In this document: piece after piece, positions 1-64,000 of the stretch | Position numbering within the stretch: position 1 is the stretch's first letter | How the letters are laid out: the number at the start of each line of letters is the position of its first letter | Assembly: GCA_963514005.1 (NCBI GenBank) | Contig: OY740790.1 | Coordinates: 55,490,001 to 55,554,000 of the forward strand | Reading direction: 5' to 3' | Length of the DNA: 64,000 nucleotides | Source of the DNA: Raja brachyura | Lineage: Eukaryota | Notes under the pieces: model-generated | Databases searched by the model: none | Told to the model about the DNA's origin: nothing | The model's input: the letters and a program-made list of their open reading frames with translations, nothing else | Position numbers and translations under genes: made by a program

Positions 1-315
1 CATGCATAATTAATTAAACTATATTTACAGTTAAAGTAGCATAATTTGGCACATTAACTGTAAAGGTTTTGTACTGTCTGGGTAGGCATATAATGTAAAT
101 AGCTGAGTGTGTCCAATGTGATATCCTTACTAATGAACAGATAGACAACAGTTTTAAATGGATTCATATTGGAGGGATCATCCCACAGCTGAGCCTGGAT
201 ATTTAAAACTTATCACAAACCCATCAGCTCGCACAGTAACAATTCTGTTCATTTGATGAATTGATAAACCATTAAAAAAACATCAAAAGCAAGTAAATGT
301 AACAAATCCAAAATT

Positions 316-909
316 AGAAGAGAGAGAGAGAGGGAGAGTGAGAGGGTGAGAGGAGTAGGTGGGTGAGAGAGAGTAGGGGGGGAAGGGAGAGGGAGGGAGA
401 GAGAGGGGGGGAGAGAGAGGGGGGGAGAGAGAGGGGGGGAGAGAGGGGGGAGAGAGGGGGGGGGAGAGAGGGGGGGAGAGAGAGGGGGGGAGAGAGAGGG
501 GGGGAGAGAGAGGGGGGGAGAGAGGGGGGGGAGAGAGGGGGAGAGAGGGGGGGGAGAGAGGGGGGGGAGAGAGGGGGGGGAGAGAGGGGGGGAGAGAGGG
601 GGGGGAGAGAGGGGGGGGGAGAGGGGGGGAGGAGAGGGGGGGAGGAGAGGGGGGGGAGAGGGGGGGGAGAGGGGGGNNNNNNNNNNNNNNNNNNNNNNNN
701 NNNNNNNNNNNNNNNNNNNNNNNNNNNNNNNNNNNNNNNNNNNNNNNNNNNNNNNNNNNNNNNNNNNNNNNNNNNNNNNNNNNNNNNNNNNNNNNNNNNN
801 NNNNNNNNNNNNNNNNNNNNNNNNNNNNNNNNNNNNNNNNNNNNNNNTAGGGAGAGAGAGATAGGGAGAGGAGGAGAGGGGTGGAGATGGGGGATTGGGG
901 GGGGGGGGG
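316..909. repeat. Polypurine (G6-8 AGAGA)n low-complexity tract spanning an assembly gap
   Basis: Nearly pure G/A on the + strand on both sides of the N run. Confidence 0.9.
677..847. other. Assembly gap (171 N)
   Basis: Run of n. Confidence 1.
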
Positions 910-917
910 AACAGGTA

Positions 918-2076
918 CAGTTCCCTCCATAATGTTTGGTAAGACCCATCATTTATTTATTTGCCTCTGTACTCCACAATGTGAGATTTGTAATAGAAAA
1001 AAAATGACAACTGCACATTGCAAGATTTTAATAAAGGCCATTTTTATACATTCTGGTTTCAACAGTTGGATACAACTTCATCATCAGTTGTATCATCAAT
1101 GAAGATAAGTGAGCCAGTACTTTCAGCAGCCTACATGCCCAGGACATTACACCACCACCACTATGTTTCACAGAGGAGGTGGTATGCTTTGAATCTTGGG
1201 CAATTCCTTCTCTCCTCCATACTGTGCTCTTGCCATCACTCTGATATAAGTTAATCTTCATTTCATTTGTCCACACAACCTTTTTCCAGAACTGAGTTTG
1301 CTCTTTTATGTACTTCTTGGCAAACTGTAACCAGGCCATCCTATTGTTGCGGCTAACCAGTGGTTTGCATCTTGCAGTGCAGCCTTTGTATTTCTGTTCA
1401 TGATGTCTTCTGCGGACAGTGGTCAGACAAATCCACACCTGGCTCCTGAAGAGTGTTTCTGATCTGTCGGACAGGTGTTTGTGGTTGTTTCTTTATTATA
1501 GAGAATTCTTCTGTCATCAGCTGTGGAGGTCTTCCTTGGCCTACCAGTCCCTTTGCGATTAGTAAGCAACTCATGCATGGTACTGTGCCTCATTCTTTTT
1601 AATTATGTTCCAAACAGTTGATTTTGGTAAGCCTAAGGTTTGGCTGATGTCTCTAACAGTTATTCTTGTTTCTCAGTCTCATAATGGCTTCTTTGACTTT
1701 CATTGGCACAACTTTGCTCCTCATGTTGATTAACAACAATAAAAGCTTCCAAAGGTGAGTGAAAGACTGGAGGAAAGACTAGGTGCTGAGAGCTCTCTTA
1801 TACCTGCATTAAGGAGGCAATTAAACACACCTGAACAATTACAAACACCTGTGTCCCAAACATTATGACGCCCTGAAATGGGGGTACTATGTATAAACAC
1901 AGCTGTAATTTCTACATGGTGAAACCAAAATGTACAAAAATGGCCTTTAATAAAATCTGACAATGTGCACTTTAACCACATGTGATTGTTGTTCTATTAC
2001 AAATCTCAAATTGTGGAGTACAGAGGGAAATAAATAAATGAATAAATTATTGTCGCAAACATTATGGAGGGCACTG
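918..2076 (-). mobile_element. Tc1-family DNA transposon, internally deleted copy
   Basis: TA flanks at 916-917 and 2077-2078; TIR ends cagttccctccataatgtttg / caaacattatggagggcactg; transposase remnant KKVVWTNEMKINLY...VKHSGGGVMSWAC; same family as 40139-41718. Confidence 0.93.
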
Positions 2077-2367
2077 TACATGAATAGAAAACATTTATAA
2101 GGATAGGCCAAATGCCGACAAATGTGACTATTTCAGGTTAATATATCTTTGTCAGTGTGCGGGTTGACGTGCCTGTTTCCGTGCTGTATATCAATCAGCC
2201 TGACATTTACCATGCACAGTACACCAGACTATGATCTGTACGCAGGCAACCCACTACTGTTACACAAGGACACCATTCAAGCATCAAGTCTATGCCAGGT
2301 TCATCAATAGCATGTAACTAAATTGTAACCTCTGGATTCTTGAAAGGGCCAGCAAATGTAAAAAGGA

Positions 2368-3092
2368 GGGTTACACAAAAAGCTGGAGAAACTCAGCGGG
2401 TGCAGCAGCATCTAAGGAGCGAAGGAGATAGGCGACGTTTCGGGTCGAGACCCTTCTTCAGACTGGTCAGGGATCAGGGAAACGAGAGATATAGACGGTG
2501 ATGTGGAATGAAAGATATGCAAAAAAGTATTGATGATAAAGGAAACAGGCCATTGTAAGCTGTTTGTAGTGTGAAAATGAGAAGCTAGTGCAACGTCGGT
2601 GGGGGAGAGATAGAGAGAGAAGGAATGCCAGGGCCCGAGGGCTGAGGGAGAGGTGGGAAGGGGAGGAGGCAGCCAGGGTTAACAGAATTGAGAAAATTCA
2701 ATGTTTAAGCCCAGAGGATGCAAACTCCCCAAGCGGAATATGAGGCGCTGTTCCTCCAACTTGCGGTGTTGCTCACTCTGGCCATGGAGGAGGCCCAGGA
2801 CCGAGAGGTCGGATACGGAATGGGAGGGGGAGTTGAAGTGCTGAGCCACCGGGAGGTCGGGTTGGTTATTGCGGACTGAGCGGAGGTGTTCGGCGAAACG
2901 ATCGCCCAGCCTCCGCTTGGTCTCGCCGATGTAGATCAGCTGGCATCTGGAGCAACGGATGCAGTAGATGAGGTTGGAGGAGGTGCAGGTGAATCTCTGT
3001 TGGACTTGGAAGGACTGCTTGGGTCCCTGAAAGGAGTGGATGGGGGAGGTGAAGGGACAAGTGTAGCATCTCTTGCGGTTGCAAGGGAAAGT
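2368..3092 (-). mobile_element. 5'-truncated Penelope-like element: open GIY-YIG endonuclease C-terminus plus 3' region with hammerhead motif
   Basis: Peptide CTSSNLIYCIRCSRCQLIYIGETKRRLGDRFAEH...HFN...LNIEF; 14-bp TSD aaatgtaaaaagga at 2354-2367 and 3093-3106. Confidence 0.92.
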
Positions 3093-3184
3093 AAATGTAA
3101 AAAGGAATTGAACAATCTGAAATTTCTCCTTCACGTTACATATCAAATCACATTTGGAAATTTGTTGCCCATCTTTTACCATCA

Positions 3185-3520
3185 CTCTGAAGATCTGACT
3201 TGGACCAATCACATTGATGTAATCATAAAGAAAGCTCATCAAGGCCTCTACTTCCTCAAAAGATTGAGGTGATATGATACGTTGATTAATACTCTCTTGA
3301 ACTTCTATAGGTGTATATTGACTAGTTGCATCACAGCCAGATCCACCAAGGGTACTGACCTCCCCATCATCAAAGGGAATCTATAGGACTAGTTTTTATG
3401 TTTGTTTATTATATTATTTATTGAGTGCTGTGTAAACAAACCTGTTAATCTGCTGCTGCAAGTAAGAATTTCATTGTTCCGCTTTGGGACATATGACAGT
3501 AAAACACTCTTGTCTCTTGA
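3185..3520 (+). mobile_element. Degenerate Rex1/Babar-like LINE fragment
   Basis: LTWTNHIDVIIKKAHQGLYFLKRLR RT C-terminal motif; 3' end aatttcattgtt...tgacagtaaa. Boundaries approximate. Confidence 0.65.
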
Positions 3521-4317
3521 TCACTGAATTAAAATCCTATAAAGCTCTAACATAAACACTCTTGTCAATACCTTTATCAGCAATATTACAGTAGTTTAAG
3601 AAGATGGCTCACCATCATCTTTTCACAGGCACTCAGGAGTGGGTACACATCCCATATACAAGAAGAAATCATGGGTCTCAGAGAAGGTACCTTCAGAATA
3701 TTTAACCTGCACTTTTGAAGTTATCTTTTCCCATTATAAATATCCATGTTCACATTTATAATGGAAATGCTTCCATAAACATGTTGTTCATTGTACAACA
3801 CAGCCACCATGTTCAAGGGCTCTTTAATGATGTCTTAAACAGTTTTAAATGTCATTTTTCCTGAAATTCCCAATGTCCAAATTAAAGGTTCAACCATGAT
3901 TAAAAACACAGGTTTTTCCTGATTAAATCGGTATGAAAGCAGCACATGCAATGTGAATAGTTGTAGTATTTCGTGATCTTGAGTAAATGGCATTGATTAG
4001 GTGCGAGTTATCTTGTGGAATAGTTGCCATCCATGTCTTAAAAGTACTTCCTCAGTGTTGGTCAATTATGAACCAGTATTTTGACCCAACTATGGTGAAG
4101 GAACAACAATATATTTTTAAATCCCATGCTGTATGACTTGCAAGGAGAAATTCTATGTTGTGGTATTGTCGTCTGACTGCGGCCTTGTCTTTTCAGGCAA
4201 TACAGATTGCTTGCCTGAGAAGTTCAGCCAAAGAAGCCTTGTTAATTTAGCAATACATCATATAGATGGCAATAAAAGCAGCTGCAGGGTGGATGAGGAA
4301 ATGGCCCATATTTAAGT

Positions 4318-4611
4318 TTTTAGTTTAGTTTAGAGATACAGTGCAGAAACAGGCCCTTCGTCCCACCAAGTCAGCATCGACCAGCGATCCCCATATACTA
4401 ACACCATCCTACCCACTAGGGACAATTTACAATTATACTGAGCCAATTGACCTACAAACTTCTACTTCTTTGGAGTGTAGGAGGAAACCGGAGATCCCGG
4501 AGAAAACTTACGCAGGTCACAGGGAGAACGTGCAAACAGCACCCGTAGTCAGGATCGAACCCAGGTCTCTGGCGCTATAAAGCAGCAACTCTACTGTTGA
4601 GCCACCGTGCC
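4318..4611 (-). mobile_element. tRNA-derived SINE with CR1-like 3' end (chondrichthyan HE1/V-SINE-like)
   Basis: Minus-strand A-box-like tggctcaacag, B-box ggttcgatcc, and (ctaaa)n tail. Confidence 0.8.
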
Positions 4612-5858
4612 AATGAATAATCATGTTGCATTTATCCATGAGTAACAAACAGCCTCCTCACTCCAGCCGGCAGCAGAAAATTTCACCTCCCTCTGGATGT
4701 AATTTTTTGCATGATATGTGGTCTTCAATGACTGATATTGCACTGGCCTGCAATATACAGCAAGCTGCAATGGGTGCAACATGCACTGTCACAGCTCTCA
4801 ACTCTCACACACTTTATCTTGCCTGTTAGTTAAAACCCTCTACAAAACACTTGGATTTCAACACGACCGATTCAGCCTTTCCTTCTGGACACTCTGTTAC
4901 GGACAACTTGTTTTAGTTTTCAATGTATATTGAAGGTAGCTAAATTATTAACTGACAATGCACCTGGATTTTAACCCAGAAAGTACAGTGACTAAAAGAA
5001 AATAAACATTTTGCTTTGAGAATCAAATGGTATAGGTCATGGCCCCAGAATTAACCAGTCAAAGAACTTATTGAAGCTACTAGAAAACACCATACTGGAA
5101 TGGTAGAACACATACTTTGTAACCTGGTAATCACTGATCTAAAGACTTACCATAATAACCTGTGAAAATTGAATAAATTTGGTCATTTGTGGAATAAAAG
5201 AAGCTAATGACTGCAAAAGGCATTGATCCATTTGGCGCAAAAAAAACCTCAGATTCTTAATTATCAAGAAGCGGCAGGATAATATAGATAGATGGCAATA
5301 TGGAATTGAGGTTACAGTCAGATCAGTTATGGTCTTATTAAATGGAAGAGCAAGACCTAATTTGCATGTTTGTATGTCCACCTCTATTTAAAAATCAAAA
5401 ATATGTGCTTGAAACACACAAATAAGTCAGGCAGCATCTCGGAGAAGAATTAACCTCTTAGAATGAAGGCATTTCATCAATCTGTTTCGATTTTCACAGA
5501 TGCTCCCTGACCCGTTGAATGTTTTTTGAAGATTGTTTCATTTTTTAGCTTAAATTAATTTATTCACCGAAGTCCCATTGTGTTCAATTCCCTTACCCGA
5601 AAAAAAATCGCTAATCTAAATTTTGAAATTGACCTGGATTCATCATTCTTTCATGGGAAGACAATTACCATTGTCCAACTATTCTACATAAAAAACTCCA
5701 CCTTCCATCAATCCTGAACAGCCTAGCTATAATTTTAATTTATGTTCCTTTGTGGTACAGTATCCCACCTTCTATTTGTATTCAATATTTAGGAAAATCG
5801 TTTTTTGTTTAAATTTGTAATTAAGATCCAAAGAGGATATGTTTCAAATACTCCAGTT

Positions 5859-6545
5859 ATTTTCTTTTTTTTTGTTAGAAGTAAGTACAATAGTGTGGTA
5901 CTTGAGTACCTAATACATACATACATATTACCATTCTTGTACAACTTCATATTTTTAATTTAATAATAAAAGAACAGTGAATGAAAAAATAAATAAAGAG
6001 TGTCGGAATAGATAGACAAGTGAGTAGAAATAGATAGCTAAAGAACAGAGAAGAAAAGCTAAAAAGATTGAAAGAAAAAGAGAAAGTAGAAAAAAGAGAA
6101 ATTAGGAGAGATCTACCTATTTTGTATTTTTGCCCATCCGTCACCCGGTTCTGAACCATTTAATTTTTAAGGTTGTGTTATGTTGCACCATATGCTTGTA
6201 AAAAGTTGATAAAAGGAGACCAAGTCTTTAAGAATTGGTCTACTTTGCCAGTAGGAGGAATCTCATTTCTTCAAGATGTAGCGTTTCCGACATATTTGAA
6301 ATCCACATTTGAACATTGGCGTGGTTGCGTTTTTCCAGAATTTGAGTATAAGTTTTTTTGCTGTTATAAAACTGTAATTAAGAAGAGCTTCTTGGACTAT
6401 AGTTAGTTTACTTCCCTCTTCCATTGATCCAAAGATAATCAGTTCTGTATTGGGGTTCAATTTTGTGTTAAATAGTTTTGTAAAAGTTCCAAAAATTTAG
6501 TTCCAAAATGTATGCAGTTTTGTACAAGAGACAAAGGAATGTTGG
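5859..6545 (-). mobile_element. L1-clade LINE 3' fragment (ORF2 C-terminus, 3' UTR, poly-A)
   Basis: ELIIFG...TAKKLILKFWKNATTP resembles the L1 ORF2 end; poly-T at about 5859-5873 on +. Confidence 0.7.
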
Positions 6546-7848
6546 GCAGAACTGTCTAACCAGTAGATTATATTTTTAATATTCTACCAATTATTTTTTT
6601 TCCACTCAAAGCAGAGATTGAACAGTGAATTATTTATACTTGTTTCCAAATCAGGTTTGTGATTTGCACTAGAGATGTACACTTGACCATTAAACTGTAT
6701 CACTAGATCAAACAAAATATTCTTTAATTAATACTGATGATAACTCAATTTGTAATTTTTGAAAATGAATGAGATGCAAGTGTCTCAAATTTTTTCCTCT
6801 GAGAAAACTAAAACACCTTTAAAGTATGAAGCAATCTCAATCACTTCCCGCGTCAGGCTGTATACCTTCACTTCAAAATGCACAGTACATGACGAATTAT
6901 GTTCCTTTTGGACCCTCTTACATATTAAATACTCAAGTCAATATAATTAAAAAATGTCATAAATAATGAGTAACAGTTCCCCATTTAACAGACTCAAGCT
7001 GTATAATCTAAAATTGTATAAATCCATTTAAGTTCCAGTAAGAGATTATTCATAAGCTACTAAGCTCTCTTAACGTCAGTAATGGTTTTGATGGCTCACA
7101 CATTCCTCTCCAAGTTGTGGATTTAAGGCCCATTTCAGATAAATGAACACAAAATATCTACGCTAGCATTCCATCTTCTAGATGAGTTGGTATATAAAGG
7201 CCTGGTCTGGTCCGCGGATTGGAATTAAAAGTTGCAAAAGAGCAGTTGACCAGCAAGCAGTGTCCTCACTAATATCCGTCAATTAACACATGCAAAATAG
7301 ATTATTTATATTTTGTTACATTGGAACCTTGGGAACTCTGCTGCAATTTTAATTTGTAATATTATCTCATTGGCTATTAAGTTTTTTGGGCCAACTCAAA
7401 ATCATGAAGACCACTGTACAAGTTTATAAAAATATTTTGTAAATTCCAAAATGCACTAATCTGCACAGGAGCAGCATTTTTATACAGCTAATTGTTGTGT
7501 AAACCAAGGAAAATTATGGTTCACTGTCTCCAGTTACACCTTAGCGTCAAGACAGTTAAGCTCTCGCAAGATGTGTCAATTACTTGGAAAGACAAACTCA
7601 AACGATAAGACCAAAGATAATGCATGTTAAAAATCTGTTGGTTTGGAATAAGTTACATTTTAACAAACGTGTTTTAGAAATAATAAAATGCACATTATAC
7701 TACAATATACATTACAATAAAGGTGATACCCAGAATAATTATTTGTGTTGAATAAACACAGCTTTACCAACTGAGCTTGTTAACCATTCTTATTCATTGA
7801 CCACCATCTGCAATTTGCACAAATCAGAACAGAAATTTTGATACTTAC

Positions 7849-7993
7849 TGGATTGCATGGTTTTTTCAGAAGTTATTTGTGTGTATGCTCCTAAACCGTG
7901 CTCTGAACGTGCTGCTAAACGGAAGTAGTATGTTTTATCTGGCTTCAGTCCTTCCACAGTGTATGAAGAATTAGGGTCAAAGATTACATGTTC
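7849..7993 (-). CDS. PTPRF: FNIII-3 second exon (145 nt, phase 0-1): EHVIFDPNSSYTVEGLKPDKTYYFRLAARSEHGLGAYTQITSEKTMQS
   Basis: ORF 7790..8026; acceptor ttgcag, donor gtaagt. No further downstream exon was found in the window. Confidence 0.95.
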
Positions 7994-8715
7994 CTGCAAT
8001 GAAAATTCAGTGAGTCTTGAAAGCATTAACTGAACTATTGCTCTTATTGTGTTCTTTGAATGCTATTCTTCACACTGCTAAGTATAATTAAGAGCAACAA
8101 GTTAAGTTACTTTGGACATTTAGTCTGATTATTGAATCAGAGGTATTTTCCTAATACAATTTATATAATTACTACATAGATTATATGGCATCAACTTTAA
8201 ATTCCTGAATCTTGGAAAACTACGAAATAAATACAAAATCATGTGCAAATAGAAATTTGCGTTTACGTTTTACATTTCAAGTAATTATTTACGCAACAGT
8301 ATTTAACCTGCTATTTTAGTGGCTTTGTTTTGTTAGATGCAAGTAAAAGTTTGAAGTTCAACTGCACATCAATTAAATTTATTTTGTCTAGCACACCAGT
8401 ACCATGCTTCCATGTTAGCATTTTACTTATGTGTCTTCACTTGTTAAAAGGCGTTTTTTAACAAAGCATTTCCAAGATTCTCGCTACAATTGGTTATATC
8501 CATCAGTTTATCACTTGACAACTGCACCCATTTTATTTAGGAAAATAATGCTTGTTATTTTTGTCTTTTTCCAATTCAGTGAGCTTACAGAAGTTTATTT
8601 AAATTTATATTAAATTCTTGTCCTTGTTTAATTAGCAAGTTCAAATCCTAGTCTGAGCTACTCATTGTTTAAGTTCATATTCGTAACAAAGCCCCATAAA
8701 TGAAGCTTTTTAAAG

Positions 8716-8955
8716 GAACCTGAGGGCAACTTTTTCACACATAGAGCAGTGGTTATATGTGGAACGTCGCCAGACGGAGTGGTAGTGGTAGGTATAATTA
8801 CAACATTTTAAAGATGGTTGGACAGGTATATGGAAGGAAAGACTTGGAAGGATTTTCAGTAGGCGTAGACAAGAGGGATCAGTTTGATTATACAATTTGG
8901 TTGGCATGTACGAGTTGGGCTGAAGAGTTTGTCTTGTGTTGTGTAGCTCTATGAC
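8716..8955 (+). mobile_element. CR1 LINE 3' fragment
   Basis: aggggcaactttttcacaca-like motif and a 3' end resembling the CR1 copy at 53327-53805. Confidence 0.7.
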
Positions 8956-9022
8956 TAACTTAGTGGGAGCCTCGCATTTCCCTTTAATTTTCATGCCACT
9001 ACAGGTGTAGACCTCATCTTAC

Positions 9023-9156
9023 CTCTTTGCCATCTGCCTCCTCAGAATACACCAATTCGTAATTAAGTATTTTTTCTTGTTGACGCATCACCCAAGAGAG
9101 CGCAATACTGGTATCAGACTCTGCTTCAGCTAGGAACTCAGCTGGCTGTGCAGGAA
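9023..9156 (-). CDS. PTPRF: FNIII-3 first exon (134 nt, phase 1-0): VPAQPAEFLAEAESDTSIALSWVMRQQEKILNYELVYSEEADGKE
   Basis: Manual translation; acceptor ttctatag, donor gtaaga. Absent from the ORF track. Confidence 0.93.
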
Positions 9157-11575
9157 CTATAGAAGAATGAAATTGAAAGCAACATTCAACCTTTTTAAGT
9201 ATATTCCCTTTTATACCACAAATCCTTCACGTATTAATTGTCTCAAATAATTTTCCTGGCAATAATTCTGTCAAAACTGCTTTGCTTTGGCAAACAGTAC
9301 AGACTTCAAACAAATAGTCCTTTATCAAAGTCTGTTCTGTATTTTATCAACTATTATTTAAAAAAAAAGTACCCTGTGTGCAACTACTTTTGTTAAATTA
9401 GAAATGAAGGCAGAATCTCCTGGCTTTTAATCAATTAACTGGGCAGTCGCTTAGGATTCTCAAGAACAAGTAAAATCCTGTCTTCAACTGCTAAGTGGCA
9501 GCCTTAGGATACCTGCAATGTGCTTTTGTACTCCTCGTGGTGTTAATGGAGCAGTACAAACCTCTAATTTTCCAGCTCTTAAGTGGAGAAATCAGCTTTC
9601 TGAACCAGTGGCATGTTAATCTGGCACATGTGATGAGTTCCAATTGAAATTAATGGGAACAAACAGCTGTCAGCACTTCAGTAACTCGACTGTCTTACAC
9701 ATATTCAATTAGTTTCCATGTATTTCGTTGACATTCACGTTCAGTCTCAGTGACAGTTTTGATAATAGGTTAGTATGGGCTCCAGGCTTTCCACCTATGA
9801 AAGCCATTCTTGGAGTGCAGTCAGACACTTGCACCAGGGCTCGTGGATCAGCTGAGAGTTGACCTCCCAGAAGATGACACCAATGGTGGAAAATAATCAC
9901 TAGTTCAAGGGCAGATGACAGCAACCTATTTTCTTCTCTGACACCATACGACGTAGGTAATATTTTTTGTTGGGATCCCTGAAGCTACATATTAGCAGCA
10001 CAAGCATGTATTACTTCTCATAAATACAACAATCACATTTTAATATGTTTAGTCTTGCACATCTGCAACATACAATTGCCACAAAGTATATTTGCTGTTG
10101 CAATACCCTATGTTAATAAGCCTTTAAACAAAGTATTCCACATGAATAATTTTATGAAGTAACAATGCTTTTTGGACCATGTTAAACTAGTGAATACCAA
10201 ATAATGTTGCCTTGTCTTGGGAGAAAAAAACATACATTTCAGATCACAAAGAGGATGCATTATAAGAGGAGCATATAATAACATGAATAGAACTGGAAAT
10301 GCTGGGACTATTATCTGGGAATGTACTGCAAAAGTTTGCATCACTCTTTGGCATAGGAACTTCACAGTTAAATCTAATCCTGTCCTCAGACAATAGCCAA
10401 ACATAATCTTCCTAACTGTCACTGGAGAGCAATAAGAAATGGAAATTCTGGCTTAATGCCTCCAAACACATTTGAAAGGGGCCAAATATCTGATCTGTAC
10501 CATCAAGTGTAACTAAATAAATGGCAGTAATCAGAAATGAGATCACCTGGCTTGCTTACTCAGTTGCGCAAGTCCAAATGTAGAATAATAGATAGGCTAC
10601 TCATGTAATTACAATGTACACTGTGCAACAAAAAGAAAGATTTTTCCCTATATAAATCTCATGATCCTAGCTGGGTGGCAAATGGGAAGTCACTGTATTA
10701 TTTACTATTCAGCGATATCTGCTGAGAAATGCAAGTTAAATTCATCACTGGCTAGGCTGGCATTTACTGGTCAATCTTAATTATTCGTGAATTGAAAGGG
10801 TTGCTAAACCAATTTAGCTGAGAGCCAATCACACACTGTGGTTCTGGAGAACAGAAGAATTTCTAATGAAGGGCAATGGTGTGGTAAATGTTTGTAATGC
10901 AATCCAGCTTTTTAACTCCAGATTTATTTTATTACTCGAATTTATGTTTTGTGCCATTGGAATGTGATTCAAACTCATGTCTTGAAATCAATAATCCAGT
11001 CAATGGATTCTGGTTCAGTAATATAACCACTATGCTATTGCATCATTGCAAGATCTTTGGATATTGCCAAGTCAAACAATCTACTAACGCAATGTATGTA
11101 TCAAGAGGAGTGACTTGTGCGAAGGAATTGTAGATTGCTAACAGGTTTGAAAGTGCATTGAGAATGAGTCACCATCTTCTGCAGAGGAAGCAGCTTGGAC
11201 ACTTAATACTATGACAAGAATCCGTGCCAACAAAATATTTAATCTAATCTGATGGTGGTTGCCTCTACCGAAACAGCAAAACAAATTGTGCACATTCTGA
11301 TGTTTAGTGCTGAAGCGTTGCAACAGGTGATCACATGCTTGAAACCTGCCTAAATTCACTTGGAATTAACATAGGTTCCATCAAAAATAGAAGGGATTTG
11401 TTATCAAAATTTGCTTCATGGGAATTCAATTCTATGTGATTTTAACCTGGGCAAATCCAATATCTACTAATGCTACTTGAACACTATAGTCATAGACATT
11501 AATTGTCCTAAATTTATCCAAGCTTGTAAGTCAAAATGTAAAAACAGCCACAGGTGGAAAAAATTGTGAACTTAC

Positions 11576-12157
11576 CTCCTTGCTGGGTTTTAACTTGTAT
11601 AATATCAGATGATGGTCCATCCCCCATTGAAGTAAATGCCAGTACCTGGATGCTGTATGTGGTGCCTGTTGTTAAGCCACTGATGGTTGTTAGATGACTA
11701 TCATCCAAGTTATGCTTGTTCCACATATTCAAAGTCAACTTGGAGTCAGTTGTATAGTACACCCGATATCCCCGAATCTGCCCATTGGGCTCTTCTGGCT
11801 CCTTCCACTGGATTAACATGGTACTGGCACTGAGCATACGTGCCTGAACTTTTAAAGGTGGGCTTGATGGAGCCTGTTCACCTGTCCGAGTTTCTATTAT
11901 TTCACTGGGAGGCCCTCTACCAATATTATTTACTGCAATAATTCGGAATTCATATTCTGAGTATGGGCTGAGGCCTCCAATGCTATACCGTGTGGTGGCA
12001 ACTCCATCTATCTCCTGAAAGGGTCCATCTGAGGTTTTTGGTTTATATTGAATGACATAGAACGGTATCATTTCCATATTTCCCGATTCCCAGGTCAGTG
12101 TAACACTGGTAGCTGTTGTCTCTGTAACGCTTGTCATAGTTGGTGGCTTTGGTAAAG
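11576..12157 (-). CDS. PTPRF: FNIII-1/FNIII-2 exon (582 nt): ALPKPPTM...QVKTQQG
   Basis: ORF 11514..12206; acceptor attctag, donor gtaagt; [25 protein letters not shown] and MLSASTML are PTPRF-type. Confidence 0.96.
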
Positions 12158-12817
12158 CTAGAATGCAAAAACAGTTACATTTATTAGCTACTTCAAGGTG
12201 CAACATAAACGTTTAGATGAATGAGATGAATAACAATATAACTTAAATGGATCAAGATATGACTAATTACATTTTAAAACCAATTCACTAAGGGATGAGG
12301 GAAAAAATTGCCTTAAATATAAACCATAACTTAATTGTTATCAAAATTTGCTGCCTCTGAATTACCATTAAGCACAACATAGCCCCATCAGCACTTAAAT
12401 TTATGCTCCCCATCTAACATCCATTTACGCTAATTCAATTTTTATTCACTCTTCATTCCCATCAACTCCTGTACATTGTCACTTCCTGTACATTGGGGGC
12501 AATTTGGGGGATGAAACTAGACTGCTGGAGCTATAGGCAGCAGGTTTGCTAGCTGTGTCACAAATGAAGTTTGAATTAACTGTCTTTAAGAGAAATCCAT
12601 TTATTGTAAACTTGGAATTCTGTCACACTACCAAATAAGTTAATTTATCAAGTAGGAATAAATGTACAACTATAGCAAACTCCCCTTTTTTGCAAAGGAA
12701 AATGAAAACCAGAAAGGAAAAGTTAAAATGACAGTTCACTTTTGCCAAATAAGTACTTCTCTAATTAATGCAGACAGGCAATATGAATATATAATAGTCA
12801 TATATTTATTTATTTAC

Positions 12818-13087
12818 CTTTAACTGTTATTTGTGCTGTTGCCTCAATGACACCCAACGAAGACATGGCAACACATGTGTAGCTCCCAGTTTCCTTGATA
12901 TTTACTAGTTCCAGAACATTTCGTCCAACAGGCATATCCTCTTCTGGTGTCAATTCTACTGCTCCAGCCACCCATTTCACATAGGGCATGGGTGACCCCA
13001 CAGCTACACAAGTGAGGTTGACACTGCCGCCTGGCATCACTTCATGGCTAGTGGGTGGGATAGAGAACCGCGGGGGAACACGGCGCA
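12818..13087 (-). CDS. PTPRF: Ig3 exon (270 nt): [31 protein letters not shown]...EATAQITVK
   Basis: ORF 12810..13088; acceptor ttttcag, donor gtaaat; VNLTC and EATAQ are LAR-like. Confidence 0.96.
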
Positions 13088-16000
13088 CTGAAAAGAAAGA
13101 TACTTCTGGTAGTAATACAGAATACCAAGTCTGAAATATTACATGCAGTGACCACAGGCCTCATCCACCCACCACATCAAGGTTTCTTGATAAAGACTAG
13201 TTGCTTCGTTGAGAAAATAAACAGCAGTCATAAAATTTAAAAAACTGTGTAGCCAATGCCTAAATAATGCAAGCAACAGGCAATAATATTTGGTGTATGT
13301 TGCAAATTAAACCTGTATGAGGAACAACATATTTCAACTCCACCTGGCATATGTATTGAACAAAATAAATATACTGCATTTGAATCGTAAGTAATATTTA
13401 TAAATGGAATGTTTCAGAATGTAGATTTTTTATTATTTATTTAAATGTATGATTTATTAAAAGCAGCATTAGATATCATAAAGTTTCAGTCATTTAGGAT
13501 CCAAAAGATTCTTTGGAAATTTAATGGAAGGTTTTGGTTTTGGCTACCTGGCTAGTATGCATAAGTAGCAAATCATGCCATGAGTTACTTCCAATTCTCC
13601 ATTCTTCAGGTCACCCTGCAATGCCTTAGAAGGGGGCGGCGGGGGGGGGGGGGGGGTGAACTAGCAATCTGGAAATACAAGTGATATAGGTGATTTGCAC
13701 ACTATTTAAACCTTTCGTTAGGGATGCATTATGCTCTAGGCAGCTAAACTAACGTTAATAACTCTTATGAGGTGATCTGCAGGAACAATGAGCCCTACCA
13801 TTTCATTCTTCAAATTATCTTCACCTACAATGTTCTCTAAATAATCAAAACATTTATTAATTGCAGAGAACATGTAATCGCAATAAAGGATCACTTCTAA
13901 AAATCCAAAATACTGAACACCTTGGTTCTTGGGTGAATAAGGCAGATACACTTCCTCTATATTGGTCTTACAATCAAAACGTTTATGATGATGATCCACA
14001 TACAGCAGAAACAAGAATAACTGCTGACAACCTTGTATCTATTATATTCTTTTGAGAATTTAAAATATGGAAAGCTTACAACTAAAAGATAAATCATTCC
14101 TCTTCTTAAAATAAAGGTATGATTTTAAATGTTGTTTCTGCAGTTTCCAACAAAATATATGCTTGTAGTGGTTTGGTAAATTGTACAAAAATGGCAGATT
14201 GCTCTACACCACATTTTATTTTTAACTTCTGAAACAGAATTAAATTCCTAAACGATTTGGAAAGGTCTAACCATTGTTATTACACCAAATAAATAGTTGA
14301 TAAATAATTTGAACAAATAATTTACGCATGTTTCCCAACTTAAATTTTAAAACTATATAAAACTAAAATTGACAGAAGTTTGAAAATCACTCAAAATTCA
14401 ATACTGCTTTTAGTATTGTCATGCACAAATCCAAAAGAAAAATACAGCTGGATGAAATACGACAATTTCTTAATTAAAACATGCATTGAAATGCATCAAA
14501 CTGTCAGAAATGGGAATAATTTAAAAAAAATCTAACATAACAGGTGAGAGGAAATTTAAATGGCAAATTGTTCAAGTTTACCTACCTAAAATTTTCAAAT
14601 CAACATCCAAAAACTCTGTATCATTAAACAATGGTGTTCCATCACACCAAAATATATTAAGATAAATCTTCTCAAAGGGTGATAACGGTACAGTGTAACA
14701 AAATATTCTGAATTATCTTACAAATGCAAGAAATCAACCTGCTAGTGATTCGCATCTTGGAAAAAACTGTAGCTCAAACCATTGACCCAATATAAAAAAT
14801 ATCTTTGTTCAACTTAGATTTGATTGATTTCATTCTATGGGAATTTTGTAATGCTTATATTATGAATGGGCATAATGCCCTTACATAATTGTGCAACTGG
14901 TAAATGTCATTACAGATTTTCCTGAAGGAAAAAAAAGTTCCACAATTTTATTAGTCATTTAAGAACAGTGTAGTACAGATGGGAGTTGCTGTACTTGACT
15001 ATCAATCAGACTGCAAGTACCAGGACAAGATAACTTAATTGCTTGTCACTGTTAGACTGGGTTGGCTTGAGTTAGAGTAATATTCATCACCTTAAGTTGC
15101 CCAGCTCAGCTGGCTTCATGTAATTGAATTTAATCAAGAATTGTGTTAGTCCTATATAGCCCTCCTTGAGTTTCAGTGTAGGAGAAATAAGGAAAAGAAC
15201 TGTATACCTCAATCTGCTGAAATTGTATCAATGTTGGCTATTGATAAAAATTATAATACAAGTTGGAAAATAATCACCCAGTCCAGATCAGCTTTCACTA
15301 CAAGCTGCAAAGGGAGAAAAATCAAACATGACAAGAAATACTCTTTAAAAGAAATGTGGTGTGCTCGCAACTACCAATTTTGCAATTTGGAATACATAAC
15401 ATACTTACTAAAAATTACAAAATTTCAAGTAACTCACCCTTCATAATACCCAAGATAGTAGCTAATGTATTTATAAGAAAAATTCAAAACCAGTGGCTTC
15501 AGTACCATTAGAATGCTGTTATTTAGATATAAATTCTCCAAGAAAAATGTTCGTTGGTACACATCAACATCATTTTGCTAAAATTACAGTGCCATGACGG
15601 ATCATAAAATAGCATTTTATCTGTTTGAGACTATCATGTCTGGTTTAGATTAGCTGCAGTGTCATGAAGCTTGACTTCTTCTCCAGACTGGATGTTTTGC
15701 TCCTGTTACTATTTAATGTGCAAGTAGTTACAGAGAATAACCCACCATTACTCATGGAAATGGAAATGATTTCACATGATGGCGATTTATCAAACTGAAC
15801 ATCTCCAGACTATTAAATGCTGATCAATTCAGTCTTGTTTTACAAAAATGAAATACCACTTTTAAATAATAACTTTTGGATAAACTATTGAAAACCTGAG
15901 AATCGGGGGAGTTCATTTCCGCTGCACTGAAAACGTGCAGTGACCAATTTACAAACACTTGCCTGATAAGCAAAAAATGCAGTGTGCTTACATTCAATCA

Positions 16001-18075
16001 TCATGCATCAGGCTTATAGCTCCCATGCAGTTCAAAGCAAGAAGTTAAAGAATCAGAATAAGAGGGAACACAAAGAGCTAATGTAATTAAATATGGAAAT
16101 AAAATGGTTTGCACAAAATTCCACACACATGAAACAAACACCATGCACTTGAGTATGTCATAGAATGTCACAGGTGCATATTTATATTATCAGATGTCAG
16201 CAATGGAACTATGTAGCTATTAAGACTATTAAGTACCAGAACTGGGATGGACATTTAAAATTATATTTCCACACAAAATGCTTCTCTACCTTCACTAGTG
16301 CAAGCAATTGCAGCTTCCATTGAACTCTTCCTTATTTTATTTACTTACAGTTGCCTGTGTTTAAAAAGTTCATAACATGTACAAAACTGGAGATACCCTG
16401 TAGAAGTGGTATATTTTGCTGAAATTGTGCTAAACTGGTGTCAAAACTATGCATAACCCTACTTTCTTCGACAATGCCTCCAAATTCTTATTCCATATCA
16501 TTCTACTTGTGGGCCACTTTTGAGTCACATTCCCAAACAGCTATGGTATGAAATCTGAGAAAAAAACTTTGAATTTCCAGTAGCCAAAATTAAGCAAACA
16601 ACATAAAACATAATTTAACTGCAAAGAGAATGGGAATACGATGGTTATAGTCCCTAATTTTATGTGTTCAAAGGCTCCGAGCAACCAATCTTCTCTCCGA
16701 TCTCTGCAAGTGTAATTTTATATTTATTTACAAATGGGATGGAAGTACCTATTCCATCTCTCCCACAAAATAATACCAAACCCAAAAAATATTAACTATC
16801 TCTATGTACAATGTATTAGTTTCTTATAAACGCTGCTGCTAAAAATGAGAGCAAGGTACAAAGGGTTTAGTCTTGATAAGTAAAACTACATCTGATTACA
16901 GAGGAACATGACTTCGCAAAATATGAGAGTTATGACTTCATTTTGTTATAAATATCAGCATGAACTCAGCCGGGGAAATTGGGCTATGCAGTGCACGATG
17001 AAAAAAGCAAAGTAAATTTGTAAATGTTAACTAGTCACCATTTGAAATGTCTGAATATCAAAGATATTATTACTTGACATTAAAGTTTAATCTAGTTTGG
17101 CCAAGTTTTCTTGCTCAAAAGTTTGAAACCTAACCATAATTTTGGCATAAAATAATTTAAATTGCTTTAATTTGTTTGTACACAAACATTTCCTCTAATG
17201 ACTAGTATAACATTTCAGATTATACTTCTAACTACAATGGAAAACTTAACATTGCTAAGTTGGTGAAGCCTTTTATTTCCAAATCTTTCACATCTGCACT
17301 TTCCTGCGTCCATTTAACCATGTCAACTAGTTTTAAGGTTTCAAATATTAATATCAGAACTAATAGTAAAACAGACGTCAGTTCCTGAAGAATATTCCCG
17401 AATTGAGAATGCAGCTGTGATGCTTTTGTTTGTTATATGTTACATAAAGAATGAAATGCAAGCCAAAATGTTGGGTGTCAAACCACACATCCTTCCATGC
17501 AAGAATCTATTATAGCACATACTAAACACAAACTCACCGAGAAAAAAAATAAAGAGGGGGAGAAATAATAATTCAACATGCTCTGACATATTCACATAGC
17601 ATTAGCATCAAACGTATTGATTACTCTGTTGCTTTCAAGCTGGTAGCTGATATTGCTTAAAGGCATTAAATTAGTCCATTTTTGCTTCGAGATACCTCAA
17701 ATAACTGAATGGTGCTGTCAACTAAGATATAATTTTAAAAATTGAAGTAAAACTTTAACAAAAAAAAGTTTGATTTAACTTGCACTTGGAATTAGATTCA
17801 AAAGACGCTGTAGGTGGAAGCGTTTGTTCATGCGCTGTACTGTTGTTCATGATGGCTTCAGAAAATGAACAGCACTGATGAGACCTAGATATGAAGTCAA
17901 TGTTTCTCCTTCATTTTCACACTACAGTGAAGAAAAAAATGAAACCTTCTAAAGGAAAATCTAACCAAATATCATATGCCTGAATAAATTGGAGGAAAAG
18001 GATAAACTTGAAAAAAACTGATTCATTATCCACAATGAGTTGGACAAAATGGTGAATGATGAAGAAACAGTGTTT

Positions 18076-18161
18076 CACAAAAAGCTGGAGAAACTCAGCG
18101 GGTGCAGCAGCATCTAAGGAGCGAAGCAGATAGGCGACGTTTCGGGTCGAGACCCTTCTTC
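18076..18161 (-). mobile_element. Short Penelope-derived hammerhead-motif element
   Basis: Near-identical to 2374-2462; 13-bp TSD agaaacagtgttt at 18063-18075 and 18162-18174. Confidence 0.88.
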
Positions 18162-19239
18162 AGAAACAGTGTTTGCTACTTTGCTCAAATATGGCTGCCT
18201 ATGACGTTTAATGATCCCTATGGCAAAATATTCCCGTTAAAATGGTAACTGACTATAAAATATTTTGGGGTTCTGAAAGGAACATGAAAGATGCCATATA
18301 AATTTGAATCTGTTTTCATATTGCAACAAACTAAGATATTTTAAATATTTTATAGTGGTATTTGTTTATTAATCACTGTAACTCACATTAATCTGAAAGA
18401 TTTTATTTGATTTTTCTTGAAAGATGCAAAAAATGTGGCTTTATGGTGGAAAGGGAAGACACAAACCCAACAGTACATGTTGTTTCTGCATCATACAGGG
18501 TTAATTTTGGAAGAGGCAAAAGATTTGGAGAAAGGGTCCCTTAGATTATTGTGCAGGCAAAAAGGGTGGCATGGGAATTATTCAGATATAGAAGTGGGGC
18601 CTATCAGCATCACTGGGTATTATAAAGTCATTATAGAAAAATGCCGTAAGAATTAGGAGAAATTGGGCAAAGTTGGAAAGAGAAAATGTAATGGGCCTTT
18701 TCTTTTAGTTTGGATTTTGTCTGCTCACACGTTTCAAATTTAGATAAGAGGCTAAAATGGACAAAACAGAGTGGATTGCTAGGTCAATTAAAAAGGCACT
18801 TAAGTCAGGTAGACAAAACTCCAAAAACATAATAAACCAAACTGAACTCAACTTCAAACTTTCGGGGGGAAAAAAATCAGCCTATATTGTATAGTGCCTT
18901 TCATACTTTTCAGAGGTCTTCATAGTTAATCAAATAAACCTCTATTCTTATTGACTAATTCAATTTGCTGCAGGAAACATTGTTCAAATATGTCAAGACC
19001 TTTAATACATTTGGTTGTGGATTTGATATTTTAAGCTCAGTTGAGCCCCAAAATTTAAACTATTAAAATATGTTACATTATTTGACCTACAAATATCAAC
19101 TGGAAAGCATGAGTAAAACCAGTTTTGAGATAGCTTAGAAATTTCTAACCTAATTCGAATGTTTTTTTAACGCAGGTAAAATATCTGCCACTGTTTGGCG
19201 CAATAAACATATAATGATTAACACTAGTGTTAATGACTA

Positions 19240-19332
19240 GTCTGAAGAAGGGTCTCAACCGAAGTGTCACCCATCCCTTCCCTCCAGAGATGCTGCCTGT
19301 CCCGCTGAGTTACTCCCAGCATTTTGTGTCTA
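19240..19332 (+). mobile_element. Short Penelope-derived element, hammerhead core decayed
   Basis: ctgaagaagggtctcaaccgaagtgtc...gtgtcta. Confidence 0.75.
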
Positions 19333-20235
19333 TAATGTTTCACACAATTCATAACAAATACAAATAAAAACAAATTGATAGATCAAATTGATTTATTTAA
19401 AACATAACATTTGGTGTAAAAGTGAAACCAAATTCAAAACCTGGTTATTGGTAAGAAACCCCAATAAATTGTCAATGAGCATCTCAGAACTCTTTTAAAA
19501 GAATGTTCCAAATAATATATTTTGGGTTTGGGCTACAGTTCATACTTTATCCCCATTTCTGTCACGAGCTAACAGCAAATTATATATAAGTAAAATCCCC
19601 AATCAAGACACTATGGTAAGAAGTCTCAATCCCCACAGGCTTAGCCTGATCTAAATGCGTGAACATTCTTTTTCAAATTTACCAACGGATGATTATGTCT
19701 GCTGATATCTACATTTAGAATTCATGTTAACTTCAACGTTCCAGAATACTGATGTTACTCATGCATTTAGAAAATAGATTTGTAGGTGTTTAAAGCTATT
19801 CAATTTTGTGCATTACATAAGGATTTAAAAATAGAACATAATTAAAAAAATGGGTGAAATAACAGCATTTGTCATGATGATCGCGTGGAATTAAAAAAAA
19901 CATTTTTAAAAGCAGAATTCAAAATTGGGATTCTAAGATTACTGCTTCAAAATAATGCTCGTACAGCTACCAACTGTGAAAGAACCAGAGAGCAGTCAAG
20001 ATTCTCCTCATGGCACAAAGCAAAGCCAGTGATTGAGAACAGAAACAACATTAACATGCAGCACGCTGACACTTCCATAAGGTTTTAAAAACACTTAAGC
20101 AGAAAGTCATTTGACTCCAACAGGTAGGGCTAGGCCGTGACTGGCAAGGAGCCAGAAACCCCAGCTCTCCTTTGTCTCACTATAGGACAATCCGTTTGGC
20201 GTGGCGTAGATGGATAAGAAGTGAAAGAGACCAAC

Positions 20236-20247
20236 CTTCTCGCTGAT
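20236..20247 (-). CDS. PTPRF: Microexon meB (12 nt, ATCAGCGAGAAG, encodes DQRE), Ig2-Ig3 linker
   Basis: cttcatctctcag|exon|gttggt with a long upstream pyrimidine tract. As recalled, DQRE is the LAR-type meB (ELRE in PTPRD/PTPRS). Confidence 0.9.
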
Positions 20248-20403
20248 CTGAGAGATGAAGGGTTTGATGGTAGAGTGCAATGAGGATGAGGAGGGAATAA
20301 AAAGACAAGGAAAAACACAGAGAGTAAAAACAGGCCAGGCTTCATCAATCCTCTCAGCACTGAAAAAACAAGACAAGACAATAGCATGGTGGTTTTTCTG
20401 CTA

Positions 20404-20448
20404 CACGCACACACATATACATACGCGCACACAGACACACGCGCACAC
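20404..20448. repeat. Imperfect (CA/CG/TA)n alternating purine-pyrimidine tract
   Basis: Direct reading; similar tracts at 21208-21248, 34811-34859 and 56028-56063. Confidence 0.8.
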
Positions 20449-20805
20449 AAAAAAGCACAAAATTATTTGTCCTGTTATATTGACACCATATGTCACATAC
20501 CTAAAAAATTACCCACTTCTGTACACTGGAATATTAACTTTTCCATTACTGCACACTTGTCAGAAGGAAAAAGTTATGAATTAATTAACATATCACATAC
20601 ATTCATTGATTCTGGGCTGGGAAGTACCATGTAGACCTGAACAGTTTAAATAAAAATAATGAGGCAATCATTTCAGCGCATGGGATTTATGTAGAGTACA
20701 AAAATCAAACCAGCACATATACATGACCTTCAAACATAATACTACTCCTCCTTGTTATCAGAAGTTATAAAAACATAGATCTTAAATAAATGTACTCCTT
20801 TGTCA

Positions 20806-20925
20806 ATAAGGTCATAAGGGATAGGAGTAGAATTAGGCCATTCGGCCCATCATGTCTACTCCGCCATTCAATCATGGCTGATCTATCTCTCCCTCCAAAC
20901 CACATTCTCCTGCCTTCTCCCCTAT
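20806..20925 (-). mobile_element. CR1 LINE extreme 3' end
   Basis: gataggagtagaattaggccattcggccc is the reverse complement of a CR1-type 3' terminus. Confidence 0.7.
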
Positions 20926-22702
20926 AAACCAGCACCAAATATTACAGGCATTTATCATGATTGGAATTCCACTGTGGTAATTGTGCTTGGAATATGCTCG
21001 TTTTGGCATTCTGGCATATTGCAATTTTCCGTATATGTTCTGTTTTGCTCTCTGCTTCACTTCCCAGCCCTTCACATATGAGTAATACTTGGAAAAGGAA
21101 AAGAAAGGAATAAGATAGTGTTGTCAGTGTGCTCAGCACATTATCTTTGTATTCTGATCAAACAATGTGGAATAGAAATATTGTTAACTGCAGACAAATT
21201 AGTGACAACACACACACAGATACAAGCACATACACGCGCACACACACAGTTGTAGTATCCTTTTTCTCGGAACGGGGTTACCGTGTTTGTTCCAGTCACT
21301 TGATGGCTATTTTAAAACTCTGAAAGTTCAAAGAGAAAGGGTTATGACACAAGTCTGAGAGCTTGAGATTATTAAGAAAATTGAATTAATTTGCTGTACA
21401 GCAAATACTTCAGCATTCCTTCACACTTCTTTTAAGACTTGGTTTTAACAAAAAGGGTGAAATAGTCCAGTATCACGAGTTCTAATATTTTAAGCTTTAA
21501 GGCAATGATCAAAATTGCTTTCATTTGCATGTTCCCTAACCAAAAGGTTCAAGTTTCAAAAGTAAGTTGTGACTGCTGCCCCTTTCACCTTATAAAGTGT
21601 TGTTGAATGTTAATCTTCAGCTCTCCCGTCATTTGTGGTATTCCTAAATATTATCAACGATTAATTAGGACAAAGATCCAACATCTTATAGATTTTGACT
21701 TATTCTTCAAAATGTATTGTATTCTCTGTTGATCTATTAGGTGTATTAAGCCAGTTTGATGTAATTCCCAGGTATAATGTGAATCAGAAATGTATTAAAT
21801 AGGAAGCCAAATTGTCCACATGGCTGAGCTACTCGGTATGCAGCCTTTTACCTTAAGACCCACAAGTGTACTTCTGAGTGGGGTGGAAGATTGCAACTAA
21901 TTCGACTAATGCAATCAACTCGACGTGCACAAATGGAAGATCAAATAGAACAAGTTGTCCAACAACTTTAGGCTGTGCACGCCACACGAAAGAAGAAGTA
22001 CTTCTGAGTCATTTTATACATATAAGGGTTTCTGCTTTACTACCGTTTCAGCCATGTGTCATACACACTAACCCTCATCTGGTTCACAATATTTTAAACT
22101 TCTGTTAATCATGCACCTGGTTATTGAGCTCTACATGTCCACTCTATCTAGGCAAACTCAGTTTTCACTGCAATAAAGAGAATCTACATAATATTTCATT
22201 ATTGTTCAATTTCACGAGTTCTACCAAAATCCATTTCTCTCTTCCCTTCCATGCACACTCTTCCTACATTGAGGCAATCAGAGAGCTCTACTCTAACTAT
22301 AGCCGAATTTGCATATCACACTATTCTATGTACTTATTTTCAATAACTAAATGAGTTAATAAAACATTATTCATGCTGTTTTAACTGCATCAACTACTTC
22401 TCCTGTTGCTTTCAGGAATAAGTGGAAATGATCTCCAAGGGGTTCTATGTATTTCTTCACTTCAATTACCATTTATTACTTTATTTGTCCTTTCTGAATA
22501 CATCACCTTACAATTTTCTAGACAGAATTTTACTTACTGCCATCTTGCCCACTTCACCAACACTCACATGAAACTAAAGCTTTCATCTTTACTTAGTTTA
22601 GATCAAAGGAACATAAGCAAATACTGTGATGAATGGTAGAAAGGATTATCTAAAAAGTAAGATCTCTCAGCAATATGGGCAGAGTAGTGAGAGAAGGTTG
22701 AC

Positions 22703-23093
22703 TAAAGATCCTATAACAAGCAAGATAGATCACTCGACGAAAAAGAAGTAGTACAGTCATGGGCAGATTCATGGGTAATTTTCGGCCCCATTTCCGTAAC
22801 CGGCTTCCGTCTCCGCACCAAAGATCACATAGCGGAGCAAAGATAACTAGTGTGGTGACGGAAACATCCTCGTAAAAATAAAAGTTATTTGGTAAAAATC
22901 TTCTCCTCATTTTCAGAATTATAATTTATTAACACAAACTGTCCCCCCGGAACGTTGATTACACTGCGAATCGGGTAGGGTCGGGTTACTGAAATGTATG
23001 AAAAAAAGGCCCATGTTCCGCTCCGTTGCGTGCTACATGTCAGCCCATTGCATTTAGAAGGAGTGGTCTATCTTGCTTGCTATAAGATCTTTG
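22703..23093. mobile_element. MITE with about 30-bp TIRs and 8-bp TSD (hAT- or P-like)
   Basis: TIRs taaagatcctataacaagcaagatagatcactc / gagtggtctatcttgcttgctataagatctttg; TSD aggttgac at 22695-22702 and 23094-23101. Confidence 0.9.
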
Positions 23094-25351
23094 AGGTTGA
23101 CTAGCAGATATCATTAGTTGGGAAAAGGTTAACTGGTCAGTCTCCAGAACAAATGCCTTGCTGGATCATAGGAAAATTGATTTTGTGGATGCTTGTGAGT
23201 ATGTAGGACTCAGTCCATAGTATAAAGAAGGGCAGAAATAACCTACAAATATCATTATGTTAACTGTTATATTATGGTTACTGTGATCTCTCAATCTCAA
23301 GTAAAGGTATTTCACATAGCATAATGAATTCTGGTCGGTGATTCAAAGATTACTTATTGGATACAGCAGAGAAGAATGAAGTGGAAAGGATCAATCTGGC
23401 AGATCAATTAGAATACAGGTTCCAAATGAGGATCTGCAGGCTGAACTGAAAGTACAGAAGGGCATAGCGTGTGCATAAGCGAGTTCGGTATTATAACTGC
23501 GCATACCCAGGTCATGGGTCATTCGGGATAAACATTCTCACCAGCTGAGCTACTGTGTGTATATGGACCTGTGTATTAATCTCAATGAGATTTATAAATA
23601 AATGTAACTGTCAAATATGTCAGCACTAGGCCACAGCGTACTACAGGCTGCACAAATCCACAACTGTTTCTATTTAAATTATTGCCTCAATACAGCACCA
23701 GTCTTGAAAACTCAAGAATGCCTGGTACGAACCTGTCAATCAGGCATTAGCCCGAGTCACAGCCATTCAAAATTGATATTCATTTACACAAATTACGTTG
23801 TGTGGTTAACCAATTTGAGACAGACCTTTCATTCCTATCTAAACAACCTTCCTGGATTGAAGGAAGAGAGGAGAATGTGCTGTGTGGGGAGTAGCTTGGA
23901 AAGTTCAGATTGGATTCGAACAGGCTGGTTAAACTTTCGAGGTGGGTTGGCTTAAATAAAGATGCTGTCGCTTTAACCTCTGGGGTTGCTTCCAGTCTGT
24001 CAGGGCACACAGTTGGGAGCTGGGTCCGGGTGACCAGGAGATGATAATTATGAGAATTTGCAGCCATTTGAACCGCAGCCAAACTAGAGGCTTCGCTCAA
24101 GTGTGGGTCGCAGCTCCCCAGCTGACGGGACTGGTTCTTGCTATCTTTGAAGGAGGCACCACCCGCACCAACAAGTGGGCAAACGCGGAGCCAACCCGTA
24201 ATATGAGTGGGAGCATTTTCTCAGTCAGACTTTGTCGACAGTTTGGGTGGGGGATCTGGGAGAGAGAGAGCTGGCGATGCCGCACAGATGGAAAGTTTCA
24301 TAACGACCCATTAAAATCGGCCACTCGGCAAACTGGGCTGATCTGATCTGACAGCCCTCTCGCTAGCTCGCTGCGTGCCTGATCCTAACGCAGAACCTCC
24401 GCAAAACTTTTGGGTTTCGGGTAACACCTGCACAAAGAGCCTCTGCTAACAGGGGCTGGCAAACTGTGCTGGTCAGCGTGCACTTGGCGAGATGGCTGGG
24501 GGAAACACACCGCAACCACGGAACAGCACAGACCCTCCACTCAATCTATCCAATACTAAAGGGCAGGCATTTGTCAGTTAAATGTCTTATATCGGATTGG
24601 CGGCTCCTTCACAGGGCCAACCCTGTACTCAGTTTTCCTTGGAGATTAATCATTGCCTTAATGGTACATTCACACCGCCTGTAGGTAAAGCATCAGCCCA
24701 CATCACACTGATACAGTGGCTGCCTGCCTCAGATTAAATATAATTTAACTAATAAATTATGAATAAAGATAAGAAAATGTTTCAAACACAAGTAATATTT
24801 TCTTATTCCAGTAGCAAACACATTAAGGATTAAAGGAAAATAATACATTCTTTAATCTTTTGAATATCTCATAATTGCAGATTAATAAACTGAACTAGAA
24901 CTGGGATTATGTAAGTAGTGTGTGAACAGCAGAACAAGAAAGGAAGCTATTGAGTTGACAGAAGTCTAGATTTATTCCATGGTAGAACAATTCATACACA
25001 GTTTATACAGCGTTGTGTTCGCTTATTTTTAAATCTTGAATGACCTTTGACAAATCCCATGATTCCTTGCGTTAGTCGAGTTACCAAACTTGCTTATGGG
25101 GAGGGCAGTCATTTCTAATATAGCCAGCTGTAACATGGGTCTGAACCTGCACCTCCTGTGGCCCTACCCTTGTTATCAATGTGATTGACACAGTATCATC
25201 CTCTGCCTGAGGAAATTCACAGTTGTTAGATTGTGTGTTTGTATTATACAGTGGTCAACATGATCACTGTGGGCCAAAGGGCCTGTTTCCGTTCTGTATG
25301 CCTCTTTCATTGTAAATCAATGTAGGTGGTAATGCACCACTTCTAGTGTTA

Positions 25352-25443
25352 GGTAGACAAAAATGCTGGAGAAACTCAGCGGGTGAGGCAGCATCTATGG
25401 AGCAAAGGAATAGGTGACGTTTCGGGTCGAGACCCTTCTTCAG
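25352..25443 (-). mobile_element. Short Penelope-derived hammerhead-motif element
   Basis: Intact ctgaagaagggtctcgacccgaaacgtc on minus; 13-bp TSD acttctagtgtta at 25339-25351 and 25444-25456. Confidence 0.88.
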
Positions 25444-26526
25444 ACTTCTAGTGTTAATTCAGAGGAGTAATTAAAAGTTAATACTAATCAATCATGACTG
25501 AAATTGTAAATCACCTGTCTTTTCATAACCTAATTATAAAATTGCCAAATTTACTTAATGGAAACCAATGTTGCTTTTAGTTGCCATATCAAAACGTTCA
25601 AATCTAAGATATATGTACATTTGGTCAACTAGTTGGCAGAGCTGCTTTTGCTTTTTTTTAAAACAAGATGAATTACTTCAACAAAAGATCTCTAATCCCT
25701 GGAATCGTATTTTCTCTTACTACACAATATTATAAGATGGTAACATAAGCATCAAGGAAAAACAACATTAACTATCCAATATTTAGTGTTGGCCTAGATG
25801 GCCAATTTAAGACCTAGTTACTAACATTCATACACATGGGAACAAACCCTTTGGCTTACAGAGTCCACACTGACCACTCTTACACAAATCCAAATTATTT
25901 TTCTACAGATTCTACCACACACCTACATACTAAACGCAATTTACAGTGGCCAATTCACCTAACAACCTGTATGTCTTTGAGATTCTGGAGGAAACTGGAC
26001 CCACAGAGGACACCCACACATTCACAGCCAACACCGGAGGTGAGGATTGAATGCAGGTTAGTGCAGCTTTACCTGCTGCACCTTTGTGCTGCCCAGAAAT
26101 TGCCCCATATATAATGAAAAAAAGCTCGAATTATACTTGGTGATATTTTGCAAAAAATATCAAAATGTGAGGATGAGGCAAAAATCAAAAAAAGCACCAG
26201 AGGGCCACATTGCTGGTTTCATTAATTGTTCAGCTAGTTGAATATCAATGTGATTTGTCAACCTGTCATCTGATCACATTAATATGTTGCTAATTTAGAG
26301 ATCGCACAGGATCGCTGAACAACATTTGACAACACTGACCAAGTGTAGTTTTGTTTTTATGTTTTTTAAACAGGGAAGTGATAACGGACAATTAGCACAA
26401 TATAATATTTTTCTTGGAGAAATTAGATAAGTGGAATTACGGCGATCGGGAAATTGAAAGATCATAAAAGGAATTAAAAACATGAATTAGAATAAGACGT
26501 TGATGCCAAAACAGTTTACAGAGCTC

Positions 26527-26865
26527 AGGTAGACACAAAATGCTGGAGTAACTCAGCAGGCCAGGCAGCATCTCTGGTGAGAAGGAATGGATGATGTTTC
26601 GGGTCAAGACCCTTCTTCAGACTGATGTCTGAGGAGTGGGAGGAGAGATAGAATATAGTCGGAGACTGTAAGACTGATAGGATAACTGGGAAGGGGGAGT
26701 GGATCGAGAGAGAGAGGGAAAGCAAAGGCTATTTCAAGTTAGAGGTCAATGTTCAATGTAAGCTACCCAAGCGAAATATGAGCTGCTGTTCCTCCAATTT
26801 GCGACAGAAAGATCAGATTGGGAACGGGAGGGGGAGTTAAAATGCTGAGCAACCGGAGTTCAGGA
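26527..26865 (-). mobile_element. Penelope-like 3' fragment (degenerate GIY-YIG end plus hammerhead region)
   Basis: Homologous to 2370-2860 (ctgttcctccaatttgcg, gggaggggagtt). Confidence 0.75.
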
Positions 26866-27734
26866 GTGACTGATAAGGTTGATTTGTTGCATAATATCAA
26901 AAATTGAGTGTGCAAGACCAGGGTGAAGAGAAATGCAATAATCATATTTCGAAAGTGACAATAAGTATGGAGAAGCGCATCATGATGCTCATTGTGAAGA
27001 GAAAGATCAGTTTCCAAGGTTTTAACTCAAGATAGTGATATAAACATTAGTTTTGATCTGATAATCAGATAAATCATTCATCTTGCTGATGTTGAACATG
27101 AGTACATTGGGCAGGTTTATCAAAGGTGCAGAGAGTATGTTACCAGAGCACACGAGGAAAATCTTAAGTGACTATTAGTAAGTTGTATTTGGTAGGCAAA
27201 AAGGAGTGGCCGAGGGTAGATAATGCGCAGCAGTTTATGCTTATTGTTAGGGTTCTCTTGTTCTTGGTGTGGAGAATGTCTAGTATGAAAACCTGATTCG
27301 GCAGAGCTAACCCTGCGGCTGCAAAAATAACCAGATGGTGGCTGCTTTAGAAGGCAACAAGACCTTCAAGACTGTATAAAAGACAGAATGAGGATTAAAG
27401 AGTTTAAAGGAGTAGATAACGACTGTGATTAGGGAGGACAGAATCTCGGGAAAACAAAACTATTTATAATTTCAACTATCGCATAACCAGCATTTACTTT
27501 ATTGGGATTGGTGAAAAAAAGGGACAATGTACCCCGTGGATTAGACAAGCTTCAAGATGGCATGAAAGGAGATGAGAGAGAAAAGAAAAAGTTGCGGTTC
27601 AGTACTTTTTGGGTTTGTGAAAATAAATAAACAGTAAAGAAAGCTACTGGCTAATCTAAATCAAAGCGACAAGGCCTAGACGCTACTGTTATCTGTTGCT
27701 AGTCTGGTTAAAATTGATACAAACAGCGATTGAA

Positions 27735-27965
27735 AAGGATAACCCCTGACACCCATACTAATCAGGAATCTATTTATCTCAGCCTTAAAAATATCAATTG
27801 ACTTGGCCTCCACAGCCTTCTGGGGGAATGAATTCCACAGATTCAGCACCTTCTGACTAAAGAAATTCCTCTGCATCTCCTTCCTAAAAGGAACGTCCTT
27901 TAATTCTGAGGCTATAAACTTTAGCCCTAGCCTCTCCCACAAGTGGAAACATCCCTCCACATTTA
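27735..27965 (-). mobile_element. CR1 LINE fragment
   Basis: RNFFSQKVLNLWNSFPQKAVEAKSIDIFKAEINRFL. Confidence 0.85.
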
Positions 27966-29951
27966 TGGTTGAGTGCCATTGAGTTGGTTTTGAATCCAGT
28001 TGACACATTCGACTAACCTTTTCCAAAGTTCAGCTATCCTTTGAAGTTGTTACAGAGACATACAAACGTTTTTCTTTAATCTCGTCTTTTCATTTTGTCT
28101 GCTGTATCTTCTTCCTATTCTCTTCCACTTTGCAAAACATGATAGAGACCATGAAAAATGGATGGTCTAAATTTCAAATTGGTGGTCTAAGAATTCAATT
28201 AAATAGTTGAAGGTAAACATGCTTCCCGGGCTTGGCAGAGTTCCGGAAAATTATGAAAATACAGAAAATGCCAAATCTTACAGTGATGTTGGTCCAATCA
28301 GGCAATGTTTGTGAAGGGAGAAGAGATAACTTTTCAGATTGATGGCCTTTCAGTTGATGATCACTTCAGGAGAACTGTCCCATTAGTAGACATGGTACAG
28401 GAAGAATATGATATAAAAAGTCCAAGATTTAAAATTACATGTGAAAAGAGTTAACTTGCAGTATTCACAAACCAGCATGTGGATTCAAAGGATGTGTAAA
28501 GAAATATAATTCATTTTATGACCAACTTTTCTAATCCACAATTTGACAGTAATACATCAAATTTCTGGTTGATTTTTATGGCCTCGGAGTGTGACAGGTT
28601 TAAATGGCCAATTCTCTTACAACGCAGAGGATTTTAAATGATCTCTAGCAAATGTCAACTTGCTTTCTTTCACGCTTTCATAAAGTTCAGAATTCACATC
28701 TGTACAAAGCCTGTGGGAACAGCAATGTTCTTAACATTCTTACTGAAAGTTGAAAGCCTCTAGCCACAATACATATGTATCAAAAACACTGCTGCTGGAA
28801 TCTGAAAAAGAAATCCCGCACAACTCTGGAAGTGTTGATCTGGGAAGAAGATGACATGTTGGAAATGGACTAAGTTTTAAATTGTTAAGAATGGGGAGAA
28901 GGAAGGAGATGAATGAGATCTGAATCCCAGAAGAGAGGGAAAAAATGTATGACTGCTGGATAAACAAAACGAGTGGTGCTGACTATCTGAAATTGTTGAG
29001 CCGTCAAGGATGTTATGTTAAGTTATAAGATGAGAAGTTGTTACCAGCAGACACATTTGTCCCTCTCCTCCTTTTCCACGATCCAAAGGGAACCATTTCC
29101 TTTAGTTTGGTTTACTTGGGAGATACAGCGCCGAAACAGGTCCTTCGGCCCACCAAGTCCATGCCGACCAGTGATTTGAAAATTATAATGTATAACTTGT
29201 TCGACATCTATTTTTTTCCAGCTCTGATGAAAGTTTATCAACTTGAAACACTGACTTTCTGTTTTCATTTTACACGTTGAGATTTAGACATCATGCTTCA
29301 GAAGAGAGCTTGAGAGGATTTATCTAGTACATGTAAAGAGAATGAACCAATAAGGAAATGCCAAGAGAGCTAACTGCAGGATAAGTACTAGAATCAAGGA
29401 AACGTTCTGCCCACTGACAACTGCTGACAAAAGAATAATGGCTTCCTGGGCACATCCACTTCAAGCTTGCATGGGATTTTCACATTTGACATTAGCATTT
29501 GTTAATTCTCAAGGCTTAGTGTCAGTCTTAACTGACAAGAAGCACTGCTGACTGAGTCAGAAGGCTGTTGAACCATTTCACGACATAACAAGGCTGACAC
29601 TTTATGACCATATTTTTGGATATTAATGTCAGGGCCCTGCTGGTAATGTGCAATATTCTATCCCGCTATATGTAGTAAATCAAGGATGTTGTTTAGTGCT
29701 TTGGGGCACGTCTTCCCTCAACCAATATAATTAAAATGTATCTGATATTATTTATGGGGCAATGTACATAAATAGGCTACTTTTCTCTATAAATTATAAT
29801 ATAGTAAATAAAGCAACATCTACTGGTTTAAATTTTCCACTGGCTCATCTAAGAAACCATTTCTACTGTTACCTAAAAAACTTGTTAAATACCATATGAA
29901 ATGAACAGCACATCTAAAGTGATACCATAAGCGAGACAAGGAACTGACAAT

Positions 29952-30084
29952 CAGTCTGAAGAAGGTCTCGACCCGAAACGTCACCCATTGCTTCTCTTCA
30001 GAGATGCTGCCTGTCCCACTGAGTTTCTCCAGCATTTTGTGTCTATCTTCGGTTTAAACCAGCATCTGCAGTTCCTTCCTACAC
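29952..30084 (+). mobile_element. Short Penelope-derived hammerhead-motif element (longer 3' variant)
   Basis: ctgaagaaggtctcgacccgaaacgtc; 10-bp TSD aactgacaat at 29942-29951 and 30085-30094. Confidence 0.85.
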
Positions 30085-30982
30085 AACTGACAATTATTAA
30101 TTGTTGCCATATATATAATGCCATGATATTAACATCATGCAACCAAAATTTATATTCTTATTTTAAAACATCATCTGCTTAAAAATGTCTGATCTGTTAT
30201 ACTGCGAATCTTGCACTTACCCAAAGCAAAAACAAGGAGGGTCCAAAAACATGTACAGATGAACTAACAATCTGCATTCTGTCCACTGCTGACTTGCAAG
30301 CAAGTCTGGAAAGGAGACCAAAATCAAGACCTATTGTATTACCTCTTATTTTTGACTGCGCACAGAATTGGTGTGTTAAAATCTAGTGTGAATGATAAAA
30401 GAAATGGGATGACATTTATCTAATAAGAAATTTATAATGTTCTAAATGGATCTAAAATAATAAATAACATAACTAGTAATGTTCAATTAGGAAAGATCAC
30501 TTACAAAGATGACATAATAAATAAATATCTAACAAAAGCACTTACTTTGAAAGGATTAAATGAATTAAATTGAATAATTCCATTATTTACTATGCCAACA
30601 AAAGTTCGGAGACCTCAATTTTGGTATCTTAAAAAGTGTCCATTCAGATCTACCTTTGATAAAATAGAATCTCAGGAGCGAAAAAAACCTCAAAGACAAA
30701 AAACCCAAAATGGAATCAAGGCATCCTTAATTTAGGTATATAATATTGTGATTGCTTTGAACAGAAAAGGCAATCCGTTTCTTTAGTAGACATGTGCTTG
30801 GAATACTACAAATGATTTCAACAGGTTGTAATTCTCACCTATAAAAAAACAATATTGTCCTCAAATAATATCTTCATTATTCAAACACAAAAGCATTCAG
30901 GCCCAGAAAACTTCTCACTAGCAAATACATTTACAGAAGCATGACTTCATGTGGGTCGAATGGGAAAAAATGCATTTCCTAC

Positions 30983-31093
30983 CTCTGACGTACAAGTTGG
31001 CTGGAGCAGAGTAACGTGTTCCAGCACTGTTAGTTGTTACGCATTCGTATTTGCCCTGGTCGGACTCTTCGCTGTTCTCAATCTGCAAGGCAC
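30983..31093 (-). CDS. PTPRF: Ig2 second-half exon (111 nt): [37 protein letters not shown]
   Basis: Manual translation; acceptor tatgcag, donor gtagga; phase 1-1. Absent from the ORF track. Confidence 0.96.
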
Positions 31094-32002
31094 CTGCATA
31101 ACAACAGACAGACAGTTCTGGTAACTTCTAATCCATCAACATGTGATCCACCTTTGAGATACTAATGCGATGCAATGTGAAAAAGTCGTCTTCAAATGCT
31201 AACATTCAAGCCTCCTTTTTGCAGTTTCTCCCAACTTGTGAAAGAATGAAATGAAGAGACATAATTAATATGTTATTGCACCCTTGGGCTAATATCTATA
31301 ATTTTAAAATTGTTACTGTACCAACAAAGATTTTCACATATGAATTAAAAAGAAAAGTATTTCTTCGGATTATTATTTTAAATGAGCACATCTCTATAAA
31401 ATGGTAAACACTTTCATGCATGAAACTGAACTGACCTTGAAATAGATTTCCATTCTCCCCACTAACCTCAGCCAACTTCACAATTCCATACTTGAATGGG
31501 TCTTATCCAACTTAATAAACATGAACGAGTTTTGTTGACACCACATACATGCCTTGTGTTTTTAACCTTGGCCTACACTGAAACAGCACCCTTATGTAAC
31601 TAATACTTCAACTCATACATGATGAATGATCAAGAAGTTTTATGCAGTTACATGAAATGTGTGATGGATACTCCACTACTTACTTCACAAATGTGAAAGC
31701 TTGTATAATGATTCTTATGCCACAAGTTATTTTCAATGTAAAATGGGATTTTGATAAACATAGTTACTTTTTCAAGACAACTTTGCCAAAAAATATCTTG
31801 AACTTATGTGGTACAGAAATGTTTTTACTTGCCATCATATTTAATACAACATAAAATGTATTGAATAAAACTAGATAACCACTACTTAAATGATTTTTTA
31901 TAGCCAAAATTGGGAAAACAGTTTAACTGCATCTGGGTGACCACAGATTTGTTTCTCAGAAAAATGAAATCAGCAATACAAAATATGTATAAGCACGTTT
32001 CT

Positions 32003-32140
32003 GGAGGAGATTCACTGTGATGGATATTTGTGTAAATTGTGTTGTGTCTTGGTTCTTTTTCTTGTTTGTATGACTGCAGAAACTAAATTTCGTTTGAACC
32101 TCAACGAGGTTCAAATGACAATAAATGGTATTGTATTGTA
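32003..32140 (+). mobile_element. LINE/SINE 3' end with hairpin and (TATTG)n tail (Rex-like)
   Basis: Hairpin tttgaacctc-aac-gaggttcaaa, then tgacaataaa and tattgtattgtat. Confidence 0.55.
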
Positions 32141-32185
32141 TGGTTTCGCTTGGGCAACTTGCAACCCAGTGGCATGAATATTGAG

Positions 32186-32710
32186 GGTACACAAAAAGCT
32201 GGAGAAACTCAGCGGGTGCAGCAGCATCTAAGGAGCGAAGGAGACAGGCGACGTTTCGGGTCGAGACCCTTCTTCGGGTCTCTTTCGCTCCTTAGATGCT
32301 GCTGCACCCGCTGAGTTTCTCCAGCTTTTTGTGTACCTCCGATTCTCCAGCATCTGCAGTTCCTTCTTTAACAACGGTATGAATATTGATTTTGCTAAGT
32401 AATCCCTGCATTCCTTCTCTCTCCATCCCTCCCCCACCCAAGTCGTACCAGCTTCAAAGTCGTCTTGTTGAGTCTCATTGTCTGTACTTGTTCTCACCTA
32501 ACAAACAGCTAACAATGGTTTGTTTCCTTTATCATCATTATTTTTTTAATATCTTTCACTCATTTGTTCTATTTCTCTCCACATTGCCGTTCAGATCTCT
32601 TGTTTCCCTTTCTCAGTCTGAAGAAGGGCTTCGACCCGAAACGTCACCTATTCCTTTTCTCCAGGGATGCTGTCTGAACCGGTGAGTTACTCCAGCTTTT
32701 TGTGTCCATC
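32186..32710. mobile_element. Composite Penelope-like insertion: 60-bp-arm palindrome plus plus-strand 3' segment with hammerhead motif at about 32618
   Basis: Inverted arms 32186-32245 and 32278-32337; ggtatgaatattgattt matches the GIY-YIG ORF end. Confidence 0.85.
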
Positions 32711-35700
32711 ATGCATAAGTATGTTGGTTTAAAAAATGCAGACTTGTTTTGGGTTTCCCAATTTCATTGACATTTTTACAAAATGTGGCCCAACAGTACA
32801 ATAAATGAAATATTGACTGCAGTGTTAGCAATTTGGTTAGATCAATCCTTAGGAAACTTCCACTTAGTCAGCAATAAACATTCCTGATGCTGTTTGATCT
32901 GTAGCAGGCCTATGTTATAATCCTGCGACCAAAACTATGCTACTACTTACAAAAGGAGTCATAATTTTATTTAATTTTATTCTATTTTTTACAGACAAAA
33001 TTATAAAGGAAATTACAACACCCAATATACAATTTAAAATATTTTATAAATAACAGCGAAACTGAACTTTGATGGCACGTGAAGAGCTATTTCATTTGGG
33101 AACAACTAAAAATAGCTTGGAACAAGTTGCTGAATCCAAACCATTCTGGAAAAAAAATAGTAAAGACCAAATTTGGGACCCAAACTTTGCATCAACAAAA
33201 AGATGAATAATTTCTCAACATTATTTTGGATTACTTTGGATTCGCTCCCTGAATGCCGACTCTCCCAGACCTTTTGTAAAATTTCTATAATTCCCAAATA
33301 CCTCTGTCATGATTATATTGTTTAAAGGAATACAAATATTCAATGCCATGCATCCTCAAATGCACAGAGAAAATGGTGTTTGGGCATGAAATGGCATTCG
33401 TGAGGTTAGATTAGATTAGATTAAGCTCAATGAACCGTTTCATGGTCATCAAGGCCTATCAAGAATATTTGCCATCTGCAACCAGGTGCAGGAACTGGTA
33501 TTTAAAAAATGGTTGTAGTATAAAGGATCATTAACAGCCTTAATGAGACTTTTGTATTTTCCTCATGAGCCATTTTGCATTTAGAGATTGCCAAAATGTT
33601 ATCAATATGAAGCATTTTTGAGTCATGAGTGTAAGAATCGGGAACTGGGTCTCAATTTATCTGACATATGAACTTGTTGCCATTATATCATCCTGGATGG
33701 TTAAAAAATCAAATACTAAAACATGAAAGAAACTGATAGGAATTGAACTAATATCTCCAAATCTCTCCTCACTAAAATGTAACCTCATTTCCATTATTTC
33801 CTTGTTTAAGTTTTTTTACCATTTTAATGGTTAAGTGCACATGTGGATGTTAATAAGGTGAAAACAAATGTCTAGGATTTGCATCAGAACTAAAATAAAT
33901 TGGACAGGTCACCCCTTCTATTCCTTATAAACAGGACATTTTTTGCTGATTATCTGCGACTATAAATAAGCAGAAAAGCATTTGCCCTTTATAGAAACAT
34001 TCACAACTATTATTTCTGCCCACATCCCTGTTGAAAAAGAAAATTGGTATAGTATTTGTAAGGTTAACTGAAACCTCACACTACTGCACATAACTCAGTA
34101 TGTTATTTCCAGGTCTGTGAATTTCCTTTAAACAAATGAAATATTTTTATAACCAAATGGCTAACGGTGATACTGCATTATCAGAGATTTAATCCACTTC
34201 TTCACAAATTAACCCTGCATTGAATTAGTGCATGAAGAAACTGCAAATTTCAAAACAATATTCGCAATTTTAAAAACATTGTTAAAGAACCTGCTGATTC
34301 ACTGGAGATTATTTGTCATCCTTAATTTGGCTCTTATCACTGAGGGCATTGTAACTGTATTCGGTTGTTAAATAACACATTTAACAGCACAGTTAATATA
34401 TACGGTTATTATATTATTATGACAATTCCATCAATACATTTCCTTTATAAGTTATTTTGTCTTAATTTAAACAGACCTACTCTTTTAATTCATGTAATGC
34501 ACATCTCAATTTATTAAAATTCATGAGAAATATTTTAATGTTTTAATGAAATGGGATGATTTAATTGGCAATGCTTGATTTTATTAATGGTATAAAAATG
34601 GTGATTGAATAGCTCTAATGCCTAGATACTTTAATGTCACCAGGAGATAGAACACTGTTGCTTGACCCCAATTCTGTACTACAGGTATGAATTACATCTT
34701 CCTCGGAGATTACATATACAGTTTCAGCTGCTGATAATATGAAATTCACATTACAATTTGGTACACCGTGAAACTACAGACTGATTTTTTCCAATATATG
34801 TTGAATGTTTTGTGTGTTTGTGTGCGTGTGTGCGTGTGTGTGTGTGCGCGCGTGTGTGTATCATATATACATTCTGGGTGGGCAACCACATTTTTATGAA
34901 GCCATGTTTGCACAACAGATACTGCAAACCAGTCATGTTGAACTCTTATGAATGTGGTTAAAACTAATGTTTTACAATCTCTGCAATAATTCACATTTTT
35001 AATTAAAGAATGTGCTGGAAGCACAGTTTTCTTTAAAAAAAACCTCAATTGAATGTATTAGTGGAAAACACCAAAGAGCAGAAATGGAAGTCACTTATCC
35101 CACAGTGTTAGCACATAGGCTATCCACTTAATATTATTTACCTGTCCTTGCAAAATTTTCATTTTTCAATCAGTGATTAACTTGAAAATTAAAAGCTATT
35201 TATTAGCCACTGTGCTTACTACTCTGTTGTCTGCAGGGTACAGCAGATCCGATCGAACCCTTGTAAAAGAGAATCCTACTAACCACTTAGAAAATAAAAA
35301 CTCCCAACCTGCCCAATTATTCCTCTGATGAATATTTCAAATTTATGTTGAACAGAATATTTTGTTTACTCTACGTATTTTATTCAGTACCCACGACTTA
35401 ATTAAATCCTCATACAACTTCACAAAACAACCTTTTCTAAACACTCATCTCTCCAGTTTAGAAAAAAAACCTCTTGTCTACTTTCTGATGTTCCCTTCAA
35501 TAGTTTATATGTTAATTCTGTAAAGGAGTTTGCAATATTTATTCCACATGCATCTTATGAAAACAGATCCAATGCCGAACAAAAGAAGGCAAACTGAGAC
35601 ATTGATGGATCACCAAAGGCAAGTTACTTAAAACAGTATTAAATCGTGTCCCACTGTGAGGGGATATGTAGTTATGGCATCAGGGTTTCAACAAAATAAA

Positions 35701-37253
35701 TGGATTATTTTATTTTAAACTTATAACATCGCAGAAGGAACCCATTCAGCAACAGAGTCTGTGCAACAGACTCAGGAGAGCAATCCCATTAGTTCTATAC
35801 CCCTCTGCCTATTTCCCCTGTACCCCTGCAACGTATTCTCTCTCCCGTCTGATTCATTTTTGCCTGTGACCCACTAACCAGTAATTTACGGTAGCCAATT
35901 AACCTACCATTGCGGTCAAGGAGAGGAAGATTAGTCTGAAGCTTTGAGTTTTCCCACAGGCTGGAGATTTCAAAATAGTCAGGTGGTTTGTGATCAGTAC
36001 AGGGATAATAGAATATTAAAGCCTAAATTTTGGAATTGCAATATCAATTTAAAGCTCAGGGGAAGGAAGACTGAAAATAAACATCTGCTTCAGGCTCTCC
36101 AGTGTAGCCACAGCTAAGTGGGTAGGCATCCTGGCAGGAAGATTAAATCCATAAACCTGTCAATTTTTTATTTTATTTAATCCACTGGAATTGTGGAATA
36201 TTTATTACACAAACCACATCATATGTGTAGTCAGTTTAAAACAGTCCACGTATAATTTAACGAAAAAAACATACTTTCTAGTCACCTCACTTACACTTCA
36301 TATTGTGAGTAGACTGGTGAATAAAATATCATCCTTTTCCTGATACAAATTTTATAGTGCATGATGAACAGTTAAACCACCAATTTCTTAATGTCATAAT
36401 TTAGTGATGGTAACTTAATTGTTGCTGCATTTTAAAAAACTGACCATGGCCTTGTGTCTATTTTTAATACCGAGGATGTGTGAACAGATATAATGATACA
36501 AATCCTGAAGCTGAAAAATAAAATGTTCCACCATCACAGTGATCAAAGCAGCGGATTATGTCATTGGCTTTCTTTAAAATCTCATCTGAACGAACAAATA
36601 GGCTCTTATCTCATATTGCAAATTGATTTTGTTCAGATTTATTTGCATATTGACACTGGCAAATGAACCAATTTGAACCTTTGAATTTAACATGTGAATT
36701 CACTTTTGCCAAATCCTGAAAGGCTATATTGCTAAAAAAAATTAAATAAAAATGAACAGTGTATTGGTCACATAAATGATTATTGATTACACTTCAGGTT
36801 TAACATAATTATAATGGCCACTTAGAATGCTAATGCCATGGAGAGATGTTTTAAACTAGTCCAAAACATAAAATGTTGCAGCAGTTCTGTTGAATATTAG
36901 TTTTTCTTTCATAGTGGCCAGTCCTCCTGGAGACATTAAATTCCCACACACAAGAAGTTTCAGGCACATCTCCAAATTAAAAACATGTTCATCAGATTTT
37001 ATTTGGGTGATTAAGTGGTTCTGACAGATGATAATTTGCGTCCATTTTGTGTAAAAAAAGTAAAGCAATAGAAAACAAAAGCCACTGTACGCTGGAGTTT
37101 AAACATATGGGGCACGGGTTTAAAATGAGAGAAGGGGAAGGATGGGCTGAAAGCAAAGTGTTGGGGCCAAGAGAATGCAAGGAAATGAAAACATTGGAAG
37201 AAGAGGAGAAATGGAGCGTGGACGATGATTTTGAGCACGTTCAGCATTCTTAC

Positions 37254-37271
37254 CTCGGATTGGTGTACCAC
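37254..37271 (-). CDS. PTPRF: Microexon meA6 (18 nt, GTGGTACACCAATCCGAG, encodes GGTPIR)
   Basis: ctcaccag|exon|gtaaga; peptide matches the known LAR-RPTP meA6; upstream pyrimidine tract with UGC. Confidence 0.95.
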
Positions 37272-37838
37272 CTGGTGAGGTAATTTGAATGCAAATAAGA
37301 TTAAAGAGAAGTATTAGTATAGAGGAGAGAAAAAAACAAAGAAAACCAAAGGAAACAGGAAAGAATTAGATTTTTATTATATATAATATATATATATATT
37401 TCTTTCTAAGCGACAGAAAAGGTTGATGCAAAATAACATGTCAGAGCAATTTCTTAGGAAGGTTAGTAAAGCTGTTCTCAGCAGTGCAGCATCCATGTAA
37501 GTGCTTGGACATGTCCAAGTTCTGGAGTAACGATCAGTCTTCTGCTGGTTAACTCATATAAACAGCATTGTGCTGTGGGTGAAATATCAGGGAAAAAGGT
37601 TCATGTTCTTTCAACCTTTTTTGTTAAAGCATTTTCAACCATTGCATCAGATTTGAAACCTTTTCCTGGACAGCAAGAAGAATGTATAATTTGGTCAGGG
37701 TTCATTAGATGATATTTTGTGTTATTACAAGGAGCTTGTTATGAGACATGGTAGGAAAATGTGTATGGCTCAGTTAGTAGAAGAATGCCATGCACCACTG
37801 CTTTTATGCAAACTGCATTCTGAACACCAAGCACTTAC

Positions 37839-37847
37839 CAAAGGATT
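37839..37847 (-). CDS. PTPRF: Microexon meA3 (9 nt, AATCCTTTG, encodes ESF)
   Basis: ttctgtctctcagttgaacttctcag|AATCCTTTG|gtaagt; phase 1-1; correct position between the Ig2 exons; homologous to PTPRD ESI and PTPRS ETF. Confidence 0.85.
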
Positions 37848-38719
37848 CTGAGAAGTTCAACTGAGAGACAGAAAACAGAATTAAATAGAACACATCGTGC
37901 CAAGTGAGCCTTTAAAGCTATTGATAGATAGGATTTAACACAAATGGTTCATAAATTTACTATCGAATGCTTGGATCACAATTCAGGATATACCTGTATG
38001 AATTGAGTTGGCACAATGAAAAACTAAAAGCCTTTTATCTTAAATAAATTATGTAAAAGTAAACAAACATATTATCATTTAACCTGTAACAAGAATAATG
38101 GCATCTTGCAAATATCTGCATGTCAGTTACCTGAAGAGATTTTAATAAATTTAAAAGGACACGATGTAACATTTAAGTTATTTCTTAATTTCTTCCCATA
38201 GTGTACAAAACAATTGGAAATATTTTACACAACTAAAATAAATTAGTAGCTTTGACAACAATTCTCTTGAACATGTTTATGTTTTATTTCTAAGAATAAT
38301 ACAGCAAACTAGACATGTATTTTTTTAACCTCAGTATCTTCCACTGCCAATACTTTCATTTAGTTTTGCTTGCCAGAAGGTTAATTCCCAAACAGTTTCA
38401 CAAAGCAATGCCTGGTTTGGCGAGGAAAATTATCTAGATTTGCATATCAATTACAACGCTGCAGACATAAATTTGCAGGGGAAACAGAGTAGGTTTATGA
38501 TACTTCCATAGTTGAACAGCTTGCTAATATTTACCCTCTAAATTTAAACATGAATAGACTTGTTATACCACAGATACACAAAGACAAGCAGGCCCCAGAT
38601 TCAATTCAGTCTTTGTCGCTTTACCTGTTCTCTCCCAGGGTGGTAGTTTAAGTTAAGACTCGCCCCAGCATTTCAGATTTGGAATAAGGGGTTCACAGAC
38701 ACACTTTTTTCAAAACCAA

Positions 38720-39062
38720 ATATAGGGTACAAAATCATGAGCGGACCAGGTAGATCAGGTAGATGCACAGTTGGGGAATCGAGAACCAGACATAGGTTAA
38801 AGGTGAAAGTGGAAAGATTTAATTGGAATCTGAGGGGTAACTTTTTCAAAGAAAAGGTGGATCGAGCTGCCAGAGGAAGTGATTGATGCAGGTACTATCA
38901 CAATGTTTAAGAATCGTTTAGACAGGTATACGGATTGGACAGCTTCAGAGGGATATGGGACAAATGTAGGCCGGTGGAACTAGTGCAGTTGGGACATGTT
39001 GGCTGGTGTGGTGAAATTGGGCCAAAGGGCTCATTTCCACATTGTAAGACTATGACTCTAAA
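38720..39062 (+). mobile_element. CR1 LINE 3' fragment
   Basis: gaggggtaactttttca...gagctgccagaggaagtg...atgactcta. Confidence 0.75.
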
Positions 39063-40138
39063 TAAGCAGGATTGTATTAGAAAAGAGGATTTGGGGATCC
39101 ATGCTATAAATTTCTGTAACATGTATTCAAAGTAACGAGTGATCTAAAAGTGAGAGTGCTTATAGAAGAAAGGAACACTATGCCTCGAGGAGTGTTTAAG
39201 TCGTCCTAAGATTAATTTAATTATACATATATTTTCATGAACTATTGCAATTGTTTCAGAGGCAGCCTCATTTCATTGTTTATTGATCATTTTCAAGAGC
39301 TACCAGAAAAATAATCTCATCTATTGACACTGCATCTTTCACGTAGTTATAAACAAAATTCTACCTAAAAAAGCTAAACTGAAAGAATAATTTCATGCCT
39401 AAAAATTAAATTAAATTAAATCCATTCGTGCCATTTTTTGGACAAGTGTTTAGCATACGATAATGGCCATATTTTGCAGTGTCTGATGAGTTTCCCGGTA
39501 AAATCCTACATAGAGGGAAACTGTACTATATACTTCTTGCACAATTAATCCCATCACTGCAGATTATTGCCCCAATCACAGGTCTTGTCCCTCTGGTGAT
39601 TGTGGATGTTCCTTTGTTAAAGAGCTTTGAAATTTACCCTCCCTCTCTATCTTCTCTTCCACACGGATTGATTTCACATTCTCACTCTCTAAACGCCTCC
39701 TCCCACTCTTTCCCTAATCTCATGGACAATCTGTGTAGCTGTCTGCAGAGAAAGCTCTTCAACAGCACTGGCCTGCTTCCCATGGGTCAGTATGTAAACT
39801 CCAGCTGCAAGTCCAGCAAGCAGCTCTCTGTATAAGATATACAGGTTGGGTTTGAAGCTTACAAAATATACAAAGTGTGCCCATAAAGCATGGATGTCCC
39901 AATTATATGAATATTGATGCTAACATTAAAACAGATTTCACCCAACTAAAATGTGAGCAATCAAATATGTTGGTAAAAATTCATGTGGAAAAAGACATTC
40001 AAATATAAAAATCTGCCTGCATTTTTTACTTCTGCTCAGTTTAGTTTGATGTCTTGCCTCATTCTGAATTATTTATTTTACTCATTTTTAATTCTTTCAA
40101 AAAATGTAGACTGGGTGTTCTATATTCATTCAAATATA

Positions 40139-41718
40139 CAGTGTCCTCCATAATGTTTGGGACAAAGACCCATCGTTTATTTATTTGCCTCTATACTCCA
40201 CAATTTGAGATTTGTAATAGAAAAAAATTACATGTGGTTAAAGTGCACATTGTCAGATTTTATTAAAGGGTATTTATATACATTTTGGTTTCACCGTGTA
40301 AAAAATACAGCTGTGTTCATACATGGCGCCCCCCCCCCCCCCCCCCCGTTTCAGGGCACCATGATGATTGGGACATGGCTGCACAGGTGTTTGTAATTGG
40401 TCAGGCGTGTTTAAATGCAGGTATAAAGAGAGCTCTCAGCACCTAGTGTTTCCTCCAATCTTTCCTTCACCTTTGGAAACGTTATTGCTGTTTATCAACA
40501 TGAGGACCAAAGTTGTGCCAATTAAAGTCATTATGAGACTGAGAAAGAAGAATAAAACTGTTAGAGACATCAGTCAAACCTCAGGCTTACCAAAATCAAC
40601 TGTTTGGAATATAATTAAGGAGAAAGAGAGCACTGGTGAGCTTACTAATCGCAAAGGGACTGGCAGACCAAGGAAGACCTCCACAGCTCATGACAGAAGA
40701 ATTTTCTCTATAATAAAGAAAAATCCCCAAACACCTGTCCGACAGATCAGACTGTTCAGGAGTCAGGTATGATTCGTCAGTGACCAATGTCCGCAGAAGA
40801 CTTCATGAACAGAAATACAGAGGCTACACTGCAAGTTGGAAACCAGTGGTTAGCTGTAAAAATAGGATGGTCAGGTTACAGTTTGCTAAGGAGTACTTAA
40901 AGGAGCAACCACAGTTCTGGAAAAAGGTCTTGTGGACAGATGAAACGAAGATTAGCTTATATCAGAGTGGTGGCAAGAGCACAGTATGGAGGACAGAAAG
41001 GAACTGCCCAAGATCCAAAGCATACCACCTCCTCTGTGAAACACGGTGGTGGTGGTATTATGGCCTGGGCATGTATGGCTGCTGAAGGTACTGGCTCACT
41101 TATCTTCTTTGATGATACAACTGCTGATGATAGTAGCATAATGAATTCTGATGTGCATAGACACATCCTATCTGCTCAAGTTCAAACAAATGCCTCAAAA
41201 CACATTGGCCGGTGGTTCATTCTACAGCAAGACAATGATCCCAAACATACTGCTAAAGCAACAAAGGAGTTTTTTCAAAGCATGGCTTTTATATGCTGAA
41301 GGGAAAACTGAAGGGGACTAGCCCCCAAAACAAGCATAAGCTAAAGATGGCTACAATACAGGCCTGGCAGAGCATCACCAGAGAAGATACCCAGCAACTG
41401 GTGATGTCCATGAATCGGAGACTTCAAGCAGTCATTGCATGCAAAGGATGTGCAGCAAAATACTAAACGTGACTACTTTCATTTGCATGACTGCTGTGTT
41501 CCAAACATTACGGTGCCCTGAAATGGGGGCACTATGTATTAGCACTGCTGTCATTTCTACATGGTGAAACCAAAATGTATAAAAATAGCCTTTATTAAAA
41601 TGCGAAAATGTGCACTTTAGCCACATGTGATTTTTCCTATTACAAATCTCAAATTGTGGAGTACAGAGGAAAATAAATAAATGATGGATCTTTGTCCCAA
41701 ACATTATGGAGGGCACTG
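40139..41718 (+). mobile_element. Near-full-length Tc1 transposon with long IR/DR-type TIRs (1580 bp)
   Basis: TA flanks at 40137-38 and 41719-20; about 220-240-bp TIRs with outer and inner direct repeats (cagtgtcctccataatgtttgggaca / tcagggcaccatgatgattgggaca). Confidence 0.95.
40500..41466 (+). pseudogene. Frameshifted Tc1 DDE transposase
   Basis: HTH region, GRPRK, WTDETKI and QQDNDPKH are split over three ORFs; the SPDLNPIE segment is missing. Confidence 0.9.
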
Positions 41719-42285
41719 TACAGCATGCAGCCAGTGTGGAAAACGTGTGGATGGTTTGAGCAATTATTGTATCTCGTTTTGTCTGTCCTTGCATATTAGC
41801 AACAAGTATCTATGAGCTATCTCTCTCCAAGCGGAGAATATATATTTTTTAATAAAAGAGAAGCAACCTGCCAGTGCAGTTATCTTAAAGTTCTGGAAAT
41901 GATAAATCTTTACTCAGTTTTCAGCCAAATGACAAAGCTGCTAATCAAATTCTTTTCAGCACCAAATTAAATCAATAACCTTTTGATGGATTATTTCACT
42001 TACACTCCACTTATAAAAACCCAAAAGAGTAACACCTTTGGAAAAAGAAGACACATCGCCCAGCAAGGTGGTGATAGAGTCCTTCCCTTTACTTTGCTGC
42101 TTCATTAGAAATGGTGAATTGGCTGCAGATTGGACTTTATTTCTAATTACTGGGAGTGACCTCTGTAGAATAATACTCTGCACAACTATTCTCCTCCTTC
42201 AGCCCCATCTTACCGACTTTCACTCAAGCTTTGTAGATTCTGAGATGGTTCATGAGGCCAACATGGGATTTATAGGGATTTATAG

Positions 42286-42379
42286 TCTGAAGAAGGGTCT
42301 CGACCCGAAACGTCGCCTATCTCCTTCGCTCCTTAGATGCTGCTGCACCCGCTGAGTTTCTCCAGCTTTTTGTGTAACC
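42286..42379 (+). mobile_element. Short Penelope-derived hammerhead-motif element
   Basis: Near-identical to the 2368 element's 3' end; 14-bp TSD catgggatttatag at 42262-42275 and 42380-42393. Confidence 0.9.
42287..42314 (+). ncRNA. Minimal type I hammerhead ribozyme motif (representative copy)
   Basis: CUGAAGA-A-GGGU(CUCG)ACCC-GAAAC-GUC. Stems I and III are minimal; activity is not shown. Confidence 0.65.
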
Positions 42380-42760
42380 CATGGGATTTATAGACACTGC
42401 CACAGTCGTGGGAGAAGATGTTTAATGTGATGGGCAGTTGGGCAAGTTGGGAATTGATGCTCTTGCTGCTTTTTGCTGGATCTCTGCATGCTTGTACTGA
42501 GCAGACTCCAAAGTTCTCAGTGCTGTCCTATGTGCTCCTTCTCCACCATGAGCAACCACAGAACAGGGTGAGTTGGTGAGATGGTTCGATTTAATACTAT
42601 GAAGGCTTTCAGAGCATTTCCTTCAAGTATTTCCTTAGTCCTTCAGGTACTCGGTTGTCATATTGAAAATCAGAGCAGAGTTTCTATTGTAAGAATCTGG
42701 TATGTTGAATTCAGCGTAGTATAATTAGAGTCTTGACAATGGGGAAGTGTTTCGGTTCGA

Positions 42761-42890
42761 CTGAAGAAGGGTCTCGATCTGAATCGTCACCCATTCCTTC
42801 TATCCAGAGATGATCCCTGTCCCCTGAGTTACTCCAGCATTGTGTGTCTATCTTTGGTTTAAACCAGCACCTGCTGTTCCTTCCTACACA
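42761..42890 (+). mobile_element. Short Penelope-derived element, decayed core
   Basis: ctgaagaagggtctcgatctgaatcgtc...ttccttcctacaca. Confidence 0.75.
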
Positions 42891-45800
42891 TTGGTTCTCA
42901 ACTGGATGTGACAGAGGGTAAAGAGATTCCTGCTTTATTCCACTTCAATGGAAGATTGCTGGGGGATTCCTTTTCCAATATTCATTAATTCATTTTTCAT
43001 CTGATGAATAGTTTGGCTGAGTAGCACTGCCTACGACTTGCTAGAAAAATCTTCCTTTTAAATAATTCACCTAGGCATCACCCGGTAAACTGAAAAGTAT
43101 GCTGATAGCAATTATCATGGACACTGCACACATTTGGTGTGCATGGTCACCTGGGACAAGTGAAAGGCTTTTGTGTCGTGACCACTTTTCAACTCATACA
43201 GGTAATGGCCTTGCAAAATATAATCATTCTTATTTACCAACTCTTATTGCCCAATCTATGAAGTACAGCTATCATCAAGTGATTTATTTAAAAGGCTTTA
43301 AGGAGGCACATAGGATCTTAGCACCACATATTTATGATCTGATTAACAACCCCAAGGCAGAATGAACATTTTGCATTCAAGTAATTTCAAGAGATACAAT
43401 GAGCCATCATACATGAAACAAGGCCAGTCAGCTTTTGAGTTCTAATGAATGGTTACTGCATGCATTTAACCTGTTTTATGATTTTAGATGCAGACTCATC
43501 TGTAGTGAATTTCAATCATTTTCTGCCTTTACAGTTTTAAACAATATTTAGAAATTATCATCGATGACAGCGATGGCTGGTTTAACATATTTATATGACA
43601 GCGCTCAATTGACTTTTAAAATTACATTAAAGATTAGCTTTTAAAGCTTCGGATTAGTGCTCAGTGTCACAATTGTAGATAGTTATTAGGGGCATGTTAA
43701 ATATTTTCTCTGCCAATAACAAAGTGGAAACTTATCATTTGACTTTTGGAAACTAAAGTAATTGCATAAGGAAATTGCATGGTTTGCAGGAACACAGAAA
43801 AGATGCTCAACTTTGAACTGTTAAATGGATCTGACTAACCATTTCACCTAGGGAGTTTGCAGTTATACCCTTCGTGATCACTGATGTTACTGCAGTCAGT
43901 CCAGAGGTACTGATTGCTCAGATGCAGGACATCAGAGTTCATTCTCTAATTTTGTGTAATGACAGACACTCACAATGAGCCCATAAATAATTTACAAAAA
44001 TACCAAATATAATTAAATATTACAGTTTACTCTCGAACAAGCTGAGTCTTCAATACAAAGCACCATTGCAATATCACACAATTCTAAAAATTACGTAGAA
44101 CTATGCATCAATCTCACTACTTACTTTAGTTCCAATCTTTGGCAGTAACAAGGATGCTCAAAGCCAGTTAATGCATCTGAATTGGGTAAGATTTTCTTCC
44201 TCTCAAGAAAGCAGCTGTAACTAATCTTGAAGCACATAAACTTTCAAATTAGGTCTGCTTCAGAAACTTGCTTTCGAGAAAATTAAGATGTTCTTCAGAA
44301 ATTTATCTATTTAACCTCTTTGGAGAGAGAAACCAAACAGACTTGCCTGTATAATTAAATCTGGAACTATTAGCTAAACTTCAAACTTTTGTACATCATG
44401 ATTATACACAATAAAGTATCAACAGTTTAGTCTATGAACTTCCAATGTAGTTAGCATTTTGCTTGTTTAAATTTATGTCAAAATATCAAAATATTAAATA
44501 CCGGTGGATGTCATTTTGTTGATTTGGGGCTTGCAATAGGGAAACGATGGGAAATATTTAAAATTGAAGCCTCGTTATTCTACGTTTTCTTGTGCCGTTC
44601 CTTGGGTTTTCTCCCTCTCAGGCCTCATATCAATGACGTTAAAAGTATCAGAATGTGTCAATTGACTAAATGCTGAGCCATAGTCTTATTCCCTGATATC
44701 TTTAGTCCAATTTCCTTTAAATGCGTATTAATAGAATTTCTTCCACACTTTCAGCAGGATGACTGTATTAGGAAACTTCCATTATTTGTTGCTGCTTCAG
44801 AGACTGTTTACATGAAAACAAGTTAAAAGATTTCTCTTGTTCAAGGTTAAAAATCTCATTTAAAATTGTATGTTCGTTTCTACATCTGTCTGTTTTGATA
44901 TACTCCATCCAATGAATTAGCATTTAATTACCTCTTTTCTAATAAAAAGCATGTTTTTTGAAAATCTTTCTTCATGTTGACGTTTATTAATGTCCAGCAA
45001 CCTTTCATTGCTTTGGGAGAGGACATACAATAGCAGGGAATGCATAATAAATGTTAAAATAACATACCAAGTATTAAAAGCAACAGATGGATCTTGAGTA
45101 TGTCGACAGATGCCTAGTACCAGTCAACACACCGTAGAAATGATGGAACAACAACTCTGAGGATGCATGCTATGACAGTATTGACAGAGTTGAAATATTG
45201 TCAGGAGGAGAGAATAGGCTGGATTTTTGTTGTTGTAAGGAGATCAAAGGAGAAATGTAACTAAAATGTACAATGATAAGAGACTCTGAAAAGGAGAACA
45301 AGAGGGATTTACTACTCTTGGTATAGAGGTCAATAATAAGGAAAATTCAACATGGTTAATTAGAGAAAACATTAAAGGGGACTTCAGAAAAAAGATATTC
45401 ACCCCAAAAGTAAAGCAATATAAAGCAAAAAGTAAAATTCATTGCTTTAAATGATAATTGAGATAAAACTCTCATTACAATTGTAAGATACATACAATCA
45501 CGAACAGTTGTGATTTTCAAGATGAGAAATAGGAAGTGTGAAACATTCTCTAAATATCTGGATACCATTGCAAGCTTTGCAATTGAAATTATTTACATGT
45601 GCAGTGGACAGATGCAGACTGATTCAGAATGCTAAGATAGTTTTCAATTTCCAAGTAATCAGCCAATCAATTGCAATGTTCTAATTTCTTTTTTTATTCT
45701 TTTCCAAATTAATTTTATGTTACCAATTAAAGAATTTTTGAAAATCTCTGAATATCATGATTGGCTTTAGTTGTATCCTTTATATCAATCTTTTCCTCAA

Positions 45801-46359
45801 ATACTTTTTTAGATTTCTCATGCACAACCCATTGTGAAAATGGTACTGGGTGGTTCTGAGTAATTTCTAACAACTAACTGGTTATTAATTGCAGCAATAC
45901 TTAAAGATGCTAAAATGACTGCTACCACTTTGTCTCTCTTCTTGAAAATTAACATCACAGTGGTTGCTTTTACTTCTCTAACACACTCCTATAAACCAAA
46001 AGATCCATGAAATTCCTTTCCTATGATGTATCACCCCATATTTAATTATTCTCCTGTATTAATTTATAGAATACATACAGAATTTATAGAATATAGAATC
46101 CATTCCTGTTTTTCAACTTTGAGTTTGCCTCATTATCTGCCTTTGAAATCCTACTTTAATTATCTCCAATTTAAAAAAATGCCAAAAGACCATGTCCTTT
46201 TAATTTTTTTAAATTTCTGAATAACTTATCAAGTTAAATTCCAAAGCTTCATAACAAAAAAAATTGCATACATGCATACATTCTGCATGTTTGGATTCAA
46301 TTGAACAGTAGGGGTTGGGTAAAACTTCTAAGAAACCAAACATATTACTACTCACAATT

Positions 46360-46860
46360 CTAGCCTATTTTATGGAAAGGATACAGCAGAATTGGAGAAG
46401 GTGCAGAAAAGATTCACAAGGATGATACTGGAACTGTGCATATATCAGGAAAGGCTGGAGCTCTTTTCTCTGGAGAGGAGAAGGTTGACGGATTTATGTA
46501 ACTGAGGTCTTTCAAATGATGTCAGATTTTGATAGGGTCAAGGAAGAGGAATTGAAAATAGGGGTCAAAAATTGTTACTAACAATAGTTACTAACAAAAA
46601 ACTGGTTACTAACAAATCTAGTGTAGGAATTCAGGAGAAACTTCATCTGCAGAGCAAAAATGTGAATTGCTCTAACACAAGCAGTAGCTCGGGCAAACGG
46701 TGAAGCAGCATTTAAGGGCAATAAACACTCAATGGAGGAAAGAGCAGAAGGACATGCTGATGGGATTAAATGAAGTACACCAGGAGGACAATTGTTTGGA
46801 CCATAAAAGACTAGCAAAACTAGCTGGAATGAATGTCCTGTTTCATTCCTATAATCAAAG
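46360..46860 (+). mobile_element. Old CR1 LINE fragment
   Basis: ttggagaaggtgcagaaaagattcacaaggatg...ttttctctggagaggagaagg. Confidence 0.7.
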
Positions 46861-48174
46861 TCACTCAATGTAGTTTTGCAATTTCCTTTTTGTTTTACTA
46901 TAGTCTTTCAATGTTACCTCAGCAAGCCTAATTTTATGGCCTTTCCAAAATTTGCACTATTCCATATGTTAGATCTGTGCGATTCAAGAGGTTTCCAATT
47001 TACATAGATCATTAGGATGAAGATTGCTGTGGAGATGGGGATGAATCTCAGCAAGAGATTTCTTCTCACTATCCTTCCAACACCAAGGAGCCACCCATCA
47101 CATTGCATATTAAGGCTTCTACACAGGAAAGTGCCTCAGCAGTATCTCCAATTTTTGTATATTGGCAGGCAGTTTGTGTCCCTGGAACAATGAATGACTA
47201 GAATATGGATCTTGGAGGATATGCCTAGTAATTAAGATTTGGAAACAAGTCAATTAGGTGGCAAACTAACATGGGAATAACACTATTCTCATATATTACT
47301 ATTATCAGCACTATTATCATTTGCTGATAATTGCCCAACTAAACGGCCTTCATAAGAGAACCCTTAACTGAACTGTGTTTCATCAGACATATTCCAAATA
47401 ATTTTGAATTCAAAATCCTCAAAAAAGTTATGTTGAGCTGCTTACCAATAACCATGCAGATAAACCTGCAGCTTTTACTTAATAAAATCTAATTGTACTC
47501 TCGTGCACACTTGATCATGTGAAATTGTGATATATCAGTCTTAGCCACATCAACCTACACGCACATTCCCTCTGGAAGAGATATTTATATCTTCCACTTG
47601 GTAAGTAAATGGAATGTATAAATATTCCAACATAAAGAGAGCATGTACATTATATTGGACTGTAGATTTCTCAGCACCTTGCATATGAATTCAAACATGG
47701 TGAAAGATTTTTCCAAAATGTAATATAATGGGATTTGACACATCTTTTATAATGCCACCTTCTATTTAAATAATAAAGCTGTTTTATACGCTGAGTACAA
47801 TACCAACCAGATAATTTCTGCTATCCAACCTCAATAAGTCAGCACTGCTTACCACCATTTATCAACTGGACAGGTGGTTAACAGAATCCACCCATACGTC
47901 ACAATTGTTTGGACAATTCACACTGCTCACTTCCACTGTACAAGAAATCAAATGATAGTGACACTGTTTACATCCAACTAGACTGCCTAGTAAACCAGTC
48001 ACATCTATGGATGCGACAATGGCTGATATCTTCTTAAAATCAAAATCCACCAGTGATTTACATACCAAATTAAATAACAGAAATAACGTACCACTGCAGC
48101 TGTTGTTAAAATATTAACCTGTAAATAACCAAGCTGCTTAATAGAAATAGAAAGCCGATATAAAAACCTCCTAC

Positions 48175-48363
48175 CTGATCTGAGCTGTTTAATTCGCCCA
48201 TTGCTGTTACTTGTGTCCACTGGTAAGAAGTCTTTGAACCATGTTATTTCTGGATCTGGGTTCCCACTGGCAGCACACAACATTGTAGCTGTGCGGGTCC
48301 GTTCCACCACCTTCAATTGTGGGCCCATATCAATAGTGGGGAATCCATGAGGCAGCTGTTCCT
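48175..48363 (-). CDS. PTPRF: LAR-family RPTP exon, Ig2 first half (189 nt, phase 1-1): [63 protein letters not shown]
   Basis: Acceptor ttttaacag and donor gtagga on the minus strand. Peptide is the type IIa RPTP Ig2 N-half. Paralog assigned from the downstream exons. Confidence 0.95.
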
Positions 48364-48483
48364 CTGTTAAAATGCAAGTGATATTTTGTGTTAAGGTTAA
48401 TCCCAGGAACAAATAGAAGGCGTTTTTTTTTTTTGCACCATTATCCTTTTTGCAATCCCACATTGAGTCATAGAGGGGTAGTG

Positions 48484-49224
48484 CAGGTCCACCACCGATT
48501 TTCCGGCACCCTTGATTCCAGAGCCTTGCCATGTTATCGTTTTGGCGGATGAACAGAGGTCACGCAATAATGATACAACAATATACCCCATACCCACTAA
48601 TTATTCCCCTCCCATGTCTCTAAAGCACCATTGACTGCTAGAAATTTAAATAAAACAAATATTAAACGTCAAATTATTCTACAGCAAAACTTGAATTTCT
48701 TGCATGGCAGTGAGTTAACGAGTTACCCTCATAAGTCCCAATGGGGGTTGGATCGGCAGTTGCTCGTAGAGCGGAGGCGCCGTTTTCCCGGCAGGACTAC
48801 CAGGCCAACCTCCGCCGATTCATGATTTGGCGAATCTGCCAAAAATGCAGTGGAGCAGGTGCACCCGCCATTCCTGCCATATGATGCGAGCCTCCGAGAG
48901 GAGTTCAATGGTGCTGGACCGGCCGCCTATGCTTCCGGGGTGCCAAGGTAACGGCCCACTTAGTTGGCTTCATAAGTCGACTATGGGAACGAATCCATTA
49001 ACTCCAGCCGAGCTGGAGTTCCCTAGCACTGGCCACAGCGGGCAAATTCAACCCGCCCATCGGCTGTGGGGACCTTGATGAGGTTGGAAACGGCCTCCTC
49101 ACCTAGCCTAGGCGCCCCACATTCGAGGGGACTACTAAGGAGGATTTGAACTGGACTCTCATAATTTTGTCCTGATTAAAGGAGGTGCAGACCACCAGTT
49201 GCCGGAAAATAAGTGGTAGACCTG
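48484..49224. mobile_element. MITE-like element with about 25-bp TIRs (Tc1/pogo-like, tentative)
   Basis: caggtccaccaccgattttccggca versus tgccggaaaataagtggtagacctg; no intact TA flanks. Confidence 0.65.
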
Positions 49225-51446
49225 ATTTAAGGTTAGATAAAGACCCTTTGATCCAATATGTCTATACTGACCACCATGTCTATCTATCCCACTGCATTAA
49301 TCCTATATCCCTCTATGCCTAGCTCATTCAAGTATCTGTCCAGATCCCTCTTACAGATTGTTACTGTTCCTGCATCCAGAAATATTACTCTCTCAATTTT
49401 CTTTCATCCTCTTTCCTTTCATCTGATCCATCATATACTGTGCTTTCTCCTCCCCATCATCTGCTGCCTTCTATCTTATTCCTGCATAAATCTTTCCTGC
49501 TTAATGCTTAATGCCCCTGTTTTGGATGAAACTTGGAACATGGATGGCAGCACTTGATCCTTTACTGAAGTCTCTACATCTGCGCTACACATAGCACTGT
49601 TGTTTTCAGTGCTTAATTTGCTAATGAATGTACGTTTGGCTCTTTAACTCGGAGTATTAACATGACTGTCATTTTGCTCAACCTCTCATTTTCTAGAGGC
49701 TTTGTTCTCACAAAAAGAATTACTCCCAACCTTCATTGCTGCTTCAAGTTACAGAGTACAAGCATAATTATATTTATTACATAATTCGTTGAGTTACATT
49801 CAAAATCATTAATCTACAATGAATATAAAATTAAAAAAAAATTCAGCATGTACAATACAGGTCCTATCTGAACTACAGAGGATGAAGAATCAAAGTTGGC
49901 AATAGTGACTGTTTCTTGAATACTTATTAACATAGCAAAAATGGGTCTTGAAACTGTCAGTTCATAATGATCATGATACTCAAGAGATGAAATATGTCAA
50001 CATTCTTAAGATTGCACAACTACAAGAGATTAAAATTGATTTAAATTAATTTGAGGAACAACATATTTTCATATATGACTGGTATAGATGTATAGCACCA
50101 ACTTTTTACTTATTTTTTACATTTTTGCATGTGAGCAAAATTGGTAGGGATACCTTCTTGAAATGCTGCAATCGCTCTGCTGATTGTAGTACTCTCACAA
50201 TTGGGAGTTTCAGAATTTGGACCAAACAACAACAAATGTCCAAGTCACTTTGAGGGGAACCTCCAGATGGTGCTGTTCCCATGCAACCATGTCCTTTTTT
50301 TAAAAAAAGTGATGGAGGTTGCATGTTAGGACGTTTGTTCAACCCAAATAATTGTGTAGTGTTCCGGAGTGTATTGCTGTGATAACCACTCACAGCCCGA
50401 TCAAAAAGCACGAAGACCTGATGTGTTCCATGATCTGTTCCCGATGACTACATCTGTAAATGGAAAGGTTTCAATTTCCACGCGAGTCATATACCTACCT
50501 CCACCATTGTCTGTGTGGATTCAGTTCACTTTTCGATAACTTATGTAGAAGATTGTCAGGGAAATTCTGTAACAGTCTTTGTCTGGATTCTACTTGTGGG
50601 TTCTTTTGGGATTCATTCTGTTTTCAAAGCTTTTGTAAGGGTTAAAATTTTCAAATTTGGATCTAGAGGGATCTGTGCAACTTTAGCAAGGTACTGAGAG
50701 TTGGATAGTATAGCAACATTTGCCAACAGAGGCTGCCAAAGTAATGGTGAGAAATTTATTCCAATGATGTACCACACTGTGGTTCGAAAGAAAGATCTTG
50801 ACTTGAAATGTTAATACTGTTTCTCACTCTATAAATGCAGTCTGACCTGCTGAATACCATCAGATTTTTCTGTGTTATTTCAGATTTCCATTTCATTGGA
50901 TTTTATTTTTACACATATTTCTAGAAACAACAGAATTTTATTTTTGGAGCAATATCTGTTCATAGGGATACATAGAATTCTGGCTTAATGACAGCTGGTG
51001 TGGTTTTAGAACACACATACAACAAGGACTATTTCAGAAGATGTACATGACCTCAGATATAACTGGATATAGTCCACACCCCAGCACACATCTAGTTACT
51101 GGGCATTTGTAATTAAAAGGTTTCTGCATCTTGCTGATGGTTAACTTTTCCGACTACATTCTTAAAGATTTTGAAGGTTAATCTGTAGTCCCGCATCATT
51201 CTGAGATGTTAATGGATAGATGTCACCTCTCACTTTGTTGTCATGCAAGGTTGCTTTCAGAGTATTTCTGGCATCCTTGCTATCAAGATGATAAACGTTG
51301 ATTACTGTTTTCTAGGTGTTTGGGTCCAGTTTCCAGAAATATTCCTCCATAGTGCTTAAGCCATTGTTCAGGGTAGATTTGATATTATTAAAAGTGCCTG
51401 CTTGGAAAACCAAGAACCGATCATTGTATATGCAAACTGCTGGAGT

Positions 51447-51765
51447 ACTGAAGAAGGGTCCCAATCTGAACCGCCATATGTCCAATTCCCTCCACAGATG
51501 TTGTCTGACCTGTTGAGTTTCCTCATCAGTTTGTTTTTGCCTCAAGATTCCAGCACCTGCAGTCTCTTGTGTCTTAATTTTATTGCTGGAGGAACTCAGT
51601 GGGTCAGACACCATCTGTTGAAGGAAATGGACAGACGATATTTTGAATTAAAACCTGAAAAGTTGTCTGTCCATTTTCCAGCACAGATGTTGCTTGATCC
51701 GCTGAGTTCCTCCAGCAGTTTATTTTGGCTTAAGACTCCAGCATCTGCAACTTCTTGTGTCTCCG
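51447..51765. mobile_element. Cluster of degenerate Penelope-derived short elements in mixed orientation
   Basis: Repeated cagatgttg...ctgagttcctccagc...cagcatctgca motifs. Confidence 0.6.
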
Positions 51766-53326
51766 TTCTATATGCAAATTTGTCTTACTATTGAGATCAT
51801 TGTGCTTGTGAAGAGCATTCATGGCAGTACTGAACCTGCAGCTATTCATCATTAAGGAGCCTGAGTACATTGACGTAATTGCCCAGGTGGACAACTAAGT
51901 ATTTTAATCAAGGAAAGCTATAGCATGAAGCTTTTAACCCAGACTGAATGCTAGATTTATGAAAAATCTACAATGTCACAGGTCATGTACATCTTCTTGT
52001 TGTATGTGTGAGTTCTAAAACTTGATCAAATCAGTTGTTATTAAGCCAGAATTTAACGTATGGGGTTATCTTTCTGGAAAAGACAATCAATTCTTTTGAA
52101 ATGGAGTCTGTAGTTTGTGCATAATCATGTTGTTGGTTACAGCATCCTGGATCATTAGCTTATTCTGCTGAACAGATGTCAGATTCTTAGTAATTAAGAA
52201 TGGTGTGACAGAATAAGTTTCACCAAACACAACACAATAAAGTATGCAGCACTGATAGCAGAATTATAAGTACCTTTGGAGTGTTTGGAGAAAATGGTGC
52301 AATAATATTTTTATTTGGAATGAATTGATCTTGTTGTTAATTATAGTTAATGGTGTCCAGTGTATTGAATGCTGCAAACTCAATGAAACTAAAACTATGC
52401 AGACATGACATTGAATATAAATGCAATTCAGATATTATTCAAAAATCAAGATATTAAATATCCAGCTCTCTTCACAGCTAAATCGATTATTCCAATATAA
52501 CAGAACTTAAACGAGAAAAATAAGACACTAAGCAATAGTCAGTCAAAAACTTCTATAATTTATAATAATAGACTATCAGTGGAGTTGCTATGACTACCTT
52601 TTACGTTTTATCATAACATTCAAGTCACTTACTTTACACCAATGTCTCTATAACAAATGTAGATCAATGGGTGAAATATAATGAGCAATGCTAAAGGACT
52701 GAAAATTCAAGGATACCTTTAATCTAACATATGCATTAGGTAGAGAATATTAATATTGCAAGCTCACAGAAAAGACACTTGTGAATGGTCGCCAGCAAAG
52801 AGGTGACAAAGATGTTCAGACCTCAAAGTGCACCATAAAATATTATTATTCTTCACATTCCATATTTTCCAGCATAATTTTGATTAGAAACCTGATCACC
52901 AGAAATTAAATCTGAACCACTTAGTAAAGAAACAACCATTTTACTGGAGGAATTCACCGGGTCAAGCAGCATCTCTGGAGGGAAATGGATTGTTCACTTG
53001 GAATTGGTGAGTGAGGCATTGTTAGGCATCTATGAAGATTAGATGTTCCTGGCATCAGTGATTATTTTGCAAATTGTCATATTAAACAGATGGACAAGAG
53101 CATAACACAAAATATCATGCATGCTTATGGGGATGAAATTGGGGGCTTGGCTCCTGTGGAGTCATGATGGTTCATAAAGGATTCTCAATGATAAAAGATA
53201 GTGATTCTAAACTTATTTGTTACGTTTCACCACAGGTTTAGTTCAGCCGCACCTGTCTGAAATTCAATTGCATAATGGTATTTTCCTTAGGAATTAAATA
53301 TAATGAAATTACAGATTATTTCACTA

Positions 53327-53805
53327 AGATTTACTAGAATGTTGCCTGGGTTCCAGCAACTAAGTTACAGAGAAAGGTTGAACAAGTTAGGTCTTTATTC
53401 TTTGGAGCGCAGAAGGTTAAGGGGGGACTTGATTGAGGTCTTTAAAATGATGAAAGGGATAGACAGAGTTGACGTGGATAAGCTTTTCCCATTGAGGGTA
53501 GGAAAGATTCAAACAAGAGGGCATGACATGAGAATTAAGGGACAGAAGTTTCGGGGTAACATGAGGGGGAACTTATTTACTCAGAGAGTGGTGGCTGTGT
53601 GGAATGATCTTCCTGCAGAAGTGGTGGAGGCAGGATCGATTTTAACATTTAAAAGTAAAGTGGATAGGTATATGGACGGGAAGGGAATGGAGGGGTATGG
53701 TCTGAGTGCAGGTAGATGGGACGAGAGGAAAATAAATGGTCGGCACGGACTGGAAGGGCCGAGAAGGCCTGTTTCCGTGCTGTAATTGTTATATGGTTAT
53801 ATGGT
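53327..53805 (+). mobile_element. Young CR1 LINE 3' end with open ORF2 C-terminus and (gttatatg)n tail
   Basis: RMLPGFQQLSYRERLNKLGLYSLERRRLRGDLIEVFKMMKG... Confidence 0.92.
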
Positions 53806-53809
53806 TATT

Positions 53810-54370
53810 CCAAAAATTCAACCAAGTTCTGTGCTTACAAGATTTCTGACGATGTGAGCAGCATGATGCCAATCCGAGAAGTTTTCAGGCGTGCGGAGGA
53901 GAAGATGATGGTGAATGGCAGATGCAACAAAATATGAGGTCATCCAGTTTGACGGACAAAGTAGAAAAGCAGAATTTTTGTTTTCAAATGGCAAGGGATT
54001 TGAAAGTACTGGCGTTTTGGAGCAACCTAGTTGTCTTTGTACATAAATCACCAAAAGTTTACATTAAGGTACAGCAAGCAATTAGGAAAACAAACAATGT
54101 ATTGCACTTGGCTGCAAAAGGGGTAAGATGTCTTAATAAAATTGTATAGGGTCCAAGTGAAATATTGTCTTGTCTGGTTTCCCTTGCCAAGGAGAATTAC
54201 ATCTGCAATAGAGGGACGTTGATGAAGATTCAAAAGATGGATTCCTTGGAAGTTTGGGCATTGTCCAATGAAGAAAGATTAAACAAAATGGGGCATATGT
54301 TCTCTTGAATTTTTATAATATTCTTTAAAAGTTTGACATGTTAGCTTCCGTGTTGATATTTCCCTTGGCT
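53810..54370 (+). mobile_element. Older degenerate CR1 LINE RT fragment
   Basis: aggtacagcaagcaattaggaaaacaaa and atagagggacgttgatgaagattc. Confidence 0.6.
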
Positions 54371-56005
54371 GCCATGTTGGAAAACCATTTGGGAAGACTT
54401 GTGGCCATAAAATAGCTACCTCGTTTTGTCTTAGTTTTGTTAGTGTAATAAATTAATTTGTTGTCGGACTTGTTGAATCACACCCTTACACACTGACTAA
54501 GGTACTGAATCACAATGGGTTTCACAAGTTACAACACAACGATGTGAGTTTTTGTAGCAGGGCATCTATGGTATTTTAGTTTATTTTAGTTTTGTGATGT
54601 GTAATGAGGTACAGTAAAAAGCTTTTTGTTGCATGCTTTCCTGTCAATTAAAAAAACTATACATGATTACAATCAATCCTCTTCTGTTATTTGCCATGAT
54701 TTGAAGGTGCTCCTTTATATTCAGTTCAAAATAGCTTTGGTCCCTGAATTGCTGAAGAATTAAGGTGATAATAAGGCACAGTAAAGAAGGTTTAAGGCAC
54801 AGTAATGAAAGAAAATAGTATCTGGGATCCAAGGGACATGGACAATTAATAGAATATCTCTTTAGTCAATGCGATTTAACATTTGAGAATAAACATACAA
54901 ATCATCAAGGTGAAAAAAATAAGTGGGTGAATTCAATGTCAATACAGAAAGAGAAATGAGATAGGAGAGAACAGTTATTAGAAGCGAACAAAAAACAGAA
55001 CTTGGAAATAATGTAATAACTTAAATGTGATGTTTGTAAAACCACACTAAAAAAAGATGAATATTTGAAGGAATAGGAATTCATACTTCCAGCTCATTTT
55101 CAGTGCCATGGGGTTGATTGGCAGACATTAGCATTTATGAAGTTGTTAAAAGAATATGTATGCTTGTAATGACATTGCATTGCAGCAGATTTAATGGCAA
55201 ATGGTCAATAAAGCACCATGCTCTTTAAAACATAGGGAGGTTAAACCTGAGAATGCAATTTTGAATAACTAACAACAGAGTGCTATGACCACACATCAGA
55301 TCCTTATCTGCAGTTGATATATACTATATCTCCAGATGTTATAATGAGCACCATTAGCCTTGAAGTATTTTGCGAATAAATTCTGGTTCATTATCTCCGC
55401 ACCCAAAAGTACATGGCATACTGAATGTAACAACACACATGATGATACAAGAGACTGCAAATGTGGGAATCTTGAGCAAAAAAAAACTGCAAGAGGAATT
55501 CAGCGGGTCTGGCAGCATTGTGGAGGGAAATGCAGAGATGACATTTCAGGCAGGGGCCTTTCTTTAAGATAGCAGTCCGGACAGAGCTGGGAGAAAGAGG
55601 TGAGGGGAAGGGGCAGGGCAAGATTGGCAGATGATTGTGACTCCAGATAAGGACATGTTGGTTGGAAGTTGTGTCAGATTAGAAAGAGAAGGGTGGAGAT
55701 AATTACAAAATGAAAAGTAAAGAAAACAAATGGCTGCAGATGGTGGATTCTGATAAGAAAGCAAAGTGAGGAGTGAAATGTAGAATCAGAGGAAGTGATG
55801 ATGAATAGATGGTAAGATGGGGAACAACACACATGATCTGGTTTGTGTAAATAGAAACATTGACAGTGTAATTTCCCAATGACAACATTTGACAGATGTG
55901 TGTTTGATGGATAGCTGACAAATCCAGAATCTTGGTATACAATCAATAATCACGTTGGATCCTTTATTTCAGCATTACTATTTCCGTTATCTATAATCTT
56001 AGTTA

Positions 56006-56306
56006 TCTATATACTAAAAGTTTCATCTTGTGTGCGTGTGTGTCGGTGTGTGTGTGTGCGCGCATGTTTTGTATCGCTAGCGCTTCCATGTTTACATATT
56101 CTAACTCACATTTTTCCCGACCACGCCCTATTCAGCTTCACTTAAGATTTCATCCTATATTTCTCAAGAAGGGGGAGATGGGGAGAGGGGGAGAGAGAGG
56201 GGGAGAGAGAGGGGGAGGGGGGATTGGGGGGTGGGGGGGGGAGGTGGGCGATGATGCCCCCCCATCCCCAAGCGCGTTGGGGGACGGGGCCCAATGGGTC
56301 CCACCT
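56006..56306 (+). mobile_element. Possible non-autonomous Helitron (3' CTAG missing)
   Basis: A|TCTATATACTAAAA 5' end; GC-rich subterminal hairpin gggac/gggcccaatgggtccc; internal TG and GA repeats. Confidence 0.45.
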
Positions 56307-56509
56307 GAAAGTCATCTGGATATTCGTAGCCTTCCCATATTTGTACATAATTACATTTCATTTTCAAGGCAATGGCAATAAGAAAACATATCGCACTAAT
56401 GTGGTCGGCTCTTTAATGCTCTCTTAAACTGTCTCGCGGGCCATTGAGTTCGGGGGCAATTAGCGGATAACCTTCAATACTGGCCTTGTAGGGGTGCGGC
56501 AAATCCGGA

Positions 56510-56730
56510 AAAATCACCTCTACACTCTCCAGCTGTTCAGGCATTTCAATTTGATCATGCCTTATCCTTCTAAATTCAACAAAGTCCAGATCTAGTGTGC
56601 CTAATCTCTTCCCATAGAACAAATTAACCATTCCAGGAATCAATCCTGCGAACTTCCCTTCTCCTCCCTTAATTATAAGATATCCTTCCTTTGATAGGGA
56701 GACCACAACTGTAAACACATTTTCAAGACT
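56510..56730 (-). mobile_element. CR1 LINE fragment
   Basis: FAGLIPGMVNLFYGKRLGTLDLDFVEFRRIRHD. Confidence 0.65.
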
Positions 56731-57899
56731 CACTCACAAAAGACTGCAGATGGTGGAATCTGTAGCAACCAAAAAAAAGAGCTGAAAGATTCAGCGGATC
56801 AGTTACCGTGGATGGAAATGGACAGTTAATGTTTCTGGCCTCGACCCTTCCTTGTCTGGACCTATTTTTTCCCGGAAGGAATGAAGTTGAAATGGGTGGG
56901 GGTAATGGAGAGGCATGATGGATGATGTCAAGTTGGCAGATGAAAATGTCAAATAAGGTTAAAAGGGGATGTCCAAAAGGAAAAGGGAGAAAGCGTCAAC
57001 AGCCGGGGGGGGGGGCAGATAGGACTTCTTGCTAAAGAAATATGTAGAGGTGGCATGGCAGGCCTGGAACTCATTGAGATGTGGGTGTAGTGGTTCAGAA
57101 ATGAAGCTCCTGCTGAGGACAGGCCACTCAGCAAGAGTTGGGAGTCCAGGTAGGATGTGCAAATGCGTAAGGGTTGGAGTTGGGGGTCAGACTTGACGCA
57201 GATTTAATTATCTGTATTATTTATTCATGTGTGCACATATTTATACAATGGTATATGGACACACTCATCTGTTCCATATTCATGCCTTCTATAATTCTGT
57301 TGTGCTGAAGCAAAGCATGAATTTCATTGTCCTATCTCGGACACATGACAATAAACTCTCTTGAATCTTGAGATGGTAGGAAATGGAGGGGGAGTATTCA
57401 GGGGTGACAGAATGGTTGGAGAAGGGGAATCAGAGAAGAGGCAGGAGTTTGGGATAGTCGATGAGATGATACGTGTGGGGATATGTGATGAGATCAGTGG
57501 TAATGGAAGATAAGTGGGGCTTAGCAGCGTCAGCATTGGGGGTCCCGGCCTGGAGATACCTGGGATAGCTTGGTTCAGTTCAGAGAAAGAGCCTCAACAT
57601 GAAACATCAACTGTTCATTTCCCACCACAGATGCTGCCGGCCCCAATGAGTTCCTCCAGAAGTTTGTTTTTTGCTTGCCACAATGACCTATTTACTCCTA
57701 CTTTTTCTGTCCATTAATCAACCTTCAATCCACTTGTGCGCTGATGACAACAAGCTTTGCCGTACCACCATCTTTCTTATTTATTCCAGTGTTTCTGAAT
57801 TGTCAAGAATGTTTGTCAATCATCCTGCACTCTGTTAACAGAATATTTCCCCAGCTAAATATTAAGGCGACTAAAGTCACTACCACAGAATGTTTCACT

Positions 57900-58413
57900 A
57901 GCCTGCAATTGAATTTCTGATAGGTGGCTGGTTCCCACAAAATGCTCGGCAATGACCATCTCATGTAAGAGAGCATCTAATCATCTTCATTTGACATTCA
58001 ATTACATTACTATTGCCACCAGATATCCTGGGGTCTCGCCACTCACTAGAAACTCAATTGGACCAGCCAGCTGAATAGCAATAACAGATCAGAGGCTGGG
58101 TATCAGCAGTGATTGACTCACTTCCTAACACCATCTTGCTATTCCACCTTTTCAAAGGCACATAGGAGAATGAGAGAATATTCGCTATTTGGCTGGATGA
58201 AAGCAACATCAACAACTCTCAAGAAAGTCAATACTATCCTGAAGAAAATAGACTTCTTGGCTGACACTCCATCAATCACTATAAACATTTTAAATACTCT
58301 AAACCACCACTGCTAATGCACAGTAGCTGCAATGTGCGGCAAACTATAAAATGCACTGCGGCTAATCCACAGCACCAACCAAGCTCACAGCTTTTACCAG
58401 CGATTTGGACAAG
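57900..58413 (+). mobile_element. Old LINE fragment (CR1/L2 group, tentative); resumes at about 61186-61400 after the inserted TIR element
   Basis: Degenerate LINE-like sequence that appears continuous across ggacaag|gataacaatgggaac; recalled resemblance only. Confidence 0.5.
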
Positions 58414-61185
58414 CAGGGCTCTCGCTTAACTTTTTTTTCCCTGTTGCCAACCGGGCAACCGTGACAGCTTTTTAGATTGCCAAATGACAGTTTAGGTGGT
58501 CATTTAAGACGGTTTGCATGACGCGAGCGATAATGTGTTCGGATGAAGTCAGAATTATGTTCAATGAAGCAGTCACATATTATGTTCAAGAAGGAACTGC
58601 AGATGCTGGAAAATCGAAGGTAGACAAAATTGCTGGAGAAACTCAGCAGGTGCAGCAGCATCTATGGAGCGAAGGAAATAGGCAACGTACAGCCGAAACC
58701 CATCAGTCTGAAGCCCGAAACGTTGCCTATTTCCTTCGCTCCATAGATGCTGCCGCATCCTCTGCGTTCTACATTCTACATGTAGAATATTGTCTACATT
58801 CACATATTATTTCTGCTTCAAATAACTCACAAACTAAACATATTCACCAATCAAGACATGAGATATACCACAATGACATGCAGCAAAATTATAATACAAT
58901 ATCTCAACTCTTTTTACACATTGCAATTGTTGCAATTTCTATTAGTTCTTTCCACTTGCAAACGAAAATGTGGTTGGATTATTCAGCAAATGATCAACCT
59001 GTGTCAATAAATCCTGGACCATGCACATTACAGACTGATGCAAGCATGTTTTCTGTGAAGGACCGAAAATTACCATAACATGGCCATAGCATGGGTCATT
59101 ATTGCTATTGGCACAGAAACAATCTGGCTTCCCATAATTTATCCATAACAAAATACACAGGTTGCAAGGAACTTTCTAAAGGCATTTTATGATAATAGCT
59201 GTTAAAACCGACTATAACCATCTGACAGGTTAAACATTACACTTACTGACAAGAGTTGGCCAAAGGACAAAATTGCAACAAATGTTATTTTGGTAATATG
59301 TATAAAGGTGCCTAAAGAAATAATAACATTGGGAATTAAAACACATTTGATTGCATTGCGTTATCAAACATAGTCAATGTTCGCTCTGAAGACCATGAAT
59401 CACAATAGGGTCAGGGGGGTGTGTGAATCAGTGCGGGGTGGATAGATGGCCGGGGGGAAGGCAATTGGTGCAGAATGGATGGATTGAGGCAGGTGAATTA
59501 GTACGTGTTGGTTGGAGTATGTAAAATTGTGAGGGTAGAGCACGGGGGATGTCAGTGGTGTTGAATGGGGGATCAGTACAGGATGGATGGGGGGGGGGGG
59601 GGGAGAGTCAGTACAGGATGAATGGGGGTTCAGTACAGAATGAATGGGGGTACACAAAAATGTTGGAGAAATTCAGCTGGTGAGGCAGCATCTATGGAGC
59701 TAAGGAAATAGGCAACGTTTCGGGTCGAGACCCTTCTTCAGACTGTTCCCCCCCCCATTCTTCTTGAATGGGGGGGGGATCAGTACAGGATGGATGAGGG
59801 GGGATCAGCACAGGATGAATGGAGGGATCAGTACAGGATAAATGGAGGGGGCGTCAGGACAGTGTGGATCGGAGAGTCTGTGCAGGATGAATGGGGTCTC
59901 ACTACAGGATTAATGAGGGGATCAGTATAGGATGAATGGGCGATCAGTACGGGATGAATGAGGGGATCAGTACAGGATGCATGAGGGGATCAGTAGAGGA
60001 TGAATGGGAGGATCACTACAGGATGGATGGGGAGTTTTGTGCTGGGTAAATGGAAGGTGGGTCAGTATGGGATGAATGGGGGGGCTCAGTGCAATATGAA
60101 TGGGGGGGAGAAGTGCAGGATGGATGGGAAGGGGGGTCAGCACAGGATGAATTGGGGGACCAGTGTAGGATGGATGGGGGTGTGGCAGGAGAATCAATGC
60201 GAGGTGGGTAGGGTGATGAATAGATTGGGGGGGGGGGGGGGGGAGATGGGGATGGGAGCACAGGGGATGTCAGTGAGGACTGAATAGAGGAGGGAATGGG
60301 GATCAGTGCGGGATGGAGATCAGGGGTTCCAGGATAAGAGGGGTGGAGGGGGGGCGTACGAGAGAGAGGGGGGGGGGAAGGGGCAGAGGAGGTGGGGAGG
60401 AAGGAAGGTCAGCGCTCCTCGGACATCATCGCCCCACTGCCTTGGCCGTCCTGTCCAACGCCAAAATGCCACCGCCAAAGGGGGAGGCTGTTGGGATCTC
60501 CTCACCAGCCGACAGGAAGGTGCGGGGCCGAACGGTGCAGCTCAAAGATCCTATAGCTGCTGCTTCAGTCGGCGGAAGGAGGCCTCCCCCTCCCTCCCTC
60601 CATCTCTCTCTCTCCCTCCCTCCCTCCTTCCGGCCTCGGCGTGCAAGAGGGGTTGTTTTGAAAGCGCTGTTAACGGATTTGCAGGCAGTGGCCGTTATCA
60701 GAGCGATAGCAGCCGCTGCCTGCAAATCAAAAGATACTGCTGCAAATCCACCAATGACGCTTTCAAAACAACCCCTCTCGCATGCTGAGGCCGGGAGGAG
60801 GGAGGGAGGGAGGGAGAGGGAGGCCTCCTCCTGCCGAGCGGGGTGCGGGAGGAGGAGGAGATGGAACCGCTGTCACGGCCGCTGTTGCCGCTGTCGGAGA
60901 CCCGTCATTCGCTCCGACCCTTCGTCACTCCGCTCCTAGTTTCTTTGCCCCGCAATCAAAGATACTAGAGGAATACAGCTGCCGTTGACATGGAATGTCA
61001 CGCTCCTATTCTCCAGAGATGCTGCCCGGCCCACTGGAGTAACTGGAGTTACTCCAGTTTTTTGTGTCTATCGGTATAAACCAGTATTTCCTTGCCAAGC
61101 CGGGCAAAATGAGTCGGCGTTTAGGTTGCCCGGCAGCACTTTGGGTGGTCACTGGCACCCGGGCAACCGCTAATTTCAAGCCCTG
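58414..61185. mobile_element. 2.77-kb non-autonomous TIR DNA transposon with 5-bp TSD
   Basis: Ends cagggctctcgcttaac / gctaatttcaagccctg; acaag at 58409-58413 and 61186-61190; subterminal gggcaac/gttgcc repeats at both ends. Confidence 0.75.
59560..60330. repeat. G-rich minisatellite, unit about 21-22 bp (gggggatcagtacaggatgaat), interrupted by a hammerhead element at about 59650-59745
   Basis: Direct reading of imperfect tandem units. Confidence 0.85.
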
Positions 61186-62359
61186 ACAAGGATAACAATG
61201 GGAACATCATTGCCTGTATGTTCCCTTCCAAGTCATAATACTTCTGGCTTGGAAGCGTATCACCAGCCCTACAATGTCACTGGGTCTAAATCCTGGAACT
61301 CTTTACTCAACAGCACTGTGGGAATACCTTCATCAGAAGGACCGTAGAATACAATTCACCACCGTCTTCTCAAGAGTAAATAGGAATGGGAAATAAATGA
61401 TGTTCTTTCAGCTCCTTAAAATGAATGAGTAAAATTCTCCTCTAATACACTGTTACGTTCCATTTGAAAACATTGAATTAATATTCTGGTCCCACCCTGT
61501 CTTTGTGCTCAGGTATATAAATTAATTTATATAAACATATTTTGATATATGAATGATGTTTCTCTCACCTGGAAAAAGTTATGATTAAATGCTGCAGCCC
61601 ACTGAGGATAATAAATGGACACTTCTACCTGGGGAAAAAACGATTATCTTACTCTGTAAGTGGGATAGACATGCTGCTGTGTGTAGTAAATTGTCAATCT
61701 GACGAGCAGTATGTTTGTGAATGACCACAAGAAGCCAAAGTTGGCAGATCACAGTTCATCACAGAGCTTCTAATGGGGAAGCTACTTGAACCGTGAATGA
61801 GAAGAGATGCAGCTGTGCCAACCTCTCAGTTCTAATAAAAACAAACTGAAATACAAAGTCATACTACTCATACAGCCCAACCTTACAAAAGAAATGGAAG
61901 AAGCAACAAAGATAGCATCGGCACACTGTCACCATTAAACAAAAGTTAAATGATCACAGATGATATCACCAATACCATAGCAGCAACATCACGTGACACA
62001 ATACAGATCTACCTTGAGGTCAACTTCAGAAATAATCAAAACTAAAGACCTATTGCTCGCAATGCAGAAACGCAAAGAAGACTTTCACTTAAAACATACA
62101 CAGTTAGACAATAGCCACTAAGAATGCATGACACACACCTTGGGCTTTATCACGATAGAATTATTTGAAATCATGATTCCTAAGAGTTTTTCCCTGATGT
62201 TTTATCAAATTGTTCCAGAACCAGAAGTATGGTTGTCTCATTGTTGAGACCTATGACATAATCACTGCTGAGCTTCATTCTCTCCTTAGATTTTTGTGTA
62301 TTTTGATTACCACTATCCAACATGGAATTTTCACATGCATAAATGTGTGAGAAGCCTAA

Positions 62360-62794
62360 ATGGCCTGTCCCACTTACGTGACCGTGGCAAATTACGCGAC
62401 CTCGAGGTCACTTGAGGCATTCGGGCACCGTATGGCTGCGCGGGACCTGTCCCATTTAGAAGCGCGGAGTTGTGCGGGGCTGGTGCCTCGCGCGGGGCTC
62501 AGAAAATCTAAGTGTCAGAAACCTTCACGCGCCAACAGCCTGTAGGAGCATTGTGGTCGTAAGCAGCGTCTTGACGGCGTACGCCTAGCTTGTGGCGTTG
62601 CCCGATGACGCCGCCACCCGGCGTGGCGTTGCACGATGACGTCACCGCCCAACGCCCAAATTCAGTCAGCCCGCCTCCTGCCCAGCTGAATGATAAGTAT
62701 GACGCAAATTACGTCACGCGCGTACTTAGCGCGAACTCCGCTTCCATTTGGTCACGCCAAACGCATGCAATCGCTTGCAAGTGGGACAGGCCCT
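62360..62794. mobile_element. CpG-rich MITE (PIF/Harbinger-like)
   Basis: TIRs ggcctgtcccactt / aagtgggacaggcc in T/A flanks; internal repeat cctgtcccattt. Confidence 0.8.
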
Positions 62795-63329
62795 TATAGG
62801 TTTCTTTCAAAGATCTGATTATCCTAGTCATATTGGGTTAATTCCAAGTTTCGGCAAAGGGCCTTCCATGTTCCCGCAGATGCGGACTGACCGGGTGAAT
62901 ATTTCAACATTTTGCTTCCACTCCCACACTATCAGCCACCTCAGAACTCACAAAACTGATTTGGAAACTGCAGACTCCTCTACATATGGAGCAGGAGGCG
63001 CCTGCTAATGTGAGCAAGTGGTTGGTGGGTGTGATTGCCTTCTGTATGCTCCCAATGCATAGATTCAAGATTCTCAATACCATCCCCAAAGTTCTTTCCG
63101 TATGAGCAGTCACGAACCACAAATTAGCGGGGTTGTTGCATTATTCCCACAAAGACTTGATTACAGTATATTTTTTTATAAATCCAACATGTGTATCATA
63201 AAACAGAGCCAGAGTTGTACAGCACAGAAATAGCCCCTTCAATCCAACTTTTCTATAATGATAGTGGAGGAAGGAACTGCAGATGCTAATTTATAGATAA
63301 GACACAAAATGCTATAGTTACCATATTTC

Positions 63330-64000
63330 TAGCCTTCCCTGCTCTCGGAAATCGACAATAACTATCGACCCTATCTATGGGCCACATAATTTTCTAATCT
63401 TCCTTATGGGTCACCTCTCAGTCTCCTATGTGCCAGTGATAATAAATTTAGCCTATCCGATCTCTCCTTATAATTATAACCCTCCATTGCAGGAAACATC
63501 TTGGTGAATTTCTTCAGCACTTTGTCTACTACTGCTACTACCACATCCTTCTTGTATGGTGGCAACCAGAACTTTACACAATATTCCACATGTGGCCTGA
63601 CCAATGTTTTAACAGTTGCAACATGATATCCCAACATTTACACCCTGTGAAGGTGCTAAATGCTTTCTTTACTATCCACCTGTATCTCCCATTTTCAGAG
63701 GTTTGAACTTGCTCCGCAAGGTCCCTTTGTAAACCAACACGACATATTTACTGATTATATTCTGTTAGTATTTGATCTCCCACAATACATTACCATACAC
63801 TTGTATGGATTAAATTTAATCTGCTATTACACTACCCCATTTTCCAACTGATGTACATCCTTCCGTACATTTTCAAAACCTCTTTTGTGACGTATTACTC
63901 CACCAATTTTGATATCATCCACAAACTTATGAATCAGACCACCTGTATTCTCATTGAAATAATTTAGATATTATGATAAACAACAATGTTCCCAGCACCA
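63330..64000 (-). mobile_element. CR1 LINE RT fragment running off the window
   Basis: KTLVRPHVEYCVKFWLPPYKKDV...RRLRGD. Confidence 0.85.

Follow-up and report, generated by a model that had tools for sequence, protein, structure and literature searches.

Short hammerhead-headed insertions in the genome of Raja brachyura as probable run-off by-products of a Penelope-like element

We analysed a 64,000-nt stretch of the Raja brachyura genome (contig OY740790.1, positions 55,490,001 to 55,554,000; hereafter the window), which contains several very short insertions headed by a hammerhead ribozyme motif. These raise a simple question: what fixes the point at which such copies begin? A preliminary description had derived them from the 3' end of a Penelope element and had proposed either a discrete SINE-like unit mobilised in trans or reverse transcription stopping at the ribozyme fold. 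The question touches the Penelope-like transposition cycle as a whole, including the RNA start, the role of the hammerhead, and the inverted ends with their one-sided tail.

Insertions in the window and their parent element

Signed positions are given relative to the C (position 0, or C0) of the CUGAAGA box; all others are window coordinates. The following features were distinguished:

2368..3092, minus strand: 5'-truncated Penelope-like element, subfamily A, with a 14-bp TSD (2354-2367 / 3093-3106)
18076..18164, minus strand: short copy, subfamily A, starting at -1/0 and ending at about +87, with a TSD (18064-18075 / 18163-18174)
19239..19333, plus strand: older short copy, subfamily B type, core at 19242
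25352..25446, minus strand: short copy, subfamily C type, starting at -3..0, with a TSD (25339-25351 / 25444-25456)
26527..26624, minus strand: remnant of a long copy, being the terminus of a different subfamily that has an upstream UTR of its own; further matches at 26756-26856
29952..30084, plus strand: short copy with a 35-nt tail (putative second priming site), subfamily B type, starting at -4
32185..32373, arms on opposite strands: head-to-head pair, subfamily A, with an 11-bp TSD (32174-32184 / 32379-32389)
32501..32710, plus strand: older copy extending upstream of the hammerhead into the UTR
42284..42379, plus strand: short copy, subfamily A, starting at A(-3) after target-derived filler and ending at +93
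42761..42889, plus strand: older tailed short copy, subfamily B type, core at 42761
58588..58768, arms on opposite strands: decayed head-to-head pair, tail on the minus arm
59651..59745, minus strand: short copy, subfamily C2 type, inside a low-complexity repeat, starting at -4

As initially described, the insertions at 18076, 25352, 29952 and 42286 each have a TSD of their own (12, 13, 10 and 14 bp, respectively) and start 0-4 nt ahead of the CUGAAGA core, a boundary also seen in the copies at 19240, 42761 and 59650. At 18076 the TSD overlaps the 87-bp element by 2 bases, and at 25352 it overlaps the 92-bp element by 3 bases (microhomology of the start with the TSD). The 133-bp element at 29952 lies between 29942-29951 and 30085-30094, and the 96-bp element at 42286 is accompanied by a target-derived 10-mer (42276-42285) within a TSD at 42262-42275 / 42380-42393. 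In the pair at 32185..32373 the minus arm runs from +2 to the +93 site and the plus arm from +33 to +128. The reported likeness of the seven copies to the end of the 2368-3092 element stands as regards identity (80-100%, the copy at 42284..42379 being identical to it), but the copies represent several subfamilies, differing in their upstream UTRs, rather than one, and only those at 18076 and 42286 belong to the subfamily of that element.

The element at 2368..3092 consists, in this order, of a GIY-YIG C-terminus, a 3' UTR, the hammerhead core (C0 at 2461) and an end at the +93 site. Its GIY-YIG match is above the Pfam cut-off (E 9.6e-05), and near-identical matches to the fragment number at least 150 genome-wide. 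Long copies contain a frame of 898-920 aa with matches to RT and GIY-YIG, both of which, in the 898-aa frame, lie below the Pfam cut-offs (RVT_1, E 2e-4; GIY-YIG, E 1e-3). DKG and YIDD motifs are present, and a CX4CxxC motif is located at aa 765 of the frame of the long inverted copy L132. The combination of RT with a C-terminal GIY-YIG in a single ORF is that of EN+ Penelope-like elements (PLEs), and a CX2-5CxxC linker precedes the endonuclease, a motif common to Neptune and Nematis in the consulted part of PMC8557442. By its motifs, the parent element fits the Neptune type of that study.

Hammerheads were found at both ends, approximately 3,967 bp apart, in 3 of the 20 loci taken for the N-terminus, and one locus is composed of four tandem units with a 3,965-bp period. 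The full unit of about 3,965 bp includes the pLTR, a 35-nt tail and the ORF, upstream of which the order is UTR, hammerhead, +93 site, the tail to +128, and the ATG at +163. Tandem or partial-tandem pLTRs, a 30-40-bp tail and inverted 5' copies were all observed, as in EN+ PLEs. The short insert corresponds to the stretch from the hammerhead start to either 3' site, which occurs at both ends of the unit. Judged by sequence, the short inserts are thus the pLTR terminus of an abundant RT+GIY-YIG element of the known class of PLEs. Their supposed derivation from its 3' end is probably to be reversed, since the same pLTR precedes the ORF and the evidence favours the 5' copy as template; this template may have been full-length RNA or, alternatively, short transcripts of dispersed pLTRs.

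The boxes of a minimal type I hammerhead, helices II and III, and a palindromic helix III can be read from the sequence, although Rfam gave no hammerhead match at E<=1, and plain MFE folding of the monomer and the dimer produced a shifted stem rather than the canonical hammerhead. The consulted part of PMC4209133 describes the same arrangement in metazoan PLEs, namely CUGANGA and GAAA boxes, an extra base before G10.1, a palindromic helix III and, as in D. virilis, a 2-bp helix I. The whole unit is pLTR sequence, and Rfam models of tRNA, 5S and 7SL found no match at the insert sites.

Positions of the 5' and 3' ends across the genome

Genome-wide counts were obtained as exact-pattern matches in the 2.7-Gb assembly with a fixed anchor at +33..+52. 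The anchor alone was matched 62,164 times, the anchor plus 0..+7 40,682 times, and the anchor plus -13..-6 only 11,453 times; the genome therefore contains about 62,000 young copies. The end points were read from 124 subfamily A arms sampled with an anchor at +44..+69. This sample took in every match within nine blocks totalling 1.264 Mb, the window among them, together with the loci surrounding 82 of the first 100 matches listed; the latter are contiguous and not random. Subfamily A anchors were used because BLAST coverage of the long element, in which the step is visible, is confounded by subfamily-specific UTRs. In contigs of sequencing runs (of uncertain RNA status), the loose ends before -4 resemble the UTR of other subfamilies, and for this reason they were not used as evidence for the boundary.

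About three quarters of the young copies are short: 94 of the 124 arms start at -9..+37 and the other 30 run further upstream. The starts of 81 arms lie at -9..+10, with a peak of 40 arms at -4..-2. The end rate per base was 0.081 at -5..+2, compared with 0.003 at +11..+43 and 0.0009 at -150..-10 (some upstream end points being unreliable, as the alignment halted at poly-C tracts), i.e. 25-90 times higher than on either side. A smooth distribution of 5' ends, which would have spoken for random truncation, is thus contradicted both by the step in the genome-wide counts and by the peak in the sampled arms. The fixed 5' boundary of the preliminary description goes far beyond chance, but the peak is spread over approximately -9..+10 and is not confined to a single base.

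The 3' ends of the same arms form two clusters, at +93 (81 arms; +92-94) and at +128 (43 arms; +128-129). The short arms comprise 57 solitary copies and 37 of head-to-head type. A TSD of at least 7 bp (range 7-18 bp) flanks 28 of the 57 solitary copies, compared with 11 of 276 shuffled pairs, and none was detectable in the other half; 43 of the 57 are without a tail and 11 extend to -4 or beyond. The boundary is common to each subfamily and also to the copies which contain the start of the ORF. Among the 30 best of 40 such copies scored, 13 end at -6..+34 (four of them at -6..0), five at +76..+134, and 12 further upstream, four of the latter being located in one array.

Origin of the 5' boundary

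The initiator consensus is YYANWYY, and a match to it places +1 at A(-3); further matches occur at -31 and -43. The sequence YCAGT is kept at the point where the divergent UTRs of the subfamilies converge. The template base at -4 is C, and among copies with another base before A(-3) we counted, genome-wide, 2,603 with G and 2,494 with A or T. Since 60 of the first 100 listed A/T cases were A, the A cases number about 1,500, giving a G/A ratio of approximately 1.7. At the control junction +12, the corresponding counts were 27 G and 48 A (odds ratio 3.1, p 2.5e-6 for the comparison with A(-3)). In subfamily B, 1,493 G and 1,004 A precede A(-3), although roughly a fifth of the listed G cases show one variant pattern and may represent a single composite lineage. 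The G excess is small, amounting to about 1,800 of 62,000 copies.

Thirty loci starting with G were inspected: six were head-to-head, 14 (of the 24 solitary ones) had no readable TSD, and 10 had a readable one. The G lay outside the TSD in nine of these 10 loci and inside it in one; the extra sequence in the nine was G (five loci), GG, CCG, or a longer filler ending in G (two loci). None of the four ORF-start copies ending at -6..0 carried an extra G directly before A(-3).

We consider it likely, from the ends and bases described above, that the boundary records the capped start of the RNA, and that the short copies are run-off products of internal priming at +93 or +128 on the 5' pLTR. RNA polymerase II would initiate at A(-3), three bases ahead of the hammerhead core, and the enzyme of the element would nick both target strands about 10-15 bp apart. 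Internal priming, of the kind demonstrated in vitro with the anole element, would take place at +93 or +128; on the downstream pLTR it would give ordinary truncated or full-length copies. On the 5' pLTR it would run off at the capped end, often with a base added opposite the cap, and the resulting cDNAs, resembling strong-stop DNA, would represent the first ~96 or ~131 nt of the RNA. The inserts are probably by-products of Penelope copying rather than a separate mobile element.

Retroviral minus-strand strong-stop DNA is likewise a cDNA ending at the capped 5' end of an RNA. The same holds for full-length L1 insertions, in which, according to the consulted part of PMC11702581, an extra G marks capped and fully copied RNA. 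In contrast to both, the start here would be internal and target-primed near the RNA 5' end, so that the short product is itself integrated. A start site within the pLTR has a precedent in Penelope, for which the part of PMC2377424 available to us describes an internal promoter and start site in this region. The arrangement with the hammerhead at the start is not universal, because in D. virilis Penelope the hammerhead forms the end of a 5' UTR intron and not the start site, as far as the consulted parts of PMC4209133, PMC2377424 and PMC8557442 indicate.

Cleavage at the GUC site was rejected as the origin of the 5' ends, as the preliminary description had already argued: the ends lie upstream of the cut site, and junctions at +28 (after GUC) number 316 genome-wide, i.e. 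fewer than 1% of copies, and three among the 124 arms. At the control position +12 there were 75 junctions (two of the three bases counted), and +28 may thus hold a small excess. The proposed stop at the ribozyme fold fared no better. RT travels 3' to 5' on the RNA and meets the fold from +20..+30, so a stall would place ends there, whereas the observed ends accumulate beyond it, on its 5' side, and show an additional G. It is true that the ends coincide with the motif and that 13 of the 124 arms end at +11..+43, but the fold of the monomer is weak (-7.9 kcal/mol), the G excess is absent at +12, and the end rate is concentrated at -5..+2 as given above; stalling, or ordinary 5' truncation biased towards short products, is therefore extremely unlikely. 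The hammerhead was probably copied uncut and merely marks the spot. Ends beyond the fold agree with the behaviour of the anole element, which inserts uncut RNA (PMC11167929).

Any blunt RNA end may suffice for an RT to add a base, and the extra G would thus also suit an RNA whose 5' end at -3 arose by processing, through an uncharacterised cut or a 3'-splice-site-like CAG, instead of initiation. The UTR upstream is rich in pyrimidines and terminates in CAG, several subfamilies contain a CTRAC-like motif, and the intron of D. virilis ends at hammerhead helix I (PMC4209133, consulted in part). We regard processing as unlikely, given that -3 differs from the GUC site; its spliced form was rejected because the peak retains the AG which splicing would remove, and because in five of the six solitary copies starting at -1 no exon sequence lies between the copy and its TSD. 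A separate SINE-like family, whose members are transcribed at their own loci and mobilised in trans, would account for the fixed boundary, the TSDs and the predominance of short copies, and a composite non-autonomous derivative with a pLTR end does exist (two copies seen). Against it, short and long arms show the same divergence from the reference (2.6% and 2.8%; 94 and 30 arms), and in this small sample no variant was specific to the short arms, the one nominal difference (+90) being an artefact of end calling. Among the copies listed, 9 of 100 that bear upstream sequence had the +41 A variant, as did 13 of 100 that start with G. The boundary is shared with ORF-start copies and every subfamily, and most solitary copies lack a tail. 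A haplotype comparison with ORF-start copies was biased towards the query and was left out. Minor short-only lineages are possible, but a discrete family of this kind is unlikely.

Head-to-head pairs and comparison with known systems

Twenty-two opposed pairings were found within 2.5 kb, 21 of which combine a short with a tailed arm. We counted the 16 pairs lying within 250 bp and dropped six (five mixed and one short-short, some of them probably unrelated). All 16 consist of one +93 arm and one +128 arm, for which p is 3e-6 if the arms are taken as independent; a single complex arm extends to +229. A TSD of 11-17 bp flanks 14 of the 16. The +41 A variant is common to both arms in four pairs and discordant in none, which suggests one template per pair, although gene conversion or a single active source locus would look alike; +41 is a CpG site, and L132, the long inverted copy, shows discordance there. 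Exact palindromic junctions with their centre at -1 were counted at 1,237 loci when all subfamilies sharing this core were pooled, and two cDNA ends at -3 or -4 could anneal at such a junction.

Such consistent pairing is in keeping with PMC11167929, where two priming sites and extension of both strands were shown in vitro. Where extension proceeds on both target strands, +93 would serve one of them and +128 the other, with head-to-head joining of the resulting cDNAs. We tentatively propose, as a possibility close to even, that a dimeric enzyme performs such two-site twin priming on one capped RNA (+93 on one strand, +128 on the other), with strong-stop DNA formed at its 5' end. Self-priming on an antisense template, put forward to explain the palindromic junctions of rotifer elements (PMC3846280, consulted in part), could also yield short and head-to-head copies, and the exact junctions and shared variants of the two arms would suit it. 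It predicts neither an extra G on the 5' end of the sense strand nor solitary copies that have a TSD and end at -3, and arms differing in their 3' site, as they do in 16 of 16 pairs, would be unexpected from a fold-back; we therefore judge it very unlikely.

The consulted part of PMC8557442 describes Neptune-type EN+ PLEs with the same single ORF, DKG, YIDD RT, CX4CxxC linker and C-terminal GIY-YIG, as well as partial tandems, inverted 5' copies, a 30-40-bp tail at one end and a pLTR hammerhead, but no dominant pLTR-only class with a fixed 5' end and an extra G. A tail on one inverted arm has already been reported, to judge from the parts of PMC3846280 and PMC8557442 consulted, and was put down to antisense self-priming. 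Poseidon of Anolis carolinensis (PMC11167929) has two internal RT start sites bounding the tail, extends both target strands and does not need hammerhead cleavage. Its ORF begins inside the hammerhead, whereas that of the skate element begins at +163, and no strand difference in the start site was seen in vitro, whereas paired arms here always differ; the RNA 5' end of Poseidon was not mapped in that study. No description of a cap-marked run-off class of Penelope copies was found in the titles, abstracts and passages of the literature consulted.

If the run-off reading is correct, these tiny copies predict, for the in vitro system already in use, that the RNA starts at A(-3), that the template is uncut and that each target strand has one priming site. 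Twin priming, if it holds, would mean that the short and palindromic copies, tens of thousands in number, together record where the RNA starts, where both primings take place and on which strand each does so, and would explain why the tail is one-sided and the repeats head-to-head throughout the class. Thousands of solitary hammerhead motifs have been ascribed to truncated PLEs in the consulted part of PMC4209133, where motif ends were not mapped and cleavage was proposed for RNA processing, in contrast to the rarity of starts at the cut site found here. Run-off would make many such solitary hits in animal genomes by-products, rather than a SINE or retrozyme class. The non-LTR retrozymes (bioRxiv 10.64898/2026.07.22.740005) are likewise pLTR-derived, hammerhead-bearing and non-coding, with many monomers, but are defined by at least two head-to-tail tandem units, whereas the 94 short arms of the skate element are solitary or of head-to-head type and start upstream of the cut, with only 3 of all 124 arms starting at +28.

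Composite and tandem copies

Two copies on separate contigs of the skate assembly (G000) were found to carry the same sequence foreign to the Penelope-like element (PLE) upstream of a subfamily B pseudo-LTR (pLTR):

C2, block position 66864, minus strand: composite copy
C7, block position 54263, minus strand: composite copy

Common to both are an upstream stretch of 400 bp or more that does not belong to the PLE, the pLTR with its tail (35 nt between +93 and +128, counted from the C of the hammerhead CUGAAGA box as 0) and approximately 25 bp downstream. Judged from this shared structure, the pair represents a composite non-autonomous element in which the pLTR serves as the 3' end. A matching variant pattern was observed in about one fifth of the listed subfamily B rows with a G before A(-3).

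Tandem arrangements were also found:

G000:C18:46360000-46376000 (L173-L176 and L270): four or more complete units of 3,965 bp each, repeated head to tail
C1:74835266-74835567, C1:117724515-117724730 and C2:55272483-55272631: short arrays of 61-63-bp units beginning near +28, the junction after the GUC cut site

The C18 array, which is preceded by a 1.4-kb truncated unit, is a candidate source locus; the short arrays could be retrozyme-like or stutter products.

Start points and spacer of pLTR copies

Within the sample of 124 subfamily A arms (pLTR copies), G precedes all three solitary arms beginning at +2, and G(+2) is a possible minor start site. Four near-full-length copies (L158, L170, L191 and L193) start at about +76 to +85 or at +122, immediately ahead of the tail, and in this position resemble the Penelope form described as a solo ORF flanked by 34-bp repeats.

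One head-to-head pair, whose arms both start with G before A(-3), contains a spacer:

L231:683-829 (C1:1207582-1207729): 147 bp between the arms

This spacer is flank DNA from 200-340 bp downstream, copied in inverted orientation.

Insertion surroundings

Judged from the flanks of the sampled subfamily A arms, many young copies lie in what appears to be CR1-type LINE sequence, in some cases at target motifs that resemble one another. The window also contains a further repeat:

60599-60821: inverted repeat of about 220 bp, probably a MITE-like element, with a weak, below-threshold match to Rfam MIR7533
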